From the NCBI GenBank assembly GCA_030648055.1, contig JAUSHI010000007.1, positions 1 to 47,620 on the forward strand: a stretch of 47,620 bases of DNA, given 5' to 3'. The notes below the pieces were generated by a model. That model saw only the letters and a list, made by a program, of their open reading frames with translations. It searched no databases and had not been told where the DNA came from. Below are positions 1-47,620 of this stretch, piece after piece (positions within the stretch are counted from its first letter, which is position 1; the number at the start of each line of letters is the position of its first letter). The position numbers were made by a program, and so were the translations under genes. The DNA is from a bacterium. GTDB taxonomy: Bacteria > Patescibacteriota > Minisyncoccia > Sungbacterales > SURF-37.

Positions 1-43
1 GGGGAAGAAAATTTTTTAATCCAAAGAGTTAAGAAAGGAGAAA

Positions 44-64
44 CACCGAAGACGGTGATTTTTT
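44..64 (+). terminator. possible intrinsic terminator of an upstream gene
   Basis: CACCG-AAGA-CGGTG stem followed by ATTTTTT. Confidence 0.4.
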
Positions 65-71
65 GTTACCC

Positions 72-100
72 TTGACACAAATAACAGAATATGCTACGTT
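72..100 (+). promoter_or_regulatory. sigma70-type promoter
   Basis: TTGACA-17 nt-TACGTT with TGn extended -10. Confidence 0.6.
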
Positions 101-173
101 TATGAGAGAAAAAAGGCCGAGTCATAGCGACTTGGTTGCACATTTCAAACCCAGAGAAGGGAGAGTGGTCACA

Positions 174-524
174 ATGAGAAACTGTCTGAAAAACCCGGTA
201 GCATGGCTTTTCATCACCATGTTCGTCACCATGTTCGGTTGGTACATCGTGGTACCCGTTTCACTTCTCATCGCCGACAAGGCGGAGGAGCGAGTCGTGG
301 TGCTGAACGACCAGAGTCGTTCGATCTTCATCGAGTGGGACACGAAGCGAGTACGACTGCCCGCAGGCATGATGCCCTCCGCACTATTCGAGGAAAACGG
401 CAAGGTTCGAAAGAACACCTACTTTCCACCAGCTCGATTCATACCCAAAATAATGGTTATCATCAAAGATGCCACGCCCCAAGAAACGGCCCTCTATCGG
501 CAACTGTTCCCCGCCAAGAGCTAG
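174..524 (+). CDS. hypothetical membrane protein with N-terminal TM helix
   Basis: ORF 63..524; start moved to ATG 174 (purine-rich RBS, downstream of promoter); hydrophobic VAWLFITMFVTMFGWYIVVPVSLLIA. Confidence 0.6.
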   Translation: MRNCLKNPVAWLFITMFVTMFGWYIVVPVSLLIADKAEERVVVLNDQSRSIFIEWDTKRVRLPAGMMPSALFEENGKVRKNTYFPPARFIPKIMVIIKDATPQETALYRQLFPAKS

Positions 525-549
525 CGATGAAACGCATCGTTTCGCAATG

Positions 550-589
550 CCCGCCATGTCTTCGGACCTCTGGCGGGTTTCTTCTTTTT
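550..589 (+). terminator. intrinsic terminator
   Basis: CCCGCCA/TGGCGGG stem followed by T-rich tract. Confidence 0.55.
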
Positions 590-675
590 GATTTATTCTC
601 TGATTTATCATAAAATACATTTGTATTCGCTTTGCGAATTCTTGGATTGAATGCCGCCAAAGAAAAACTTGCTTG

Positions 676-910
676 TCCGCCGTAGCTCGAAGAGCGTAGG
701 AGGGAAATTGTCCCCAGTAGTAGAAGCTATGCTTCACTACGGGGCAGGCACCGGTGCGACTCCTCTCCTTCGCCAAGGGCTACGGCCGAGCAATAGGCCG
801 CCGCCTTTCCGAATTTTCGCGGGCCTTCGCCTCGCCGAAGTGGCTTCGGCCACGCAGGCGGGGGGAATTCCTCGTCCACGACCGCAGTCGGGACGAAAGC
901 GGTTTGGACT
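676..910. repeat. GC-rich mosaic of REP-like palindromes
   Basis: contains CCCCAGTAGTAGAA..TTCACTACGGGGCA (712-746, second copy at 14353) and CCTTCGCCTCGCCGAAG (similar to 35830). Confidence 0.55.
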
Positions 911-1023
911 AATTCAAGAATACTGCGCCAGAAACATTTTGATAAAATAGGCGACTTTAATTTTATAAAAAGAAAATGCCCCTAATGTTATTTTGTAGGG
1001 GCAATTTATTCAAAAATTTACTA

Positions 1024-2085
1024 TTAAAACCAATCAACAGGAAGTTCCATGCCACTCGGCACCATTCCACGCTCTTTAAGAAAGGGCATTATGACTTCTT
1101 CTGCCGCAACGATACCCGCGCCGAGAAGTTCAAAACGCGATGCGGTAGATGGCGCGCCATATGCCTTGCGTTTTACCTTCTGAAAGATAGAAAGCTTGGC
1201 TGGAGGATTAAGGCGGCACACATTCACGGGCCGCTTGCCGGAAAACATGTAATTACCATGCTCTTCTTTTACCCGTTTGCGAACTTCATCGGACACATCA
1301 CCGTCGGTAATAATCTTCTCAACATTTTCTAAAACCTTTAAGTTTGCATTGATATTGCTTAGCCACCTAAGGTCGCCGTCGGATTCATAAAGATGCGCCA
1401 TTTCCGAATAACGAATGTCTATCTCGCCGATCATATCAAGCTTATTGATGGGAGAGAATTTTTTGGGAACCGTCTCAATTACAACGATATTTGAAAAGCC
1501 CTGCTCAATGGCTTTGCGAACCGGAATGTTCGTAATAAGGCCGGGGTCCACAAATTGATATTCTCTCTCTTTCCACGAACACGCCACCGGCTTCCAAAAA
1601 ACAGGTATCCTCATCGTGCCCAGAATCACCGCACGGAAAAATTCCGCGGTCATTTCTTTGTCGTGATTTGAAAACCATAGCACTTCTCCAGAAATCAAAT
1701 CTCCAACGGCAACCCAAATCCTGATGGGAGAGCGCAATACTTTATCAAAATCAGTCTCTCTGTCAATAACTTCATTTAAGGCCTTCTCACTAAAAATTGC
1801 TTCAGCGCCGAGAATGGGCCACCTTCCCTTTTTCAACGGCTCAACAAAAAGGGAGTAATAACTAAATTTATAAAGTTCTTTGGGTTTAACCGTAAACCAT
1901 ATTTTCTCAAGAGATGATGCCTTGCCCTGCGCGAGCCCGATTGCGTTTGGCGCGCCCCCCGAATCGGCGAAAATAGCGCTTGGATATCTGTCAAGCCTTT
2001 CAGAGGCCACAAGAGACGGAATCTGAAACATGCACCTTTCCGACCCGCCGCAAAGGCAATAGGCCAAATTATCAATAATCCGCAT
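1024..2085 (-). CDS. patatin-like phospholipase family protein
   Basis: Gly-rich CGGSERC, nucleophile elbow ADSGG, DGG-like FVDPGLITNIP. Confidence 0.75.
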   Translation of the reverse strand: MRIIDNLAYCLCGGSERCMFQIPSLVASERLDRYPSAIFADSGGAPNAIGLAQGKASSLEKIWFTVKPKELYKFSYYSLFVEPLKKGRWPILGAEAIFSEKALNEVIDRETDFDKVLRSPIRIWVAVGDLISGEVLWFSNHDKEMTAEFFRAVILGTMRIPVFWKPVACSWKEREYQFVDPGLITNIPVRKAIEQGFSNIVVIETVPKKFSPINKLDMIGEIDIRYSEMAHLYESDGDLRWLSNINANLKVLENVEKIITDGDVSDEVRKRVKEEHGNYMFSGKRPVNVCRLNPPAKLSIFQKVKRKAYGAPSTASRFELLGAGIVAAEEVIMPFLKERGMVPSGMELPVDWF

Positions 2086-2174
2086 GGCTATTCACCTGCT
2101 TTCCCAGAAATTTTCAACGAACTCTTATTACTTAGATTACATCACAAATTCAAAAAATCTTAAAGAGGGCACGC

Positions 2175-2284
2175 TTGACCCCCACACCTAAAGCCATAAC
2201 TGCTCTTATGCAACTTATTTTCATATTATCTAGGAACAATTCTTACTTTAATAACAGAAATGCGACTTAGGTGTGGGGGTTGAC
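2175..2284. mobile_element. 100-bp MITE-like element with terminal inverted repeats and TTGAC direct repeats
   Basis: ACCCCCACACCTAA (2178-2191) is the exact reverse complement of TTAGGTGTGGGGGT (2267-2280); TTGAC at 2175-2179 and 2280-2284. Confidence 0.55.
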
Positions 2285-2309
2285 TAATTTTTGTGCTTTG
2301 TGCTACGCT
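2280..2309 (+). promoter_or_regulatory. rplJL promoter
   Basis: TTGACT-18 nt-TACGCT with TGn extended -10. Confidence 0.55.
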
Positions 2310-2323
2310 CACATTAATCCGTT

Positions 2324-2446
2324 CCAAAGACAGCCAGCATATTCCGGACAGCCGGAATTAGGCCAAGGAACCACGAGCAAAATTTGAAGAAAAATGGTGC
2401 CGAGGATCGCCGAGGAGGCTTCAAACTTTTACCGAAATGTCTTTGG
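2324..2446 (+). promoter_or_regulatory. ribosomal protein L10 leader (cis-regulatory RNA)
   Basis: directly upstream of rplJ; CCAAAGACA pairs with TGTCTTTGG; AAGACAGC...GCCGAGG motifs typical of L10 leaders. Confidence 0.7.
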
Positions 2447-2490
2447 TGCGGTCAATAAAAGGCCGCGTTTTTAATTGCGCAAAAATCCGC

Positions 2491-3009
2491 ATGATAACAA
2501 AAAAGCAAAAAGAAGAAATTGTCAGCGAGCTTTCCAAAAAATTCGCTGAAGAAAAAATAGCAATTTTTTCAAAAATTCACGGAGTATCGGTCGCCAAAAT
2601 TTCAGCGTTCCGCAGGGAACTTAAAAAAATAGGCGCCGAACTTAAAATTGCTAAAAAAACTCTAACCCAGCGGGCAATGGACGCCGCGAATATAACGGCC
2701 AAGGTAAGAGAATTAGAGGGTGAAGTCGGCGTTATATTCGGCTATCAGGAAAACCAAGCCGAAACCGCGAAGCTTACCCAAAAATTCCAAAAAGAAAACG
2801 AAACGTTTAAAATCCTGCTTGGTCTCTTCGGCAAACAAATTCTTTCACGGGAACAAGTGCTTATGCTCGCCAAACTGCCGCCGCGCGAACAACTGCTTGC
2901 CCAGCTTGCCAGAATACTTATCTCTCCGATCCGGAATCTTATGAATGTTTTAACAGGCAATCAGCGAAATTTGGTCGTATTACTTAATAAAATAAAAGAT
3001 AGTAAATAA
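2491..3009 (+). CDS. rplJ: 50S ribosomal protein L10
   Basis: [11 protein letters not shown]...LKIAKKTL...[14 protein letters not shown]; start ATG 2491 (the ORF-track extension lies in the leader). Confidence 0.95.
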
Positions 3010-3023
3010 TAACTAATATATTT

Positions 3024-3407
3024 ATGGAAAAAGAAAAAATAATCACAGCGATTGAGAGCATGAGTGTCATTGAAATCGCGGAACTTGTAAAAGCTTTGGA
3101 GGAAAAATTCGGCGTATCGGCCGCCATGCCCATGATGATGGGTCCCGCCGCGGCGGGTGGGAGCGAAGGAGAAGAAGCGGGAGCGAAGGAGGAAAAAACA
3201 TCTTTCAATGTTGAGCTTACCTCGGCCGGAGGACAAAAAATTCAGGTAATTAAAGCACTTCGCGAGCTTACCAGCTTAGGCCTTAAAGAGGCCAAGGATT
3301 TGGCTGATGCCGCGCCGAAGATAGTAAAAGAAGGCGTTGATAAAGCCGCCGCTGATGAAATGAAAGCCAAGCTTGAGGCCGCCGGCGCGACAGTAACAAT
3401 AAAATAA
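3024..3407 (+). CDS. rplL: 50S ribosomal protein L7/L12
   Basis: [14 protein letters not shown]...[22 protein letters not shown]...[11 protein letters not shown]. Confidence 0.98.
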
Positions 3408-3420
3408 GAAATTTAAATTT

Positions 3421-3451
3421 AAAAAATCTCCCGGTTTTCCGGGAGATTTTT
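3421..3451. terminator. bidirectional terminator between rplL and ftsX
   Basis: AAAAATCTCCCGG-TTTT-CCGGGAGATTTTT. Confidence 0.85.
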
Positions 3452-3463
3452 GTTTTTACGTTT

Positions 3464-4375
3464 CTAAATTTTCAAATATTTTCTTACCGCAAGCGCGCTT
3501 GAGCCAACTCCCAATATCACTCCGGTCGCGGCTATTATCAAAAAGAATTCATAAAAATTGGAAATGAAGTAACCAAAAAGATTTATGCCGGGAAGCAGAA
3601 AAGAAACCTTGGGGGAAGCGGCCCAAATAATAGGCAAAAATAGAAAAGAAGTTATAAGGGCTGAAAATCCGCCGTGCATCAAGCCGGTAACGAGAAACGG
3701 GCTCCGCACAAACCAATTGGAGGCACCCACAAGTTTCATGATATTGATTTCTTCGCGACTCGTATAAATTGCGAGCCGCACAGTATTAAAAGCAACCAGA
3801 ACCGCGACGAAAGAAAGCACAAGCGCGATGACCAGTCCGATATTCCTAACGCCGGAAACAACCGCCGAAAGCCGCTCGATTACATCCTGATTTTCAAAAT
3901 AATTTATCTTGTCAACGACATCATATTTTCTTGACTGAAGAAACTGAGCTATACCAGCGAGTTGATTCGGATTCTGGGCTCTGACATTCAGCACCGCCCC
4001 CAAAGGATTTTCGTTTCCTAGCTCATCAAGAGCTGTTGAAATAATTTCATCCCCTTTGTGTTTTTCCTTAAACGCGGCAAGTGCCTCATCTTGAGAAATA
4101 TAATCAACCTTGCTAACCGTATCCCTAGCGGCAATTTCTTTTTGAATTTTCAATATTTGGCTTTCGTCAGCGCCCGGAATAAAATAAACAGAAATATCAA
4201 TCTTTTTTTCGAGATCAGCCAGCACCGCGTTGGACACAACACTTAAAAGAAGAATCCCGCCTATTACAAAAAGCGCCATGGTCATGATTACGATTGTCGC
4301 GGTTGACAAAAGGCCGTTTCGCTTGAAACTAAGCCACGCATTATTGAAAACTCGCTTTAAATTAACCGTAAACAT
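3464..4375 (-). CDS. ftsX: cell division permease FtsX
   Basis: 4-TM architecture; NTVRLAIYTSREEINIMKLVGASNWFVRSPF; follows ftsE. Confidence 0.92.
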   Translation of the reverse strand: MFTVNLKRVFNNAWLSFKRNGLLSTATIVIMTMALFVIGGILLLSVVSNAVLADLEKKIDISVYFIPGADESQILKIQKEIAARDTVSKVDYISQDEALAAFKEKHKGDEIISTALDELGNENPLGAVLNVRAQNPNQLAGIAQFLQSRKYDVVDKINYFENQDVIERLSAVVSGVRNIGLVIALVLSFVAVLVAFNTVRLAIYTSREEINIMKLVGASNWFVRSPFLVTGLMHGGFSALITSFLFLPIIWAASPKVSFLLPGINLFGYFISNFYEFFLIIAATGVILGVGSSALAVRKYLKI

Positions 4376-4417
4376 AGGTTTTTAAAAACCGATCTTCTAA
4401 AATCTTAAAAAAATGCG

Positions 4418-5098
4418 TTAAATATGATATTTGCCTTTTTCTTCGTCCCTGATAACCATTCCATTTTCCAAAGAAATCACTCTTCGTCCCAGGTGGTCAA
4501 CAATCTGTTTATCATGAGTCGTGAGAATCACCGTGGTGCCGAGTTCGTTTATGCGCTCAAGCAAGCGTACTATATCCCATGTATTTACGGGGTCAAGATT
4601 GCCGGTCGGCTCGTCAGCCATAATTACATCCGGCTGATTCACAAGGGCTCGGGCAATTGCGACGCGCTGTTTTTCTCCACCCGAAAGCTCGTGTGGAAAA
4701 TTATTCATCTTATCTAAAAGGCCCACAATTTCAAGCACCTCCGGAACATTTTCTTTTATTTCTTCTTCCGGGCGTCCTGCGGCCTCCATGGCAAAAGCAA
4801 CGTTTTCGCCCGCGGTCTTTCCCGGAAGCAAGCGGTAATCCTGAAAAATCGCGCCAACCCTCCTGCGAATCCTTGGCAATTCTCTTCTGGGTAGCGCGGT
4901 TACTTCTTCGCCATCAAGAAAAATTCGCCCATCGCTCGGCCTCTCTTCGGCAATTAACAACTTAAGAAGGGTGGACTTTCCGGCCCCGGACTGCCCCACA
5001 ATAGAAACAAATTCTTTGGGTTGAATCCTAATAGAGACATTTTTTAATGCCGCCGAAGTCGGATTATAAATTTTTGAAACGTTATCAAAAAAGATCAT
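4418..5098 (-). CDS. ftsE: cell division ATP-binding protein FtsE
   Basis: Walker A GQSGAGKST, LSGGEKQRVAIARA, ADEPTGNLDP. Confidence 0.92.
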   Translation of the reverse strand: MIFFDNVSKIYNPTSAALKNVSIRIQPKEFVSIVGQSGAGKSTLLKLLIAEERPSDGRIFLDGEEVTALPRRELPRIRRRVGAIFQDYRLLPGKTAGENVAFAMEAAGRPEEEIKENVPEVLEIVGLLDKMNNFPHELSGGEKQRVAIARALVNQPDVIMADEPTGNLDPVNTWDIVRLLERINELGTTVILTTHDKQIVDHLGRRVISLENGMVIRDEEKGKYHI

Positions 5099-5106
5099 GA
5101 TTTGTC

Positions 5107-5335
5107 TGCGAGCGTTAGCGAGTAGCTACAAATTATTTTCCTGGGTTTGGTCCTGCGAGGACCGCTTCGCGGTCTTCTCGGAAAACCCGCGAAAAGCTAT
5201 TTAAACGCTTTTCGCCCCCTCACCAATTTCGCTCTCGCATATATATGATGTGTATTAAAATAAATCAGTAACCACAAATTTGTGCAAGGCGCGTGGCCCG
5301 AATAGGGCCGTCCTTTTATGGGCGAAGCGCCTTGC
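5107..5335 (-). repeat. structured repeat element, copy A
   Basis: 52-nt nested hairpin 5284-5335 and 19-nt motif 5107-5125 both match 29078-29228. Confidence 0.65.
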
Positions 5336-5372
5336 TGTTATGTTGTGTCGCGAAATCTGGTGCGGGGTCATG

Positions 5373-6468
5373 TTATAGTTTTTTCTCTGCTTCAATAAAT
5401 TGGTCTAAATCTCCTTCTAAAACTTTATCAATCTGCGAAGTTTCCACGCCGGTCCTGTGGTCTTTCACCATCTGATATGGATGGAGCACGTAAGAACGAA
5501 TCTGACTGCCCCATTCAATTGAAATCGTCTCGCCTTTCATCCGCGCGGTTTCTTTTTCCTGTTCTTTCAGTCTCAAGTGGTAAAGTTTTGCCCGCAAGAG
5601 CTCGGTCGCGATTTCTCGATTCCGCTCCTGCGATCTTTCCGACTGAACTGCCGCCTGAATGCCTGTGGGAATATGGGTAATGCGCACCGCGGTCTCGCGC
5701 TTCTGCACATTCTGCCCGCCAGGTCCGGAAGAACGGAAAAAATCAGTTCTTAACTCGTCAGGCTTCAACTCAACTTCTTCCGCCCTTACTAATTCGGGCA
5801 TCACTTCCACAAGCGCAAAAGAAGTATGGCGAAGCGATTTTGCCGAAAAGGGTGAAATACGCACAAGCCGGTGAACTCCGTTTTCTTTTTTTAAAAACCC
5901 AAACGCGTATGCTCCCTTAATTTCTACCGATACATTTTTTATGCCCCAGCCGGACGGCCCATGAAATTCGCCCCAATGTTCATGAAGAACTTTGACCGCG
6001 AACCCTTTTTTCTCGGCAAAACGTACATACATCCTCAAAAGCATAGCCACCCAATCTTCAGAATCTTTACCACCCGCGCCCGAAAAAATAGACAGCACTG
6101 CATTCCCCTTATCATATGGTCCACTAAAACTCTTACGCGCCTCAAACCCATTCCACTCGCGCTCAAGGTCATACAACCGCGAATTAATGTCTTTATGAAG
6201 CACCTCATCCTCGCCCACCATCTCCAAAAGTTCTTTCAGGGTGTGAAGCTCTCCTGAAAAATGCTCGTATTCATTGACTTCCCGCTTTAATTCAACAAGT
6301 TCTGAGGCAATTTTTTGAGCCCGCTCGTGATCCTTCCAAAAATCAGCGCCCCCCATTTCTTGTTCAATTTTTAAAATCCGTTCTTTTGTCGCAAGAACAT
6401 CAAAGACGGTCCGCCATTTGGCGGATTTTAATTTCTAACGCGACAATCCTTTCGCGAAGTTCATCCAT
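5373..6468 (-). CDS. prfB: peptide chain release factor 2 with programmed +1 frameshift
   Basis: ATG 6468, 21 codons then CTT TGA (6405-6400); +1 frame continues DVLATKERI into ORF 5373..6356 with SPF and GGQ motifs. Confidence 0.93.
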
Positions 6469-6548
6469 TGCCGTTCTATTATAGCAGAAAGGCGGCAATT
6501 ATTCAAACCCAAACCTGTCCGTTGCCGCGCCTTCCCATAAATAATCTT

Positions 6549-7730
6549 CTAAAACTTGGCCGGCTTCAAAGCGGCGTGAGAATACAATTCGTTAAGTTTT
6601 TTTATAGACCGCGGACCCACAAAACCGTTCGTCGTAATACCGTATTTTTTCTGTAATTCAATTACCGCTTTTTCCGTGCACAGACCGAATTTGCCCGTAA
6701 GACCACATTCATTTTTTGAAAACCCCGCCGGAGGATAAAGCCCTTCTTCGGCCAAGGCAGCCTGCAAAGCAAAAATATCGCGGCTTTTATCTGGCCCTCT
6801 TTTTAAATAATTCTTCCAAACGTAAGGCAAAATTGACATATTTTTTGTTATCTCTTGCGGGTTAAGATACTTTTTAACACCTAAATAAGTTTGATACGCC
6901 AATTCTTCTGCAACCAGCGGCCGAACAACAGGGCTATTAACTTGTGGCTCATATATGTAGCTATATTCAACAAGCAACGAAGCACTGGTGCGTGAAGAAT
7001 TTGAGCCGACCGCGATAAGGTCCTGGTCTTCTACAACTCCCGTATTTTCCTGCGGGTGATTGCTTATCGCGAAATATCTCTGCAATTGCCCAAAGACGGA
7101 CTGCGCGAATTCCATGCTGTCGTCAAAATTCGGCAGCTGCCTTTCCGGAACATAAACCGCGAACCCGGTATACTTTCCTTCCCTGTTAAATATGCGCTCC
7201 GGGTAATCGTTAAAATGCGCGTGCAAAACCAAGTCAACGCCGTTTTCGTTTGCCCATTTATTTATGCCATAAAGCTTAACCGAATTTTCTTCTGTGGCGT
7301 AGTTATGGTGAACGGTTGTATTTTTTGTAATCAATCCCCCGTTCAAAAGATTTTCAAAAGCGCTTTTTAACCGGTCGCGAAAAGATAAAATATCGGAATA
7401 ATTATTTTGAAAATACCCCGCGAATTCAGGTTTATAGCCATTATTGTCCCGGGTAATAAAAACTTTAAAATGCGGATTGGCGTTAAAAAACCTAAAAAGT
7501 TTTTCGGCAACTTTTAAATTCAAGTCCGCCTCCCGCAAATTCTTGAATCTCGCCCCGCCCAGCGTTTCATTGTCGTGCCCCGGAACAATAAGTATCTTAA
7601 ATTCACTTCCATTGTATTTATCTTTTAAATCGCCGTGGCCCGTATTTTCAAAAGCCAAAGAACCTCTCACCGTCATCACAAAAAAGGCGGAATAGGCGGT
7701 TATTAAAATAAACAAGGCGTTAAATTTCAT
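6549..7730 (-). CDS. N-acetylmuramoyl-L-alanine amidase with C-terminal peptidoglycan-binding domain
   Basis: ILIVPGHD, EADLNL, LHAHFND, LVEYSY; C-terminal LQAALA...TGKFG..TEKAVIELQKKYGI..GFVGPRS. Confidence 0.85.
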   Translation of the reverse strand: MKFNALFILITAYSAFFVMTVRGSLAFENTGHGDLKDKYNGSEFKILIVPGHDNETLGGARFKNLREADLNLKVAEKLFRFFNANPHFKVFITRDNNGYKPEFAGYFQNNYSDILSFRDRLKSAFENLLNGGLITKNTTVHHNYATEENSVKLYGINKWANENGVDLVLHAHFNDYPERIFNREGKYTGFAVYVPERQLPNFDDSMEFAQSVFGQLQRYFAISNHPQENTGVVEDQDLIAVGSNSSRTSASLLVEYSYIYEPQVNSPVVRPLVAEELAYQTYLGVKKYLNPQEITKNMSILPYVWKNYLKRGPDKSRDIFALQAALAEEGLYPPAGFSKNECGLTGKFGLCTEKAVIELQKKYGITTNGFVGPRSIKKLNELYSHAALKPAKF

Positions 7731-7760
7731 ATGACTTGATTAATTAACTTTATTATAACC

Positions 7761-7799
7761 AAAAAATCAATAGGCGGCTATTGAAGCCGCCTATTGATT
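7761..7799 (-). terminator. terminator of the surface-protein operon
   Basis: 15-bp stem AATCAATAGGCGGCT/AGCCGCCTATTGATT with U tract on minus strand. Confidence 0.75.
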
Positions 7800-7952
7800 C
7801 ATGGGTCAAAAATCAAAAAGTCTAATTATGGAGCATATTTACGATTGCGCTTGAACCTACTTTATCAAAAATTCGTAAACTAAGAAAACCACCTTTGCCC
7901 CACTACGCCTGTGTACGGGCGGCAACAAGAGGAAACCCCTGATTGCATTACA

Positions 7953-9689
7953 TTATTTTACTTCCTTCTCAATATCCTCAATTTCTTTTCTAACAAATTT
8001 TTCAGCGTCGTCTAAATCTTTCCGTAATTGTTTAATGATTTTTTCTTCCTCTTCAGTGAGCTGACGCTTGGTACGCGTTTTTTCAAGCATTTTAATCTGT
8101 TCGCGAATGGCTTCCTTTAATAAATCAAATGCTTTATGAAGCGCATGTTCGGCTTCGCGGATTTCCTTTCTTACTCTTTTCCGCATAGTCGCAAACTTAT
8201 GCCACCAATGCCACGCCAAATACACAAGAAGAAGCACGAGCGCAATAAGCGGAATAACTACCGAAAGAAATCCTACAGCCCATGAACCGATGCGGAGAAA
8301 CGCGGGTCGCTCCACCGCTATAGTGACTTTTTCGCTCGGTTCACTTCTTGCGCCTCGCTCATCCACTACTTCCGCCCACGCTGTGTAAATGCCACTTGAT
8401 AATCTATCCTCGGCGACAAAAGTAAATCTTCCATCTTTGTCGCTTTTCACTGAATAACTTTTAGCTTCATCCTTTTCGTGTTGAAGAAAAATATTTACTT
8501 GAGCGTCTGGATATTTGGTTTTTCCTTTGATACTAAGAATTTCGCCGCTCGCGAGCTCCCTGGGATAATCAGTAATTGTTGGCGGTTCTAACGCCTGAAT
8601 AATGAACTCCGCAGAATTCGCAAAAGAGTTGCCGGCTTTATCCACTGCTTTTGCGATCAATGTATAGCTTCCTGGCCCTAAAGCAGGAGTTTCATATCTA
8701 TGGCTTCCATCATCTCGCCATACTTGCGGACTTTCGTTGCCGATTTGAACCTCATAGTGGCCTATACCAGATGTTTTGTCGCTCGCGTCAAAAATAAATT
8801 TTGCTCTAGGTTCGGTCAAATCTACTCGCCTTACTTCGGAAAGATCAAAACGGCTCGGCTTTTCAGTATCAATCTGAAAGCGAAAACGAGAAATTGATCC
8901 CCATCCCGCGCCATTACGCAAACGAATGCTAAAATACCAAATGCCATCTTCAAGTTTGTCCAATTCTTTTGAATTTATTGCCGGAATGTAAGCAACAGTG
9001 GGAACTGCGTTGGGTATTCTTCCTACAAGCAAACGGGCCCCGGTCGCATCCGCCGGCAACGCCCAAGCAAATTTGGCAGTACTCAATGGATACCATTTTG
9101 TTGGATCGGGATGCGTTGGCGACGATATTTCTGGCGCGGACGGCGTACCCGGTTCTCCTGGCGTCACTGCTTCTGGTGCCCCGGATTCTACGGCTCCTCC
9201 CAAACTGAATTGCGCGTTCCCTAAACTTGAGAGAATGTTGGTGCCTTGTCCGTCGTTAGCAAGCACCGAGCCGGAAGAAAAGTTCAGCGTGGCAACGCCA
9301 GCCGCCTTTACTCTAAAATTTACCGTAATGAGTTTTCCGTTGGCTCCCGTGAACCCCGGATTAAGCGCGATACCTTCAAAATTAACCGCGCCGGCACTGT
9401 TGGAAAACGACGGTTCCTGGACCCATAAACTAAAAATTGAACTCGTTTTTGAAAGCGATTCCACCACTAATTTATCACTGGGAAAGGAGATAACACCGGA
9501 AGCCGCATTCATTGCTTGATCCGCGCTTGAGACATATATACTCGCCGTGAAGGTAGTGCCGACTGCGTGTGTTCCCGAAGAAGGAGAAAAATATAAAGCC
9601 GCCGCTTGAGCAAATTGCGGTGCTATTATCAAAAACGTAAAAGCAAAAAAGGCAGATGCGAATATTTTTATGTACGCTTTTTTCTCCAT
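7953..9689 (-). CDS. secreted cohesin-domain protein with Ig-like domains, TM helix and C-terminal coiled coil
   Basis: signal peptide; cohesin-like AALYFSPSSGT...NAASGVISFP...LWVQEPSF; TM near C-terminus; start set to ATG 9689. Confidence 0.75.
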   Translation of the reverse strand: MEKKAYIKIFASAFFAFTFLIIAPQFAQAAALYFSPSSGTHAVGTTFTASIYVSSADQAMNAASGVISFPSDKLVVESLSKTSSIFSLWVQEPSFSNSAGAVNFEGIALNPGFTGANGKLITVNFRVKAAGVATLNFSSGSVLANDGQGTNILSSLGNAQFSLGGAVESGAPEAVTPGEPGTPSAPEISSPTHPDPTKWYPLSTAKFAWALPADATGARLLVGRIPNAVPTVAYIPAINSKELDKLEDGIWYFSIRLRNGAGWGSISRFRFQIDTEKPSRFDLSEVRRVDLTEPRAKFIFDASDKTSGIGHYEVQIGNESPQVWRDDGSHRYETPALGPGSYTLIAKAVDKAGNSFANSAEFIIQALEPPTITDYPRELASGEILSIKGKTKYPDAQVNIFLQHEKDEAKSYSVKSDKDGRFTFVAEDRLSSGIYTAWAEVVDERGARSEPSEKVTIAVERPAFLRIGSWAVGFLSVVIPLIALVLLLVYLAWHWWHKFATMRKRVRKEIREAEHALHKAFDLLKEAIREQIKMLEKTRTKRQLTEEEEKIIKQLRKDLDDAEKFVRKEIEDIEKEVK

Positions 9690-10549
9690 AATTTCTTTGT
9701 CATGAATATCGCAATGACGACTCCTATTATAATAATACTCCAATTCTCGTAATTTTCGTACCAGCGAAGCGGATTCTGCGGCGGAATTTTTTCCGTTCGT
9801 ATATTGCCAGCTTTATCAATCGCTTTCACAAAAACATAGCTTTTCAACTTTTGATCTCGTAATACATGCGGGCTTTCCGCTGAAGTCCACCTTGAAAACG
9901 ACCCCAAAATTCTGTGCCGCACCTCTTTTATTTCGTAGCGGTCAATGCCTGATTTTTTATCTTGTGTCGCAAAAACCAAAAACCACTTACCGTCAAATAT
10001 GGCTGGGTCGCGCGCAATCTCTGGCTTAAATGATTCTGGCGGTTCTTCGTCCTTTATCTTTTTCAGAGACAAAGGCAACGCTTGAGCTGTAACCGCAACC
10101 TCAAGAGGAGACGCGGAAATATCAACTTCGCTGCCCGAGCCATCGTTGCGAAGGACTTTTATGCTCTGCATTGCAATCCTGCCGATTCCTTCTTCTTTCG
10201 CCAAAAAAGTAATTTTAAAGATAAGACCTCTTTTGCCAATAAATCCGCCCGGCGTGATGCCGGAAAAAAAGATTTCGTTTGCGGCGCGAAGCGTCGGCCG
10301 TTCTACCCAAAAATTAATAAGAGAGTTCCCGTCGTTTAATTCTTTGAATTCTAAAATGTCAGCCGGAAATCGCAAAATACCCTCAATAGCATTAACGTTC
10401 TCGCTTTCCGCGTTCAAGAAAACGCCGATTTCAAATTCGGTATTCGCCTTAACTTTTCTGGTATCGGCGTCATAAAAAATCTCCGCCGCAAAAAGATGGT
10501 GTGGAAAAAGAAACGATATGCTTAACAAAATAAATAAAATCTTTTTCAT
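9668..10549 (-). CDS. cohesin-domain protein with C-terminal membrane anchor
   Basis: signal peptide; NAIEGILRFP..LEFKELNDGNSLINFWVERP..IFFSGITPGGF; C-terminal TM and basic tail. Confidence 0.75.
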   Translation of the reverse strand: MKKILFILLSISFLFPHHLFAAEIFYDADTRKVKANTEFEIGVFLNAESENVNAIEGILRFPADILEFKELNDGNSLINFWVERPTLRAANEIFFSGITPGGFIGKRGLIFKITFLAKEEGIGRIAMQSIKVLRNDGSGSEVDISASPLEVAVTAQALPLSLKKIKDEEPPESFKPEIARDPAIFDGKWFLVFATQDKKSGIDRYEIKEVRHRILGSFSRWTSAESPHVLRDQKLKSYVFVKAIDKAGNIRTEKIPPQNPLRWYENYENWSIIIIGVVIAIFMTKKLWRKKRT

Positions 10550-10556
10550 ATTTGAT

Positions 10557-12028
10557 TTATCCTGTCCAATAAAATGCCATTATTGAAAAATCAACCAGAT
10601 TAATTTTCCCATCTCCATTAAGATCAATGTTGGCAGGCGGCGAAGGACGCTTATACCAATAAGCCGCGATAGAAAAATCAACCAGATTTACCCTTTTATC
10701 AGAATTCATATCGCCCTTCGCGGCCGCCTTTGGAAGTTCGGCCGCGATATTTTTTGTGCCAACCGAAAAACTAATCGCTTTGCTAAAAGAGCTAATCGCT
10801 CCGTCGCGGGCCGCCTTAGATTTTGTAAAATGCTGACCCATATCAAGTTGGGTTGTATCAAAATTGTAAAGATACGCTCCGTTTGCATCCGCGTTGATTT
10901 TATTAAAAAATTCCTCGTCCGAACTCACAGATATTGTAATTTCGCCACTTGGCGCGCTTTGTCCAAAAATCGCAATGTTATCTCCGCGCTTCACTTCGCT
11001 TTTATCAACCGCGATAGTTGGCGCAATAAAAACACCGCCGATATTAGTCGTGGCGCCGCTCGTTACGCTCACAGGAAAAGTCAAAAGAGAAGACCTTATG
11101 CCTTTTGAATCTTCGCTATAAATGGCAAAAATATAATTTCCGCCAGAAAGACCGCTAATGGTCGTAGAAAAATTTGCGTTGGCGTTAGCTATCGTGGTCG
11201 CGGCTATTTGGGCATCTTTAAGAATAGTGACAGAACTTTTTGGATAAGCCCTTCCGCTAAAACTCACAGCGGTCTGTGGCGCGCTATATCCGCCACCGCC
11301 CCCGCCTCCTCCACCGCCCCCACTACTGGATGGAGTGGGCGTAGGCGTGGGAGCAGGATCGGCCTCATCATTATCGCTTGTTGACGAGCATCCCGGATCG
11401 GCAGAATAATCTGTTTTCCCGTCCCCATCATTATCAACGCCGTCGGAGCATGCCGGCGCTCCCAAAATACCAAACGAACTGAAAGTTGAGGTGGCGAAAG
11501 TAATAGTGTTCGCGGTTGTATCCACCGTGCTTCCAGAAATTAAACTCCATGAAGAATCACTGGCGCCCATGCGATACGGTTTTATTGTGCTTTCATTAAG
11601 TCCGCTCACCTCAGAATCCAAATAATGCATTACAATCGTGGGGGCGGAAGATAAGGTTGATACCGAACCTCCTGTAGTAGTAAAAAAAATGAAATCATAT
11701 GGCTTACCAACAAAGCTTTTGCCGGAAGGCGGAGGTTTTTGCGACTCAAAAGTGGCTTGATCGTATTGAAATATTTTTAGTTCGAGATTCTCTGAATAAA
11801 AATTTGCCGGGAGTGTAAAGTTAACTTGCGTATTGTCAACTGCCGTAAATGTAAAATCCCCGCCACTGCTAAAAGAAAGGGTTGTGGTGGCGGTTTTTTC
11901 AGGAACAAAAGCGGAGATGGTTACTGACCCAGTTGTGGCAAAAACAAAATTATTGGCATAGAACAAACCACCCGCTAAAATAATTATTAAAAATAGGAAA
12001 TTTTTAGTTTTTTTTTACCCCGCATCAT
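10557..12028 (-). CDS. secreted dockerin-domain protein, frameshifted at an A9 tract in its signal peptide
   Basis: C-terminal paired GDMNSDKRVNLVDFSI / DLNGDGKINLVDFSI; CSDGVDNDGDG Ca-binding motif; PT/G linker; ATG 12028 is out of frame with body by one base. Confidence 0.75.
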
Positions 12029-12031
12029 ATT

Positions 12032-13063
12032 TTATTGAAATTTGCCAGCTTGCGCTTTTTTAATAATCCAGCGGTTGTATTTTTTAAGTCCAAACCAGCC
12101 GCCCAGACCCAAAACGGCCAAGATAAGTGCAATGATACTCAACAACTGCCACGGGATAACAAAAAATCGGTAGCTTGTCTCGGCGGTTTTATTGTCGTTA
12201 CCGTAGGTCAGGTTTAATTTCGCGCTGTATAATCCAAACGCAAAATTGCGCCATTGATTGCTGACGGACGAGAAAAATCCGTGGTTTTCTTCTGCGCCCT
12301 CTGCCGGTGACGAAAATACCGCGAGCTTATCCTGCCCTTTTTCAAACCACACGACCTTAAACTTACGAATGCTTCCCGGCAAAACATTGCCATTCCCGCT
12401 ATTGGCATCCAGCGTTGCCGTGGTAAAACCAAATAAGTTTTTAATCTTTAGTTCGCCGGTTGGTTTCACTCGCTCACTCCCATCATTTGAAAAACGATAC
12501 GCAAAAGTTATGGGGAAAAAACTCGCCACCCGACTACCTTCATCTATCTTCAAATCTAAAAGACCGCCGCCTTCTTTCAACTCGCCGGTAACGCTCAAGA
12601 GAACAAGCATGCCAAGTTTTCCGCTCACAGACACCTGTTCTCCTCCTTGTCGCCCCGGCGGAGAGGTGCCCCAAAAAATCGCGGCAAAATACCCGCCAGC
12701 TTCAACGCCTTGAGGTATTTGAATCGTGTAGGGAATTATTTTGCGCTCGTCTGCCTTCAAAACAACATTATCTTGAACAGTGACCCACGAAGCAAGCCCC
12801 TTTGTTGTGTCGGGTAAAAAATAAGGCGCGCCCGAATCGCCACGCGCTTCAAAATTTGCCGCGGAAGAATAAAAAGTTTTTGTTTCGCCCTGCTCGTTAA
12901 AAAGTTCAATTTCGCCACGCAGTGTTTGGCCCGGATCGCCTGCGATCTCCATCCTCACGGGGGAGATTGTCAAAGCCAAAACAGGCCCCGTTAGAAATAC
13001 AAAACCCCCCATTACACATAGGGCTATTATTACATACGACTTTTTTGTGCAACTTTTAATCAT
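12032..13063 (-). CDS. DUF916/DUF3324-like WxL-interacting membrane protein
   Basis: signal peptide then LTISPVRMEI..PGQTLRGEIELFN..LASWV..IPYTIQIP..GGYFAAIF; C-terminal TM; alternative TTG start 13075. Confidence 0.7.
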   Translation of the reverse strand: MIKSCTKKSYVIIALCVMGGFVFLTGPVLALTISPVRMEIAGDPGQTLRGEIELFNEQGETKTFYSSAANFEARGDSGAPYFLPDTTKGLASWVTVQDNVVLKADERKIIPYTIQIPQGVEAGGYFAAIFWGTSPPGRQGGEQVSVSGKLGMLVLLSVTGELKEGGGLLDLKIDEGSRVASFFPITFAYRFSNDGSERVKPTGELKIKNLFGFTTATLDANSGNGNVLPGSIRKFKVVWFEKGQDKLAVFSSPAEGAEENHGFFSSVSNQWRNFAFGLYSAKLNLTYGNDNKTAETSYRFFVIPWQLLSIIALILAVLGLGGWFGLKKYNRWIIKKAQAGKFQ

Positions 13064-13087
13064 AGATGGAAACAATTTCTAACGGGG
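12986..13087. repeat. 102-bp element with perfect 13-bp inverted repeats overlapping a gene start
   Basis: CCCCGTTAGAAAT (12986-12998) / ATTTCTAACGGGG (13075-13087). Confidence 0.7.
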
Positions 13088-13130
13088 TAAACTGAACAAA
13101 AATTTTATAATATCAAATCGCCCCGCCTTG

Positions 13131-13196
13131 TCCCGTTAGAGGTAAATCGCTTTATGCGATCGTAGCTATACATAAACATAGCTGCCTCTAAGGGGA
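13131..13196. repeat. second CCCGTTAGA-family inverted-repeat element
   Basis: TCCCGTTAGAGG / CCTCTAAGGGGA (1 mismatch). Confidence 0.55.
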
Positions 13197-14252
13197 TTAG
13201 AAATTCGCGGTTGCGTTATAAGTTAATGTCGTGGTGTAACTTCCCGCCTCAGTAGAGCCTAAAATGTTGGCAATGTAGGAGAGGGTGCAGGAAGTTGAGT
13301 TGATTCCACTGGCAGAGCTTATAATCGTCTCACCCGTCACAAATTTATAGCTATCAGCGGTGCTGTAGCCGGTCGCGGCAGCGGCAATCGGAGCGGTACC
13401 TGAACATTCCGCGCCCACATTGGGCGTTGCGTTATCTTTGGCGTTGATGCCAAACTGTTCCGTGCCAACAGAACTCGCGGCGGCCGTTGACATAGCGGTA
13501 ATTGTGTTTCCGCCCGAAGTAAGCGTGGTGCCGGAATACGAAAGCGTTAAGCCGGATGCGGCGTTCGTGGCAAGCGTAACCGTGTGCGAGCCGCTCGTAA
13601 CAGCCGCGCTGGACAAAGTGCCTAAGGCAACGGAAGTAGCGCCCAAAGTGAAAGTCATTGACTCGGCTACGGTTCCTGAAACCGCGACTTGATCATCGTC
13701 CAAAATTGAAACAATGATATCGCCGGTGTCTCCGAAAGTACCTGATATACTTATTGTCTTTGCACCGCTGGTCGTAGGATTGGTGGAATTGGTGCTGTTG
13801 TAGGTGATGATTATCTTTTGAGTTGCCGCCAATGTCGCGACACCGACTCCGTCGGTTGGCGCAGTCAAGGTAAGAATACGATTTTGCGTACCAGAAAAGA
13901 CCGCTCCCCAATCGCTGACACCTGGAGTCGCGGCAAGAACTTCTGTAGTTTCCGCGCCAGTTGAGGCGCCGTGAGTGAATGTAACAGTGCTTATCGTTTT
14001 GCTCGTGAAGTTAAAGTCCGCCGGGAAGGTTATTATGATAGTGTCCGTGGATTGTTCCGCGCCTGTTGGGGTAGTGAATTTAATCATATGGCTTGACAGC
14101 GTGCTTATTTTCAAACTTGACATCGTGTCCGATTTAGCGGTCAAAGCAGCGGCAAGAGCAACCTGCGAAAACGGCCCCGCAAAAATCGCAAGCATTGCCA
14201 GAATTAATCCCAAACTTACTACTGTATTTGTTTTTATTGTAATGTGTCTCAT
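13197..14252 (-). CDS. secreted Thr/Ser-rich surface protein with WxL/pilin-like C-terminal domain
   Basis: signal peptide; ends AGSYTTTLTYNATANF; C-terminal ~150 aa paralogous to 14560..17403. Confidence 0.7.
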   Translation of the reverse strand: MRHITIKTNTVVSLGLILAMLAIFAGPFSQVALAAALTAKSDTMSSLKISTLSSHMIKFTTPTGAEQSTDTIIITFPADFNFTSKTISTVTFTHGASTGAETTEVLAATPGVSDWGAVFSGTQNRILTLTAPTDGVGVATLAATQKIIITYNSTNSTNPTTSGAKTISISGTFGDTGDIIVSILDDDQVAVSGTVAESMTFTLGATSVALGTLSSAAVTSGSHTVTLATNAASGLTLSYSGTTLTSGGNTITAMSTAAASSVGTEQFGINAKDNATPNVGAECSGTAPIAAAATGYSTADSYKFVTGETIISSASGINSTSCTLSYIANILGSTEAGSYTTTLTYNATANF

Positions 14253-14352
14253 GTCTTGTTAATTAATTTCGTCTTTGTTAGTTATTTTCGTTCGACCTTA
14301 TATTTACGAAAATAAAAATCCAATCAGCCATAGCCGATTGGACTCAAAATCA

Positions 14353-14389
14353 CCCCAGTAGTAGAACGCCTTGCGTTCACTACGGGGCA
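14353..14389. repeat. REP-like palindrome, second copy of 712-746
   Basis: identical 14-nt arms CCCCAGTAGTAGAA and TTCACTACGGGGCA. Confidence 0.75.
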
Positions 14390-14418
14390 AGAAACTTCTC
14401 CAGAATTTATCTGTGTAA

Positions 14419-14443
14419 AGAGAGAGAGAGAGAGAGAGAGAGA
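14419..14443. repeat. (AG)12 dinucleotide microsatellite
   Basis: 12 perfect AG units plus A, intergenic. Confidence 0.95.
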
Positions 14444-14559
14444 CGGCACGATACACATATCACGTATCACAAAACACATTTTTGAGTGATTTTTGCTCAT
14501 ATTTTGATTTGATTGTACTACAAAAAGGGGTAAGTTATCCATAGCCCGCTATACACAAG

Positions 14560-17403
14560 TCAAAAATTACCAGTAGCAATATAAGTCAAAGTAGTACTAT
14601 AACTCCCGGCTTCAGTGGCGCCGGTAATATTGGCAATATAAGATATTGTGCAAGTGGTGTCGTTGATTGAGCCCGCAGAGCTTACAATCGTCTCGCCCGA
14701 CACGAATTTGAAGTTGTCAATGGTGGCGTACCCTGTTGCCGCCGTGGCAATCGTAGGTGTTCCTGAACATTCCAAGCCAACATTCGGTGTTGCGTTATCT
14801 TTCGCGTTGATGCCAAACTGTTCCGTTCCAACAGAACTCGCGCCAGCCGTTGACATAGCAGTAATGGTGTTCGCGCCCGAAGTAAGTGTTGAACCAGAGT
14901 AAGTTACCACTACGCCATTTGTAGCATTGGTTCCGACAGTAATCGTATGCGAACCCGTTGAAACCGCTCCGCTTGACAATGTTCCAAGATTTACAGAACT
15001 CGCCCCTAAGCTGAAAGTAAGAGTCGGCCCGCCACCGCCGCCCGCGAGCGTCACTTGAGCAACAACATCGGCTGAATTCAAAACTGTCCCTGCGTTCGTC
15101 ACTCTGAAACAATACACGCCTCCGTCCGTAGCATTTGTATTTGCCTGAAAAACATACTCCACTTCGGTATATTGGTTTTGAGCCAAGGTAATTGCGCCTG
15201 ATTGGTTAGAAGTGCTTTCCACCTGATCGCCGGCCACAAAAGTGTATGCTTCCGCATTTGTAAGCTGGGCCGTAGTCGGGTCGCCATCAACATAGAAACT
15301 GCTGCCGCTCAAAGTCATATCAAAATGTTCGGTTGTCGCCGTATCAGGAACCGCGGCGTAGCTCTCCCCCGAATACGCAATGTCGCAAGTGCCACTCTGC
15401 GCCGCCCACTCCAAACGATAATTGTAAGCGGAAGCGCTGCCGCCAGTATTGTCAACTTGAAAACGGAGTCGGATATTTGTGCTTTTGGCGAGGCCCGTAT
15501 GCACCGCATCCTCCGCCTGCGCCCAAGTCGCCGCGGGAACTGTGTAAGTTACTAAAACATACAAAGTTGAAATTTCCGCTTTTGCGCCGCTGCCGGTAAG
15601 CACCAATTCCATAGCATTCATTCTTGTTGTATTGATGCTCAAGCCGGTAAACTGCTGGGTTTTAGTTTGATCTGCGCCACTGATGGCTTGGGCTGACCCC
15701 ATTGAATCCGCAACCCCACATTCAACTGCGTCGCTGGCTATATTGATGCAATATCCTAAAGTGATGCTGGAGTTCGGATTTCCAATATCGTCTGCGCCGG
15801 CAACCGTAATATCAAGTTGGGTCACCGTAACACCTGCCGGAAGAGCGTCATTGGCAAGCGTATAGTAATCTGTCGCGGCGGCAAGCAAAAGTTGAGAAGT
15901 TTCCAAGTCGCTTGTGGGTGCGGTTGCCGAAGTATCCGCAGTATCGTCATCTACACAATCCCACTCGCTTCCAGCAGAACATCCGCTAACGATGCTAAAA
16001 CCTACCGCCCCAAATCCGTTGCCGGTCGGATTGAAATAGAGTGTCTGATTTGTGTCGCCTTGGGGACCGTTATCATTTCGCCAGCGGTAGTGGTCTTGGA
16101 AAACATTGGGCAGAAGATTAAGCGTTGTCGCGCCGGAAATCGCTACAGCGGTGGCGGGGCTCACCACGCCGGCAGAAACGGTCACTTCCGTGGAAGGATC
16201 GGTAATTTCAATCTCAAAAGTATCGGCATTGGGCGCGCCGGACACAACATTTAATTGAACATAAACACAAATCTGGGAAGTGCCGACCGTCATCGCGGCA
16301 TCGCCGGTTATTGCGGCTTTTTCTGAAGCATTAAAACCGACACCCGTGGCGTTAAAAGCCGTGGCGTCGCCGGGAATGGAAGCGGAACAGCTTGCCTCTG
16401 TTTTGTAATATAATTTTACATTGGAAAGATAAGTTTGGGCGACAAGCGAGGCATCCGTCTCACTAATAGTTATGGCGGTAACATTTGCCGTGCCCTCATT
16501 CCTGATAAATGTAAAGGCACCGCCCACATACTGGTTGGTTGAAGGAATATTCATATTGGCGGTCTGGGTGCCAGTTGTTCCTACTGTAATTGTTGATGGC
16601 GCGGGCTTGAGCGCCAAAGAAATCGCGCCCTTATATGTGGTGTTTGCCATCGTCACAGCCGTTGTTGTATATGAGCCGGCACTTGCTTTCTCGCCCGTTG
16701 CCAAACAATGTCCTCCTCCCAGACCTTGTGTGCTGGAGTTATCCGTTCTTTCCTGTATATTTGCCAGATCCGCGTTCGTCCAGCCAGAACATTCAGTGGT
16801 GCTGTTAGCGTTCCTACTTGTCGAAGTTATGAGAACAACCAAAGCGTCTGCTACAGAAGTTGTTGCACCGGGGATAGTACCACTCGTATCATTGGCCGCA
16901 CTGTCATTTCCGCCAGCGCCCGTATCCCACGGATCACCGGAGGTTATTACTCCAGTAAAACAATGTATCTGGCCTTCGGTGTTATTGATAGAATCCGCGA
17001 CTACCGGCGCGGAATCACCACCGACTGTGCGTTTCCAATACAATGCCAACATAGAAGCCGGGTCTGTGGCAGCCGTCCCTGCGCCTTGCGGCGACCACGT
17101 AGGAACTTCAACAAACCCGTTTGCTGTGGTCAGTGTAATCGCTTGGTTTTCTGATGATACGGCAAGCAGACAAACATCGTTAGCCGCCATGTCCGCGGGA
17201 TACGGCGGTGTTATCGCGCCGGTTCCTGCCGTAAAAGTGCCTGATGAACGATATCCCGGCAACGCCGCCAGTGCTTTCTGAATTCCCGGCGGAAAATTGA
17301 AAATCTGCGGCCAGCCGGAAAAAATCCACGAAAAAACTAAAATTGTCACCAGAAAAAATCTGAAAATTTTAAATTTAGTTTTCCACAGCTTGGCTCTTGA
17401 CAT
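14560..17403 (-). CDS. large secreted multidomain adhesin-like protein with WxL/pilin-like C-terminal domain
   Basis: signal peptide, 947 aa Thr/Ala/Gly-rich beta modules; ends AGSYSTTLTYIATGNF. Confidence 0.7.
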   Translation of the reverse strand: MSRAKLWKTKFKIFRFFLVTILVFSWIFSGWPQIFNFPPGIQKALAALPGYRSSGTFTAGTGAITPPYPADMAANDVCLLAVSSENQAITLTTANGFVEVPTWSPQGAGTAATDPASMLALYWKRTVGGDSAPVVADSINNTEGQIHCFTGVITSGDPWDTGAGGNDSAANDTSGTIPGATTSVADALVVLITSTSRNANSTTECSGWTNADLANIQERTDNSSTQGLGGGHCLATGEKASAGSYTTTAVTMANTTYKGAISLALKPAPSTITVGTTGTQTANMNIPSTNQYVGGAFTFIRNEGTANVTAITISETDASLVAQTYLSNVKLYYKTEASCSASIPGDATAFNATGVGFNASEKAAITGDAAMTVGTSQICVYVQLNVVSGAPNADTFEIEITDPSTEVTVSAGVVSPATAVAISGATTLNLLPNVFQDHYRWRNDNGPQGDTNQTLYFNPTGNGFGAVGFSIVSGCSAGSEWDCVDDDTADTSATAPTSDLETSQLLLAAATDYYTLANDALPAGVTVTQLDITVAGADDIGNPNSSITLGYCINIASDAVECGVADSMGSAQAISGADQTKTQQFTGLSINTTRMNAMELVLTGSGAKAEISTLYVLVTYTVPAATWAQAEDAVHTGLAKSTNIRLRFQVDNTGGSASAYNYRLEWAAQSGTCDIAYSGESYAAVPDTATTEHFDMTLSGSSFYVDGDPTTAQLTNAEAYTFVAGDQVESTSNQSGAITLAQNQYTEVEYVFQANTNATDGGVYCFRVTNAGTVLNSADVVAQVTLAGGGGGPTLTFSLGASSVNLGTLSSGAVSTGSHTITVGTNATNGVVVTYSGSTLTSGANTITAMSTAGASSVGTEQFGINAKDNATPNVGLECSGTPTIATAATGYATIDNFKFVSGETIVSSAGSINDTTCTISYIANITGATEAGSYSTTLTYIATGNF

Positions 17404-17464
17404 AGAATATGGGTTTGCTATACTAATAATGTCAAACCTCTCCTCGCTTCGGCGAGGGGATTTT

Positions 17465-17977
17465 TTATTTATAGTAAGAAATCTGATCTTTTAGCTTCTT
17501 TATATTGACATACTTGGCGCGTTCTATGAGTTCTCTGGAAACATGATGCTTCGTTGACATCACAATCACTCGTTTTTTCTTTTCTTTAAGCTCGTCGAGC
17601 AAGGGCGCAAAATCGCTATCTCCCGACATAAGAATACAAGTATCGAAATTATCGGCATTTTTTAGTGCGTCAATAATCAATTCAGCGTCGAGATTTCCTT
17701 TCCATTCATAAACATTCCTGCTAATTTTTATTCGCTTAACTTCTTTTGCTCTGACTTGATACCCAAAAGATTTTAATTTCTCCAAAAATGAATTTTGTTT
17801 GTGGTTTTCACCAACATGACCAGTGTAAAAATATATCCCTTTTAAATCGCACTCTTTTTCAAAGTATTCTTTCAGTTTCTTATAATCCACCCGCCAACGC
17901 AAAGTTTGCTGCGAGTAGAGAATATTCGCAGCATCGACAAAAACATAAACCCTGCCTTTAACGAATTGACCAATCAT
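17465..17977 (-). CDS. NYN domain (LabA/DUF88, PIN-fold) protein
   Basis: VFVDAAN, KGNLDAEL, LMSGDSDFAPLL; start set to ATG 17977 (ORF-track extension runs through a repeat). Confidence 0.85.
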   Translation of the reverse strand: MIGQFVKGRVYVFVDAANILYSQQTLRWRVDYKKLKEYFEKECDLKGIYFYTGHVGENHKQNSFLEKLKSFGYQVRAKEVKRIKISRNVYEWKGNLDAELIIDALKNADNFDTCILMSGDSDFAPLLDELKEKKKRVIVMSTKHHVSRELIERAKYVNIKKLKDQISYYK

Positions 17978-18021
17978 CAACTTTATTATATCAAGTTGAT
18001 TGAAATAATGAAGCAACCGCC

Positions 18022-18281
18022 AAAAAATTCGCCAGCCAAAGCGAGGACGGCGCGGGATTCCTCCCCTTGAACCCCTCCTCCCGCGCCGTCCGAGCAAAAA
18101 AAGAGGCCAGCCCCGCCGCCTGCTCGTTCAGAGCAGAGCCAAGCAAATACTCTTTTCCTTTTTAGAAGAATTTTTGGGTGGAGCGCGCAAATCAGAAATG
18201 CGGAGAACATTTTTCTGCGGGGCACGCGAGCGACAGCTCGCGGCGGCGGGGCGAAGTGAGCGGATTTTGTCAGGAATTTTT
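18022..18281. repeat. ~260-bp GC-rich multi-hairpin element
   Basis: perfect IRs 18045-18057/18079-18091 (13 bp) and 18110-18120/18242-18252 (11 bp); CAAAAAATTC...GAATTTTTG ends. Confidence 0.55.
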
Positions 18282-18371
18282 GATAAAAAAGTGGGTTTGA
18301 GCGCAGTCGTAAAGATACTCCGGGATTGAACCGGGGGCCTGCACGACACTTGCCCCGCACAAAATTATTTT

Positions 18372-18444
18372 AGCCGATGGTCGGATTCGAACCGACGACC
18401 CACGCTTTACGAAAGCGTTGCTCTACCAGCTGAGCTACATCGGC
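18372..18444 (-). tRNA. tRNA-Thr(CGT)
   Basis: GCCGATG acceptor, ACGCT-TTCGTAA-AGCGT anticodon arm, GTTCGAATC T loop. Confidence 0.95.
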
Positions 18445-18446
18445 AT

Positions 18447-18478
18447 AAAAAATGAGCGGTGTAATTATACCGCTCATT
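18447..18478 (-). terminator. intrinsic terminator
   Basis: AATGAGCGGT/ACCGCTCATT stem with U tract on minus strand. Confidence 0.65.
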
Positions 18479-18684
18479 CACGCTTTTTTCAATTCCCATT
18501 TAGTTTCGCCCGCACGCCCTCCAATACATCGCACATACCTATCTGAAAGAGCTCCTAATGTTTGAGCAACTCCATTAACATGCAAATTTGTTTTCTCCGC
18601 TATTTGTCTGGATGTGGCGACCCCGCCCAAATCTCCCAACGTGGCCAAAATTAGCTTTTGGCGTTTCTTCAAGCGTGCCGGCAT
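18478..18684 (-). CDS. small winged-HTH protein
   Basis: AAGGAGG RBS; ILATLGDLGGVATSRQIAEKTNLHVNGVAQTLGAL...TKWEL. Confidence 0.6.
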   Translation of the reverse strand: MPARLKKRQKLILATLGDLGGVATSRQIAEKTNLHVNGVAQTLGALSDRYVRCIGGRAGETKWELKKA

Positions 18685-18763
18685 TATCCCGCCTCCTTTT
18701 TAATATATGACAGAACACAAAAAGCATACCATTTCTTTATTGCCGCGCAAACGAAACTTGGCG

Positions 18764-20068
18764 TTATTTTTTCAACGCCGCTTCGGTATAAACATTGCTC
18801 GCGTTCCATAAAAGCCAGCCAGAAGAACCCGCGTCTTCGGAAGCCTTTATCTGTGCCCGCACTTTTAGAGCGTCGTAATAAATTCCCCTGTTGGTATCAG
18901 CACCAAGATTAAAATCCTGGAGCCACGGCCGGAGCTTTGCGTTTGACACGGGTCTAATTTCTTTCGGCGTTTCAGCGGCGGTAGTCGTCGCGTTTGTATT
19001 GTTTTTTGTCGTGGTTGCCTTATTGAAAACATCTTTACCCGCTAAAAAATCTTTAGCGACAAGCAAAGAACGATAAACTATGTCATAGGGCTGATTGGAC
19101 GCAACAATCGCGATATTTTTTGAGCGATACGGATACGCGAGAGCCGCCAATCCTCTATCAGTGTCGGAATCCATATAAAAGCCGTTGTAATAATGGCTCG
19201 GATAAACCATAAACGATATAAAATCAAAAGAATTACCTAAATCCTCCATCCTCTGCCCCACGCCAAGATCGCTTTTCTGTATCGCGACATAACCAAAAAG
19301 ATCCGCCGAAAGAATAATTTCCGGTTTATATGCTTTCAATTCATGGTTTATATATTGAAAGAATCCGCCGAGCGCTTCATATTTTTGCTGTTCCTTCGGC
19401 TTAAACACCGGATAAATTATATTCTTTACATCGCCATCGGACGGAAAACGAATATAATCAAATTGAATTTCATCAAAACCGTAATCTATGGCTTTTTTCG
19501 CGACTCCGGCCAGATATTCTCTGGCGTCCTGGCTTGCCGGATCCAGCCACGCATTTCTTCTGTTATCAAGCCACAACGAACCGTTTGAGCGCTTAAGCGC
19601 AATTTCCGGATGAGTTTTGGCGGCAACCGTATCGTTAAACGCTACAAGTCTGGCGATGGCCCAAGTGTTTTTTTGATGAAATTCGGAAATTAAATCTTTT
19701 AACGATTCCGGTAAAAATATGCCATCAGTTTCTTTAACATCAATCACAACGGCGTTTAATTCCGTCGCGTCAATCAAACTCAAAAGAGAATCCCGCAAAC
19801 GAGTCGCCGGCCGCCCTTTGTCATTGGCAACAGCCGCGGTCATATAAACACCCTTTGCCTGCTCGGCCCGCTCGTGGGCATCTTTAACGCGCTCTTCAAG
19901 AGTTTTTCCTTTGATTTCATTTTTATCTCCGGCAATCGTTATTATATTCTGACTTGCGGAAGAATTTATAAATTTTTTAGCCAGAGAAGCTGTGCCAAAA
20001 ACTGCCGCCGCCGAAAACAACAAAATACCCGCCCCCCCGACAATTTTTACCATCAAATTTGACGCCAT
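18764..20068 (-). CDS. putative glycoside hydrolase (DUF4015-like)
   Basis: N-terminal TM; LNAVVIDVKE, GFDEIQFDYIRFPSDG, RPWLQDF; start uncertain (ORF track 20083). Confidence 0.75.
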   Translation of the reverse strand: MASNLMVKIVGGAGILLFSAAAVFGTASLAKKFINSSASQNIITIAGDKNEIKGKTLEERVKDAHERAEQAKGVYMTAAVANDKGRPATRLRDSLLSLIDATELNAVVIDVKETDGIFLPESLKDLISEFHQKNTWAIARLVAFNDTVAAKTHPEIALKRSNGSLWLDNRRNAWLDPASQDAREYLAGVAKKAIDYGFDEIQFDYIRFPSDGDVKNIIYPVFKPKEQQKYEALGGFFQYINHELKAYKPEIILSADLFGYVAIQKSDLGVGQRMEDLGNSFDFISFMVYPSHYYNGFYMDSDTDRGLAALAYPYRSKNIAIVASNQPYDIVYRSLLVAKDFLAGKDVFNKATTTKNNTNATTTAAETPKEIRPVSNAKLRPWLQDFNLGADTNRGIYYDALKVRAQIKASEDAGSSGWLLWNASNVYTEAALKK

Positions 20069-20107
20069 AGCCCAATAATGCACATTTTAACCTATTTTTT
20101 CAATTCT

Positions 20108-20872
20108 TTAGCGGTAACCTGGCACGGGACGACTAACCACAATCATGGCCTTTTTGCCGTCCAAAATATTTTTCTCCGATCCGGTCCAATCATGTATCGC
20201 CCTAAAAAGATTTTCATAGCCGTAACGAAAGCCATCGCCCCGCCTTGTTCCGGGCTCGTTGGTAATAAATTCTTGAACTTTATCATCATACCCACGGACC
20301 ACAACCATATGAAATGGCGGAGGAGTTGTAAAATAAGGATTTTTCAAAAGCGCTCCGGCCAAGGGCAAAACAACAATATTACCGCTCGCTAATTCTTTTT
20401 TAATAGCTTCAACGCTTATTCCTTCACTGCGAACTTCAACATTTTTATAATGATAAAACTCTTTTAAAATACGCGCGGTATCCGCGGCGTTCGTGTCGCG
20501 ATGATAATCAAAAGTCCGGCGTTCAAAAGCGACTTGGTTTAAAATCTCGTCTCGGACAAGTTCGGGGGCAAAAGCAGACCATCCGCGCGCCCAAGCTACC
20601 GCCATCATTACCGAAACCTCCTCGCAGGCATCCTGCCAGGGCTGACTCCAATCTCCAAACGGGGCCTGGGAAGAAAATGGCACCGCAATATTAATATAAG
20701 AAGGTGGAGAATCTTCCTTTTTTTCAGTAGCCATCGCGGCCAAAGGAGCCGTTTCGTTTGTTTCCAGATTTAAAAAACTATTTACTTCATCTTCGTAAAT
20801 TAAAAAAACCGAGAAAAAAAACACGGCAAAAATAATGGCACCCGATATAATTTTGTTTATTTGTTTGGCCAT
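20108..20872 (-). CDS. C39-like peptidase family protein
   Basis: VPFSSQAPFGDW, DACEE (Cys), HMVVVRGYD (His). Confidence 0.75.
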   Translation of the reverse strand: MAKQINKIISGAIIFAVFFFSVFLIYEDEVNSFLNLETNETAPLAAMATEKKEDSPPSYINIAVPFSSQAPFGDWSQPWQDACEEVSVMMAVAWARGWSAFAPELVRDEILNQVAFERRTFDYHRDTNAADTARILKEFYHYKNVEVRSEGISVEAIKKELASGNIVVLPLAGALLKNPYFTTPPPFHMVVVRGYDDKVQEFITNEPGTRRGDGFRYGYENLFRAIHDWTGSEKNILDGKKAMIVVSRPVPGYR

Positions 20873-21042
20873 TTGGAATTCCTTTCAAGCATATCTCAAC
20901 TTTCCAAATTTCTAAAGAGGGCGTAGCACCCTTAACGACTTTTTTGTGAATGCTCTTCCTTTTTGCTACAATTTTAAAATGGACACAGAAAAGATTTGAT
21001 ATGTTGTGCTGTTTAGCAATTCAGCCGCTTGCAGAAAAAATT

Positions 21043-21462
21043 ATGGAAAAAATACATAAAACGGAGAAAGAATGGAAAAAAATTCTTGCGCCGGAACAAT
21101 ACCGGATTATGCGGCGGAAAGAAACCGAACCGGCTTTTACATGCCCTATACAAGAATTTAAAACCGGCGGCACTTATCACTGCGCCGCTTGTAATCTGCC
21201 ATTATTCCGAACGGATGCAAAATTTGAATCCGGCACCGGCTGGCCAAGCTATTACAAACCGGTGAACCCTGAAAACACTGAAGAGCGTCCCGATAATTCT
21301 TTGGGTATGCGCCGCACCGAAGTTATTTGCGCGAAATGCAAGTCGCATTTGGGGCATGTTTTTGATGATGGCCCGCCGCCAACTGGCAAGAGATATTGCA
21401 TAAATTCAATCGCGCTGAATTTCAAGCCGGATAAATCCTTCGACCCCGCTCAGGATAAATAG
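21043..21462 (+). CDS. msrB: peptide-methionine (R)-S-oxide reductase
   Basis: CAAC..LF..KFESGTGWPS, CAKCKSHLGHVFDDGP, RYCINS; start ATG 21043. Confidence 0.95.
   Translation: MEKIHKTEKEWKKILAPEQYRIMRRKETEPAFTCPIQEFKTGGTYHCAACNLPLFRTDAKFESGTGWPSYYKPVNPENTEERPDNSLGMRRTEVICAKCKSHLGHVFDDGPPPTGKRYCINSIALNFKPDKSFDPAQDK
21436..21458 (+). repeat. CTTCGAC..GCTCAGG-type short repeat encoding the MsrB C-terminus
   Basis: TCCTTCGACCCCGCTCAGGATAA resembles 24700-24748. Confidence 0.4.
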
Positions 21463-21475
21463 ATAAATTCCGAAC

Positions 21476-22036
21476 ATGGATAATCAAACAAAAAAAGTAG
21501 AATCAGTCGCTTTTGGCGGCGGATGTTTTTGGTGTACTGAAGCCGTCTTTCTGGAATTAAAAGGGGTCGCTGCCGTAACTCCAGGTTATGCCGGCGGAGA
21601 AACCCCTAACCCAACCTACGAACAAGTTTCTTCGGGTAAAACGGGACATGCCGAAGTAATTCTGGTTGAATATGATCCGCAAATTATTTCTTTCGGGAAA
21701 TTGCTTGAAGTATTTTTTGACAGCCACGACCCAACCGCCTTGAACCGCCAGGGAAACGATATAGGAACCCAATATCGTTCAATTCTTCTCTATACTTCTG
21801 ACAAAGCGCAAAAAGGGGCGGAAAATTATATTAAAAAACTCGCTGACTCTAAAAAATACTCAAACCCGCTTGTAACCGAGCTTGTTCCGCTACAAAAATT
21901 TTATCCAGCCGGTGAATATCACAAGGAATTTTACGCAAGACATCCTAATGAGACATATTCCGAAGCTGTTATAAAACCGAAGCTTAAAAAAATCCACGAA
22001 AAATACCCGGAACTTTTAAAACTCGTGGAAAAATAG
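21476..22036 (+). CDS. msrA: peptide-methionine (S)-S-oxide reductase
   Basis: GGGCFWCTEA, GHAEV, DIGTQYRS. Confidence 0.95.
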   Translation: MDNQTKKVESVAFGGGCFWCTEAVFLELKGVAAVTPGYAGGETPNPTYEQVSSGKTGHAEVILVEYDPQIISFGKLLEVFFDSHDPTALNRQGNDIGTQYRSILLYTSDKAQKGAENYIKKLADSKKYSNPLVTELVPLQKFYPAGEYHKEFYARHPNETYSEAVIKPKLKKIHEKYPELLKLVEK

Positions 22037-22104
22037 CAAACACCTTGAGCCGGGCTGAAGGATTGCCTTCCTTTGCCGAAATTGATAATCTCAAATCAAC
22101 AGCC

Positions 22105-22752
22105 ATGTTAGACAAAACCCTTGAACAATTGTTTGAATCAACGGCAAAAATACGCACTTTGCGGTTATTTTTGATGAACCCGGATAACGCGTTTACGGCT
22201 GACGAGGCCAAAAAACATACGCGGCTTTCAGGCAGGCAGTTTAAAAATGAACTCAATAAGCTGATGAAAATCGGCCTTGTGGCTACACGAATTGACCGCT
22301 TTACATTTGAAATGCCCGGAAGAATAAAGAAAGGCCGCAAAAAAGCGTTAAAACTAAAAATAAAAATATCCAGAAAAAAGGTGTTTTTTGCCGATAAAAC
22401 TTTTCTCCTCTATCCGGAACTGCGAAGTTTGGTGTTTAAGATGGCGCCGGACGGACGGGGCGCGCTTCTTTCAAAAATCAAAAAACTTGGCGACATAAAA
22501 CTCGCGCTCGTTTCCGGAGTATTCACGGATACCGACTCCGCGAGAGCCGACTTAGTCCTTGTCGGCGACAAACTAAAAAAAGAAAGAATTTCCAAATTCT
22601 TCAGGGGTCTCCAGGCAGAGGTAGGTAAAGAATTAAATTATGCGGTCATGACTTCGCAGGAATTTAACTATCGCTTCAACATGCAAGACAGGTTTATCCG
22701 CGATGTTCTGGATTTCCCTCACGAAAAACTCATCAACAAGCTCGGCATTTAG
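22105..22752 (+). CDS. wHTH plus degenerate nucleotidyltransferase-fold protein (conserved hypothetical)
   Basis: LEQLFESTAKIRTLRLFL wHTH start; SGVF..ADLVLVG; start ATG 22105. Confidence 0.6.
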   Translation: MLDKTLEQLFESTAKIRTLRLFLMNPDNAFTADEAKKHTRLSGRQFKNELNKLMKIGLVATRIDRFTFEMPGRIKKGRKKALKLKIKISRKKVFFADKTFLLYPELRSLVFKMAPDGRGALLSKIKKLGDIKLALVSGVFTDTDSARADLVLVGDKLKKERISKFFRGLQAEVGKELNYAVMTSQEFNYRFNMQDRFIRDVLDFPHEKLINKLGI

Positions 22753-22755
22753 CTC

Positions 22756-23012
22756 GGGCGCATAGCTCAGTTGGTTAGAGCGTTGTCCCGATTTTGCTCC
22801 CGCACTTTGCGGGACTGCAAAATCGATGATCCACGACGGCTAAGCCGTCGGAACATTTTCACCCTACTACCTTCTACGGGCACTTAGCTCAGTGGTAGAG
22901 CGTTGCATTCACATTGCAAAGGCCATAGGTTCAATCCCTATAGTGCCCAAAACAAAAAGGTGGGAGGGCGCGGGCATTGCAAAGGTCTCTGGTTCGAATC
23001 CAGATGCGCCCA
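22756..23012 (+). tRNA. Val-type tRNA split by a 189-nt insert (interrupted tRNA or pseudogene)
   Basis: 5' half 22756-22785 (GGGCGCA..D arm..TTG); 3' half 22975-23012 (CATTGCAA..T arm..TGCGCCCA); 7/7 acceptor pairing between halves. Confidence 0.8.
22878..22949 (+). tRNA. tRNA-Val(CAC), nested inside the split tRNA
   Basis: GGGCACT/AGTGCCC acceptor, TTGCA-TTCACAT-TGCAA anticodon arm, GGTTCAATCC T arm. Confidence 0.93.
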
Positions 23013-23021
23013 TCAAAACAT

Positions 23022-23050
23022 AAAATCCCGCCGCAAAGCAGGATTTTGTT
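23022..23050 (+). terminator. terminator after tRNA locus
   Basis: AAAATCC(C)GC..GCAGGATTTTGTT hairpin. Confidence 0.55.
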
Positions 23051-23187
23051 GTTATTACAACACCATTTTTGTTTAATTCGTCAATATAGAAATTTCTGGA
23101 GAATATGTTTAAATAGGGAAACTGCGGGTAAGCAGCAAATAACGGTCTGATTTTAATGCTATACGGACTCGTAATTTTACGGCAAAC

Positions 23188-23799
23188 ATGGCAAGACGCA
23201 AAAAAGAATATCTTAGCCTCGGCGATAACGCCGAGGCACCAAAACCCGAACAATTAGACGACGAAACAGTTTTAGAACTCTCCAAAGACAAACCGGAGTT
23301 TTTTGGCATGCTCGTTGACCGCTATGAAGCGTCTTTCATAAGAGTCGCCCAGAGAATTGTGCGAAGTCCGGAAGAAGCCGAGGACGTTGTGCAGGAAGCG
23401 CTCGTAAAAATATATAGATTTGCCAATCATTTTGACAGAAAACAAGCGCGTTTCAAATCCTGGGCTTATAAAATCGTGGTCAATGTGGCCATAACCCATT
23501 ACAACAAGAAAAAACACGACGCCATGCTTATACCGGAAGATTACGACCCGACCGTTGTTGAGGCCCATCGCAACCACCAATCGGAAGAAAGAAACCGAGG
23601 ATTGGAAAGCGTTATTGCCTCCGCGCTTGAGGAATTGCCTGAAGACCTCAATTCTTTGTTGAAATCCTATTATTTGGAAGACAAATCCTACAAAGCCATA
23701 GCCACAAACGAGGGGCTATCAATAGGCGCTTTAAAAATGAAACTTTTTAGGGCTAGAAAGGGTCTTAAAAAGGTACTGGAAGACAGAAAAGAGGCCTAA
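23188..23799 (+). CDS. ECF-type sigma-70 factor
   Basis: region 2 AEDVVQEALVKIY..FKSWAYKIVVN; region 4 SYKAIA..SIGALKMKLFRARKGLK. Confidence 0.9.
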   Translation: MARRKKEYLSLGDNAEAPKPEQLDDETVLELSKDKPEFFGMLVDRYEASFIRVAQRIVRSPEEAEDVVQEALVKIYRFANHFDRKQARFKSWAYKIVVNVAITHYNKKKHDAMLIPEDYDPTVVEAHRNHQSEERNRGLESVIASALEELPEDLNSLLKSYYLEDKSYKAIATNEGLSIGALKMKLFRARKGLKKVLEDRKEA

Positions 23800-23852
23800 C
23801 CCTACGGCTTGCAAACCAAGTCATAAGCCAAGGAGTAATAATAAGTACAGAT

Positions 23853-24197
23853 ATGCAAAACACACTAAAAAAGCGCGTAATGCGGAGGGTTTACACGGTT
23901 TGGTTTATCAGAAAAGCCACGCCGGCGGCGGGAGAACTTGCCGGTTTTGGGCTCTTCATTAATTGGGGGCTAAAATACGTATCGCCTGAAAACATTCTTA
24001 TTAACGCCTTTTCAGCGTCGGACGGACTTAATACTTTCGCGATGTTTTTTGTCCGAGCGTTCATGCACCTTTCCGATCCGTCAAAATTCGCATTAGTCTT
24101 GGGCGCGATATTCGGAATCATTGTTGTTCGCGATGTCTGGACTCAACTAAATCGTCTTATTTCCATCCGCCAGAAACTCGTTATCCCTTCATATTAA
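23853..24197 (+). CDS. membrane protein, candidate anti-sigma partner
   Basis: directly downstream of sigma factor, AAGGAG RBS region, LKKRVMRRV then hydrophobic segments. Confidence 0.55.
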   Translation: MQNTLKKRVMRRVYTVWFIRKATPAAGELAGFGLFINWGLKYVSPENILINAFSASDGLNTFAMFFVRAFMHLSDPSKFALVLGAIFGIIVVRDVWTQLNRLISIRQKLVIPSY

Positions 24198-24290
24198 TCA
24201 TATTCAACTGAACAAAAAATAAACGCCGACCGACGCACCTGTCTGCAAAGACACGCAAACAAAATAGCAAAGGCCGCGTTTTAAAAAATG

Positions 24291-24323
24291 CAAAACCCCC
24301 GCCGATTGGCGGCGGTTTTGTTT
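24291..24323 (+). terminator. intrinsic terminator
   Basis: CAAAACC-CCGCC-GATT-GGCGG-C-GGTTTTG-TTT. Confidence 0.6.
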
Positions 24324-24351
24324 ATATGGCAAAAATACGCCAAAAACAAAC

Positions 24352-24385
24352 AGCCAACTAACAAGCGACCGCTTGCTAGTTGGCT
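24352..24385 (+). repeat. AAGCGACCGCTT palindrome copy 1 (variant arms)
   Basis: AGCCAACTAACAAGCG-AC-CGCTTGCTAGTTGGCT. Confidence 0.85.
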
Positions 24386-24438
24386 CTTTCCAAATGAACA
24401 TAAAATAGCGAGGGTAAACACCGCTTTCTATTGCGGGG

Positions 24439-24467
24439 TAGACAAAAAAACCAAAGAGCTGTATACT
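24439..24467 (+). promoter_or_regulatory. promoter upstream of rny leader
   Basis: TAGACA-17 nt-TATACT. Confidence 0.55.
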
Positions 24468-24699
24468 TAGGTATAATTTATTGTAATTGAGTCATAATCC
24501 GCCTTTTGGGGCAAAAACCCAAAACAAGCTAAAGATTTAAACTTAAGCGGGAAACCACGATTTCTAGTAAAGTCACCTATTAAGAACGATTAGAACCCAC
24601 ACTACTACTAAATGTCTTTCAACTTTTTAAAGAATTTAGAAATATATGTGAAGATGGACCGAAAGGTCTTCGGTAATTTGGCGTTCGCGTTGTCTCTTT

Positions 24700-24748
24700 A
24701 ACCCCTCGACGGGCTCGGGGTTAGTCCTTAGCGAAATCGAAGGGCTAA
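24700..24748. repeat. REP-like double hairpin in rny leader
   Basis: AACCCCTCGACGGGCTCGGGGTT followed by AGTCCTTAGCGAAATCGAAGGGCT. Confidence 0.5.
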
Positions 24749-24789
24749 ACAAAGCTTCCTAAAAATCTCATACTTCCCGCTGTTAAAAT

Positions 24790-26316
24790 ATGTCAACAGC
24801 TATTTTTCTATTTATTGTTCTCTCGCTTGGCGCCGGAATAGGCATCGGCTACATTATCCGCCAGCTTATAGCGCAAAAGCGCAAAAACTCAATTGAGGCC
24901 AGACTCAAAAAACTGGTTGAGGACGCAAAGCGCGAAGCGCAGGAAGTCACCCTTGAATCAAAAAATAAGGCGGTAAAAATTCTTGAGGAAGCCCAAAAAG
25001 AATCCAGAACCCTGACCGACGACCTTAGAAAGGCAGAAAGCCGCGTGAGATCGCGCGAAGAAGTACTGGATAAAAGGTTTTTTGAACTTGATGAGCGTCA
25101 AAAAGAACTTGAAACCAAAGTTGAGCGCGTTAAAAGCGTAAAAACCGAAATTGAAATACTGAAAGAAGAGGCCTCTAAAAAACTGGAAACTGTGGCCGGA
25201 ATGACCAGAGAAGACGCCAAAACCGCGCTTATTAAGAATATGGAAAAGGAATCAGGCGAAGACATGATGGTCCGCCTGCGCAAACTTGAAACCAGCGGCC
25301 TTGAGGAACTGGAAAGAAAAGCCAAAGACATCCTTGCCTCAATAATTCAGCGCCTCGCCACAAGCACCACTTCTGAAGTAACCACGACTTCGGTCAACAT
25401 CACCTCGGACGACCTCAAGGGAAAAATTATTGGACGCGAAGGAAGAAATATCCGCGCTTTTGAACGCGCGGCGGGCGTTGAAATCATAGTTGATGATACG
25501 CCGGGTGCCATAATTATTTCCGGCTTTGATCCGGTACGTCGGCACATCGCGAAGCTCGCGATGGAAAATTTGATTGCCGATGGGAGAATACAACCGGCGC
25601 GCATTGAAGAGTTCGTAGAAAAAGCCAAAATAGACATAGACAAGCAAATCCGTGAGGCAGGCAAAGCCGCGGCGTATGAAATCGGCGCTTTTGATATTGA
25701 TGAACGGCTTTTGAACCTCATCGGCCGCCTTAAATTCCGGACCAGTTACGGACAAAACGTGCTTCTCCACTCGGTAGAAATGGCCCATATTGCCGGAATG
25801 CTTGCCGAAGAACTCGGCGCGGACAAAGCCATCGCCCAGAAAGGAGCGCTCATCCACGACATCGGCAAAGCCGTTGACCACGAAGTGCAAGGCACCCATG
25901 TAGAAATCGGAAGAAAAATTCTGCAAAAATTCGCGGTTGATAACCGCCTCATCCAAGCCATGCAATCGCACCACGAGGAATATCCATACGAAACTCTTGA
26001 ATCAATTATAGTGCAGGTCGCTGATGCCGTATCCGCCTCGCGGCCCGGAGCCCGCCGAGACAGTGTTGAAAACTATTTGAAGCGCCTGCAAGATCTTGAA
26101 GCCATAGCCAACTCTTTTGACGGCGTTGAAAAGTCATACGCCATTCAAGCCGGACGCGAAATACGCGTGTTCGTAACGCCTGAAAAGATAGGCGACATGG
26201 AAGCAAGAAACCTGGCGCGCCAAATCGCTTTAAGAGTTGAAAATGAATTGAAATATCCGGGTGAAATTAAAGTACACGTCATAAGAGAAACGAGAGTGAT
26301 TGATTTTGCCAGGTAG
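24790..26316 (+). CDS. rny: ribonuclease Y
   Basis: N-terminal TM, coiled coil, KH KGKIIGREGRNIR, HD domain LIHDIGK, FRTSYGQNVL. Confidence 0.98.
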   Translation: MSTAIFLFIVLSLGAGIGIGYIIRQLIAQKRKNSIEARLKKLVEDAKREAQEVTLESKNKAVKILEEAQKESRTLTDDLRKAESRVRSREEVLDKRFFELDERQKELETKVERVKSVKTEIEILKEEASKKLETVAGMTREDAKTALIKNMEKESGEDMMVRLRKLETSGLEELERKAKDILASIIQRLATSTTSEVTTTSVNITSDDLKGKIIGREGRNIRAFERAAGVEIIVDDTPGAIIISGFDPVRRHIAKLAMENLIADGRIQPARIEEFVEKAKIDIDKQIREAGKAAAYEIGAFDIDERLLNLIGRLKFRTSYGQNVLLHSVEMAHIAGMLAEELGADKAIAQKGALIHDIGKAVDHEVQGTHVEIGRKILQKFAVDNRLIQAMQSHHEEYPYETLESIIVQVADAVSASRPGARRDSVENYLKRLQDLEAIANSFDGVEKSYAIQAGREIRVFVTPEKIGDMEARNLARQIALRVENELKYPGEIKVHVIRETRVIDFAR

Positions 26317-26356
26317 AAAAAATAAGTAGGCAAAATAAACAAACAAGTAGCCAAAT

Positions 26357-26402
26357 CAAAAGTTCCAAATAAAAAGCGACCGCTTGCTATTTGGAACTTT
26401 TG
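26357..26402 (+). repeat. AAGCGACCGCTT palindrome copy 2
   Basis: CAAAAGTTCCAAATAAAAAGCG-AC-CGCTTGCTATTTGGAACTTTTG. Confidence 0.9.
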
Positions 26403-26423
26403 AAAAACGAACCGAATCAACAC

Positions 26424-28145
26424 ATGACTCAATCTCAAGCACTATCAATCTTGCAGACTGGCGCGAATGTTTTTTTAACCGGCGAACCCGGATCCGGCAA
26501 AACGCATACGATTAACGAATATGTGGCATATTTGCGCGCACGGGGCATTGAGTCGGCAATAACGGCTTCAACCGGTATTGCCGCTACGCACATAGGCGGA
26601 ATGACCATTCACTCGTGGAGCGGCATAGGAATTAAAACGAAGCTGGATAAATATGAACTTGATGCAATAGCATCGCGAGAATATGTCACAAAGCGCGTCC
26701 GACGCACCAAAATCCTTATAATAGACGAAGTATCAATGCTTCCCCCCGAAACACTCTCCATGGTTGATGCAGTATGCCGCGAAATCAAACAAAATACGGA
26801 GCCTTTCGGGGGTATTCAGATCGTTTTGGTCGGTGACTTTTTCCAACTGCCACCGATTATGAAAATAGAAACGAAAAACAGCCGGCAAACCGCGCTCATT
26901 GAAGAATCGTCTGACCGTTTTGCGTATGATTCTCCCGCGTGGAAGCGAACAAGCCCGGTTATCTGTTATCTTGCCGAACAGTATCGCCAAGACGACAATA
27001 ATTTTCTTGCCGTGCTCTCGGCAATTCGGCACAATGTCTTTGGCGATGATCACTTACGCCATATTAAAACTAGAAAAATTGAGGCCCATACCGCGCCTAA
27101 CGGCGCGCCGAAACTTTTTTCTCACAATGCCGACGTGGATCGCATTAATAACGAAATATTCGCCAAACTTTCTAGCGAGCCGCATTCATTTGCCATGTCA
27201 TCACAGGGCCCAAGCATGCTCACCGCAACACTTAAGAGAGGTTGCCTTTCGCCCGAGGCACTTCATCTTAAGGTCGGAGCGGCAGTGATGTTCACAAAAA
27301 ACAATCCAAAAGAGGGCTTTGTAAACGGCACACTTGGCACTATTGAAGGATTTAATAAATATAGCAGTTACCCAATCGTTAAGACCAGAAGCGGAGTGCA
27401 AATTGAAGTTGAGCCAATGGACTGGATGATGGAAGAGGGTGGCAAGATTCACGCACGAATAACGCAACTGCCACTTCGCCTTGCTTGGGCGATTACAGTG
27501 CACAAGAGCCAAGGAATGAGCTTAGACGCGGCGGTGATGGATTTAAGCGACACGTTTGAATTCGGTCAGGGCTATGTCGCGCTCTCGCGCGTCAGGCGAC
27601 TTTCCGGCCTGTATCTTCTCGGCTGGAATGAACTCGCGTTTCAAGTGCACCCGGAAATATTGGCCAAAGACGAAGCGTTTCGCTCGGCCTCGGGCGACGC
27701 CGAAACGGTTTTTGGGAAAATTCCGCCGACTGAACTTGATAAAATGCACAAAAATTTCATCATTGCGTGTGGAGGGAATATTATTAAATTAGCCGGCATT
27801 GACACAAAAAATTGCCCCATCTACGAAAAGACGGAAGAGAATCTTGATACATATAACAAAACCCATGCGCTCTGGAACGAGGGAAAAACCATTTTGCAGA
27901 TCGCTGAAATACGCGGATTGAAAGAGCGGACCATTTTAAGTCACGTCGAGGAGCTTGTTAAAAAAAGGAAAATTAGCCCTGCCGATATTTTAGGCCTTGT
28001 AACGCCCGCGCTCTCTAATGCGCTTCCTAAAATCCATACCGCGTTTAGAGAACTTGGCACCGATAAATTATGGCCTGTTTTTGAAAAATTTAATGGCGCT
28101 TATTCATACGACGATCTCCGAATAGCCCGAATGATGCTCAACTAA
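26424..28145 (+). CDS. PIF1-like SF1B DNA helicase with C-terminal HTH
   Basis: GEPGSGKT, IIDEVSM, LVGDFFQLPP, HKSQGMSLD, GQGYVALSR; C-terminal QIAEIRGLKERTILSH; start ATG 26424. Confidence 0.9.
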   Translation: MTQSQALSILQTGANVFLTGEPGSGKTHTINEYVAYLRARGIESAITASTGIAATHIGGMTIHSWSGIGIKTKLDKYELDAIASREYVTKRVRRTKILIIDEVSMLPPETLSMVDAVCREIKQNTEPFGGIQIVLVGDFFQLPPIMKIETKNSRQTALIEESSDRFAYDSPAWKRTSPVICYLAEQYRQDDNNFLAVLSAIRHNVFGDDHLRHIKTRKIEAHTAPNGAPKLFSHNADVDRINNEIFAKLSSEPHSFAMSSQGPSMLTATLKRGCLSPEALHLKVGAAVMFTKNNPKEGFVNGTLGTIEGFNKYSSYPIVKTRSGVQIEVEPMDWMMEEGGKIHARITQLPLRLAWAITVHKSQGMSLDAAVMDLSDTFEFGQGYVALSRVRRLSGLYLLGWNELAFQVHPEILAKDEAFRSASGDAETVFGKIPPTELDKMHKNFIIACGGNIIKLAGIDTKNCPIYEKTEENLDTYNKTHALWNEGKTILQIAEIRGLKERTILSHVEELVKKRKISPADILGLVTPALSNALPKIHTAFRELGTDKLWPVFEKFNGAYSYDDLRIARMMLN

Positions 28146-28192
28146 CAATTAGCATGAAGAACAAAAAGAAAATAAAACAAACAGCCAAACCA

Positions 28193-28234
28193 AAAGTTCC
28201 AAATAACAAGCGACCGCTTGTTATTTGGAACTTT
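28193..28234 (+). repeat. AAGCGACCGCTT palindrome copy 3
   Basis: perfect 20-bp arms AAAGTTCCAAATAACAAGCG-AC-CGCTTGTTATTTGGAACTTT. Confidence 0.95.
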
Positions 28235-28252
28235 CAATAAACGAATAACTAC

Positions 28253-29047
28253 ATGAAAATACTTTTTTTCGGCGATGTATTCGGCCGACCCGGGCGCGAA
28301 GCGCTCGCAAAAATAATCCCCGAGTGGAAAGCGAAGTATTCGCCCGATATTATCATTGCCAATGCTGAAAATATTTCACACGGTGCCGGGATTTCTGAAA
28401 ATTCAATTCGCGAAGTTCGCGAAGCGGGAATTGACATAATGACCGGCGGAAACCACAGCTTGGAAGGAAAAAACGCCGCCGAACTTTTAAATAATCACGA
28501 AATACCGATTGTAAGACCGGAAAATCTTGCCAAAGGTTCTCCGGGCCGTGGATTTAAATATTTTGAAATTAACAATAAAAACTTGCTTGTAATCAATCTC
28601 ATCGGCCAGGTGCATATGCGCCAAAACTACGATTCGCCGTGGACCGCGGCCGACCGCATCCTCAAACAAAACGAAGCCGGAGAAAATGCAAAACACATAA
28701 TAGTTGACTGGCACGCCGATGTAACCGCGGAAAAAATAGCAATGGGGTGGTATTTAGACGGCAAAGTTTCAGCGGTTCTCGGAACGCATTCGCACACCCC
28801 AACGGCGGACGAACGCATTCTTCCCAAAAGAACAGCTTTTATTTCTGATGTCGGCATGACCGGCGCTCATTATTCAATTATCGGCCAAGAAATAGAAACA
28901 AATCTTAAGCGATACCGCACCAATTCCCCTGTTAGAGTTGACGTAGCGTCAGCGCCGCCCTACGAAACAAACGCAGTTCTCATTGAGCTTGATGATGAAA
29001 ACGGCAGAGCTACAAAAATTGAACGATTACGCAAAATTTTAGAATAA
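28253..29047 (+). CDS. ymdB: YmdB family metallophosphoesterase
   Basis: MKILFFGDVFGRPG, ANAEN, TGGNH, DWHADVTAEK, GTHSHTPTADERIL, SDVGMTG. Confidence 0.92.
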   Translation: MKILFFGDVFGRPGREALAKIIPEWKAKYSPDIIIANAENISHGAGISENSIREVREAGIDIMTGGNHSLEGKNAAELLNNHEIPIVRPENLAKGSPGRGFKYFEINNKNLLVINLIGQVHMRQNYDSPWTAADRILKQNEAGENAKHIIVDWHADVTAEKIAMGWYLDGKVSAVLGTHSHTPTADERILPKRTAFISDVGMTGAHYSIIGQEIETNLKRYRTNSPVRVDVASAPPYETNAVLIELDDENGRATKIERLRKILE

Positions 29048-29077
29048 CCCCGCGCTAATTTTGCGAGGACTTACAAA

Positions 29078-29228
29078 GCGAAGCGCTTCGCCCATAACGG
29101 AATGGGCCTATTCGGCCCCCGCGCTTCGCGAAAATTTTGTTATTTTGCTCCGTAAAAGCTTCATTTTCAAAACATGGCAAAATTAATGCGGGGTCTTCGC
29201 TTTTCTAACTGCTCGCAAAACACTCGCA
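29078..29228 (+). repeat. structured repeat element, copy B
   Basis: 52-nt nested hairpin 29078-29129 and motif 29209-29228 match 5107-5335 on the minus strand. Confidence 0.65.
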
Positions 29229-29325
29229 TAGAAAAGCGAGATATCCAGCGTTTACGCGAAATTTTAGAATGATTTCCAAAACAACCGCACAAACTGCGGT
29301 TGTTTAAATGGTGTGCATAAAAAAA

Positions 29326-29354
29326 TTGAGTAAACAAGCAAGTTTAGCTATACT
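29326..29354 (+). promoter_or_regulatory. hup promoter
   Basis: TTGAGT-17 nt-TATACT. Confidence 0.55.
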
Positions 29355-29438
29355 CAAGACGTGTGGAAAACTCGTGAAAACGGTTTTTCAAAATAAAAAG
29401 GTCGTATAAATTAATGTGAATTTTCTCTTAATAACTTT

Positions 29439-29723
29439 ATGGCAATGAAATACGACAAAAAATGGCTTGCGGAATGGCTCATGAACAAACTCGGAACCAC
29501 CAAAAAAGCGGCACAAGAGGCGGTGGAAGAAATGTTCGGTGAAATCGCGAAAGCCATGGTCAAGGGTGAGCAAGTCAAAATCGCGGGATTCGGCGTATTC
29601 CGAGTGGCGCGACGTGCGGCACGCGAAGGCATCAACCCGAGAACACAGGAAAAAATACAAATCGCCGCGAAAGTTGCGCCGAAATTCCGCGCAGCAAAGC
29701 AGTTGAAGGAAATGGTACAGTAA
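29439..29723 (+). CDS. hup: DNA-binding protein HU
   Basis: GEQVKIAGFGVF..RAAREGINPRTQEKIQIAA..PKFRAAKQLKE. Confidence 0.95.
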   Translation: MAMKYDKKWLAEWLMNKLGTTKKAAQEAVEEMFGEIAKAMVKGEQVKIAGFGVFRVARRAAREGINPRTQEKIQIAAKVAPKFRAAKQLKEMVQ

Positions 29724-29803
29724 AAGCAGTGCTTTTATTCCGCCTATGGCGGGATTACTGCTTCAGCAGTCATTGTTTTCGCGCAAAAACAATATTTTGA
29801 AAT

Positions 29804-29838
29804 AAAAAACAGCCCCGCTGTAAGTGGGACTGTTTTTT
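29804..29838 (+). terminator. hup terminator
   Basis: AAAAAACAGCCCCGC..GTGGGACTGTTTTTT. Confidence 0.75.
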
Positions 29839-29851
29839 GTTTTGTCTCTAT

Positions 29852-29886
29852 AAAATAAAAAGCCCAGACACTTATGTCCGGGGCTT
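29852..29886 (-). terminator. PBP terminator
   Basis: AAGCCCAGACA/TGTCCGGGGCTT hairpin with A tract to the left. Confidence 0.6.
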
Positions 29887-29887
29887 G

Positions 29888-32074
29888 TTAATAACCGTCC
29901 CGATCTTCCGGCGTTTCCGGTTCGGCCACTTCTTCGGATTTTAACTGCTCCTTAAGATATTCTTTAGACATTACAAAGGGCTTTAAGGGATTTGTCGCCT
30001 CGGGAAAAGTTTCTTTTTCCCTATCCTGATAAATAGCTCTCATTACGGCAATAAAAACCGGTAATGCGTTCTTTCCACCTGATTCTTTGTACCCGAGCGG
30101 CAGTTTTTTGTCCCTGCCGACCCAAACGCCCATGCAATATGAAGGCGAACATCCGATAAACCAGTTATCAGTGGCCTCACCCGCATTGTTCGTCGCGGTT
30201 CCAGTTTTGCCAAACACTTGGAACTCCAAAACTTTGGCCTGTGTTCCGGTTCCGTGCGGCAGTTCAACCGTACCGCGAAGGCCTCTTACAATCTGCAAAT
30301 ATGTTCTTTCGTCGCACACTAATTCCGGATTTTTCGCGGTGTGCCATTCAACCGGCTCGCCTTTTGAATTCTTAATCCCTTCAATAAAGTATTCCTTTAC
30401 CTTTTTGCATCCCCGCGCGTATGTAGCGAACGCGCGTGTCATCTCAAGAAGCGTTACTTCGGTGGAACCGATAGGCGTAGTCAGCGACGGGTCAATTTTG
30501 CTCTCAATACCTATTCTTTTAGCGAACTCGTCCAATTCTCCGACTATTTTAATTCTCCAGAATGGAGGAACTGGGGAGCCCTTAATTCCAGAAACCGCAC
30601 TCACGGTGGCCGCGTTCCTTGATTCAGTCAAAGCAATCTGTGGCGAAATAAAGCCACGATAGCGCGGAATGCCCTCATACGGGAAGTTTTGAATGGCATG
30701 CGGTAGCTTTCCGCGCCCCATTGGGACACGAAGACCGACTTTCGGATTTTCAATAGGCCGCGGCTCAATGTCATAAAGGGTGCAGGGACCGCTACCCTCA
30801 TCGTCACAACCAAGACGCCATCCGCGCTCCAAAAGCTTCCCATAGAAAATGCCCTTAAAAGCAGAACCGATCTGGCGCTTTGCCTGGCTGATGAGGTCAT
30901 ACTCGTTTTCGCTGAATTCCGGCACCTCAACCCATGCCAATATTCCGCCGGCTAACACGTCAATAACCACAGCAGCACCCCGGATGTCTCCGGACAAATC
31001 GGAATTGCGCTCAATTAATTTCTTAATTGAGTCGCGAAGAGCATCCTCGGCAATTTTTTGAACTCTCATATCAAGAGTAGTGTAGGTTTTAAGGCCACCC
31101 TTCCAAATCTCTTCAGTGGTATAGCGCTTAGTGAGTTCTCTTCGCACGAGCTCCGCGAAATGCGGCGAGAATTCGCGGCAAGCCGTCGGACGATTTACGC
31201 CTAGAGGTTTTTCCTTCAACACTTCCGCTTCTTCAGGATCAACCATTTTGGAATCAACAAGCTGTTGAATAACTCTATTTCTCAATTCTTTTGCTTTCTT
31301 GAGGTTTTGGAACGGAGAAGAGTAATAAGGAGAACGGATTAGGCCGGCAAGAAGAGCGGCCTCACTAAGATTAAGCTCTGTCGGAGACTTGCCAAAATAC
31401 GACATTGATGCCTCGGCAACGCCGTAGCGCTCTCCAAAATAAACATGATTCAAATAAATCTCAAGAACGCGCTCACGGCCAAGAATTTTCTCCAGACGAT
31501 AAGCGATGTAAGTCTCGCGAATTTTACGGGTATATTTCGCATATGTTTTTCTCATTTTCAACGAAGTAATCTTCGTTTTCTGCCAAAAACGAGCCCGCCT
31601 TGTGTATTTTTCCTTGAGCGCATTCGTTTCATCTTTTATCCTTGAAGCCCAAAAATCTTCCTGGCGCCTTTCTTCCTGAAGATACACGAGCCTGGAGAGC
31701 TGTTGTGAAATGGTTGAACCACCTTTGCCCTGCCACACAGCCACCACCGAGCGCTCCATATCAATCGGACCCCAGCGCGAATAAAAATGCTTGTCTTCCG
31801 CGGCAATCACGACGCTTGATAAAAGTCCGCCAACTTCTTTCAACGGAATTACCGTTCTTCGCTCTACCGCGAAACAAAGGATTGAATTCCCCTGGTTATC
31901 AAACACCCAGCTTGTCTCTGCCGGCCGATAATTCGTAAGAAGAGAAGTATCAACGATACCAAAAAGACCTGGGTTTAGAAGTAAAACCGTGCCCGCGAAA
32001 ATTATCACAACAAGCAAAAACGATAAGACTACATATGAGAAAATCTTGCGTTTTCGCCCCATTACTAACCTCAC
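29888..32074 (-). CDS. class A penicillin-binding protein (PBP1A family)
   Basis: TM; transglycosylase AEDKHF, GGSTISQQL, RKIRE; transpeptidase SAFK, SRN, KTG. Confidence 0.92.
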   Translation of the reverse strand: MRLVMGRKRKIFSYVVLSFLLVVIIFAGTVLLLNPGLFGIVDTSLLTNYRPAETSWVFDNQGNSILCFAVERRTVIPLKEVGGLLSSVVIAAEDKHFYSRWGPIDMERSVVAVWQGKGGSTISQQLSRLVYLQEERRQEDFWASRIKDETNALKEKYTRRARFWQKTKITSLKMRKTYAKYTRKIRETYIAYRLEKILGRERVLEIYLNHVYFGERYGVAEASMSYFGKSPTELNLSEAALLAGLIRSPYYSSPFQNLKKAKELRNRVIQQLVDSKMVDPEEAEVLKEKPLGVNRPTACREFSPHFAELVRRELTKRYTTEEIWKGGLKTYTTLDMRVQKIAEDALRDSIKKLIERNSDLSGDIRGAAVVIDVLAGGILAWVEVPEFSENEYDLISQAKRQIGSAFKGIFYGKLLERGWRLGCDDEGSGPCTLYDIEPRPIENPKVGLRVPMGRGKLPHAIQNFPYEGIPRYRGFISPQIALTESRNAATVSAVSGIKGSPVPPFWRIKIVGELDEFAKRIGIESKIDPSLTTPIGSTEVTLLEMTRAFATYARGCKKVKEYFIEGIKNSKGEPVEWHTAKNPELVCDERTYLQIVRGLRGTVELPHGTGTQAKVLEFQVFGKTGTATNNAGEATDNWFIGCSPSYCMGVWVGRDKKLPLGYKESGGKNALPVFIAVMRAIYQDREKETFPEATNPLKPFVMSKEYLKEQLKSEEVAEPETPEDRDGY

Positions 32075-32201
32075 CCTTATTAAGCTTTCAAAGACCTTAC
32101 TCTAAGAAGTACCGCTAAATACGGGCTAAGTCAAAACTCCGCGTAAATTTTGATTATAGCAAACTTGCGCGGCAAAATAACTTAATAAACACTTTTTAAA
32201 A

Positions 32202-32230
32202 TTGACAGTTCTTAAGTTTAGTGCTATACA
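32202..32230 (+). promoter_or_regulatory. promoter
   Basis: TTGACA-17 nt-TATACA with TGn. Confidence 0.5.
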
Positions 32231-32280
32231 AACACTGCGGAAAGTTTTAAATGTTCTTTAAAAATTGGGGGGTAGAAAAC

Positions 32281-32532
32281 ATGAGTCGTAAAGGCGACAG
32301 TATGTACGGAGTACATTTCTGTGGTTGTGAAATGCGTTGTGGAATAGAAAAGTCTAAGCCGGAATTTTGCGCCGACCCGAAACACCGCTCGTGGAATTGT
32401 GGGTGCTATAATGTCGGAGGAAAACTTGTTTTGTGCGACCGCCACTACAACTACCGAGTCTTTGAAGTAATAGGGTTGCTTCTCACTATGCTTGCCGCGT
32501 ATGTAGCATTTCATGTAATAAAGATTGTATAA
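32281..32532 (+). CDS. small Cys-rich protein with C-terminal TM helix
   Basis: own promoter and terminator; 7 Cys; C-terminal VIGLLLTMLAAYVAFHVI; start ATG 32281. Confidence 0.5.
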   Translation: MSRKGDSMYGVHFCGCEMRCGIEKSKPEFCADPKHRSWNCGCYNVGGKLVLCDRHYNYRVFEVIGLLLTMLAAYVAFHVIKIV

Positions 32533-32832
32533 TAAAACCCCTATAAAAATAAAACAGCCTTTAATGAGCTGTTTTTATTTGTTTATCCACGCAGTGATAA
32601 AAACTTTAATTCCGGGATGCCATGCTTACAGCCATACATCCCGCAGGAATGATTATTTACACAATTTTAAGGACTTATAAGCCGAACATTGACCCTCCCC
32701 AAGATAACCTGAAGTTTGTCGAAGTATAGTTTCTTTTCCGCGATTAAGCTATTTAAGGCGTCAACAATTTCTTCAATACTGGGTAACGGCAAAATGCTGA
32801 ATTTTATGTAAAAAAATAGCCGCAGAGCGGCT

Positions 32833-33309
32833 TTATTTCTGATACCTGGCGATGTCTATCCCTAAATCAAGCGGTCCGAAAGCGAGCGGCAGAAGTTCTC
32901 GGATGGTGGTTAAAACAATTGTGTCTTTTTGGGTGGTTGAAAGAATGACTTGTAAATCACAACCAGAGATTTGGGATATTTCGTAAAGCACTTGCCTACA
33001 ACTTCCACAAGGCCCAGTAACTTCTGTGGTGTCAAAGGTTTCGCCACGGGCGATAATAGCAATTCCCTTGAACTTTCTAACGCCCATAGCATTTGCCCTC
33101 AATACCGCTGACCGCTCCGCGCAAATCGTTGAACCATAAGCGGCGTTCTCAAAGTTTGTTCCTGATACTAACTGTTCGTTTTGTGCAATAAGCGTTGCCC
33201 CAACATAGAAGTGGGAGTAAGGGTTATACGAATTTTTGAGAACCTCCTGCGCGGCGTCTAATGCTTCTCGTTGTGACAGCCTCAACTGTTCATACTTTAC
33301 TGTCTGCAT
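32833..33309 (-). CDS. cdd: cytidine deaminase (homotetrameric type)
   Basis: YNPYSHFYVGA, ENAAYGSTICAERSA, PCGSCRQ. Confidence 0.92.
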   Translation of the reverse strand: MQTVKYEQLRLSQREALDAAQEVLKNSYNPYSHFYVGATLIAQNEQLVSGTNFENAAYGSTICAERSAVLRANAMGVRKFKGIAIIARGETFDTTEVTGPCGSCRQVLYEISQISGCDLQVILSTTQKDTIVLTTIRELLPLAFGPLDLGIDIARYQK

Positions 33310-33345
33310 TTTTGCCCTCCCTTATTTTTAAAATGAACCAAATCA

Positions 33346-33377
33346 AAAATAGCACTTCCGTGCTATTTTTACAACTT
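33346..33377 (-). promoter_or_regulatory. cdd promoter module
   Basis: TTGTAA-17 nt-TATTTT with TGn; 17-bp identity with 33899-33915. Confidence 0.5.
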
Positions 33378-33432
33378 CTATGGGGGTTCTTTCTGTTGAC
33401 CAGGTTATAAATAAAAAGGCGGCAAGTTGCCG

Positions 33433-33858
33433 CTATTCTTCAATTAGTTCAAGCCACGGTATATAACTTCCACAATTAAGTGTTCCTGGCTCCCGTTCGT
33501 AAATACCGTCCCACTTAACGACAAAAGCAACTCTTGAGGCCAATAAATCATCTCCGGTAAGGGTTTTTATTTGATGCCAATAGCTTTGCCCTTTGCGAAT
33601 TGAGTCCGCGCTGTTTGGTAAAATATCTCGTTTCAGTGCCGCCTTGATTCGATCTGGGTCTTGTGCAAATAAATTACACACCTCTTCGTTTATGCCTTCC
33701 TGAAGTATCATCACTGTACCAGTAAGAGTTCCCACCGCGTCTTTGGGAATGGTAACGCTACGATAGTCGCTTGGTATATCAAAGATATGGCACCCGGCCC
33801 CAATACGACTTCTTACTCTCCATCCTTGAATTGCTTCGTTTCTCACGTCCACCTCCAA
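33433..33858 (-). CDS. hypothetical protein
   Basis: 141-aa ORF, TTG start, own promoter module and terminator-like hairpin at 33414-33436. Confidence 0.5.
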   Translation of the reverse strand: MEVDVRNEAIQGWRVRSRIGAGCHIFDIPSDYRSVTIPKDAVGTLTGTVMILQEGINEEVCNLFAQDPDRIKAALKRDILPNSADSIRKGQSYWHQIKTLTGDDLLASRVAFVVKWDGIYEREPGTLNCGSYIPWLELIEE

Positions 33859-33883
33859 CTGATTTTTTCAAGGAGCTAAAATA

Positions 33884-33915
33884 AGCGTAACACTTACATG
33901 CTATTTTTACAACTT
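33884..33915 (-). promoter_or_regulatory. duplicated promoter module
   Basis: TTGTAA-17 nt-TACGCT with TGn. Confidence 0.5.
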
Positions 33916-34046
33916 TGGAAGGTATTTCTATTAAAAAGCGGGCCGCTCATTTCTACGAAATGAGCGCGCCTCGCTCAAATTTTTTAATAAAATTTGAGCG
34001 GGTTATGCCACGACGTTAGAGCCTGTTTTGCGCAGGGCGCAAATGG

Positions 34047-34295
34047 CTACCCTCCCTTCTTCTCGGCGTAGATTTTTCTCACAATACTTTCAAGTTCATT
34101 CTCGATATAATCATTGTTCCTCTCTATCTCCATTGTCCAACTCAAATCAGGGTCTTCTTCACTTTCAAAGGAAAGCGCGAGCGTGTCATATTGACCTTTT
34201 CTGGTTATAACTTCTACGGGTGCCGCCCTTACTTTCAAATGAGGGTCTAACTCATTAATAAAAGAGTTCACTTTGCTCGTGCGGTGTCGTACCAC
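34047..34295 (-). CDS. hypothetical protein, possibly a fragment
   Basis: 82-aa ORF, GTG start with GAGGA RBS. Confidence 0.4.
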   Translation of the reverse strand: MVRHRTSKVNSFINELDPHLKVRAAPVEVITRKGQYDTLALSFESEEDPDLSWTMEIERNNDYIENELESIVRKIYAEKKGG

Positions 34296-34343
34296 TCCTC
34301 GTCAGAGAGTTGTCTTTCTGGTGATTCAAATGATGGCATATCC

Positions 34344-34478
34344 TTAATCTAACACAATACAGCCGTTGAGTTCTATTTCTCCGTCAATAACTGCCTCAAT
34401 TACTTCCTTAAACGCTTTAATTCTGTCGTTAAGCTCCTTGCTGATTTCTATTTTAGGTTTTGTCGTATCCATACGCAT
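34344..34478 (-). pseudogene. 44-codon ORF, possible gene fragment
   Basis: MRMDTTKPKIEISKELNDRIKAFKEVIEAVIDGEIELNGCIVLD; protein-like composition but short. Confidence 0.3.
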
Positions 34479-34532
34479 TATTCACCCTACTCTGCTACTC
34501 ACTATTTATCAAATCCTCAGAACTTTAAACTA

Positions 34533-34820
34533 TCAGTCATCTTTCTCTTTTACTTTTGTCCTTATTAAAGAGTAAATGCTGTAGCCCAAAAAAACTGGTA
34601 AGGCACTAGCAAATAACAACTTTAGAGGATCTCTGCAAAGCTTTTTGTGGGCAAACCATTCATCAAATGATTCTTCTGGATTATATTGGAAAAATGGATC
34701 TTGTCGTATCTCATAACATATAGTAATCCGCATAAAGAGATTAAGAACAGAAACTAGAAGTAAAACAAACAATACTGCCCCAAGTAGAAATTTACCGATA
34801 AAAAGGATTGCTCCCGACAT
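34533..34820 (-). CDS. small two-TM membrane protein
   Basis: 95-aa ORF with two hydrophobic segments. Confidence 0.5.
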   Translation of the reverse strand: MSGAILFIGKFLLGAVLFVLLLVSVLNLFMRITICYEIRQDPFFQYNPEESFDEWFAHKKLCRDPLKLLFASALPVFLGYSIYSLIRTKVKEKDD

Positions 34821-34862
34821 AAATTTACTCTACTAAAACGCCTTCTTAACAATTTTCCGATA

Positions 34863-34933
34863 AGCGGGTGACGGGAATCGAACCCGTAGCTCGACCTTGG
34901 AAGGGTCGCGTATTACCATTATACAACACCCGC
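34863..34933 (-). tRNA. tRNA-Gly(TCC)
   Basis: GCGGGTG acceptor, CGACC-CTTCCAA-GGTCG anticodon arm. Confidence 0.95.
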
Positions 34934-34935
34934 GC

Positions 34936-35604
34936 CTATACTTGCTTTTCTATATTTTCTATCCAGCCCATAATTTTACGGTGTAAGCTTTTGACACCGG
35001 GAAAGAGAGTTCCACCCCCTCTTACATAAAGATGGGCGGTCCCATAGGGCAATTTCCTTCGCCTCAGCGCCGACTTGCCCCCACGATTATCTGTAACGGT
35101 TCTTGTAAATTGTGCAACTGGTATCGCGGTTTCTTTAGACCAAAACCGCAATGCCTTCCTGTTATCAACGTCAGGATAACCGTGAATCGTAATTCGAAAA
35201 TGATGTTCTTCTAATTCACAAAATCTTCGTAGCCATTTGAGAGCTAATTTTATAATAACCGGATCGGAGTTTGCTATCCTAATTTCTTCAATCGCCTTTG
35301 ATCCTTCGCCCATATACACCCCAATACCAAGCATGAAAAGATCCCTCTCTGCAATCCTCCCGACTTCTTGAGCCGCTTCCTGTTTTCGTTGCGCTATGTC
35401 TTTAAGCTTCAACCCATGCCGATAGAGCGCGGACTTAAGTCTCGCCTTTCCAATTCTTTCTATTACCTCCCGATTTGGATTGAATTCAACTTTGCTAAGC
35501 CAGTTGCTCAGCGTGCTTTTCGAAATAGCAAGTTTCTCGTTGATCATTCCGTAGGAATATCCGAGCCGTCTTAATTTTTCTGCTTTCCCCCTAAGTTTGT
35601 TCAT
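34936..35604 (-). CDS. HTH plus LAGLIDADG-like domain protein
   Basis: N-terminal LRRLGYSYGMI..LAISKSTLSNWL HTH; LGIGVYMGEGSK and IANSDP motifs. Confidence 0.6.
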   Translation of the reverse strand: MNKLRGKAEKLRRLGYSYGMINEKLAISKSTLSNWLSKVEFNPNREVIERIGKARLKSALYRHGLKLKDIAQRKQEAAQEVGRIAERDLFMLGIGVYMGEGSKAIEEIRIANSDPVIIKLALKWLRRFCELEEHHFRITIHGYPDVDNRKALRFWSKETAIPVAQFTRTVTDNRGGKSALRRRKLPYGTAHLYVRGGGTLFPGVKSLHRKIMGWIENIEKQV

Positions 35605-35758
35605 CTACTTATACTATACCATTCTGAGCTTGGGGGTTCAACAACGCAATAACACTGCAAGCCATAACAGTTTCCGCCATGCACAAACAACCTGTAGTAA
35701 TGCCGTTATACGATACCCGCGATAATACAAAATTATCAATATTTCAACCTGAAATCAA

Positions 35759-35829
35759 TCGGGCCGCTGGGAATTGAACCCAGTCTAAGCGCTCCCAAAG
35801 CGCTCGTACTACCGGTATACTACGGCCCG
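35759..35829 (-). tRNA. tRNA-Pro(TGG)
   Basis: CGGGCCG acceptor, AGCGC-TTTGGGA-GCGCT anticodon arm. Confidence 0.93.
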
Positions 35830-35860
35830 CCTTCGCTCGCCGAAGCGAGCTACGGCGGGT
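35829..35860. repeat. REP-like palindrome abutting the tRNA-Pro 5' end
   Basis: GCCTTCGCTCGCCGAAGCGAGCTACGGCGGG; shares motifs with 676-910. Confidence 0.45.
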
Positions 35861-35908
35861 AAAACCCGCTATATAGATCGCGAAGGCGAGTGTTTCACGT
35901 TTTACAAA

Positions 35909-36295
35909 TCAATATTTCTTACCAAAAACCGCATTTTCAATATGATTTATGTCGTGAATAGAGTTATCTTGGTTAAGGATAACAGAAATAACGTCAATTT
36001 GCCATTCTTTATCTATAGGTAATTTATTTTCAAAGATATATGTTTCACATGTTTTTATTAAATTACGCTTTTTATGCCCATCAACTCTTATTTCAGGCGT
36101 GAAACTTGTTTCACAGAAATACAAGCTTGTCTTAACCTCACAAAAGACCAATATATTGTTTTTTTCAGCAATAATATCTATTTCGCCGTATCGTTTTGCG
36201 TAATTGAGGCCTAATATAGAATAACCAAGTTTCACAAGAAACTCTTTCGCCACCTCCTCACCAATATCACCAAATTTCCGAGATTCAGACTTCAT
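35909..36295 (-). CDS. yraN: YraN family (UPF0102) nuclease
   Basis: GDIGEEVAKEFL..GYSIL..NY..RYGEIDIIA..LVFCEVKT. Confidence 0.9.
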   Translation of the reverse strand: MKSESRKFGDIGEEVAKEFLVKLGYSILGLNYAKRYGEIDIIAEKNNILVFCEVKTSLYFCETSFTPEIRVDGHKKRNLIKTCETYIFENKLPIDKEWQIDVISVILNQDNSIHDINHIENAVFGKKY

Positions 36296-36302
36296 AAAGA
36301 AA

Positions 36303-36438
36303 TGTTACATGTGAAACCCAACCAACCCCAACTTAATATGTTACATGTTACACATGAAACTTTATAGGTATTTGCCTCTATCATGTTTCACATGAAACAT
36401 AAAATTATAAACCGAGATAAAAAGTTTCATGTGTAACA
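36303..36438. promoter_or_regulatory. cluster of four parS-like 16-mers
   Basis: TGTTACATGTGAAACC 36303, TGTTACACATGAAACT 36346, TGTTTCACATGAAACA 36384, AGTTTCATGTGTAACA 36423; consensus parS is TGTTNCACGTGAAACA. Confidence 0.7.
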
Positions 36439-36700
36439 TTTCTAATTCTTAAAATTTAAAAAGCCCAGAGATTTCAATACGACATGTCTTTTAGGTGTCG
36501 TTTACGATTTCATTCTTTTTAAATAGCACACTATATTATAAAGTGCTATATTTAAATTAATAAATCGCCACATCTTCTTAGAATACTCTGCGATCTTCAT
36601 GGGGGATTAATAGACAAAAACGGTTAGTTCCTTTCTGGAAATCAATATTTTATAGCAAGCTGTGGGGATAAATTCTATTTAATAAAATTTGATACCAACC

Positions 36701-38284
36701 ATGGCAACATCTAAAAAACCAGTAGTGCTTATTGTTCTGGATGGATATGGTGTCGGACCAAAAAGTCGCGGAAATGCTATTGATATTGCAAAAACGCCAA
36801 ACATTAATTTGATAGAGAAAACCTACCCTTTTACTACTCTTCAGGCCTCCGGAATCGCGGTTGGTTTGCCGTGGGGTGAGGCGGGAAACTCTGAAGTTGG
36901 CCACCTGACAATGGGGGCAGGCCGCGCGCTTTATCATCATCTTCCCAGGATTATCTTTTCAATTCACGATGGCTCCTTTTACCAAAATAGCGCTTTTCTC
37001 AAGGCCGCCGAACACGTGAAACAGAACAATTCAAACCTGCACATCATGGGGCTTACTTCATCGGGATCCGTACACAGTTATATAGACCATTTATACGCAC
37101 TATTAGAATTTGTTACACGTGAAAACATTCCAAAAACATATTTACATCTAATTACCGACGGCAAAGACGCGCCACCTCAAGAAGGAGGAAAATTCATATC
37201 GGCCATTAATGAACGGATTGAAAAACTTTATCCTAAAGTAAAAATTGCCTCACTTATAGGCAGATTTTACGCGATGGACAGAGACGAAAAATGGGATCGC
37301 ATAAAAACCGCCTATGAATTGCTTGTAAATGGCAAAGGAACACCTATTTCTGATATTGGACAATACTTTAAAGATTCCTACAGTAGAGGAATTACTGACC
37401 AATTCATTGAACCGGCATACATAGAAGAAAACGGAGCGCCGATGGGCAGAATAAACAATAATGACGCCTTAATCATTTTTGATTTCCGCGAGGACTCAAT
37501 GCGTGAAATCAGTGAAACCTTTGTTAAGCCTGGATTTGATCTATTTCCGAAAGAAGCCCTTCAAAAATTTTTACTGGTTACGATGACTGAATATGAAAAA
37601 ACGATTCCCGCAATTCCGGCATTTCCGCCGCTTGAAATAAACTGGCCGCTTGGCCGGGTTATATCTGAAGCGGGGAAGAACCAGCTCCATATAGCTGAAA
37701 CTGAAAAATATGCCCATGTTACCTATTTTTTTAACGGCGGCCAGGAAAAGCCATTCGTAGGTGAGGACCGAATACTCGTCCAAAGCGTGGCAGTACCCCA
37801 CTTTGACGATAAACCGGAAATGCGCGCTGATGAAATTAAAAACCGAATTCTTGAAAACCTTGGGAAATATGATTTTATTTTAGCAAACTTCGCTAACGCA
37901 GACATGGTTGGACACACCGGAAATTTTGAAGCAATTGTAAAAGCTATTGAGATCTTGGATGGTGTTATCGGCGAACTGATTCCTTCCATATTAAAAATGG
38001 ATGGCGTTTGTATTATAACCGCTGACCACGGCAATGCCGAGCAAAAAGTAAATCCTATAACCGGAGAGGCGGTAACGGAACACACACCAAACCCGGTGCC
38101 ATTTTATCTTGTCGGAGGCCAATTTAAATTAGAAAAGGAAAAGAACTTAACAAATATTGAAAACGAGAAACAGAAAACCGAAGGAATCATATCTGATATA
38201 GCCCCGACTATACTTGAGCTAATGAAACTCAATAAACCCGATGAAATGAGCGGCAAAAGCCTGCTTGGTATTCTCCGCAAATAA
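36701..38284 (+). CDS. gpmI: 2,3-bisphosphoglycerate-independent phosphoglycerate mutase
   Basis: LIVLDGYG, GNSEVGH, GRFYAMDRD, ETEKYAHVT, DMVGHTG, TADHGNAE; start ATG 36701. Confidence 0.97.
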   Translation: MATSKKPVVLIVLDGYGVGPKSRGNAIDIAKTPNINLIEKTYPFTTLQASGIAVGLPWGEAGNSEVGHLTMGAGRALYHHLPRIIFSIHDGSFYQNSAFLKAAEHVKQNNSNLHIMGLTSSGSVHSYIDHLYALLEFVTRENIPKTYLHLITDGKDAPPQEGGKFISAINERIEKLYPKVKIASLIGRFYAMDRDEKWDRIKTAYELLVNGKGTPISDIGQYFKDSYSRGITDQFIEPAYIEENGAPMGRINNNDALIIFDFREDSMREISETFVKPGFDLFPKEALQKFLLVTMTEYEKTIPAIPAFPPLEINWPLGRVISEAGKNQLHIAETEKYAHVTYFFNGGQEKPFVGEDRILVQSVAVPHFDDKPEMRADEIKNRILENLGKYDFILANFANADMVGHTGNFEAIVKAIEILDGVIGELIPSILKMDGVCIITADHGNAEQKVNPITGEAVTEHTPNPVPFYLVGGQFKLEKEKNLTNIENEKQKTEGIISDIAPTILELMKLNKPDEMSGKSLLGILRK

Positions 38285-38298
38285 CCATCCCGAGCACT

Positions 38299-38330
38299 AA
38301 AAATCCCCGCTTCCGCGGGGATTTTGTTTT
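38299..38330. terminator. bidirectional terminator gpmI/hsp20
   Basis: AAAATCCCCGC-TTCC-GCGGGGATTTT. Confidence 0.85.
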
Positions 38331-38336
38331 GCAATC

Positions 38337-38963
38337 TCATTCAGCCTTAATTTTTATCTTTCTTGTTCCGCCGTAAGATTTTTTAGGAATCTTTACGGTT
38401 AGAAGACCGTTCTTAAGGTTCGCCTCAACTTTTTCACTATCTACCTCTTCAGGAAGCACTACTGATCTGGAAAACTTTCCCCAATAAAGTTCTTTCGCGT
38501 AATAATTTTTACCATGCGTCTCGTGGTGCTGTTTTCTTACGCCACGAATAGTGAATGTGTCATCATTAAAAGAAATATCAATATCTTCCGGATGAACTCC
38601 GGCCACCATGGCCTGAACCGTAAAGTGCGTGCCTTCATCAAGAACATCAAGCGTGAGTTCACCATCAAGTTCTACGGCTTCTTCTTCAATAATTTTTTCC
38701 GGCTCGGGAATTTCTCCGCGAGTCGCAAAAAACCTCCTTTCCATGCGACTTTCGTGAGCCGCGGGGACTTTTACCAATGTTACCTCGCCCCCCTCGAGTT
38801 CAGCAAAAGATTCCTCTGCTACCGGTTGGGGTTTTTCTTTTTTAAGTTTAATTTCTTTGAGCTTTGTTGTTTTTTTTACGCTCGTGGCTATTTCATCCGC
38901 TATCTCCACTCCGTCAGTAACCCGAACCGAACCCGTGAGACGCTCGAAAAATGATTTTGCCAT
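38337..38963 (-). CDS. Hsp20/alpha-crystallin family protein
   Basis: VAGVHPEDIDI, ELYWGKFSRSVVLPEEVD..ANLKNGLLTVKIPK. Confidence 0.9.
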   Translation of the reverse strand: MAKSFFERLTGSVRVTDGVEIADEIATSVKKTTKLKEIKLKKEKPQPVAEESFAELEGGEVTLVKVPAAHESRMERRFFATRGEIPEPEKIIEEEAVELDGELTLDVLDEGTHFTVQAMVAGVHPEDIDISFNDDTFTIRGVRKQHHETHGKNYYAKELYWGKFSRSVVLPEEVDSEKVEANLKNGLLTVKIPKKSYGGTRKIKIKAE

Positions 38964-39018
38964 AATATTTAAAACTTATAAGCTAACAAACAAATTTAAC
39001 GGCGATAAATTAAAATAA

Positions 39019-39762
39019 TCAGTCACAATCGGCGGGATTATCCTTCTTTAAGCGCTCAAACTCAATGAATACGACGAACGCCATCATAAAAAGCAGAAAA
39101 ATCAATAAATTCAAAAACTGCGGTACGGCCTCTTTTATTATAATAAAATAGTTGAAAAAAGCGTGCAATACTGAAGCAAGTATAACACCTATGAAGATAA
39201 AATGCTTCCTATGCGGACGAAAATATGAATGGGCGAGGAAATAACCGACAATTCCGGAAGAAAGCGCGTGAAGCAGATTCGCGCCGATGAATCTATTGGC
39301 ATTAAGCATCACTCCTGACGCAAAATCAGCATGGAAAAGGGGTAAGGCAAAAAGAACATTTTCTATCGCGGCAAAACCCAGGGCGGCGGTCATCATATAA
39401 ATCATAGCGTCAATCGGCTCATCAAATTCCGAGCGCCCGATAATCAGCCCTTTCACGGCTAAGTATTTCAAATATTCCTCCACAACAGCTATCACCAAAA
39501 AAATCATAAACACATTGCCGAATATGTTCGGGAAAAAATCCGTCAAAAATCCTCCGCGCGCTAAACGGATATCCCCCAGAAGAAAAAGTTCAACGACAAT
39601 TGAAAGAAGAGCCGCACCTATGCCACCTAAAAAAACGGCGATAAGCAAATGTTTGGGCTCGGGATGCCTGCGATCTTCCCGTAAATAAAATATCAGCCAC
39701 AAAAGAGGCGGCAAAAAGCTTATAAATACGTAACCGGTGTAGGCAGATATAATGGCGGCCAT
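39019..39762 (-). CDS. prsW: PrsW family intramembrane metalloprotease
   Basis: multi-TM; VVEEYLK, FAAIEN, LLHA, LHAFFN. Confidence 0.85.
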   Translation of the reverse strand: MAAIISAYTGYVFISFLPPLLWLIFYLREDRRHPEPKHLLIAVFLGGIGAALLSIVVELFLLGDIRLARGGFLTDFFPNIFGNVFMIFLVIAVVEEYLKYLAVKGLIIGRSEFDEPIDAMIYMMTAALGFAAIENVLFALPLFHADFASGVMLNANRFIGANLLHALSSGIVGYFLAHSYFRPHRKHFIFIGVILASVLHAFFNYFIIIKEAVPQFLNLLIFLLFMMAFVVFIEFERLKKDNPADCD

Positions 39763-39764
39763 AA

Positions 39765-42074
39765 TTATTTAATCACGGGCCACTCCTCAACCATGAGAAG
39801 TTTTTTATTTTTTATCGGCAAGTGCGACCAAATTTCCTCAGTAACAAAAGGCATGAAAGGATGAAGCAGTTTCAATAATATTTCAAGAGTGTAGGCGAGC
39901 GTTTCTTTCACGCCATCGTCTTCTTTTGTTTTTGAATATTCTATATATTTGTCGGCAAAATCATGCCAAGCGAACTCATATATAGTATGGAGCGCCTGTC
40001 CGAAATCAAATTTTTCAATATCTTCATTGGCCGAATTAAAGGTTTCTTTTAATCTTTCAAGTAATTCATGGCTTTCTTTATCATCACCTGACGGAGCCAC
40101 CGATCCCGCGCCCACCTTTCCGCCTGTTTTAGTAATAACAAACCGCGTTATATTCCAAAGCTTATTCGCGAATTTCTTGCCAGCTAGCACATGCTCTTCC
40201 GACCAGCGAATATCTTGAGTCCCCATAGCCTGCCAGATAATGCCAAAACGAGTAGCATCTGCGCCATATTTTTCAATCAGCGTCATGGGGTCAATGCCTG
40301 TGCCAAGCGACTTGGACATGCGTTTGCCGTCTTTCGTAAGAATGGTGGCATGTATTATTACATCCTTAAAAGGCGGCTCTTTCATAAACTCCATTCCGGA
40401 AAAAATCATGCGGCTAACCCATAAATTAATAATATCACGGGCAGTTGAAAGCACGTCGGTTGGATAAAACATATTTAAATCCTCCGTTTTATCGGGCCAG
40501 CCCAATGTCGCAAACGGCCAAAGCGCTGAAGAAAACCAGGTGTCCAACACATCTAAATCCTGAACAAACTTTGCATTGCAAAACTCGCACTTTGGTTCTT
40601 CCGCGGAAACAATAAATTCAAAACACTTTGCAACATCGGCCTCATGGTCTTTCCGTGGTTCGCACTTCGGCTCATGAAACCAAACAGGAATCCTGTGCCC
40701 CCACCAAATTTGCCGCGAAATCGTCCAGTCACGAACATGACGAAGCCATTCAAGATACGACTCATTCCATCGCTCCGGATGAAATTTTACTTTTCCGTTT
40801 TCTACGGCACCCATCGCGAGTTTCGCAAGCTCTCCCATTTTCAAAAACCACTGCAAACTCGGAATCGGCTCAATTGTCGCCCCGCAACGATAACAAACCG
40901 CGACATTGTGCGTGTATTTCTCTTCTTTTTCCAACAATCCTGCTTTTTTCAACTCTTCCACTACCTTACCTCTGCACTCGCTGGCTTTAAGCCCCTCGCA
41001 AATCACTCCCGCTTTTTTAGTCATCTTTCCATATTTATTAATCACAGTATGGCGCGGAAGATTGTGCCGCTCGGCGATATCGGCGTCCAGCAAATCATGC
41101 GACGGAGTTACTTTTACAGCACCGGTGCCGAATTCTTTCTCCACCGAATCATCAGCAACAATAGGAATTTCGCGATTTTGAATAGGTAAAAGGACTTTTT
41201 CGCCAACATATTTCTTAAAACGCTCGTCATTAATGTTAACCGCCACCGCCGTGTCTCCGAGCATCGTTTCGGGCCGCGTTGTTGCGACAGTGATGGCTTT
41301 GAATTTGTTTGGATCAAACTCATATAATCCACCAGTTACAGATTTTATAAGAGGCCATTTTTCCCGTAGTTTAACAATTGCTTCTTTGTTTTCCTGCAAT
41401 ATTAAGGGATAGCGGATGTAATAAAGAGTTGCCTCCTCTTCCTTATATTCAATCTCCAAATCCGAAAGGCTTGTCTGGTCCTTCGGGCACCAATTGATGA
41501 CGCGTTCCGCACGATAAATCCATCCTTTTTCGTAATAATGCAAAAATGCCGCCTCCACTGCCTTCCGATATCCTTCATCCATGGTAAAGCGGGTCCGCGA
41601 CCAATCCATAGAAGAGCCGAGCTTTTTGAACTGCTCAAGAATGATATTTCCGTATTTCTCTTTCCATTCCCAGACGCGCTCAATAAATTTTTCGCGGACG
41701 AGGTCGTGGCGATTCTTTCCTTCTTTCTTTAATTCTTTCTCAACGACATTCTGCGTCGCAATACCGGCGTGGTCCGTGCCCGGAAGCCAAAGCGTTTTAT
41801 AACCCTCCATTCTTTTTTTGCGGATTAAAATATCCTGAATAGCCGCGTTCAACGCGTGCCCGAGATGCAAAGAGCCGGTAACATTCGGCGGGGGAACGAC
41901 GATAGTAAAAGCTTTTTTGCGATTATCAATCTGTCCGGCCGATGGCGAGGGAAGTTTGTCAGGGTTAAAAAAACCCGACTCCTCCCAGAGGCGGTAAATT
42001 TTGTCTTCAGTTGCCTTCGGATCGTATTGTGGCGGCAATTCTTGCTGTTTTTCTGAATTTTTCTGCGTTGACAT
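39765..42074 (-). CDS. valS: valine--tRNA ligase (short form, no C-terminal coiled coil)
   Basis: PPPNVTGSLHLGHA, DHAGIATQ, DWTISRQIWWGHRIP, RMSKSLG; start ATG 42074. Confidence 0.97.
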   Translation of the reverse strand: MSTQKNSEKQQELPPQYDPKATEDKIYRLWEESGFFNPDKLPSPSAGQIDNRKKAFTIVVPPPNVTGSLHLGHALNAAIQDILIRKKRMEGYKTLWLPGTDHAGIATQNVVEKELKKEGKNRHDLVREKFIERVWEWKEKYGNIILEQFKKLGSSMDWSRTRFTMDEGYRKAVEAAFLHYYEKGWIYRAERVINWCPKDQTSLSDLEIEYKEEEATLYYIRYPLILQENKEAIVKLREKWPLIKSVTGGLYEFDPNKFKAITVATTRPETMLGDTAVAVNINDERFKKYVGEKVLLPIQNREIPIVADDSVEKEFGTGAVKVTPSHDLLDADIAERHNLPRHTVINKYGKMTKKAGVICEGLKASECRGKVVEELKKAGLLEKEEKYTHNVAVCYRCGATIEPIPSLQWFLKMGELAKLAMGAVENGKVKFHPERWNESYLEWLRHVRDWTISRQIWWGHRIPVWFHEPKCEPRKDHEADVAKCFEFIVSAEEPKCEFCNAKFVQDLDVLDTWFSSALWPFATLGWPDKTEDLNMFYPTDVLSTARDIINLWVSRMIFSGMEFMKEPPFKDVIIHATILTKDGKRMSKSLGTGIDPMTLIEKYGADATRFGIIWQAMGTQDIRWSEEHVLAGKKFANKLWNITRFVITKTGGKVGAGSVAPSGDDKESHELLERLKETFNSANEDIEKFDFGQALHTIYEFAWHDFADKYIEYSKTKEDDGVKETLAYTLEILLKLLHPFMPFVTEEIWSHLPIKNKKLLMVEEWPVIK

Positions 42075-42162
42075 GACCAAACTAAATTGCTACTTATTAT
42101 GTTACATGGTGCGATTATCGCACAAAATCTGCTGTTTGAAAACTAAAATAAAGGAGGAAGTC

Positions 42163-43890
42163 ATGCCAAGAATTTCATCTGTCGCTTTTAAAGGCAATAG
42201 TGCTCCGCATCTGCTTGCCGACGGCCGACATTATTCCGAATCTGCCGAGCGTATGCCTGTACGAAATCCGGCAACCGGCGCCGTAATCGGCAACATGTCG
42301 GTTCTATTACCCAACTCACACGCCGTGGAAGACCTCGCACATTGGGCGCATATTGCCCAAGAGTGCTGGCACTGGGAAGTACAGGAGCAGGAAAAAGAAG
42401 TGGTCTTCCGCAGTATTATCAAAAAACTAGAAGAGCATATGGGGCCGCTCGCGCGGACTATGACGCTTGAAAGCGGAAAACTTTGGAAATGGGCTATCGC
42501 CGAAGCGCAAGAAGCGATTGATACGCTCTGGCACTATCACGGCGAAATCTCGCGCGCATATACTCATGACGGTTTCACAAGATGCCAACTTCCCGATAAA
42601 AATGCCTTTTCGCTGAGAATTCCTTACGGTAAAATACTCAAGATTTCGCCGTGGAACTTTCCGCTGGCCGTTCCGATGTGGGCGGTATGCGGAGCGCTTG
42701 CCGGCGGCAATTCCATTGTTCTGAAGCCGGCCGAGCAAACGCCTTTCACTATGTATTATGTCGCATGCCTGATTCATGAAGCTATTAACGAGACCATAAG
42801 CGATGAACGCATGTTCAAGCTGGCAGGTCTTCTACAAATCGTGCAAGGGCCGGGCGAGACAAATGGCAAAACCCTTCTTGAAGAGTTTGATTATGACAAG
42901 GCCACTTTCACCGGCAGCGGAAACGTCGGCAAGATCGTCGCCTCAATTGCCGGAGGCCGCCTGAAACCGTGCCACTTGGAACTTGGAGGGCATGCGGCTA
43001 TGGTTGTGTTAGACGATTTTGACATTGACCTTGCGGTTGCCGAAGCCATCGCCGCAAATCTCGGCGACTCGGGACAGCGATGCGTCTCAGCCCGCGTCGT
43101 CTTCGTACAAAAATCCCGCTACAAGGAATTCCTTGCCAAATATCTGGAACACGCTCAAGCGCGCCGTATTGGCCACCCCATGGATTTCAAAACGGAAATG
43201 GGGCCGCTTATTTCAAAGGAGCAGTTGGCGCGTGTGGATGAAATGGTTTGCACGACCGCGGAACAAATCGGCAAACTGCCGCTTCTTGGCGGCTATCCGC
43301 TGATAAGCAAAGAAGGCACACCACGGTGCGAAGCACTAAATGTTGATGAAGACGCGATCAGCCGCGGCGGCTACTACTACGCGCCGACGGTTTTCGCCGA
43401 AGTGCCGTATGGCGTTACCGCGATGGACGAAGAAATATTCGGCCCGGTAATCGTCATCAACCCGCTGGAAGGCGATACAAGAGAGCAGGCGTTCTGGAAC
43501 GCGGTGGAACTCGTAAATGCTTCCCACTACGGACTTTCCAATGCGCTCCTTACCAACGATCGCCGGTTCTCCTCACGCGCACCCGGCAGGTTCAAGACCG
43601 GCCTTCTCTATATCGGCCGCGGACCTGCCGGAGCCGAAGTCAACAAATATTTCGGGGGTGTGAAGGCTTCGGGCTGGGGCCGCGAAGGCAAGGGCTTGGA
43701 TGCCTGGACGCAAATCCAACAGGTCACCGACGACTTTCACGGCAAAGCGCGCATGGCGCAATCCGGCGCCGAAGCGCAAATGAAAGCGGTATTTTCGGCA
43801 GAGAGATCACCGCTGGAAGATATTAAAAACCCAAATGCTGAGCTATATGGAATAGGAAAAAAGAAAGGAGAAAGACGTGAAAAGAAATAA
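42163..43890 (+). CDS. aldehyde dehydrogenase family protein
   Basis: AAGGAGG RBS, ATG 42163; PWNFP, KPAEQTP, FTGS, HLELGG, GQRC, EEIFGPV. Confidence 0.92.
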   Translation: MPRISSVAFKGNSAPHLLADGRHYSESAERMPVRNPATGAVIGNMSVLLPNSHAVEDLAHWAHIAQECWHWEVQEQEKEVVFRSIIKKLEEHMGPLARTMTLESGKLWKWAIAEAQEAIDTLWHYHGEISRAYTHDGFTRCQLPDKNAFSLRIPYGKILKISPWNFPLAVPMWAVCGALAGGNSIVLKPAEQTPFTMYYVACLIHEAINETISDERMFKLAGLLQIVQGPGETNGKTLLEEFDYDKATFTGSGNVGKIVASIAGGRLKPCHLELGGHAAMVVLDDFDIDLAVAEAIAANLGDSGQRCVSARVVFVQKSRYKEFLAKYLEHAQARRIGHPMDFKTEMGPLISKEQLARVDEMVCTTAEQIGKLPLLGGYPLISKEGTPRCEALNVDEDAISRGGYYYAPTVFAEVPYGVTAMDEEIFGPVIVINPLEGDTREQAFWNAVELVNASHYGLSNALLTNDRRFSSRAPGRFKTGLLYIGRGPAGAEVNKYFGGVKASGWGREGKGLDAWTQIQQVTDDFHGKARMAQSGAEAQMKAVFSAERSPLEDIKNPNAELYGIGKKKGERREKK

Positions 43891-44028
43891 GAAGAAATAT
43901 ATTGCGAGCACTATAAGAGAACTTTTCTCAGGTAAACTCGACGGAGGTCTGCCTCTTATCAGTCGTGAATGCTCGCATTGCGGCAGACCATGCAATTGCA
44001 CGCAGGGCAAACGATAAACCGATAATTT

Positions 44029-44070
44029 AAAAAACAAACCCCGAGACTGACTCGGGGATTTTTTATTTTT
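44029..44070. terminator. terminator between ALDH and tsaD
   Basis: CCCCGAG/CTCGGGG stem flanked by A and T tracts. Confidence 0.7.
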
Positions 44071-44089
44071 AGGTTTTAAAAAAAATTTC

Positions 44090-45295
44090 TTATTGCCACG
44101 AAAGCCGCAAGTTCGCTTCGGCGCGCACTTTTTTCCACGGCGTTTTGTCACCCGAAAAATATCCGGCAAGCGCGATCATTAAAGCGTTGTCTCCGGTTAA
44201 ATGGCGGGAGGGGAGATACAACTCCAAATTAGGAATGTTATTTTTAACCGCGGCTACAAGTGTTTCACGCAATTTTGTGTTTGCCGCGACACCACCTCCA
44301 AGAATCACACTTTTTACTCTATATTTTTTCGCGGCACGAATCGTTTTGACTACAAGCACTTCAACAACCGCATCCTGAAATTCTTTCGCGATTAACGGCC
44401 GAAGTTCTGCAAGAGAATATTTCTTCTCTAAATCACGAAGCAAATAAAGTGTCGCGGTTTTAAGGCCGGAAAAAGAAAAATCAAAATCACCGGAATTTAT
44501 CATCGGACGCGGAAGTTTGATTTTTATTTTTTTGTTTTGTTTCACGTTCTCTGCAAGCCGCGAAACAATCGGCCCGCCCGGATAACCGAGCTTCATCATC
44601 TTGGCTACTTTATCAAACGCTTCTCCAGCGGCGTCGTCACGTGTCTCGCCGATAATTTTATAATTGCCAAATTTCTTCATTAAAACTAACTCTGTGTGCC
44701 CCCCACTAACTATGAGTGCCAGTGTTGGCAGTTTCATTGTACGCAAATGAAACCCGTGTTTCTGAATTTGCGTTTCACCAAGCATTACAGTATACACGTG
44801 CCCCTCCAGATGGTTAACGGGAGTAACCGGCTTATTCCATATATATGAAAGAGCTCGCGCGAAATTAACGCCCGCCCAAAGCGCGGGCTCAAGACCGGGA
44901 CCAACCGTTACGGCAAGCGCGTCAATTTGCGGAGGCACGATTTTCGGAATTTCTTTTAAAAACCTCTTGATTAGTTCAGCCTCGCGTTCAAAAATTTCAT
45001 GCAGGATTCTAATTTGTAACGAAGAAAATTTTTGCTCTGTTTTTTGTTTTTTCGCGTGAAACAATTTAGCTTCTTTCAGCGCACTTTTTAAAACGGGCAC
45101 GAGATTTTTCTGGTGTTCCCGCTTTGCCAAATTCGGAACCACTCCACCGAATTTCCGATGAATAGGAACCTGTGACAACACAACATTGGACAAAATTTTA
45201 ATATCAGCCGCTTGCACCGAGCGTTTTAACGGACTCATTTCAATAACCGCAACCGCGGTTTCGTCGCAACTTGTCTCTATTCCTAAAATAACCAT
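44090..45295 (-). CDS. tsaD: tRNA N6-adenosine threonylcarbamoyltransferase
   Basis: LGIETSCDET, PVNHLEGH, LIVSGGHT, DDAAGEAFDK, FSFSGLK, GGVAAN, TGDNALMI. Confidence 0.97.
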   Translation of the reverse strand: MVILGIETSCDETAVAVIEMSPLKRSVQAADIKILSNVVLSQVPIHRKFGGVVPNLAKREHQKNLVPVLKSALKEAKLFHAKKQKTEQKFSSLQIRILHEIFEREAELIKRFLKEIPKIVPPQIDALAVTVGPGLEPALWAGVNFARALSYIWNKPVTPVNHLEGHVYTVMLGETQIQKHGFHLRTMKLPTLALIVSGGHTELVLMKKFGNYKIIGETRDDAAGEAFDKVAKMMKLGYPGGPIVSRLAENVKQNKKIKIKLPRPMINSGDFDFSFSGLKTATLYLLRDLEKKYSLAELRPLIAKEFQDAVVEVLVVKTIRAAKKYRVKSVILGGGVAANTKLRETLVAAVKNNIPNLELYLPSRHLTGDNALMIALAGYFSGDKTPWKKVRAEANLRLSWQ

Positions 45296-45317
45296 CGCTT
45301 TCCTTTGATAAGTTATC

Positions 45318-45398
45318 GAGCAAAATTACTACTGCCGAATCCTGCCCCGTACTAAAACTAAGTTTTTGGTTCGGAGTCTCTATTCCCAAGATTCGCAT
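45318..45398 (-). pseudogene. relic duplicate of a tsaD 5' end interrupted by a palindrome
   Basis: MRILGIET-[PNQKLSFSTGQ]-DSAVVILL vs tsaD MVILGIETSCDETAVAVI. Confidence 0.55.
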
Positions 45399-45442
45399 AT
45401 AATCAAACTTAAAACGAAAACCACTAATTTCTTTAGTTCCAT

Positions 45443-45484
45443 AATCTTCCAAATAGCAAGCGACCGCTTGTTATTTGGAAGATT
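45443..45484 (+). repeat. AAGCGACCGCTT palindrome copy 4
   Basis: AATCTTCCAAATAGCAAGCG-AC-CGCTTGTTATTTGGAAGATT (one G-T pair). Confidence 0.95.
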
Positions 45485-45485
45485 T

Positions 45486-46037
45486 CTAAATAAGCTGGAA
45501 TTTCTTCTTCAAATGAAGCTCATTATCAATATGAAACGCTTCTATAAAACGCACATAGCGGCGCACATCATATAATTCTATAACAAAATCAATCTCTTTC
45601 TTGCACTCATAAGGATGAACAAACACGCTCTTTTGCAACTCCTGCAACCCGAGCTGCCGCAATTTTATTCGCAAAACATCGCGCAATCTTTTTTGCGTTT
45701 CAGGAATATCAAAAAGAATAACACGCCATTTTTGATCCCACCGCGACGGCTTCGGTATCTTCATGTCATCAAACTTATAGCGTAACGCTGTTTTTTGTCC
45801 TTCTCTGTTAAGAACGACAGAAACAGTACCATCCTTATTTTCTTTATAAGATACGAGCTTAGATTCATATAACCGCCGTATTGCTCGGTGTAGCTCCCGA
45901 TTGTCTATTTCTCGCCATTCCCGCGCAACCGCTTTCAAAACTCGTCTATAACGATCTGGTGGCCCTGACAAACTTAAGCCTACGCCTCCAAGCAAAAGAA
46001 GCAAAGTTTTTTGTGTAACAACCCCTAATGTCCGCAT
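45486..46037 (-). CDS. PaaX-like protein: wHTH plus Cas2/VapD-like domain
   Basis: LHRAIRRLYESKLV..LNREG wHTH; WDQKWRVILFDIPE..RDVLR..L..LG..LQKSVFV; start ATG 46037. Confidence 0.85.
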   Translation of the reverse strand: MRTLGVVTQKTLLLLLGGVGLSLSGPPDRYRRVLKAVAREWREIDNRELHRAIRRLYESKLVSYKENKDGTVSVVLNREGQKTALRYKFDDMKIPKPSRWDQKWRVILFDIPETQKRLRDVLRIKLRQLGLQELQKSVFVHPYECKKEIDFVIELYDVRRYVRFIEAFHIDNELHLKKKFQLI

Positions 46038-46056
46038 ATTAAAGTAGTATATTATT

Positions 46057-46100
46057 AAATGTTCCAAATAGAAAGCGACCGCTTTCTATTTGGAACATTT
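46057..46100 (+). repeat. AAGCGACCGCTT palindrome copy 5
   Basis: perfect 21-bp arms AAATGTTCCAAATAGAAAGCG-AC-CGCTTTCTATTTGGAACATTT. Confidence 0.95.
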
Positions 46101-46172
46101 CTATTCGGAGCAAAAATAAACAAAGTGAAAATATTGAGTTTTCTCAAGAATTTTGTTACTCTTTTTTTATCG

Positions 46173-46290
46173 GCCCCATCGTCGCGAGGGCTGAAGCCAA
46201 CTGCTTGGCTTCGGCGGGCGATTTAGCGAACCCTCCGCGGTGAGCGTGAAAAATCGCCCCGGCGATTGCCGAGGAGGCAATCGAGGACAT
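46173..46290. repeat. GC-rich hairpin cluster upstream of tRNA-Glu
   Basis: GAAGCCAA..TTGGCTTC and CGATTGCC..GGCAATCG stems. Confidence 0.35.
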
Positions 46291-46314
46291 GGACATTTCT
46301 TTATAAAAATACTT

Positions 46315-46391
46315 GGCCCTATCGTCTAGCCTGGTTAGGACACAAGCTTTTCAAGCTTGGTACCCGGGTTCAAATCCCGGTGGGGCCACCA
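46315..46391 (+). tRNA. tRNA-Glu(TTC) with encoded CCA
   Basis: GGCCCTA/TGGGGCC acceptor, CAAGC-TTTTCAA-GCTTG anticodon arm, ends ACCA. Confidence 0.95.
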
Positions 46392-47107
46392 ATGAAAAAA
46401 TCCTATATCAAAATAAAGCAACACTATTTCGTTATCTCTTTGTCTTTGTTTTACCCTTTGTTGCTTCATACCTTTATCTGCACTTTGCGGGCATTTTGTC
46501 ATTGTCACCCACCAAATCTCCGGAGTCCTTAACGCTGCCAAAGATCGCAATTCTTCCAAAAAATTTAACAGGCCTTACAATTTTTGGGAAAAATCAAACC
46601 GGATTTATTTATATCTCCGACGAGCTAAAAGAACGAATAACAAACAATATTGAAAATAATGAGAAAATACTTGAAAAAATATTTTTTCCATTTTTATGGT
46701 ACGAATTTGATCTGAATAATAATTTAAAAATTGCAAGCACCAGCGCACCGCAAATTTCTAAAGCCTTAGTTGATATTAAGTGCACACCGACAAACGGAGA
46801 AAGCGTCATCATTCCTTCAGGTTCCAGTAATTGGTTTTTTTCTCGATTAACTACTATAGACAAACTCGATTATGGATGCACTATAAGCCAAGTCCACAGC
46901 AATAAATGGACAGACTTAAACCAAGAAAAGGAGCTCATAATAGAATTCGAGGGTGATTTTAAATTAGACATAAAACCAACTATTTTTAGCCAGTTCGCCG
47001 TGCTTTCGTTTTTCTACTTCCTTATTGCAATTCCTATAGCCAATCTTCTTAGAAAATCTCTTTACGAATTAACTGAATTTGTAAGAGGCCGCCGAAGAAC
47101 CAAATAA
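46392..47107 (+). CDS. AT-rich two-TM membrane protein, apparently frameshifted at an A6 run after the ATG
   Basis: long open frame to 47107 has no start outside the tRNA; ATG 46392 plus one extra A gives MKKILYQNKATLFRYLFVFVLPF. Confidence 0.5.
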
Positions 47108-47252
47108 TTGTTAAACTGCGGCTCTTGATTACAATAATTGAAATACCCATTCAGCCATCACAACTGAAAACTTAAACAGCAAACCGCCCCATTGACCACG
47201 CCGCGAAATAGCGCTAAACAATAAAAAGCGCTCGTTGAAAAAAGGAGGATGT

Positions 47253-47426
47253 ATGGAAAAACATGAGAAAGAAAGATGTCGGAGGGCCCAGCAAAAAGGC
47301 TGGCCCATCCCGACACTGCGCCGCTGTCTGCTTGATGTGGGACACTCTGGCGACCACGATTTTCCGAAAGCGCCAAAGCTTCCGCTCTCCAAGGCCGTCG
47401 GCATCTCGGTCATCAAAGTAAAATAA
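47253..47426 (+). CDS. small hypothetical protein with C/C/H/H motif
   Basis: AGGAGG RBS, ATG 47253; RC..RCLLDVGHSGDH; followed by a terminator. Confidence 0.5.
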   Translation: MEKHEKERCRRAQQKGWPIPTLRRCLLDVGHSGDHDFPKAPKLPLSKAVGISVIKVK

Positions 47427-47444
47427 GAAATCCGAAACAAAAAC

Positions 47445-47470
47445 AAAACTGCCCCCAATGGCAGTTTTTT
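47445..47470 (+). terminator. intrinsic terminator
   Basis: AAAACTGCC/GGCAGTTTTTT. Confidence 0.7.
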
Positions 47471-47563
47471 AATATACCGATTAGTTTCGGCAATTACAAA
47501 GCATTGACAAACAAAAACAATTATGCAATAAATTAAAAGTACATTTACAAAAGAGGAGGGGGC

Positions 47564-47620
47564 ATGAGCACAGATACAGCCATAGTCGTTTCAATCATTG
47601 CTATGCTTGGCATTACTATG
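47564..47620 (+). CDS. start of a membrane/secreted protein, truncated by window end
   Basis: GAGGAGG RBS then MSTDTAIVVSIIAMLGITM. Confidence 0.5.
   Translation, partial: MSTDTAIVVSIIAMLGITM

Follow-up and report, generated by a model that had tools for sequence, protein, structure and literature searches.

The DNA analysed here, a stretch of 47,620 nucleotides that we refer to as the window, is contig C2 of a 614,506-base genome in 9 contigs with a GC content of 45% (G000). Its minus strand carries a co-directional cluster of genes encoding, in order, a 947-aa protein, a 351-aa protein, a 347-aa protein, a dockerin protein, and two membrane-anchored proteins with weak matches to cohesin (Table 1). 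The dockerin domain is of type I (PF00404; 28.9 bits against a cut-off of 22.9), and the protein belongs to a large Patescibacteria family whose homologs carry names such as Patescibacteria, Wolfebacteria and the like. The 293-aa protein encoded downstream of the dockerin gene is a candidate partner for the dockerin. Upstream, the 347-aa gene is syntenic in four related loci (L002, L008, L093 and L175) and matched no Pfam family above threshold; the upstream genes likewise gave no WxL or DUF916/DUF3324 Pfam matches, even at E-values up to 5. Only three nucleotides part the stop codon of the 347-aa gene from the first start codon of the dockerin gene, and this spacing suggests that the two genes are co-transcribed. 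A promoter and terminator scan of the operon returned the same counts as shuffled sequence, with no signal between the 347-aa gene and the ATG.

A (TC)12 repeat is also present in this cluster, at 14419-14443 of the window (minus strand), ~170 nt upstream of the 351-aa gene. The repeat again has 12 units in a species whose dockerin protein is 77% identical, in three assemblies (L002 631-654, L003 631-654 and L006 105-128), its length being invariant despite a dS above 1 and no detectable mismatch repair. Such constancy suggests that the repeat is a functional element and not a hypervariable switch.

Table 1. Features of the dockerin locus, in window coordinates
Feature	Position	Strand	Remarks
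Tandem ATG start codons (two)	12023..12028	-	3 nt past the stop of the upstream 347-aa gene; same in L002-L007 and L175
A9 tract (T9 on the plus strand)	12008..12016	-	AAA AAA AAA in the ATG frame
Short ORF in the ATG frame	11987..12028	-	MMRGKKKLKISYF plus stop; expected product without slippage
Remainder of the predicted signal peptide, shifted frame	11937..12008	-	TKNFLFLIIILAGGLFYANNFVFA, by frame translation; hydrophobic core and V-F-A cleavage motif
Dockerin protein body	10557..11966	-	469 aa as called; dockerin type I domain at residues 417-463
Upstream co-directional 347-aa gene	12032..13075	-	Signal peptide and C-terminal membrane anchor
Downstream 293-aa membrane-anchored protein	9668..10549	-	Weak cohesin-like match (PF00963, E 0.027, below cut-off)
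Downstream 596-aa membrane-anchored protein	7953..9743	-	Big_13 (PF19077, E 6.9e-14); weak cohesin match (PF00963, E 0.0018, below cut-off)

A run of nine adenines parts the start codon from the signal peptide

Read along the minus strand, the stop codon of the upstream gene (TAA, 12034-12032) is followed by AAT, by the codons ATG ATG CGG GGT (12028-12017), by nine A (12016-12008) and then by CTAAAAATTTCC. The frame set by the ATG codons reads MMRGKKKLKISYF and ends at a stop codon (11989-11987) after 13 codons; a first-pass annotation of this DNA had foreseen the stop, and its count of about 12 codons was one short. The frame that begins with ACT at 12008 reads TKNFLFLIIILAGGLFYANNFVFA and runs on, with no stop codon in between, into the ORF at 10557-11966. 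With a tenth A in the run, which amounts to reading ACT from 12008, the ATG codons would instead open MMRGKKKTKNFLFLIIILAGGLFYANNFVFA, followed by TTGSV... and continuous with the dockerin ORF. This read-through product has the charged n-region, the hydrophobic core and the V-F-A cleavage motif of a Sec-type signal peptide, which can be read from the sequence directly (MMRGKKKTK / NFLFLIIILAGGLFY / ANNFVFA). Gene callers place the start at a TTG (11966-11964) that falls inside this signal peptide.

The run therefore lies at the junction between the ATG frame and the frame of the signal peptide and ORF, as is expected where transcriptional slippage joins two frames, and it is a simple repeat near the beginning of a surface-protein coding sequence, placed in the n-region of the signal peptide. 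The same letters hold a heptamer that is slippery for the ribosome, A_AAA_AAA, in the zero-frame register (GGT AAA AAA AAA CTA), and a shift of -1 on it reads ACT next. The minus-strand sequence thus bears out the first-pass description of an A9 that puts the dockerin gene out of frame within its signal peptide, as frame translation does the claim that one extra A would give a textbook signal peptide continuous with the 469-aa ORF. The tract is also, as was proposed, slippage-prone in length and located in the n-region.

The layout recurs in relatives

An out-of-frame run of exactly nine A was present in 11 of 11 contigs, which represent four lineages (the window and L175; L002-L007; L027 and L028; L094) and two leader sequences. 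These contigs derive from several samples and assemblers (MEGAHIT k141, JGI and Logan assemblies, and the MAG). L175, a Logan assembly of SRR13727527, is 99.9% identical to the window gene and has the A9 too, and the 77%-identical species, represented by six ENA/JGI assemblies (L002-L007), reads ATGATGCGGGGT-A9-CAAAAAATTTCC, again out of frame. We distinguish leader type 1, ATGATGCGGGGT-A9-C, from leader type 2, which is ATGAACAATTTGCAT-A9-C or TTGTGT-A9-C. L094 (ATG AAC AAT TTG CAT-A9-C TTTCAAAATA) and L027 and L028 (TTG TGT-A9-C TTTCAAAATA) are more distant members of the family, with another N-terminal domain and another leader than the window gene. In these the run is likewise AAA AAA AAA in the frame of the start codon and the signal peptide lies one base off, and the same frame correction is needed in all four A9 lineages.

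Orthologs without the run are in frame (L008, which reads MQCKSRIFKNFLFLIIILAS, L092 and L093). The shifted-frame signal peptide of the window is homologous to the in-frame signal peptides of these orthologs (KNFLFLIIILAS in L008) and has the V-F-A cleavage motif in common with them, and their in-frame state identifies the window's shifted frame as the ancestral signal peptide. In a protein search, the called N-terminus of several close homologs also began in the middle of the signal peptide. The sample of lineages sharing the A9 is small, at four. Among 80 metagenome loci that we surveyed, only L027 and L028 added A9 leaders, and 80 loci from GTDB species genomes yielded no further ones, which shows that the A9 leader is not a widespread device; a homolog was found in just one other of the 12 genomes in the GTDB family.

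In the in-frame ortholog L008, a second ATG lies 5 nt upstream in another frame (ATGAAATGCAATGC; ~2335-2346) and opens a 15-codon ORF that ends at a TAA equivalent to the stop of the short ORF in the window. Out-of-frame, overlapping start codons may date further back in the history of this leader. A further run, an in-frame A9 (ATG GAA AAA AAA ATA), was observed in another lineage, in the signal peptide of the cohesin-like neighbour (L021 4101-4109 and L023 2576-2584), and most A9 runs seen in the fetched loci sit in signal-peptide n-regions.

Runs of nine are scarce in a genome that apparently lacks mismatch repair

Across G000, A/T runs of length 7 (n = 580) and length 8 (n = 159) are common, and the counts then fall abruptly, to 8 runs of length 9 and a single run of length 10. 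Those of the nine long runs that lie inside genes keep the frame, the exception being 12008-12016; the A10 (C5:52386), for instance, is in frame in a P-loop protein and reads MEQKKNYY. The run at 12008-12016 is also the only A/T run of at least nine in the genome that parts a start codon from a long ORF, and a genome-wide scan at A runs of at least 8 found no second site with this layout. That the separation of start and ORF is unique among the nine runs, and yet recurs in relatives, indicates that the layout is more than chance.

Lysine is coded by AAA 73% of the time in G000. Among 78 KKK tripeptides in ORFs of at least 150 codons, the spelling AAAAAAAAA was seen 2 times against 30.7 expected, and the spellings AAGAAAAAA and AAAAAGAAA were each ~2-fold over-represented, with AAG used in its place. 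AAAAAAAAG, which contains the ribosomally slippery A_AAA_AAG, was mildly depleted (7 against 11.2 expected). In an in-frame homolog whose leader resembles that of L027 (P0023), KKK is written AAG AAA AAA. Unbroken A9 is selected against in ordinary coding DNA and is kept perfect where frame correction is needed, and its strong depletion, set against the mild depletion of AAAAAAAAG, indicates what is probably a polymerase-level problem with runs of nine.

Neither MutS (PF00488) nor MutL (PF01119) domains were found in G000, and MutS (PF00488) was found in 0 of the 12 genomes of the GTDB family, while 11 of 14 control genomes did give a match. The family apparently lacks MutS/MutL mismatch repair. 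Since a tract should change length easily where mismatch repair is missing, its constancy at nine suggests that the length is held by selection, or at least by a strong equilibrium at nine.

The run is nine wherever it was found

The first-pass annotation had taken the tract for an ON/OFF switch for the linker of the surface complex, here OFF. As phase variation at the DNA level this would mean that replication slippage flips the tract, with A10 or A7 ON and A9 OFF, and that the sampled populations are mostly OFF. Several features of the locus invite this reading: phase-variable surface-protein genes classically have a homopolymer in their 5' coding region, tracts should be mutable in a genome in which MutS and MutL were not found, and a consensus contig would hide a minority of A10 cells. 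Neisseria pilC has a poly-G tract in its signal-peptide region. The vaa gene of Mycoplasma hominis is ON with A8 and OFF with A7 or A9, and it switches at 1e-3 to 1e-4 (PMC524362). As in vaa and pilC, the homopolymer studied here stands at the 5' end of a surface-protein gene, tract length sets the frame, and mismatch repair is limited. Unlike vaa, for which clones differ (7, 8 or 9), the tract here is nine in every assembly and lineage examined, with no ON allele found.

We looked for such an allele by comparing the read-through N-termini of the window gene and of L027, separately, with a collection of 5.8 billion protein clusters. Neither leader type had an in-frame N-terminus among these 5.8e9 clusters. 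The window query returned solely the window's own truncated call, and the L027 query retrieved nothing but in-frame relatives whose n-region differs (MKKNQLITY...). Had any of the four lineages carried an A10 allele, gene callers would have annotated it as an ordinary protein and the search would have picked it up. A difference in repeat length with both ON and OFF alleles was thus not seen, either among the 11 contigs from four lineages, all of them exactly A9, or among the protein clusters. Furthermore, the ON state should be easy to reach without mismatch repair if it were ever favoured, yet it was never the consensus, and the neighbouring (TC)12 keeps its length between species, which implies that simple repeats in this operon are not hypervariable. 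Of the proposed switch, the tract and its slippage-prone length hold, but heritable switching gained no support from the comparison. RNA polymerase slippage, which the same annotation had named as one option, is in line with a fixed A9 read at the RNA level. We consider phase variation the main alternative but an unlikely one, since an invariant A9, the lack of an ON allele and constrained genes (below) fit a fixed A9 decoded in RNA better than a flipping tract.

The dockerin gene is constrained and its locus looks mosaic

A frameshift that is fixed could also reflect loss of function, in which an ancestral in-frame A10 lost one A and left the gene silent or nearly so, a state tolerated or favoured without functional recoding. 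Poly(A) frameshift alleles of the Listeria inlA type are a precedent for such loss. A one-base deletion in A10 is among the commonest mutations where mismatch repair is missing, the A9 leader is rare within the family, and no stimulatory elements were found (below). A silent gene, however, would have gathered stops and further frameshifts, whereas the ORFs are intact in all four A9 lineages (469-505 codons). Moreover, dN/dS was low between A9-bearing pairs at dS above 1.2, namely 0.13 for the window and L002 (dS 1.23) and 0.18 for L027 and L094 (dS 1.39), and these pairs were no more relaxed than comparisons of an A9 lineage with an in-frame lineage (dN/dS 0.09-0.18). For the window gene against its close relatives, dN/dS was 0.09-0.17. 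Branch values from three taxa, split by hand from pairwise distances, were ~0.08 for the window, ~0.2 for L002 and ~0.1 for L012, far below 1. Intact ORFs and the lack of any branch with dN/dS approaching 1 make long-standing pseudogenes unlikely, and loss of function appears to us an improbable account of the run.

In comparison to the gene as a whole, which is 75% identical between the window and L002, the junction at 12087-11990 is 93-97% identical, and an 80-nt block at ~11560-11480 is 100% identical between the two. Given this high-identity junction block in a mosaic-looking locus, recombination could have carried the A9 between the window and L002 lineages, in which case their shared run would not be old. 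Leader type 2 is independent of this junction block.

Elsewhere in the family, N- and C-terminal halves swap freely, as seen in P0121-P0125, which have one N-terminus and different C-termini. Together with the high-identity blocks, this swapping indicates that mosaic recombination is probably frequent in this dockerin family.

Other starts and assembly error

Initiation might also occur elsewhere, at TTG 11966 or a near-cognate codon, in which case the protein would have a truncated signal peptide or none, and the ATG-A9 segment would be only a short upstream ORF. Gene callers chose the TTG start (P0001, P0005, P0006 and P0010), and the 13-codon ORF ends 20 nt before this TTG, so that re-initiation is conceivable. 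Starting there, however, leaves only FYANNFVFA of the signal peptide, with which a dockerin surface protein is predicted to be unable to reach the surface by export. In L008, L092 and L093 the signal peptide is complete and in frame and carries the same cleavage motif, and in L027 and L028 the signal-peptide frame holds no ATG, GTG or TTG for >100 codons, which means that an alternative start cannot make that protein. These two observations rule out TTG 11966 as the normal form, and the suggestion that a short secreted form from this codon might be the norm among orthologs did not hold; initiation elsewhere is altogether very improbable.

An assembly or sequencing error that conceals a real A10, the possibility against which the first-pass annotation had cautioned, is scarcely credible and can be ruled out, for although some sequencing platforms make errors in homopolymers, A9 is seen in all 11 contigs, which come from different samples and assemblers, and the other in-gene A/T9 runs and the single A10 of the genome keep the frame, as they would in an assembly without a general homopolymer problem.

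A fixed run that may be decoded at the RNA level

The explanation that we prefer, and to which we assign about even chances, is that the A9 is fixed in the genome and its frame corrected at the RNA level, with reduced expression, either because RNA polymerase adds one A or through a -1 ribosomal shift. The genomic tract would then be stably A9 and the start codon permanently one base out of frame, and the full secreted dockerin protein would arise only from expression events that are frame-corrected at the RNA level. By the first route, RNA polymerase would slip on the nine-base rA:dT hybrid and add one A, yielding an A10 mRNA. By the second, the ribosome would move back one base on the slippery heptamer A_AAA_AAA. 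Both routes would lead to the same protein, MMRGKKK-TKNF.... Because the run would encode the Lys-rich n-region of a signal peptide that is cleaved after export, slippage products with KK, KKK or KKKK should all be working signal peptides, and the mature protein should be identical whichever product it came from, with no trace of the event. The likely effect would be an output of the proposed dockerin adaptor that is reduced, and roughly fixed, relative to the co-transcribed upstream genes. We infer slippage, its dominant route and its stoichiometric role from the leader anatomy, the invariance of the A9, the constraint on the gene and the avoidance of A9 in the genome.

Nine is the length of the transcription hybrid, and the run in Thermus thermophilus dnaX is A9 and that in Shigella flexneri mxiE is T9. 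Bacterial RNA polymerase produces mRNAs with extra nucleotides at runs of 9 A or T (PMC5009743), and insertions climb exponentially with the length of an A/T run (PMC5574713). Transcriptional slippage joins two frames in dnaX, in mxiE and in tssM of Citrobacter rodentium and Yersinia (A11), the run of Citrobacter tssM restoring the frame in this manner (PMC4256274; reviewed in PMC5009743). As in these genes, an A/T run of about the length of the RNA:DNA hybrid lies exactly at the frame junction in the window, the genomic sequence is permanently out of frame, one added base is required for the full-length product, and the downstream frame is conserved. Relatives also keep the out-of-frame layout while their downstream ORF stays intact and under constraint, as expected of recoding. 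Unlike in these genes, the proposed slippage would take place within codons 1-7, in a signal peptide that is cleaved off, and there is no functional short product, whereas dnaX and tssM use both products. The host differs as well, being an uncultivated Patescibacteria bacterium from a group for which we found no recoding report.

Poly(A) frameshifts in the reduced genomes of Buchnera and Blochmannia are described as being rescued by polymerase infidelity (cited in PMC5009743; PMC3017870). The window gene resembles these in its small genome with limited DNA repair, and in having a poly(A) frameshift that persists across lineages in a gene under purifying selection. In contrast to those genomes, which are very AT-rich and have many long poly(A) tracts, G000 has 45% GC and strongly avoids A9, so that the tract stands out as an exception and is no part of a genome-wide load.

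The ribosomal route also has known counterparts. Programmed -1 frameshifting on A_AAA_AAG or A_AAA_AAC occurs in E. coli dnaX and in IS1 and IS3-family transposases. In common with these systems, the zero frame of the window gene has A_AAA_AAA, and a -1 shift would give exactly the predicted signal peptide. Unlike them, the site lies only 4 codons past the start, and we found neither a downstream hairpin nor an upstream Shine-Dalgarno-like stimulator at a suitable distance. Neither flank of the run in the window, nor any flank tested in L002 and L094, folded into a stimulatory structure distinguishable from shuffled sequence (z -0.8 to +0.3), and the two leader types had no conserved Shine-Dalgarno-like element at a spacing that favours -1, GGGGT abutting the run only in leader type 1 and being absent from type 2. 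Lacking both a stimulatory structure and a conserved Shine-Dalgarno-like element, the sites argue weakly against an efficient -1 ribosomal frameshift. The milder depletion of AAAAAAAAG than of A9 across the genome argues in the same direction.

An 11-bp long-range stem that ends at the run in the window and L002 was considered and rejected, as it was not significant and had no counterpart in L094.

Implications for proposed surface-complex adaptors

The conserved frameshift at a perfect A9 inside the signal peptide is confirmed as real, and it lies in a bacterial group for which no report of such recoding was found in the literature; our literature search found no paper mentioning both transcriptional slippage and Patescibacteria. 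Automatic annotation starts these genes at the internal TTG, or misses them, and what is probably a secreted adaptor in a surface complex of Patescibacteria consequently enters the record as cytoplasmic or not at all.

If the A9 is decoded by slippage, ultra-small, repair-poor bacteria would tune the dosage of a surface protein by recoding at the RNA level, and a start codon followed by a perfect A9, with the shifted frame encoding a signal peptide, would be a signature by which further cases could be recognised. A genome that purges A9 fifteen-fold, set against one gene family that keeps it, also provides a testable handle on the cost of polymerase slippage.

More tentatively, and with less than even confidence, we propose that in Patescibacteria lacking MutS/MutL a perfect A9 in a cleaved, Lys-rich n-region could be a selected RNA-level attenuator of fixed length, in which polymerase slippage would set the fraction of transcripts that encode exportable dockerin. 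Such an element would have persisted, or arisen twice, in two leaders while A9 was purged elsewhere. It would be the first programmed recoding site in the CPR, and the first at which any in-frame slippage length is equally functional and leaves the product unmarked.

Other homopolymers were observed in the same genome. A G14 run (G000:C4:964-977; C14 on the coding strand) lies in frame in an open span of 412 codons, codes there for consecutive prolines (...DLSHPPPPQVV...), and is a candidate length-variable tract. Two intergenic runs, a C11 and a G7-T-G11, lie at G000:C9:57466-57476 and G000:C5:119576-119586, respectively, the C11 run ~13 nt downstream of a TATAAT-like box.

Follow-up and report, generated by a model that had tools for sequence, protein, structure and literature searches.

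We describe here a tRNA gene nested within a tRNA gene in the genome of a patescibacterium of the order Sungbacterales. The window, by which we mean the whole 47,620-nt stretch of DNA that was analysed, contains a 257-nt nest in which a complete tRNA-Val(CAC) lies between the two halves of a second, Val-type tRNA. In our judgement the nest probably arose when an old Val-type tRNA gene was invaded serially by nuclease-associated hairpin cassettes bringing a replacement tRNA, with the outer halves surviving as a young relic. Gene replacement by a selfish element, rather than a new bacterial tRNA intron, is the most likely explanation. We establish the anatomy of the locus, the homology of one insert to an ORF-bearing element, the pattern of presence and absence among relatives, the decay of the outer shell and the absence of known splicing machinery. 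A first-pass annotation had suggested either an intron-like precursor or a tRNA knocked out by a structured insertion carrying a replacement; it is the latter that our results bear out, the insertion being hairpin-ended DNA tied to small GIY-YIG nuclease genes. A full-text literature search found no published description of bacterial tRNA-in-tRNA nests, in keeping with the annotation's remark that it knew of no described bacterial equivalent.

Results

Anatomy of the nested locus

The features of the locus, with positions given in the window, are as follows.

22045..22752, plus strand: upstream conserved gene of 235 aa ending ...HEKLINKLGI*, from the ORF list; syntenic anchor of the tRNA-Val(CAC) site
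22756..22785, plus strand: 5' half of the outer (old) Val-type tRNA gene; aligned by nhmmer with positions 1-28 of the tRNA-Val model and forming a cloverleaf once joined to the 3' half
22786..22853, plus strand: 68-nt double-hairpin module without ORF, aligned with 10 other copies from the same genome and relatives
22854..22861, plus strand: remaining old anticodon stem CA and junction TTTTCA, the latter preceding the stalk in class A nests
22862..22873, plus strand: stalk 5' arm CCCTACTACCTT, complementary to 22957-22968
22878..22949, plus strand: inner intact tRNA-Val(CAC), CCA not encoded; ARAGORN and Rfam, 74.3 bits
22957..22968, plus strand: stalk 3' arm AAGGTGGGAGGG, by direct reading; pairs with 22862-22873 in the minimum-energy fold
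22969..23012, plus strand: 3' half of the outer tRNA, preceded by the junction CGCGGG; nhmmer aligns 22975-23012 with positions 35-72 of the tRNA-Val model
23022..23047, no strand given: hairpin with U-rich flanks directly past the nest, terminator-like in a consensus scan

The inner gene is recognised by both ARAGORN and Rfam, confirming the intact tRNA-Val(CAC) of the first-pass annotation. A tRNA-Val profile built from genes of 31 relatives matches both flanking pieces (E 4e-4 for 22756-22785 and 4e-6 for 22975-23012). The 5' piece comprises the acceptor 5' strand, the D arm, position 26 and TTG, the first three anticodon-stem bases; the 3' piece comprises C36-A37-T38 (CAT), the anticodon-stem 3' strand TGCAA, the variable loop, the T arm, the acceptor 3' strand and A73. 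The acceptor 3' strand TGCGCCC forms 7/7 pairs with 22756-22762, and joining the halves in silico gives a cloverleaf with acceptor 7/7, D stem 4/4, T stem 5/5 and A73, so that they are, as had been proposed, two halves of one Val-type tRNA with intact stems. They are complementary halves of a single gene and not att-site duplicates, a distinction already drawn from the sequence and upheld here. An integrase-borne island was rejected in consequence, the flanks containing no duplicates and the 189-nt insert between them no ORF.

The insert is itself composite. Its first part, the module, has the layout TCCCGATTTTGC-hairpin-GCAAAATCGATGATCC-hairpin-GTCGGAA, and the two hairpins reported at 22789-22825 and 22834-22850 are present. 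It entered between G29 and C30, splitting the old anticodon stem, and its deletion in silico (22786-22853) rebuilds the outer anticodon stem TTGCA/TGCAA. The resulting junction, TTGCA-TTTTCA-CCC, is present in module-free form in G021, G059, G057, G004 and Hainich contigs. The second part is the stalk enclosing the inner tRNA, whose arms CCCTACTACCTT and AAGGTGGGAGGG, previously described as complementary flanks, form 10 Watson-Crick pairs, one G.T pair and one mismatch; the nests of G021, G039 and G040 include a related stalk arm, CCCTCCCACCTTT. The stalk arms already have two changes while all outer-half stems remain perfect. Compared with shuffled sequences, the 257-nt nest folds far better (z = -5.2). 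The scan assigned the hairpin at 23022-23047 to the minus strand, yet it is symmetric and a T run follows it on the plus strand; it is probably the terminator of the transcription unit. The nest is probably transcribed as one unit because it is placed between a gene and this terminator. The upstream anchor gene has no Pfam match.

The probability that the composite is a chimera, assembled from reads of several tRNA-Val genes, is negligible. The assembly is of the metagenome type, 85% complete in 9 contigs, and could in principle harbour such joins, but the locus is interior to a 117-kb contig, and the same composite of shell, module, stalk and inner tRNA occurs at the same syntenic site in independent assemblies of related genomes, whose shared layout makes misassembly unlikely. 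There is also a very small chance that tandem Val paralogues were reshaped by deletion or recombination with no mobile element involved, leaving the halves as remnants of flanking paralogues; clustered tRNA-Val genes do occur in relatives, in the order Glu-Val(GAC)-Val(UAC). Against this, the halves come from one gene, because they are mutually complementary (7/7) and different from the inner gene, and the anticodon arm is interrupted at the same point in both. Moreover, the same stalk and module sequences recur at Glu, Ala, Thr and Lys tRNAs and in other phyla.

The module belongs with an ORF-bearing GIY-YIG element

Over its full length the module at 22786-22853 can be aligned with ten further copies, of which four belong to the same genome and the remainder to relatives, sharing the conserved ends GTCCCGATTTTG...CAAAATCGAGGATCCTCGA...ATCGGGAC. 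Such copies are found within tRNA shells, in intergenic DNA and next to duplicated protein-gene stubs, such as the fusA 'GIIAHID' stub of G052. On another contig of the same genome, C7, an element with the module ends has a GIY-YIG ORF inside hairpin 1 and an intact tRNA-Ala inside hairpin 2; the whole unit interrupts an older tRNA-Ala exactly at its G35/C36 boundary, the context being TTG^CAT. The same hexamer context surrounds the window module, and the termini (G)TCCCGAT...ATCGGGA(C) are kept in the 11 aligned copies as well as in the ORF-bearing C7 element. To judge from this homology, the module is an ORF-less miniature of the GIY-YIG element seen intact on C7. Like a MITE, it shares terminal inverted repeats with an ORF-bearing element and occurs in dispersed copies. 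Neither tRNA insertion has a target-site duplication: both are clean at TTG^CAT, and removal of the element restores the stem (Val) or a 7-nt loop (Ala), no base being duplicated.

Seven small GIY-YIG genes are found in this genome, and at least four of them adjoin tRNA genes (Ile, Lys, Ala, Arg) with tRNA stubs next to them. The nest in the window has no GIY-YIG ORF of its own, nor is a nuclease gene adjoining it. A search of the module by eye for hammerhead-type cores gave no match to a self-cleaving ribozyme, and there was no Rfam hit either.

Stalks carry nucleases, tRNAs or nothing

The commoner stalk in related Val nests is TTCA-CCCCGTTAGA...TCTAACGGGG. An inverted partner lies nearby in 81 of 126 matches, in many phyla, with a cargo of 9 to 257 nt between the partners. 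Among the cargos, three of 253-257 nt are each a complete GIY-YIG ORF of 80 aa (E about 1e-34), and four are tRNAs; this stalk brackets GIY-YIG ORFs in L113, L129 and L141. In other phyla, what lies between the arms of related stalks is an 80-aa GIY-YIG gene, a tRNA or nothing at all. An ORF-bearing version of the CCCTCCCACCTT-type stalk of the window was not found. In a 401-genome sample of the phylum, the 12-mer AAGGTGGGAGGG had 23 matches, all in unrelated contexts, which corresponds to chance level. The borders of the stalks are regular, with TTCA or TCA on one side, CARG on the other and always 13 nt between the anticodon stem and the stalk, a regularity that we cannot derive from a simple cut-and-paste rule.

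Relatives at the same site show gain and decay of shells

Homologues of the anchor gene lie directly upstream of tRNA-Val(CAC) in 7 family members and likewise in other families of the order. In G006, G001 and G011, three members of the same family, the anchor gene precedes a single intact tRNA-Val(CAC) and shells are absent, while nests are present in G008, G004 and the genome studied here, and a relic in G007. The search of related genomes for the same nesting that the first-pass annotation called for has accordingly turned up nests in several relatives at the same syntenic site. Further relatives carry one to three shells, and frequently a half is gone; a 5' or 3' half without its partner was seen in G015, G026, G057, G017, G039, G028 and contig L207. 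Identity to G015 is 79% across the 5' half, module, flank and start of the inner tRNA. In G004 the same combination of shell and module recurs at this site, the G004 shell apparently being orthologous to that of the window. An empty-site allele of the same species was sought in metagenomes, and only two related groundwater contigs were recovered, each with its own nest (L207 at about 78% identity).

The inner tRNA matches family-f2 genes at 64-68 of 72 positions, against 53-61 of 72 for all seven same-family genes, and on this comparison it looks imported. It is presumed to be the working gene and the cargo of the cassette.

In G004, a 99%-complete genome and the closest well-assembled relative in which the same shell is found, Val(GAC) and Val(UAC) are encoded by separate intact genes besides the shells, and given these genes the shell is redundant. 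Among the grounds on which the annotation would have regarded the outer tRNA as a pseudogene were decay of its halves in relatives and intact Val(GAC) and Val(UAC) genes elsewhere. Decayed or missing halves are indeed found in relatives and both genes are intact in G004, but neither gene is seen in the 85%-complete assembly of the genome itself. No other Val tRNA gene was found in that assembly, and since it also lacks Met, Phe, Tyr, Trp and Asp tRNAs this absence is uninformative. The codons GTT, GTC and GTA make up 76% of Val codons in the genome.

Retention of the shell for a non-decoding role in cis, as a processing scaffold, promoter or terminator context, stabiliser or homology arms of the cassette, is rather unlikely; in that case the outer halves would experience some selection without ever making up a tRNA. 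Complete shells in relatives mostly keep 7/7 acceptor pairs although their sequences differ by lineage (GGGCGCA in the window, GGGCACA in G004, GGGCTCG in G007), one shell type hosts different inner cassettes in the two groundwater contigs, and the right ends of related hairpins in the same genome abut -35/-10 promoter boxes, all of which a cis role would accommodate. Perfect stems are, however, equally expected if each shell worked until a recent invasion, many loci have lost one half with the inner tRNA gene still intact, and a plain tRNA-Val(CAC) gene serves three family members.

The outer halves do not yield a valine tRNA by any consistent excision

Junctions were compared across nests by direct reading. 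In neither the window nor the related nests does any consistent excision restore a Val (NAC) anticodon. The window shell retains only T32-T33...C36-A37-T38 of the anticodon loop, and A35 or C36 is missing from every related junction with the single exception of G059 level 2. Only two joins of canonical length are available in the window: CC-GAC, which has C33, a 31-39 mismatch and bases taken from the module, and UU-UGC on a body with G3-C70. The first is the GAC anticodon of the first-pass annotation, and although ARAGORN accepts the join we reject it, the six bases in question (TCCCGA) being a conserved terminus of the repeated module that is also found at non-tRNA sites. A fixed splicing rule fares no better: TCA...CAR borders give 7-nt loops with the wrong anticodons UGC, GAU or CAU, and TTCA...CARG borders give 5-nt loops.

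Known classes of intron were likewise rejected. With the module removed, the segments separating anticodon stem and stalk are 6 nt (TTTTCA) on one side and 9 nt (CGCGGGCAT) on the other, which is not the 3-4-3 motif of a bulge-helix-bulge (BHB) intron or split tRNA; a 4-bp helix between these facing loops is impossible, and in related nests the loops are of 6/7 or 8/5 nt. A search for EndA (PF01974) that recovered the archaeal controls found it in 0 of 62 genomes from the order, and RtcB (PF01139) was absent from the genome itself and 12 relatives, with 10 controls positive. Nor is there a group I intron (RF00028 or related): Rfam gave no match at the gathering threshold in the window, and none at E up to 10 in 22600-23150.

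It is therefore very unlikely that the nest is a nested intron or cis-split tRNA, in which the inner tRNA is excised from a 257-nt precursor and an unknown endonuclease and ligase remove the module and stalk so that the halves form a second valine tRNA. Several features suit such a precursor: the outer stems are perfect and the whole folds well, the nest sits between gene and terminator, the fixed TCA...CAR borders leave exactly 7 loop nucleotides in related nests of both junction classes, and Val(GAC) and Val(UAC) were not found in the assembly. The anticodons so produced are nevertheless UGC, GAU or CAU on Val-type bodies, and the window product would have neither Ala nor Val identity because it combines UGC with G3-C70. 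In addition, the 3' junction of the window is 9 nt and not 7, the second insert breaks the anticodon stem, and the BHB motif, EndA, RtcB and group I core are all lacking. The halves are wholly absent from same-family genomes that have a single intact tRNA-Val(CAC), and elsewhere are often lost singly. All three Val genes exist in G004 besides its shells, and the same inserts occur in intergenic DNA and at protein-gene stubs. The earlier proposal of an intron-like precursor releasing two Val isoacceptors finds no support in the junctions or in the distribution of the halves. We regard it as highly improbable that a working precursor exists by virtue of an undiscovered bacterial activity, perhaps tied to the GIY-YIG nucleases and hairpins, that takes out the module and stalk once RNase P and 3' processing have freed the inner tRNA-Val(CAC) and then joins the halves, with editing or an unusual loop giving a second valine tRNA or a tRNA-like RNA of different function.

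Discussion

Our preferred model is that of serial invasion by hairpin cassettes. According to the model, the site originally held an older Val-type tRNA gene directly downstream of the ...HEKLINKLGI gene. A cassette consisting of an inverted-repeat stalk with a complete tRNA-Val(CAC) in its loop would have cut into the anticodon loop of this gene, and the 68-nt module would then have entered the anticodon stem of the dead 5' half, although the module may instead have come together with the cassette. The GIY-YIG nuclease is envisaged to break folded loops of tRNA genes, and the cassette to be copied in, probably through repair that uses a cassette-bearing copy as template and the tRNA halves as homology arms. 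We infer both steps because each kind of hairpin belongs to a family in which full-length copies harbour a single-domain GIY-YIG nuclease gene of about 80 aa. The nuclease may act in trans, which is possible because the genome has seven. The host would lose nothing, since the cassette supplies its own tRNA; RNase P and 3' processing presumably free the inner tRNA, to which CCA is then added. The outer halves would be non-functional by-products that decay over time.

Some observations count against this model. The lack of a nuclease gene at the nest means that trans action or earlier loss of the ORF must be assumed, and no ORF-bearing stalk of the CCCTCCCACCTT type was found. The outer stems are perfect, and the lineage-specific 7/7 acceptor pairs could also reflect selection on pairing. 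The regularity of the stalk junctions is a further difficulty, as is the lack of Val(GAC) and Val(UAC) genes in an 85%-complete assembly despite the 76% share of GTT, GTC and GTA codons.

If the model is correct, a selfish element can invade an essential gene at no cost by carrying a spare copy of the tRNA in its own hairpin loop, and repeated invasions give rise to nested fossil tRNA halves. Minimal GIY-YIG nucleases, recently described, and their hairpin repeats would then be linked to the turnover of tRNA genes in ultra-small bacteria, and the resemblance of the inner gene to genes of another family would point to horizontal replacement of tRNA genes. For annotation, such halves and shells are easily mistaken for split or intron-containing tRNAs, and nests can hide genes from tRNA finders or break assemblies. 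If, alternatively, the halves were spliced, this would constitute a new bacterial RNA-processing pathway, and Patescibacteria would have protein-dependent, multi-intron tRNA genes of archaeal style whose introns carry tRNA genes.

The nest can be compared with several known systems. Disrupted tRNA genes of archaea include those with BHB introns and split, tri-split and permuted tRNAs (PMC4090602, PMC3218864, PMC4390854). They share with the nest the separated halves, complementary flanks that extend the anticodon arm and interruptions in the anticodon, D and T loops. The nest differs in being bacterial, in an order with EndA in 0 of 62 genomes, without RtcB or a 3-4-3 bulge-helix-bulge, and in that a Val anticodon cannot be rebuilt; here the halves are dispensable and decay in relatives, and the inserts are DNA repeats also found outside tRNAs. 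Group I introns interrupt the anticodon loops of some bacterial tRNAs, for example cyanobacterial tRNA-Leu and Azoarcus tRNA-Ile, and the 189-nt intervening sequence is of comparable size and lies in a bacterial tRNA anticodon arm. However, it consists of simple hairpins and a tRNA with no P3-P9 core, and its position and borders do not fit.

The Ssn family comprises single-domain GIY-YIG nucleases with flanking hairpin repeats (NTS/SRM), whose repeat-gene-repeat layout has been likened to an insertion sequence and compared with REP/RAYT systems (Chenal et al., 2025; PMC11893778). That report makes no mention of tRNA genes, tRNA cargo or nesting (PMC11893778). The likeness, which as regards the gene concerns related elements and not the ORF-less copy in the window, lies in GIY-YIG-only genes of about 80-95 aa bracketed by hairpin repeats, with many ORF-less copies, and in the inner stem of the module, TCCCGC...GCGGGA, which resembles the dRS3/NTS core. 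The published SRM motif HGTCWY..YYVSBRH..WNVSBRG..RNCYNB is, in contrast, not enriched here, with 1 match against 2 in a reversed-sequence control.

Bacterial MITEs and REP/REPIN sequences are short palindromic elements. As with these, ORF-less derivatives bearing the terminal inverted repeats of an autonomous element are present in several copies per genome, inserted in intergenic DNA and dead genes. The presumed mobiliser is, however, a GIY-YIG nuclease and not a transposase, the cargo can be a functional tRNA gene, and no target-site duplication is evident, the module fitting cleanly between a G and a C. Homing endonuclease genes of the free-standing GIY-YIG kind, among them the Seg genes of T4-like phages, likewise pair a small GIY-YIG gene with tRNA genes with no intron needed, and spread presumably proceeds through a break in the cassette-less allele and repair from the cassette-bearing one. 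Unlike these genes, the window copy has no nuclease gene, and the element lies on the chromosome of an ultra-small bacterium, inside its target gene, with a complete replacement tRNA in its hairpin loop and nested shells left by repeated invasions.

An intact tRNA gene lies between the halves of an older one

The genome under study (614 kb in nine contigs, C1 to C9, with a completeness estimate of 85%; genomes of relatives are 0.5-1.2 Mb) carries in the window (C2:1-47620), near bacterial genes for a sigma-70 factor, RNase Y and MsrA/B, a split Val-type tRNA gene that encloses an intact tRNA-Val(CAC). This arrangement was proposed in the first-pass annotation and is borne out: ARAGORN and Rfam make a sole intact call at the locus, both outer halves match a tRNA-Val profile derived from 31 genes of relatives, and the joined halves form a cloverleaf with 7/7 acceptor, 4/4 D-stem and 5/5 T-stem pairs and A73, whose stems are unlike the inner gene's. 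Also present as claimed are the hairpins, together with the complementary flanks CCCTACTACCTT / AAGGTGGGAGGG. We refer to such an arrangement as a nest and to the pair of outer halves as its shell.

Features of the nest (window coordinates)
22756-22785: 5' half of the outer tRNA, positions 1-28 of the tRNA-Val profile
22786-22853: 68-nt double-hairpin module, first part of the 189-nt insert
22862-22873 and 22957-22968: arms of the stalk, second part of the insert, with the intact tRNA as loop
22878-22949: inner intact tRNA-Val(CAC), 74.3 bits
22975-23012: 3' half of the outer tRNA, positions 35-72 of the profile
23022-23047: hairpin 3' of the nest, presumed transcript end

The stalk is bordered by TTTTCA at the left and CGCGGG-CAT at the right, and the entire 257 nt fold with z = -5.2 against shuffles. 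Misassembly, which would make the nest an artefact, is improbable because the composite recurs at this site in independent assemblies of related genomes.

The module is a short form of a nuclease-encoding element

The module reads TCCCGATTTTGC-hairpin-GCAAAATCGATGATCC-hairpin-GTCGGAA and can be aligned over its full length with ten further copies, the ends GTCCCGATTTTG...CAAAATCGAGGATCCTCGA...ATCGGGAC being near-invariant. Taking it out regains the old anticodon stem, in which TTG^CA pairs with TGCAA; the TCCCGA bases previously read as part of a 'GAC' anticodon are the terminus of the module. Copies lacking an ORF are found in the same genome at C5:157786, C4:~4155 and C7:~49437, the last inside the T loop of a defunct tRNA-Ala, and in relatives they lie in intergenic DNA or beside duplicated protein-gene stubs. 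At one such locus (L055, G052:C31 ~110-420) a fusA (EF-G) 5' stub ending ...GIIAHID precedes the module, and an intact fusA start comes after it. Because the module there separates the EF-G stub from an intact gene start, elements of this type would invade conserved protein genes as well, bringing a replacement gene end.

The genome encodes seven GIY-YIG proteins of roughly 75-95 aa, all with a single domain by PF01541, and each gene has hairpins of its own (C9:28429-28900; C7:48270-48870; C7:48980-49540; C8:7750-8170; C5:24750-25070; C4:23040-23320; C5:5100-5300), and at least four of the seven adjoin tRNA genes (Ile, Lys, Ala, Arg) with tRNA stubs and hairpins. One of the seven lies between smpB and an apparent tmRNA gene, and the C4 ORF contains a hairpin repeat in frame. 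At the tRNA-Ala locus on C7, the 5' half of an old tRNA-Ala, ending ...CCGGTTTG, is followed by TCCCGATTTATACAAATTT, a GIY-YIG ORF and AAATTTGTATATAAATCGAGGATCC; the loop of the second hairpin is an intact tRNA-Ala(UGC), after which come ...ATCGGGA and the restart of the old gene at CATCCGG.... This element represents the window's module at full length, with the nuclease gene in hairpin 1 and the tRNA in hairpin 2. It interrupts the old UGC anticodon precisely between G35 and C36, its excision would give back a 7-nt loop, and the hexamer TTG^CAT is the insertion site for both the module and the C7 element. The C7 layout therefore shows that the arrangement of a hairpin-loop tRNA inserted in a tRNA gene belongs, in this genome, to a DNA element encoding a nuclease.

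Other tRNA irregularities were observed. Upstream of the intact tRNA-Glu(UUC) at 46315-46391, the window holds a second relic (46172-46299), a tRNA-Glu 5' stub (GGCCCCATCGTC...) whose D loop contains a module with three hairpins in about 100 nt (the first with loop AACTGCTT, next GGGCGATTTAGCGAACC...GTGAAAAATCGCCC, and the last with loop GAGGA) and whose 3' half is absent; this module type recurs in Val shells of four relatives (G059, G013, G058, G040) and in a Lys stub on C7. Contig C5 encodes a tRNA-Ile(UAU) at 7301-7377, an anticodon unusual in bacteria. Two tRNA-Arg(CCG) calls at C5:9897-10050, 6 nt apart and with another tRNA-like fragment just downstream, are possibly another nest.

Stalks carry nuclease genes or tRNAs

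The commonest stalk of related Val nests is TTCA-CCCCGTTA(G/C)A...T(C/G)TAACGGGG-CARG. Scanning one genome from each species with TTCACCCCGTTAGA returned at least 120 stretches from many phyla. Among the matches listed, the inverted partner TCTAACGGGG lies at most 1.5 kb away in 81/126, with a cargo of 9-257 nt; among these same matches a complete 80-aa GIY-YIG ORF makes up the cargo in three cases, of 253-257 nt (E about 1e-34; loci L113 from Bacteroidales, L129 from Yanofskybacteria, and L141), and a tRNA in four, namely Thr (in a D loop, reversed), Val-GAC, Ala-CGC and Val-UAC. Further Val(UAC) nests occur at L056 (Niyogibacteria) and L105.

The genome under study has six tRNA-less inverted pairs CCCCGTTAGAA...TTCTAACGGGG with about 15-210 nt between the partners (window ~12986-13087; C1:39949-39978; C2:48330-48450; C3:4719-4942; C5:6195-6313; C5:41768-41884); these MITE-like copies belong to the stalk family found in related tRNA nests. 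The right end of the C5:~6313 hairpin continues into a near-consensus promoter (TCTAACGGGG-TTGACA-17 nt-TATAAT), as does that at C2:~48450, with TACAAT; hairpin elements may supply, or sit at, -35 boxes.

The window's own stalk is of a second type, CCCTCCCACCTT / AAGGTGGGAGGG, seen only within the order (G021, G039, G040), and its 5' arm is two changes away from a perfect palindrome. No ORF-bearing copy of this second type turned up in a search that took in a 401-genome sample of the phylum, and the missing link between this stalk and a nuclease gene is where the case for the locus has its main gap.

Shells come and go at a conserved site

The nest follows a conserved 235-aa gene (22045-22752, + strand; the anchor gene), whose product ends ...HEKLINKLGI* and which permits comparison of the site across genomes.

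Arrangements downstream of the anchor gene
G006, G001, G011 (same family): single plain intact tRNA-Val(CAC), without shells
G012, G018, G060 (other families): single plain intact tRNA-Val(CAC), without shells
Genome under study, G004, G008 (same family): nests with 1-3 shells
G007:C74: relic
L207, L208 (Hainich groundwater contigs): one shared shell type, with about 92% identity between the 5' halves and a D-loop hairpin module

The inner cassettes of L207 and L208 differ, and L207 lacks the 3' half. Even within one genus, shells are present in G008 and missing from G001 and G011. Unpaired halves are common among the loci examined (G015, G026, G057, G017, G039, G028), and outer shells are more damaged, with further hairpin modules in their D, anticodon or T arms. 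The shell of G004 (99% complete) appears orthologous to the window's, sharing its site, D-loop/T-arm type and module subtype (hairpin CGACGGC-NAA-GCCGTCG). The first-pass annotation had held that the outer gene would be a pseudogene if its halves decayed in relatives, intact Val(GAC) and Val(UAC) genes existed elsewhere and a ligated product were not found. Decay is indeed seen, some same-family genomes lacking any halves, and for the isoacceptors this holds in G004, which has stand-alone intact Val(GAC) and Val(UAC) genes besides its inner Val(CAC). Because relatives differ in their shells, halves are lost and G004 retains all three Val genes, shells are, on this comparison, dispensable and transient.

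The two tRNAs have different affinities. The outer halves (D loop AGTTGGTTA, variable loop AGGTC, T loop TTCGAAT) most resemble, at 82%, an intact G056 gene for Val(UAC), along with Val(GAC) genes. The inner tRNA is identical at 68/72, 66/72 and 64/72 positions to the tRNA-Val(CAC) of three genomes of family f2 and at only 53-61/72 to all seven same-family genes. These identities run contrary to vertical descent and fit an imported cargo, which hints at horizontal replacement of a tRNA gene.

The outer gene is unlikely to be rescued by splicing

The alternative that the insert is intron-like and releases two Val isoacceptors from one precursor would draw on the intact outer stems, and requires both a splicing route and a Val anticodon. 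Neither a group I core nor, on reading the sequence, a BHB motif was found at the locus; EndA is present in 0/62 genomes of the order, and RtcB was not found in this genome or 12 relatives. Judged from these searches, no known splicing route is available to the outer gene. Of the old loop, T32-T33 remain at the left and C36-A37-T38 at the right; 'class A' shells of relatives keep the same bases, and 'class B' shells keep N34-A35 without C36. From these remnants, a Val anticodon of the outer gene cannot be recovered, and the two-isoacceptor reading is left unsupported.

The fixed borders TCA...CAR would leave 7 loop bases in both junction classes. Splicing at these borders would, however, give the anticodons UGC, GAU and CAU, ill-fitting on Val-type bodies; at the window's locus it would give UGC with G3-C70, the 3' junction being 9 nt, not 7. 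The junction regularity counts against a simple cut-and-paste picture.

A model for nest formation

We consider it probable, with roughly three chances in four, that the nest is a relic produced by a mobile cassette. According to this model, a minimal GIY-YIG nuclease from autonomous family members would break tRNA genes where the folded gene forms loops; insertions are observed in the anticodon, D and T loops and at a single G^C step of a stem. Characterised relatives of such nucleases, the Ssn family, cut single-stranded DNA beside hairpins (PMC11893778), and cutting of this type would fit loop targeting. The published SRM motif shows no enrichment in this genome. Insertion of the cassette by copying would follow, and the simplest route would be repair templated by a copy that bears it, with the tRNA halves as homology arms. 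This would account both for the perfect stems of freshly invaded shells and for different cassettes within one shell type. The host would survive because the cassette brings a tRNA, and the next invasion would strike the inner gene, giving nesting. The inner tRNA does not encode CCA; its maturation presumably involves RNase P, 3' trimming and CCA addition, on a transcript ending at the hairpin at 23022-23047. The earlier suggestion of a tRNA inactivated by an insertion that brought its replacement is supported and extended, with the module as a form of nuclease element, the shells dispensable and the inner gene import-like. The main uncertainties include the missing nuclease gene for the window's stalk type, and the unexplained junction regularity together with the perfect shell stems.

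Relation to known systems

Among the closest described systems are the Ssn/SRM nuclease-plus-hairpin elements (PMC11893778, a paper in which tRNA is absent), the free-standing GIY-YIG homing endonuclease genes of T4-like phages, and palindromic elements of the MITE/REP type. A literature search for bacterial tRNA-in-tRNA nests found no account of them. The disrupted tRNA genes of archaea are alike in appearance only, and we rate the nest as a form of nuclease-driven selfish element rather than a new RNA-processing system.

Follow-up and report, generated by a model that had tools for sequence, protein, structure and literature searches.

Palindromes bracketing the gene for a compact PaaX-like protein are candidate cognate sites in a Patescibacteria genome

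PaaX (PDB 8a39, 3l09; TIGR02277), a repressor of E. coli and Pseudomonas that responds to phenylacetyl-CoA, is a protein of ~316 amino acids in which an N-terminal winged helix is followed by a Cas2-like domain (PaaX_M) and a C-terminal ligand-binding domain. In E. coli it binds TGATTC-N27-GAATCA, a palindromic operator spanning 39 bp, and represses its own promoter; its Cas2-like domain serves dimerization (PMC9493321). Within the 47,620-nt stretch of a Patescibacteria genome analyzed here (the window), a gene encodes a 183-amino-acid protein, mini-PaaX, that has the winged helix and the Cas2-like domain in the same order and is associated with palindromes of comparable span (40–44 bp). Unlike the PaaX operator, these putative sites are palindromic across their whole span and share an invariant core. 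Other differences include the absence of the ligand-binding domain and of nearby paa genes, the bracketing of the gene by two sites, and the presence in one tiny genome of several paralogs, each with a site family of its own. Moreover, the sites multiply, even into coding genes.

Features of the locus also recall other described systems. As in REP/RAYT systems (REPtrons, REPINs), the palindromes are dispersed, mainly intergenic and spread in a lineage-specific manner, a single-copy gene is flanked by the same palindromes, and the pairing of repeat and gene is family-specific. Mini-PaaX, however, combines a winged helix-turn-helix (wHTH) with a Cas2-like domain and is not a Y1/HUH IS200-like transposase; its palindromes number 9–14 per genome rather than hundreds, are longer and nearly perfect, and form new copies with duplicated flanks. 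Rickettsia palindromic elements (RPEs) are palindromic repeats that lie in frame within protein-coding genes without destroying them, and the insertions into gdh and miaA described below likewise leave these genes intact. RPEs differ in their length of 100–150 bp, and none is known to bracket a gene for a cognate protein. Integron attC sites and serine-recombinase sites, the latter perfect palindromes with an asymmetric 2-bp center by design, resemble our palindromes in their placement at gene borders, in the asymmetric center and in the presence of a helicase gene between co-oriented copies. They differ in that no integrase or resolvase was found here, orientation is unfixed, and the palindromes are perfect, have no extrahelical bases and form no array beside an integrase. 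We found no description of this arrangement of gene and palindromes in the literature searched.

A dispersed palindrome family

The window contains five exact matches to the 12-mer AAGCGACCGCTT, starting at 24363, 26374, 28208, 45458 and 46073, always on the plus strand. Chance would give 0.37 copies, and five or more were present in 0 of 100 shuffles. All five are centers of 34–46 bp palindromes (Table 1), in agreement with a preliminary description of the window that had reported five palindromes with a common core. That count proved incomplete for the genome: a search of all 614 kb (G000) found nine copies, five of them within one 22-kb cluster. With 9–14 copies per genome, the family is not an ordinary REP with hundreds of copies, and its resemblance to a CRISPR repeat is, as first described, only superficial, the copies being dispersed and accompanied by neither an array nor cas genes.

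Table 1. Positions of palindromes, genes and repeats (window coordinates; entries prefixed C5 or C7 derive from the genome search)
Feature	Position	Strand	Remarks
Palindrome copy 1	24348..24389 (palindrome 24352-24385, 34 bp; core 24363-24374)	.	one A.C mismatch; arm variant AGCCAACTAAC
rny (RNase Y)	24790..26316	+	between copies 1 and 2
~80-bp direct repeat, left copy	26332..26411	+	flank, palindrome 2, flank; borders helicase gene
Palindrome copy 2	26356..26402	.	rny–helicase spacer; two mismatches, both beside core
Pif1/RecD-like SF1B helicase, C-terminal HTH_40	26424..28145	+	lineage-specific insertion between rny and ymdB
~80-bp direct repeat, right copy	28170..28245	+	flank, palindrome 3, flank; borders helicase gene
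Palindrome copy 3	28193..28234	.	42 bp, perfect; helicase–ymdB spacer, ymdB ATG 19 bp on
ymdB	28253..29047	+	directly adjoins rny in 9/9 relatives having it
tsaD	44090..45295	-	module neighbor kept in G000 and G005
Palindrome copy 4	45443..45484	.	42 bp, one G.T mismatch; downstream element of mini-PaaX bracket
mini-PaaX gene	45486..46037	-	183 aa; N-terminal winged helix and Cas2-like PaaX_M, without PaaX_C
Palindrome copy 5	46057..46100	.	44 bp, perfect; upstream element of mini-PaaX bracket
tRNA (Glu by synteny with G005)	46315..46388	+	module's conserved neighbor on the other side
Further G000 copy	C5:107393-107436	+	genome search
Further G000 copy	C5:205460-205499	-	genome search
Further G000 copy, degenerate	around C5:205349	-	genome search
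Further G000 copy	around C7:34192	-	genome search

The copies lie at various distances from genes. Copy 1 is 30 bp past a classical terminator (24297-24320) and ~405 bp ahead of the rny start, and copy 2 is 41 bp past the rny stop, its right arm ending 24 bp before the helicase ATG. Copy 4 is 2 bp past the mini-PaaX stop codon, with the tsaD start 148 bp downstream, while copy 5 has the mini-PaaX ATG 20 bp downstream and a divergent tRNA-Glu on its facing side. The copy at C5:107393 separates two convergent genes and has their terminators on its two sides. Taking G000 together with a relative from another genus (G005), a site ends 14–25 bp before a start codon in eight cases. No convincing sigma-70 promoters overlap the sites.

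Co-orientation, which the preliminary description had emphasized, is complete in the window (5/5 on the plus strand) but is not a rule, since bracketing pairs in G005 occur in both the same and opposite relative orientation. A rule tied to the replication strand was likewise dropped: the AC center is oriented alike relative to local GC skew in 8/9 G000 copies, a bias that is not significant because copies 2 and 3 are duplicates, and the ratio in relatives is 10:10.

The compensatory arm changes first noted in the window hold as DNA symmetry. Arms match at 177/216 positions; shuffling the right arms from site to site gives 160 ± 4.9, and 0 of 5000 shuffles reach 177. After removal of the duplicate and the degenerate copy the observed value is reached in 16/5000. 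The three bases beside the core are frequently asymmetric. Symmetry within sites exceeds what the consensus of the family accounts for, which points beyond protein contacts to template-switch correction or to the formation of hairpins or cruciforms. Template-switch correction of quasi-palindromes could yield such symmetry without any enzyme. The supposed wobble in the arms is inconsistent between strands: each of the three imperfect copies forms its weaker RNA hairpin on the sense strand, with A.C instead of G.U.

Mini-PaaX and its paired palindromes

Residues 108–181 of mini-PaaX score 77.1 bits with Pfam PaaX_M (PF20803), whose cut-off is 24. In its AlphaFold model (pLDDT 87), residues 6–76 form three helices and a beta wing, and a Foldseek search with the model returned E. 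coli PaaX (8a39, E 2.5e-5) as the top PDB match, with Cas2 structures next. The fold search was needed for this, as a PDB search by sequence alone gave marginal matches only. Profiles of wHTH proteins match weakly, and in sequence the winged helix weakly resembles AspA, a centromere-binding protein (E 0.008). Together, the PaaX_M match, the predicted wHTH and Cas2-like fold and the PaaX repressor as closest structure assign mini-PaaX to a DNA-binding type of protein. It scores 26.3 bits against the PaaX equivalog TIGR02277 (cut-off 264.55), and PaaX_C, the C-terminal helical ligand-binding domain, has no match in the chain, which ends at residue 183. Against the Cas2 model TIGR01573 it reaches 22.1 bits, under the cut-off of 24.5. 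D110, the Asp within the Cas2 beta-1 motif ILFDIPE, does not vary among 39 homologues. We rejected a role as Cas2 of CRISPR adaptation because of the TIGR01573 score, repeats that lie kilobases apart, and neighbors that are tsaD and a tRNA. PaaX and Cas2, the labels given by domain matches, are wrong as functional names for these genes.

The module tsaD–palindrome–gene–palindrome–tRNA-Glu is also present in G005, where TsaD is 61% identical and the bracketed protein is 74% identical to mini-PaaX. The bracketing sites are 614 bp apart in G005 and 615 bp apart in G000; their core is identical and their arms differ between the two modules (ATACAACTAA versus GTTCCAAATAG). Two additional paralogs in G005 each have their own flanking palindrome (AAATGTTCATTATTTC-core; CCAAACTTACCAGCGATCGCTGG). 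G000 encodes at least four additional mini-PaaX paralogs, and at least three of these adjoin private palindrome families with centers GCTATAGC, ACGATCGT and GACCGATCGGTC, each dispersed in 3–6 copies. Matching palindromes occur on both sides of 13/79 homologous genes, compared with 1/727 control frames in the same loci.

Among the homologues, the C-terminal domain is the more conserved part of the protein, and the core is common to the closest ones. Distant members, at 40–48% identity, also have GCGACCGC centers, so that an assignment of protein domains to parts of the site is not possible. One dispersed site has kept its position in both genera, at the ftsQ 3' end ahead of a structured RNA locus. 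Beyond the module itself and this ftsQ/ncRNA site, the sites of G000 and G005 showed no overlap. An order-wide search added nothing to the search of relatives because the order has only 62 genomes.

Operators and other readings of the sites

We consider it reasonably likely, with a probability of roughly 60%, that the nine-copy palindromes are cognate DNA-binding sites of the mini-PaaX encoded between copies 4 and 5. Of the two functions first proposed for the palindromes, that of operators for the PaaX/Cas2-like protein has the stronger support: the gene is bracketed, the bracket is orthologous between genera and specific to the family, and paralogs have private palindromes, from which we infer binding. 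The DNA-binding fold, the precedent of E. coli PaaX, the site kept at the ftsQ 3' end in both genera and the eight sites shortly ahead of start codons also speak for this reading. The 40–44 bp geometry and the location 20 bp before the ATG are compatible with an autorepressing operator of the PaaX type. Mini-PaaX would dimerize through its Cas2-like domain, as PaaX does, and its two winged helices would occupy the outer arms (GTTCCAAATA ... TATTTGGAAC) while the dimer interface covers the invariant core; this arrangement would explain the 40–44 bp span. Copy 5, just ahead of the start codon, would mediate autorepression. Copy 4, 615 bp away at the stop codon, may cooperate with it through looping or control the next gene, tsaD. 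The remaining copies may have arisen by local duplications that carry flanks and by insertions of the site, and those that landed 19–24 bp before start codons (helicase, ymdB) may bring these genes under the same control. Idle copies probably exist as well, among them the one between two terminators.

Several observations count against operators, among them the excess arm symmetry described above and the absence of a convincing sigma-70 promoter over the sites. The copy between terminators and two sites that lie in frame within coding genes of G005, gdh (+9 aa) and miaA, are in the wrong places for them, and mini-PaaX is without the ligand-binding domain of PaaX. The dispersed copies are mostly lineage-specific. 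In relatives, family palindromes are absent from both the rny and the helicase loci, and therefore no conserved regulon exists outside the module itself; a conserved regulon of nucleic-acid enzymes was accordingly rejected.

The other function proposed at the outset, recombination or integration sites of gene cassettes, is in our estimate highly improbable. Sites of integron, lox or serine-recombinase type would use the AC center as the crossover dinucleotide, and genes such as the helicase would enter and leave between co-oriented sites. The helicase, which is patchy, relocated and frequently fragmented in relatives, does separate rny from ymdB and is flanked by direct repeats holding co-oriented palindromes; uvrB of G005 also lies between sites, and an asymmetric 2-bp center in a perfect palindrome resembles serine-recombinase design. 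Yet the helicase is the one clear case of a variable gene bounded by co-oriented sites, a single case as basis. A search of the 85%-complete genome in all six frames, with positive controls, found neither serine nor tyrosine recombinases (PF00239, PF00589), and nine other loci with helicase homologues, in different contexts, contain none of these palindromes, which argues against a helicase that travels with them. Moreover, related families have symmetric centers (CGATCG, GCTATAGC), making asymmetry inessential, bracketing pairs take both relative orientations, and the stable regulator bracket has undergone no excision since the genera diverged. A metagenome scan for an empty rny–ymdB site gave two unrelated contigs only. 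The palindromes are probably not cassette recombination sites. We find it scarcely credible that they act at the RNA level, as bidirectional terminators or as mRNA-stabilizing or processing hairpins at gene junctions. Predicted hairpins are stable (-21 to -27 kcal/mol), several copies lie at gene ends or at intergenic junctions between co-directional genes, and copy 1 is flagged as terminator-like on the minus strand. Simple terminator function is nevertheless disfavored: classical GC-rich terminators with T runs adjoin copy 1 and flank the C5:107393 copy on either side, whereas the palindromes have AT-rich arms (34–38% GC in 4/5 window copies; 48% in copy 1) and no proper T tract, with no run of five or more T on the sense side. 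Copy 5 precedes a gene in a divergent region, some copies are within coding sequences, the sense hairpin is the weaker one in 3/3 imperfect copies, and no Rfam model matched. Very unlikely, too, are chromosome-organizing sites (parS-like, for loading or as boundaries) bound by mini-PaaX with no transcriptional role. Their scarcity, clustering (five in 22 kb) and intergenic location, the AspA similarity and the shared skew orientation of 8/9 G000 copies would suit such sites, but one 0.6-Mb genome harbors several paralogs that have private site families, a partner ATPase is absent nearby, relatives show no orientation bias, and sites keep a short fixed spacing to start codons.

The remaining possibilities concern how the sites spread. 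A selfish system of the REP/RAYT kind, in which the palindromes are mobile repeats propagated by a bracketed protein whose Cas2-like domain nicks or cuts hairpins or cruciforms, with regulation secondary or absent, is doubtful to us but deserves some weight. It would account for a gene flanked by its own repeats in REPtron fashion, for lineage-specific copies including the in-frame insertions in gdh and miaA, for the copy between two terminators and for the clustering of 5/9 copies within 22 kb; arm symmetry above that of shuffles and the invariant D110 are also in its favor. The symmetry, however, could come from enzyme-free template switching, and only 9–14 copies exist per genome. Both local duplications, the ~80-bp repeats around the helicase and the one at the ftsQ 3' end, carry non-palindromic flanks, which precise transposition explains less well than segmental duplication does. 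Across genera the bracket remains stable and syntenic, mini-PaaX falls under the Cas2 cut-off, and the homologous domain of PaaX serves dimerization (PMC9493321). A combined view, which we hold to be rather unlikely, is that mini-PaaX proteins of Patescibacteria are more than repressors, and that their Cas2-like domain nicks or cuts the center of the cognate palindrome, extruded as a cruciform or hairpin, driving duplication of the site and adjacent DNA. Action on the center would account for the in-frame insertions, the duplications that carry flanks, and the capture of entire genes, among them that of the Pif1-like helicase between rny and ymdB.

Implications for regulation in Patescibacteria

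To our knowledge, gene regulation in the ultra-small Patescibacteria is almost unexplored. The family described here consists of compact regulators, each of which marks its own putative binding site by bracketing its gene, and several pairs of regulator and site per genome can therefore be read directly from sequence. How protein and site drift can also be traced across genera. The repeat-like behavior of the sites, with in-frame insertions, duplications that carry flanks and one captured gene, raises the question of whether the Cas2-fold domain only dimerizes or acts on DNA as well. If it does act on DNA, mini-PaaX and its palindromes would be a new partnership of protein and repeat, an analogue of REP/RAYT built on the Cas2 fold, and would suggest that Cas2 may be linked in evolution to sequence-specific DNA handling.

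Palindromes in the window and across the genome

The window contains exactly five instances of the 12-mer AAGCGACCGCTT, all on the plus strand, against a chance mean of 0.37; none of 100 dinucleotide-preserving shuffles reached five. Sequence reading and an inverted-repeat scan place every one of these cores at the center of a long palindrome (see table) and, with the 12-mer count, bear out the coordinates and character that the preliminary description gave for the five. The family is larger than that account implied, with nine members, four of them outside the window, in the source genome G000 (614 kb, 85% complete, nine contigs), where the window is C2:1-47620. Its consensus is AAATGTTCCAAATAGC-AAGCGACCGCTT-GCTATTTGGAACATTT, and an arm variant, CCAACTAAC, is found in copy 1 and C5:205460. 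Co-orientation was also reported, and holds for 5/5 window copies. AC lies on the C-rich strand in eight of nine G000 copies, but relatives split 10:10, and pairs bracketing the same gene occur in both same and opposite relative orientation; the window pattern is therefore not a family property.

Palindrome copies and associated features in G000 (window coordinates unless a contig, C5-C9, is named; window gene identities from Pfam)
Feature	Position	Strand	Details
Copy 1	24352-24385	+	core start 24363; arms AGCCAACTAAC, one A.C mismatch
Copy 2	26356-26402	+	core start 26374; two mismatches adjoining core
Copy 3	28193-28234	+	core start 28208; 42 bp, perfect
Copy 4	45443-45484	+	core start 45458; one G.T mismatch
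Copy 5	46057-46100	+	core start 46073; 44 bp, perfect
Family copy	C5:107393-107436	+
Family copy	C5:205460-205499	-
Family copy	around C5:205349	-	degenerate
Family copy	around C7:34192	-
Classical terminator	24297-24320
Promoter-like site	24439-24467		TAGACA-17-TATACT
rny	24790-26316
Helicase	26424-28145		Pif1/RecD-like, with HTH_40
ymdB	28253-29047
Direct repeats (~80 bp)	26332-26411, 28170-28245		helicase-bordering spacers
tsaD	44090-45295	-
183-aa protein gene	45486-46037	-	PaaX_M (Cas2-like) domain
tRNA	46315-46388
CATTCTCAnATTCTTAAGAATnTGAGAATG family copies	C5:220449-221933; C7:674-7958; C7:57923; C8:5555; C9:82407

Copy 4 lies 2 bp past the stop codon of the 183-aa protein gene and copy 5 lies 20 bp ahead of its start. 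Copy 2 stops 24 bp short of the helicase start codon, and copy 3 stops 19 bp short of that of ymdB. Copy 1 sits after a classical terminator and before a promoter-like site, far upstream of rny; at C5:107393, where ftsZ and an unknown gene converge, the copy is flanked by their two classical terminators. The position of the promoter-like site, ~320 nt ahead of the rny start codon, suggests a long leader; Rfam gave no match for 24439-24790. Between tsaD and copy 4 are 148 bp (45296-45442) that fold weakly (-31 kcal/mol) and are absent from the orthologue in the sister genome G005 (same family, another genus), where the site is ~18 bp from the tsaD start; this stretch may be another inserted element.

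A mini-PaaX gene between matching palindromes

The PaaX_M assignment of the 183-aa protein is solid (77 bits, cut-off 24). Its AlphaFold model (pLDDT 87, built on 39 homologues) has a winged helix at residues 6-76 and, C-terminal to it, a ferredoxin-like domain, and Foldseek returns E. coli PaaX first (8a39, E 2.5e-5), then Rv0674 and many Cas2 structures. Because the PaaX C-terminal domain is absent and scores fall below cut-off for both the PaaX equivalog model (26 bits, cut-off 264) and the Cas2 model (22.1 bits, cut-off 24.5), we call it mini-PaaX, distinct from both genuine PaaX and Cas2. All 39 homologues keep D110 of the Cas2-like beta-1 motif ILFDIPE.

Across the order's 62 genomes the exact core is patchy, with seven matches in G000, 11 in G005, three in G038 and two in G010; seven further genomes have a single match each, four of these not convincing family palindromes. 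G005 repeats the window layout of tsaD, palindrome, gene, palindrome and tRNA-Glu(UUC). The bracketed gene is 74% identical to that for mini-PaaX, site centers are 614 bp apart (615 bp in the window), and the core is identical although the arms differ (ATACAACTAA versus GTTCCAAATAG). Of two additional G005 paralogs, one (69% identical) adjoins uvrB and has flanking palindromes with a AAATGTTCATTATTTC core; the palindromes flanking the other are CCAAACTTACCAGCGATCGCTGG. G000 has at least four further paralogs, at least three adjoining private families, centered on GCTATAGC (six copies), ACGATCGT (three copies) and GACCGATCGGTC (six copies). The preliminary description had proposed testing site co-occurrence with the PaaX/Cas2-like family. 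In 80 homologous loci from public genomes, under deliberately strict criteria and with crude start calls, 13 of 79 mini-PaaX genes had matching palindromes on both sides, versus 1 of 727 control reading frames from the same loci. Judged from sequence, protein and palindrome most likely belong together; the core of the case is the inherited, paralog-specific bracket and this contrast.

At C9:4074-5037 in G000, a truncated mini-PaaX paralog (C9:4697-4942) has four close palindromes with a GACCGATAGGTC center on its upstream side and, immediately past its downstream end, a different, ACGATCGT-centered palindrome; the module appears to be a hybrid or in decay. In G038, two reading frames (L012:3520-4026, L013:3349-4026) take as start codon the ATG of a palindromic AAATGTT and continue across the palindrome (MLQLTSGRLL...). 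Either the longest-ORF caller has misplaced these starts, or the gene start has been joined to a palindrome. In G005, a family palindrome occupies a divergent spacer adjoining a small putative GIY-YIG nuclease gene (L010:3549-3815; motif recognized by eye).

Spread of the copies

Dispersed copies are mostly lineage-specific: neither the rny loci of G005 and another relative, G004 (RNase Y 80-82% identical), nor nine helicase loci in relatives contain family palindromes. Palindromes lie in frame in G005 glutamate dehydrogenase (L003:3535-3575), nine residues longer than its G000 orthologue, and in a variable loop of G005 MiaA (L004:3985-4025); at the corresponding point (C9 ~41030-41110), G000 MiaA has an in-frame insertion of another kind, rich in hairpins. 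At C5:205281-205510 the ftsQ 3' end is tandemly duplicated with its palindrome, the second unit corresponding to the single G005 unit, and the direct repeats bordering the helicase reach past the palindrome on both sides. New copies here thus carry flanks, which looks like segmental duplication or recombination and not precise transposition. Both ftsQ-end palindromes directly precede a ~0.8-kb structured RNA locus, a position kept in G005 (L008:20-125). A larger, different family, CATTCTCAnATTCTTAAGAATnTGAGAATG, has at least 14 copies in G000, several clustered, and a similar palindrome occurs in G023 (L104:4136-4173). A gene cognate to this family was not identified.

Since ymdB directly follows rny in all nine relatives that have it (gaps of 45-190 bp, one of 939 bp) and the helicase separates them solely in G000, this gene has indeed been inserted there. 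Helicase homologues, in 9 of 25 genomes, are often split and each in a different neighborhood, which fits a roaming gene. None of the other 11 genomes in the family of G000 carries ymdB; it occurs in three further families of that order.

Candidate roles of the palindromes

The helicase insertion lends substance to the earlier idea of recombination sites, but a dedicated gene-cassette system is very improbable: a search of the 85%-complete G000 for serine and tyrosine (Xer-type) recombinase domains found neither (controls positive), the helicase travels elsewhere without palindromes, site orientation varies, and related families have symmetric centers such as CGATCG or GCTATAGC. One-off recombination between two ~80-bp units is enough to explain this locus. 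An RNA-level element deserves a small share of belief. Folded as RNA, the palindromes reach -21 to -27 kcal/mol, but in the three imperfect copies the sense hairpin is weaker than the antisense, because the mismatch is A.C on the sense and G.U on the antisense strand; moreover, copies occupy untranscribed or coding positions and Rfam returned no match for them. Arms agree within sites at 177 of 216 positions versus 160 +/- 4.9 in shuffles, beyond what a common consensus would account for, and at three sites the outer variants are symmetric and peculiar to the site (CTT/CTT, TAT/TAT, AG/AG). This suggests that extrusion is selected, that copies are born via a fold-back step, or that quasi-palindromes are corrected by template switching, a known mutational process; symmetry alone does not contradict duplex binding. 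We consider an enzyme-driven, REP-like system unlikely, and a chromosome-organizing role, like the cassette and RNA readings, less likely still.

We favor the operator reading already raised for the PaaX/Cas2-like protein, and give a probability of about 0.6 to the whole: five putative mini-PaaX sites, a bracket for autoregulation and extra copies by duplication. Besides the bracket evidence, it has a precedent in geometry. E. coli PaaX binds TGATTC-N27-GAATCA, spanning 39 bp, and impedes RNA polymerase at its own promoter, which is thereby repressed (PMC9493321); mini-PaaX palindromes are comparably long, at 40-44 bp. A mini-PaaX dimer formed via the Cas2-like domain could place its two winged helices on the outer arms, a geometry we infer to be compatible with this length. 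The arrangement, for which our literature search found no description, would be a variation on a known theme, that of PaaX-type repressors and their long palindromic operators. The bracket would probably serve autoregulation of mini-PaaX, and some of the extra copies, presumably arisen by duplication, may regulate the genes they precede.

Follow-up and report, generated by a model that had tools for sequence, protein, structure and literature searches.

A short PaaX-type gene bracketed by two long palindromes in a Sungbacterales genome: a candidate autorepressor and its putative binding sites

Why should a single small gene lie between two copies of the same long palindrome, and what might its product do with them? 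The locus is part of a window, by which we mean the whole stretch of 47,620 nucleotides that was analysed, and consists of a 183-aa ORF on the minus strand with one palindrome copy of 42-44 bp on each side and nothing else between copies 4 and 5 (Table 1). The stop codon (45486-45488) is separated from copy 4 by 1 nt and the ATG (at 46037) from copy 5 by 19 nt; an earlier note on this DNA, which called the gene exactly bracketed, was right in its coordinates and in both gaps. A longer version of the protein from a TTG at 46067 is unlikely, because homologues begin at the equivalent ATG. The TTCCAAATANNAAGCGACCGCTTNNTATTTGGAA pattern occurs at four places in the window (eight matches scored over both strands), matches were found in 0 of 100 shuffles, and four further copies of the palindrome family lie outside the window in this 614-kb genome. 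The earlier note proposed that gene and palindromes form a minimal mobile or self-regulating unit that could also mobilise a helicase gene, and it saw no cas1, array or transposase. That observation holds: Cas1 is not detectable in the whole genome, the Y1 transposase of the REP-associated type (PF01797) has no match in it, and no tandem array was found within the window.

Table 1. Positions of the bracketed gene, its neighbours and the copies of the palindrome family within the window.
Feature	Position	Strand	Sequence or type	Remark
Family copy 1, variant	24352-24385		CCAACTAAC arms	arm type is that of relatives
Family copy 2	26358-26402		rny-PIF1 spacer	within 80-nt direct repeat 26332-26411
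PIF1-type helicase with C-terminal HTH_40	26424-28145	+	Pfam	accessory gene inserted between rny and ymdB
Family copy 3	28192-28235		PIF1-ymdB spacer	within second copy of the 80-nt direct repeat, 28166-28245
tsaD	44090-45295	-		conserved downstream neighbour
Relic of ancestral tsaD start	45375-45398	-	ATGCGAATCTTGGGAATAGAGAC, MRILGIET	44 nt past copy 4
Palindrome copy 4 (downstream site)	45443-45484		AATCTTCCAAATAGCAAGCG-AC-CGCTTGTTATTTGGAAGATT	153 nt upstream of present tsaD start
183-aa short PaaX-type protein	45486-46037	-	winged helix and Cas2-like PaaX_M
Candidate -10 box	46046-46051	-	TATACT	ends 8 nt before ATG
Palindrome copy 5 (upstream site)	46057-46100		AAATGTTCCAAATAGAAAGCG-AC-CGCTTTCTATTTGGAACATTT	proposed operator over -35 region and spacer
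tRNA-Glu	46315-46391	+		conserved divergent neighbour

The protein combines a winged helix (residues ~1-95, with a predicted recognition helix at 46-58 and wing at 62-76) with a Cas2-like PaaX_M domain (residues ~98-180), and ends thereafter at residue 183. The second domain matches PF20803 ('PaaX central Cas2-like domain') with an E value of 1e-21 and 77 bits against a cut-off of 24; the AF2 model has a pLDDT of 88, and its top fold match in the PDB is E. coli PaaX (8a39, E 3e-5, 186 columns), followed by Cas2 and MarR-type winged helices, in line with the earlier description of a wHTH/Cas2-like gene. Alignment with hhalign to E. coli PaaX gave a probability of 83%, the profile alignment placing the motif WDxKW...FDIPE opposite WDGKW...SEGLD of the E. 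coli protein. Scores for Cas2 stay under the cut-offs (PF09827, 19.9 against 23.8; TIGR01573, 22.1 against 24.5), as does that for the PaaX equivalog TIGR02277 (26.3 bits, cut-off 264.55). PF07848, the PaaX-type N-terminal winged helix, has no match, though the model shows a winged helix, and the PaaX_C effector domain (PF08223), which E. coli PaaX does match, is not matched by the 183-aa protein. PaaX_C is the domain to which phenylacetyl-CoA sensing is ascribed. Searching the PDB with the single sequence gave no match and with the profile weak MarR-type matches only, and a search of defence and phage families gave weak Cas2 matches only. Eight residues are invariant across 28 homologues (W100, W104, F109, D110, P112, R119, S137 and P142), and D110 occupies the position of the Cas2 catalytic residue. 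The plain repressor E. coli PaaX likewise has an acidic residue there, so that the invariance of D110 is weak evidence of catalysis. With CRISPR Cas2 the protein shares the ferredoxin-like fold and the acidic residue ending strand 1, and the 36-bp core GTTCC...GGAAC of the palindrome bears a superficial likeness to a CRISPR repeat, but the sub-threshold Cas2 scores and the lack of cas1 in the genome and of an array in the window set the two apart.

The bracketed layout extends well beyond this genome. Among 80 homologous loci (Paceibacteria) collected with a 12-sequence alignment, a palindrome lies upstream in 34, downstream in 30 and on both sides in 22, and 38 of the 80 are without one under the strict criterion; control genes have one upstream in 2 of 68 cases and downstream in 3 of 68 (Fisher p 4e-9 and 7e-7), and palindromes number 3.3 per kb in the flanks but 0.16 per kb elsewhere. 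Upstream and downstream sites of one locus match each other (half-site identity 0.91, against 0.48 between loci). The centre is constant over the family, RC(G/T)A|T(C/A)GY with C at position -3 in 98%; the sites contain a distal CAAWTA box, and many family members have a 0-nt loop (CGATCG, CTATAG). The arms co-vary with the N-terminal, winged-helix domain of the protein (Mantel r 0.31-0.32, p <= 0.0005). These results agree with the earlier expectation that homologues would be flanked by related palindromes and that protein and repeat would co-evolve. Across 41 genomes, the family pattern has several copies in G000 (8), G005 (10) and G038 (4) only, which are also the only ones with an orthologue of at least 67% identity, and it has zero copies in 35. 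A genome may hold several paralogues (up to 10), each with its own palindrome family. The unit of gene and flanking palindromes that had been proposed is thus real and conserved, and the protein very probably binds the palindrome as its own site, because of the family-wide enrichment, the matching of the flanking sites, the co-variation of protein and arms, and the co-occurrence of orthologue and site family. A search of the available literature found no description of the short PaaX-type family or of the bracket layout, and a metagenome scan for the palindrome returned two contigs, both unrelated.

The position of the upstream copy bears on what such binding would do. No Shine-Dalgarno sequence was found at the 183-aa gene, so its mRNA would be leaderless or nearly so, and a generic promoter scan showed nothing there because there is no good -35. 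Over 30 homologous loci, a -10 box (TATAAT at 5/6 or better) stands between palindrome and ATG in 21 and is perfect in nine, random windows containing such a box in 16% and a perfect one in 1.8%; it most commonly ends 6-7 nt before the ATG, and a Shine-Dalgarno-like sequence occurs in five of the 30 only. The distance from the centre of the upstream palindrome to the start codon has a median of 47 nt (interquartile range 42-52). This arrangement indicates a leaderless promoter with a putative operator over its -35 region, and self-regulation is the best-supported part of what the earlier note inferred, the upstream palindrome lying directly against the -10 box.

The nearest known system is PaaX itself, the phenylacetyl-CoA-responsive repressor of the paa genes in E. 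coli and Pseudomonas (PDB 8A39, 3L09). Both proteins have an N-terminal winged helix followed by PaaX_M with the WDxKW motif, and both go with very long palindromic sites (39 bp for the PaaX operator against 42-44 bp for the putative operators here, with distal boxes ~30 bp apart). The operator of E. coli PaaX reads TGATTC-N27-GAATCA, and the protein shuts down its own promoter through steric hindrance (PMC9493321); the upstream site described here appears to be placed for the same self-repression. The differences are nonetheless considerable. The 183-aa protein lacks PaaX_C and the PF07848 match; there are no phenylacetate genes near it, its neighbours being tsaD, tRNA-Glu and an aldehyde dehydrogenase gene; its sites are continuous, near-perfect palindromes with a family-wide conserved centre; a second copy of the site comes right after the stop codon; and a genome may carry as many as 10 paralogues, every one with a site family to itself.

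On balance we regard a PaaX-like autorepressor with operators of ~40 bp as the best reading of these sequences, and as probably correct. The short PaaX-type protein would be a sequence-specific DNA binder with the flanking palindromes as its sites. It would dimerise through the Cas2-like domain, as PaaX does, its two winged helices reading the distal arm boxes ~30 bp apart and the conserved Cas2-like dimer sitting over the conserved site centre; for this last step we infer the placement from the match between a conserved domain and a conserved centre. Reading of the centre by the Cas2-like half was also sought as a correlation and found unsupported, centre type showing none with the N-terminal domain (r 0.02) and a marginal one with the C-terminal domain (r 0.07, p 0.07). 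Occupation of the upstream site would keep RNA polymerase off the -35 region and so give negative autoregulation, comparable to that of PaaX at Px. Several observations count against the autorepressor, among them the 38 of 80 loci without a palindrome under the strict criterion, the lack of a recognisable effector domain, and the solitary copies and convergent neighbours described below. In addition, compensated, symmetric arm changes are commoner than in shuffles (8 against 3.1 in G000, 11 against 3.9 in G008), which independent reading of half-sites by a dimer does not predict.

Whether the bracket moves as a unit can be judged from its surroundings in other genera, where the order aldehyde dehydrogenase, tsaD, gene and tRNA-Glu holds together with both palindromes. 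Both features are kept in G005, whose protein is 74% identical (TsaD 61%), and in the loci L182 and L183, with proteins 76% identical. With the gene order from tsaD to tRNA-Glu and the two palindromes recurring in this way, the locus looks vertically inherited and not like a jumping cassette, contrary to the mobile unit that had been suggested. Of the conditions that the earlier note named for its own refutation, vertical fixation of the locus therefore holds, whereas homologues without related palindromes beside them are not what was observed. The same loci shed light on the downstream copy, which in orthologous loci lies 19-21 nt before the tsaD ATG. In L182, tsaD begins MRILGIETSCDE, 21 nt past its palindrome, and in our window a relic of this ancestral start is still recognisable, an insert of ~80 nt ahead of the present start (45295) having displaced it. 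The downstream palindrome of G005 runs into TGTATAAT, a box ending 15 nt before the tsaD ATG. The earlier objection that autoregulation leaves the downstream copy unexplained is thereby met in part, by the position ~20 nt before tsaD in orthologous loci and by the box in one genome. Over the wider family, a -10-like box follows the downstream palindrome in 11 of 30 loci only, the next gene is convergent in 7 of 28, and no conserved downstream partner gene was found, the genes at 41 homologous loci being assorted housekeeping ones.

In the autorepressor reading, the downstream site, originally ~20 nt before tsaD, would place tsaD under the same protein or keep read-through from entering it, and a loop of ~615 bp may also bring the downstream and upstream sites together. 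Looping repressors with auxiliary operators downstream of the promoter are represented by lac (O1-O2) and gal (OE-OI), which likewise have a pair of identical operators separated by a few hundred bp (604-740 bp between upstream and downstream sites here), one of them over the promoter. The second site here, however, lies beyond the end of the gene, and no helical phasing was seen in the spacing between the two sites.

Copies without a bracketed gene are harder to accommodate. These solitary copies precede rny, PIF1 and ymdB, follow ftsZ and ftsQ, and occupy one divergent spacer; an operator role is impossible after ftsZ and ftsQ, because these spacers lie between convergent genes. Between genera they are not at orthologous positions, and within one genus their number ranges from 0 to ~6, G001 having the two bracket sites only and G008 ~8 sites; on these comparisons the turnover of solitary copies is fast. 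As seen from the autorepressor, they would be recent, lineage-specific additions, some operator-like in placement and some unable to act as such.

One way to account for them is a protein-dependent roadblock or insulator that stops transcription from both directions, the bracket insulating the regulator gene, which would be compatible with autoregulation. Most copies lie 1-55 nt past a stop codon, convergent spacers included; the hairpins are not intrinsic terminators because they lack a U tract; no Rho RNA-binding domain was found in this 85%-complete genome; and one orthologous spacer contains the palindrome in G005 but an ordinary GC-rich hairpin in G000. We nevertheless think this role unlikely as the main one, given that convergent spacers are not significantly enriched in sites (6 of 19 over the four site families counted in this genome, convergent spacers making up 16% of all its spacers, p 0.07), that in a compact genome with short spacers any intergenic element is near a stop codon, that a generic terminator would need no multiple specificities, and that the copies are far fewer than the transcription units.

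Fast turnover also invites comparison with selfish elements, namely the REP/REPIN elements and their RAYT (TnpA-REP) genes, reportedly the subject of Nunvar et al. 2010 and Bertels and Rainey 2011. There, too, a single vertically inherited gene is flanked by a co-varying palindromic element, further copies of which occupy intergenic spacers in numbers that differ between close relatives. The protein here would then be a wHTH-Cas2-fold nuclease or nickase that recognises the palindrome as hairpin or cruciform and spreads or maintains the copies, and its gene a vertically inherited, domesticated driver. The palindromes are absent at rny, PIF1 and ymdB in close relatives, 80-nt modules are duplicated around PIF1, and a palindrome of new type after ftsQ is flanked by the live 3' end of ftsQ and a decayed copy of that end; the compensated arm changes, the invariant D110 and the several paralogues with a palindrome family each fit as well. 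Yet the protein has a wHTH and a Cas2 fold and is not an HUH/Y1 transposase, copies number 2-10 per genome against tens to hundreds for REP, and the upstream copy has exactly the placement of an operator, set against the -10 box, which is a regulatory signature. Beyond the acidic residue that the repressor PaaX shares, there is no strand rule for the centre, no insertion with clean target-site duplications was found, and compensated changes could also arise passively, through mismatch correction in an extruded hairpin. We hold such a selfish pair to be rather unlikely. Its boldest form, which we consider quite unlikely, has the winged helix steer the Cas2 fold with its invariant Asp onto the dyad of the palindrome to nick, maintain or propagate the element; the units would then be REPIN/RAYT-like, vertically inherited replicators built on a Cas2 fold, and they might be related to the ancestor of the CRISPR adaptation module.

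The palindromes could instead act as RNA hairpins in mRNA stability, processing or termination, either without any part for the protein or by serving a Cas2/VapD-like RNase as substrates. If transcribed they would be very stable (-23 to -28 kcal/mol, z -6 to -11), and their arm changes are compensated; but the 150 arm mismatches in 91 palindromes comprise 36 G.T on the sense strand, 24 A.C and 90 others, with no clear wobble signature, the stems are not followed by a U tract, the asymmetric centre may face either way with respect to transcription, and 0-nt loops are typical of duplex sites and untypical of RNA hairpins. The upstream copy, moreover, would not be transcribed with the gene since it precedes the -10 box. 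We find this reading very improbable.

There remains the helicase gene, which the earlier note supposed to be mobilised by the palindromes, as in an integron-like or dif-like cassette system whose recombination sites capture genes such as PIF1. PIF1 is truly inserted, between direct repeats that are 85% identical and contain the palindrome, and rny and ymdB are adjacent in eight other genomes (a ninth carries a different insert of 0.9 kb). However, the close relatives L189 (an empty site, rny-ymdB with a 14-nt spacer) and L188 (a filled site, PIF1-ymdB) are both free of the palindrome, so that the palindromes are later than the insertion and the empty site with one palindrome that had been anticipated has none. 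With PIF1 homologues in 12 other genomes not flanked by such sites, the bracketed gene itself syntenic across genera, and no recombinase among the ORFs examined beside the sites, we reject PIF1 as a palindrome-bounded cassette, and the cassette reading, largely refuted by the empty and filled sites, strikes us as hardly credible.

The family to which the bracketed gene belongs is large, with 3240 clusters at 50% identity and up to 10 paralogues in a genome of less than 1 Mb, and public records name its members 'hypothetical', 'PaaX' or 'Cas2'. Recognisable regulators are very few in Patescibacteria, and experimental genetics is almost lacking there. Each member's putative binding site is displayed twice in the genome, so that pairs of protein and DNA specificity may be read directly, which would open up the control of transcription in uncultivated bacteria, with their apparent leaderless promoters, and provide a natural series for the reading of a 40-bp site by a winged-helix/Cas2-fold dimer. 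In view of the compensated arm changes and of how fast solitary copies turn over, binding sites might conceivably spread like selfish elements.

Two smaller observations concern the sites themselves. With respect to transcription, the AC centre shows no rule of orientation, and GT is on the leading strand in eight of nine copies, which are not independent. In the site arrays of one paralogue (contigs C8 and C9), for which we rejected a CRISPR-like reading, the 'spacers' are themselves repeated modules.

The short PaaX-type gene and the two palindromes that bracket it form a real unit. This description, given in an earlier note, is accurate, and both the coordinates and the distances of 1 nt and 19 nt were confirmed. 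In the window, which spans C2:1-47620 of the assembly, the palindrome consensus occurs at 4 places, against 0 of 100 shuffles, and a variant makes a fifth copy; others lie elsewhere in the genome (G000; 614.5 kb, 9 contigs, 45% GC, 85% complete). The gene, inherited in place beside tsaD, probably encodes a PaaX-type autorepressor, and the palindromes on its two sides would be the 40-bp operators of that protein. A search of the available literature library found no paper on this protein family or on the bracket layout.

Positions of the gene, the palindromes and other elements (window coordinates, or contig and position)
Feature	Position	Strand	Remark
PaaX-type gene, 183 aa	45486-46037	-	ATG start position matched by homologues
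Palindrome copy 4	45443-45484		1 nt from stop codon of the PaaX-type gene
Palindrome copy 5	46057-46100		19 nt from ATG of the PaaX-type gene
Candidate -10 box TATACT	46046-46051
Palindrome copy 1	24352-24385		variant, fifth in the window
Further palindrome copies, rest of genome	C5:107393, C5:205334, C5:205459, C7:34177
PIF1/HTH_40 helicase gene	26424-28145
GTACYGCGACCGCGGYTTCTAACGGGATT motif copies	C2:48351, 69290, 83659; C5:77204, 238491	-

Homologues occur in 32 of 40 related genomes, with up to 10 per genome, and the palindromes accompany them widely. Palindromes of 11 pairs or more were sought at 80 loci from named Paceibacteria lineages (Sungbacteria, Giovannonibacteria, Yonathbacteria, Zambryskibacteria and others). 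Of these loci, 34 have one within 120 nt upstream of the gene, 30 have one within 90 nt downstream and 22 have both, whereas control genes in the same loci had one upstream in 2 of 68 cases and downstream in 3 of 68 (Fisher p 4e-9 and 7e-7, respectively). Palindrome density in the gene flanks is 20-fold above that elsewhere, and the inner 16 nt are 91% identical between the two sites within a locus, against 48% for sites of different loci. G000 itself has five PaaX_M paralogues. At the one on contig C5, a palindrome of its own, CCGTTTAATATGCTATAGCATATTAAACGG, stands 4 nt past the stop codon and a degraded copy ahead of the start, while no flanking palindrome was seen at the C3 paralogue. A third type, an imperfect palindrome of 34 bp, stands in eight copies upstream of the C8 paralogue and two downstream (C8:3552-4918), and the same arrangement, with eight copies upstream, accompanies a pseudogene copy on C9 (4002-4618). 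These copies are spaced by a few recurring modules (30, 46, 50, 53, 60 and 76 nt), an arrangement like that of iterons or a centromere, unlike a CRISPR array.

Pfam recognizes PaaX_M ('PaaX central Cas2-like domain') in the 183-aa protein at E 1e-21, with Cas2 under the cut-off and no match to PaaX_C or PF07848, and the PaaX equivalog model scores 26 bits (cut-off 264); E. coli PaaX, in contrast, has all three PaaX domains. In an AlphaFold2 model (28 homologues, pLDDT 88), a beta-alpha-beta-beta-alpha-beta domain comes after a winged helix. A PDB fold search ranks E. coli PaaX first (8a39; E 3e-5, 186 columns) and then Cas2 proteins and MarR-type winged helices; profile comparison pairs WDQKWRVILFDIPE of the protein with WDGKWLLLLSEGLD of E. 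coli PaaX. The family comprises 3240 clusters at 50% identity, nearly all members having 180-200 aa; in public records they are called 'hypothetical', 'PaaX' or 'Cas2'. A more distant subfamily (loci L017-L030 and the C8 paralogue) carries a run of 20-25 hydrophobic residues in its N-terminal part, e.g. AVLAVLAVSAVVLAAATFPGAAIALRPF, which looks like a membrane anchor rather than helix 1 of a winged helix.

The centre of the upstream palindrome lies at a median of 47 nt ahead of the start codon (interquartile range 42-52). Between palindrome and ATG, a TATAAT-like box (at least 5/6 matches, with A2 and T6) is present in 21 of 30 loci and perfect in 9, compared with 16% and 1.8% of random windows; the spacer and the -35 region thus fall within the palindrome. 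This arrangement indicates a candidate operator on a putative leaderless promoter, in a position classic for a repressor. The commonest distance from the end of the box to the ATG is 6-7 nt in the 30 loci, of which only 5 have a Shine-Dalgarno-like sequence; mRNAs of family genes (loci L061-L140) thus seem to be leaderless.

When the sites are aligned on their dyad, the centre proves constant, RC(G/T)A|T(C/A)GY, and 98% have C at position -3. Further out, a CAAWTA box (-13 to -8) is semi-conserved, and the remaining arm positions are variable. Arm similarity rises from 0.33 to 0.66 with growing identity of the N-terminal, winged-helix half of the protein (Mantel r 0.31, p <= 0.0005) and correlates more weakly with the C-terminal half; the centre type tracks neither half significantly. 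In E. coli, PaaX acts on its own promoter as a repressor through steric hindrance, and its operator reads TGATTC-N27-GAATCA (PMC9493321). From this geometry, a 40-bp site with distal boxes is to be expected for a PaaX-type dimer, and the conserved Cas2-like dimer would lie over the conserved site centre.

If transcribed, the palindromes would form very stable hairpins, yet without U tracts. Among arm mismatches (36 G.T, 24 A.C, 90 other), G.U pairs are not clearly in excess. The asymmetric AC centre faces either way relative to genes, and the two sites beside the orthologue in G005, a genome of another genus, face opposite ways; many family palindromes have 0-nt loops. All four features favour a duplex DNA site. 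Symmetric changes in both arms exceed those in shuffles in G000 (8 vs 3.1), in G005 (5 vs 2.3) and in a further genome, G008 (11 vs 3.9), and are strongest at the outermost, non-conserved positions. Such a pattern does not fit a simple half-site reading; it could stem from passive mismatch correction in extruded hairpins, or from cruciform selection.

At an orthologous locus with 76% protein identity, the tsaD start MRILGIETSCDE lies 21 nt past the downstream palindrome, and in G005 this palindrome continues into TGTATAAT, which ends 15 nt ahead of the tsaD ATG. The window retains a relic of a tsaD start, MRILGIET, at 45375-45398, and an insert of ~80 nt precedes the present start at 45295; the downstream site of this orthogroup therefore formerly stood in front of tsaD. 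The relic, 103 nt upstream of the live start, is exactly the start used at the 76% locus, meaning that the insert, which bears an imperfect hairpin, split the 5' end of tsaD and that a duplicated start rescued the gene. Placement ahead of tsaD does not generalise cleanly. Family-wide, the downstream site is tied to the stop codon of the regulator (-11 to +54 nt), and among 28 loci the next gene runs in the same direction in 21 and convergently in 7; a -10-like box follows in only 11 of 30 loci, and the downstream genes are unrelated housekeeping genes. The two sites stand 604-740 bp apart, and no helical phasing was seen in this spacing. The downstream site may act in looping or as a roadblock. 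That the palindromes serve as roadblocks or insulators in an apparently Rho-less genome is unlikely; the Rho RNA-binding domain was not detected in G000, an 85%-complete genome.

Only G000 (8), G005 (10) and G038 (4) have several copies of the family pattern CAAMTANNAAGCGRYCGCTTNNTAKTTG, and these are exactly the genomes that have an orthologue at 67% identity or more; 35 of 41 genomes have 0 copies, and a reversed control pattern gave 0. In G005 the order tsaD, gene, tRNA-Glu is unchanged and the gene again lies between two palindromes (identity to G000 74% for the PaaX-type protein, 61% for TsaD). Two more contigs, with a 76% identical protein, keep the order aldehyde dehydrogenase, small gene, tsaD, gene and both palindromes, in which the arms TTCCAACTA are kept and the centre is now GCCATGGC. 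The locus is thus vertically fixed, with synteny in other genera, which speaks against the mobile unit proposed in the earlier note; the note itself named such fixation among the observations that would refute it. D110, located at the Cas2 catalytic position, is invariant across the family (28 homologues), and the repressor PaaX has Glu there. It is quite improbable that the Cas2-fold domain plays a selfish or enzymatic part.

The same note suggested that the unit could drive a cassette system and mobilise the PIF1 helicase, an idea that finds no support at this locus or for the helicase. The helicase gene sits in the rny-ymdB spacer, between two 80-nt direct repeats (85% identical) in which copies 2 and 3 are found. 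However, a relative with an 81%-identical YmdB has a 14-nt rny-ymdB gap, another with an 80%-identical YmdB has PIF1 (74% identical) 55 nt ahead of ymdB, both lacking the palindrome, and no PIF1 homologue in 12 other genomes is flanked by such sites. The palindromes therefore entered these spacers after the helicase, and we reject them as its insertion mechanism. Insertions recur in this spacer: 8 other genomes have rny and ymdB side by side, and a ninth has a different 0.9-kb insert (at locus L142, genome G015, apparently a membrane-protein gene of ~0.9 kb). ymdB was not found in any of the 11 other genomes of the same family. PIF1/HTH_40 is itself an accessory insertion, found in 13 of 41 related genomes at varied positions.

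Solitary copies, those away from the gene, occupy mostly non-orthologous positions in G000 and G005, and within one genus they range from none in G001 and G011, which have only the bracket, to about six in G008. They occur in co-directional, divergent and convergent spacers. Of 19 copies from four families, 6 lie in convergent spacers, a class that makes up 16% of all spacers in the genome (p 0.07). After ftsQ (C5:205300-205500) two family copies lie 125 nt apart: a new-type copy follows the live ftsQ 3' end, then comes a decayed duplicate of that end, whose sequence is nearer to that of G005 than to its live counterpart, and then an old-type CAACTAAC copy. The arrangement has the appearance of an insertion that carried a palindrome and duplicated ~33 nt of the gene end; the same spacer is occupied in G011 by a bracketed PaaX-like paralogue. 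Different palindrome families inhabit the same kinds of spacer. Another family, with core TTCTCAAGAA / TTCTGCAGAA (L182:4142-4173, L154, L158, L160), is found after tsaD and beside PIF1 homologues in relatives. A further dispersed motif of ~30 nt, GTACYGCGACCGCGGYTTCTAACGGGATT, has five copies, all on the minus strand, one of them between parA and parB and one at a spacer where G005 holds a family palindrome.
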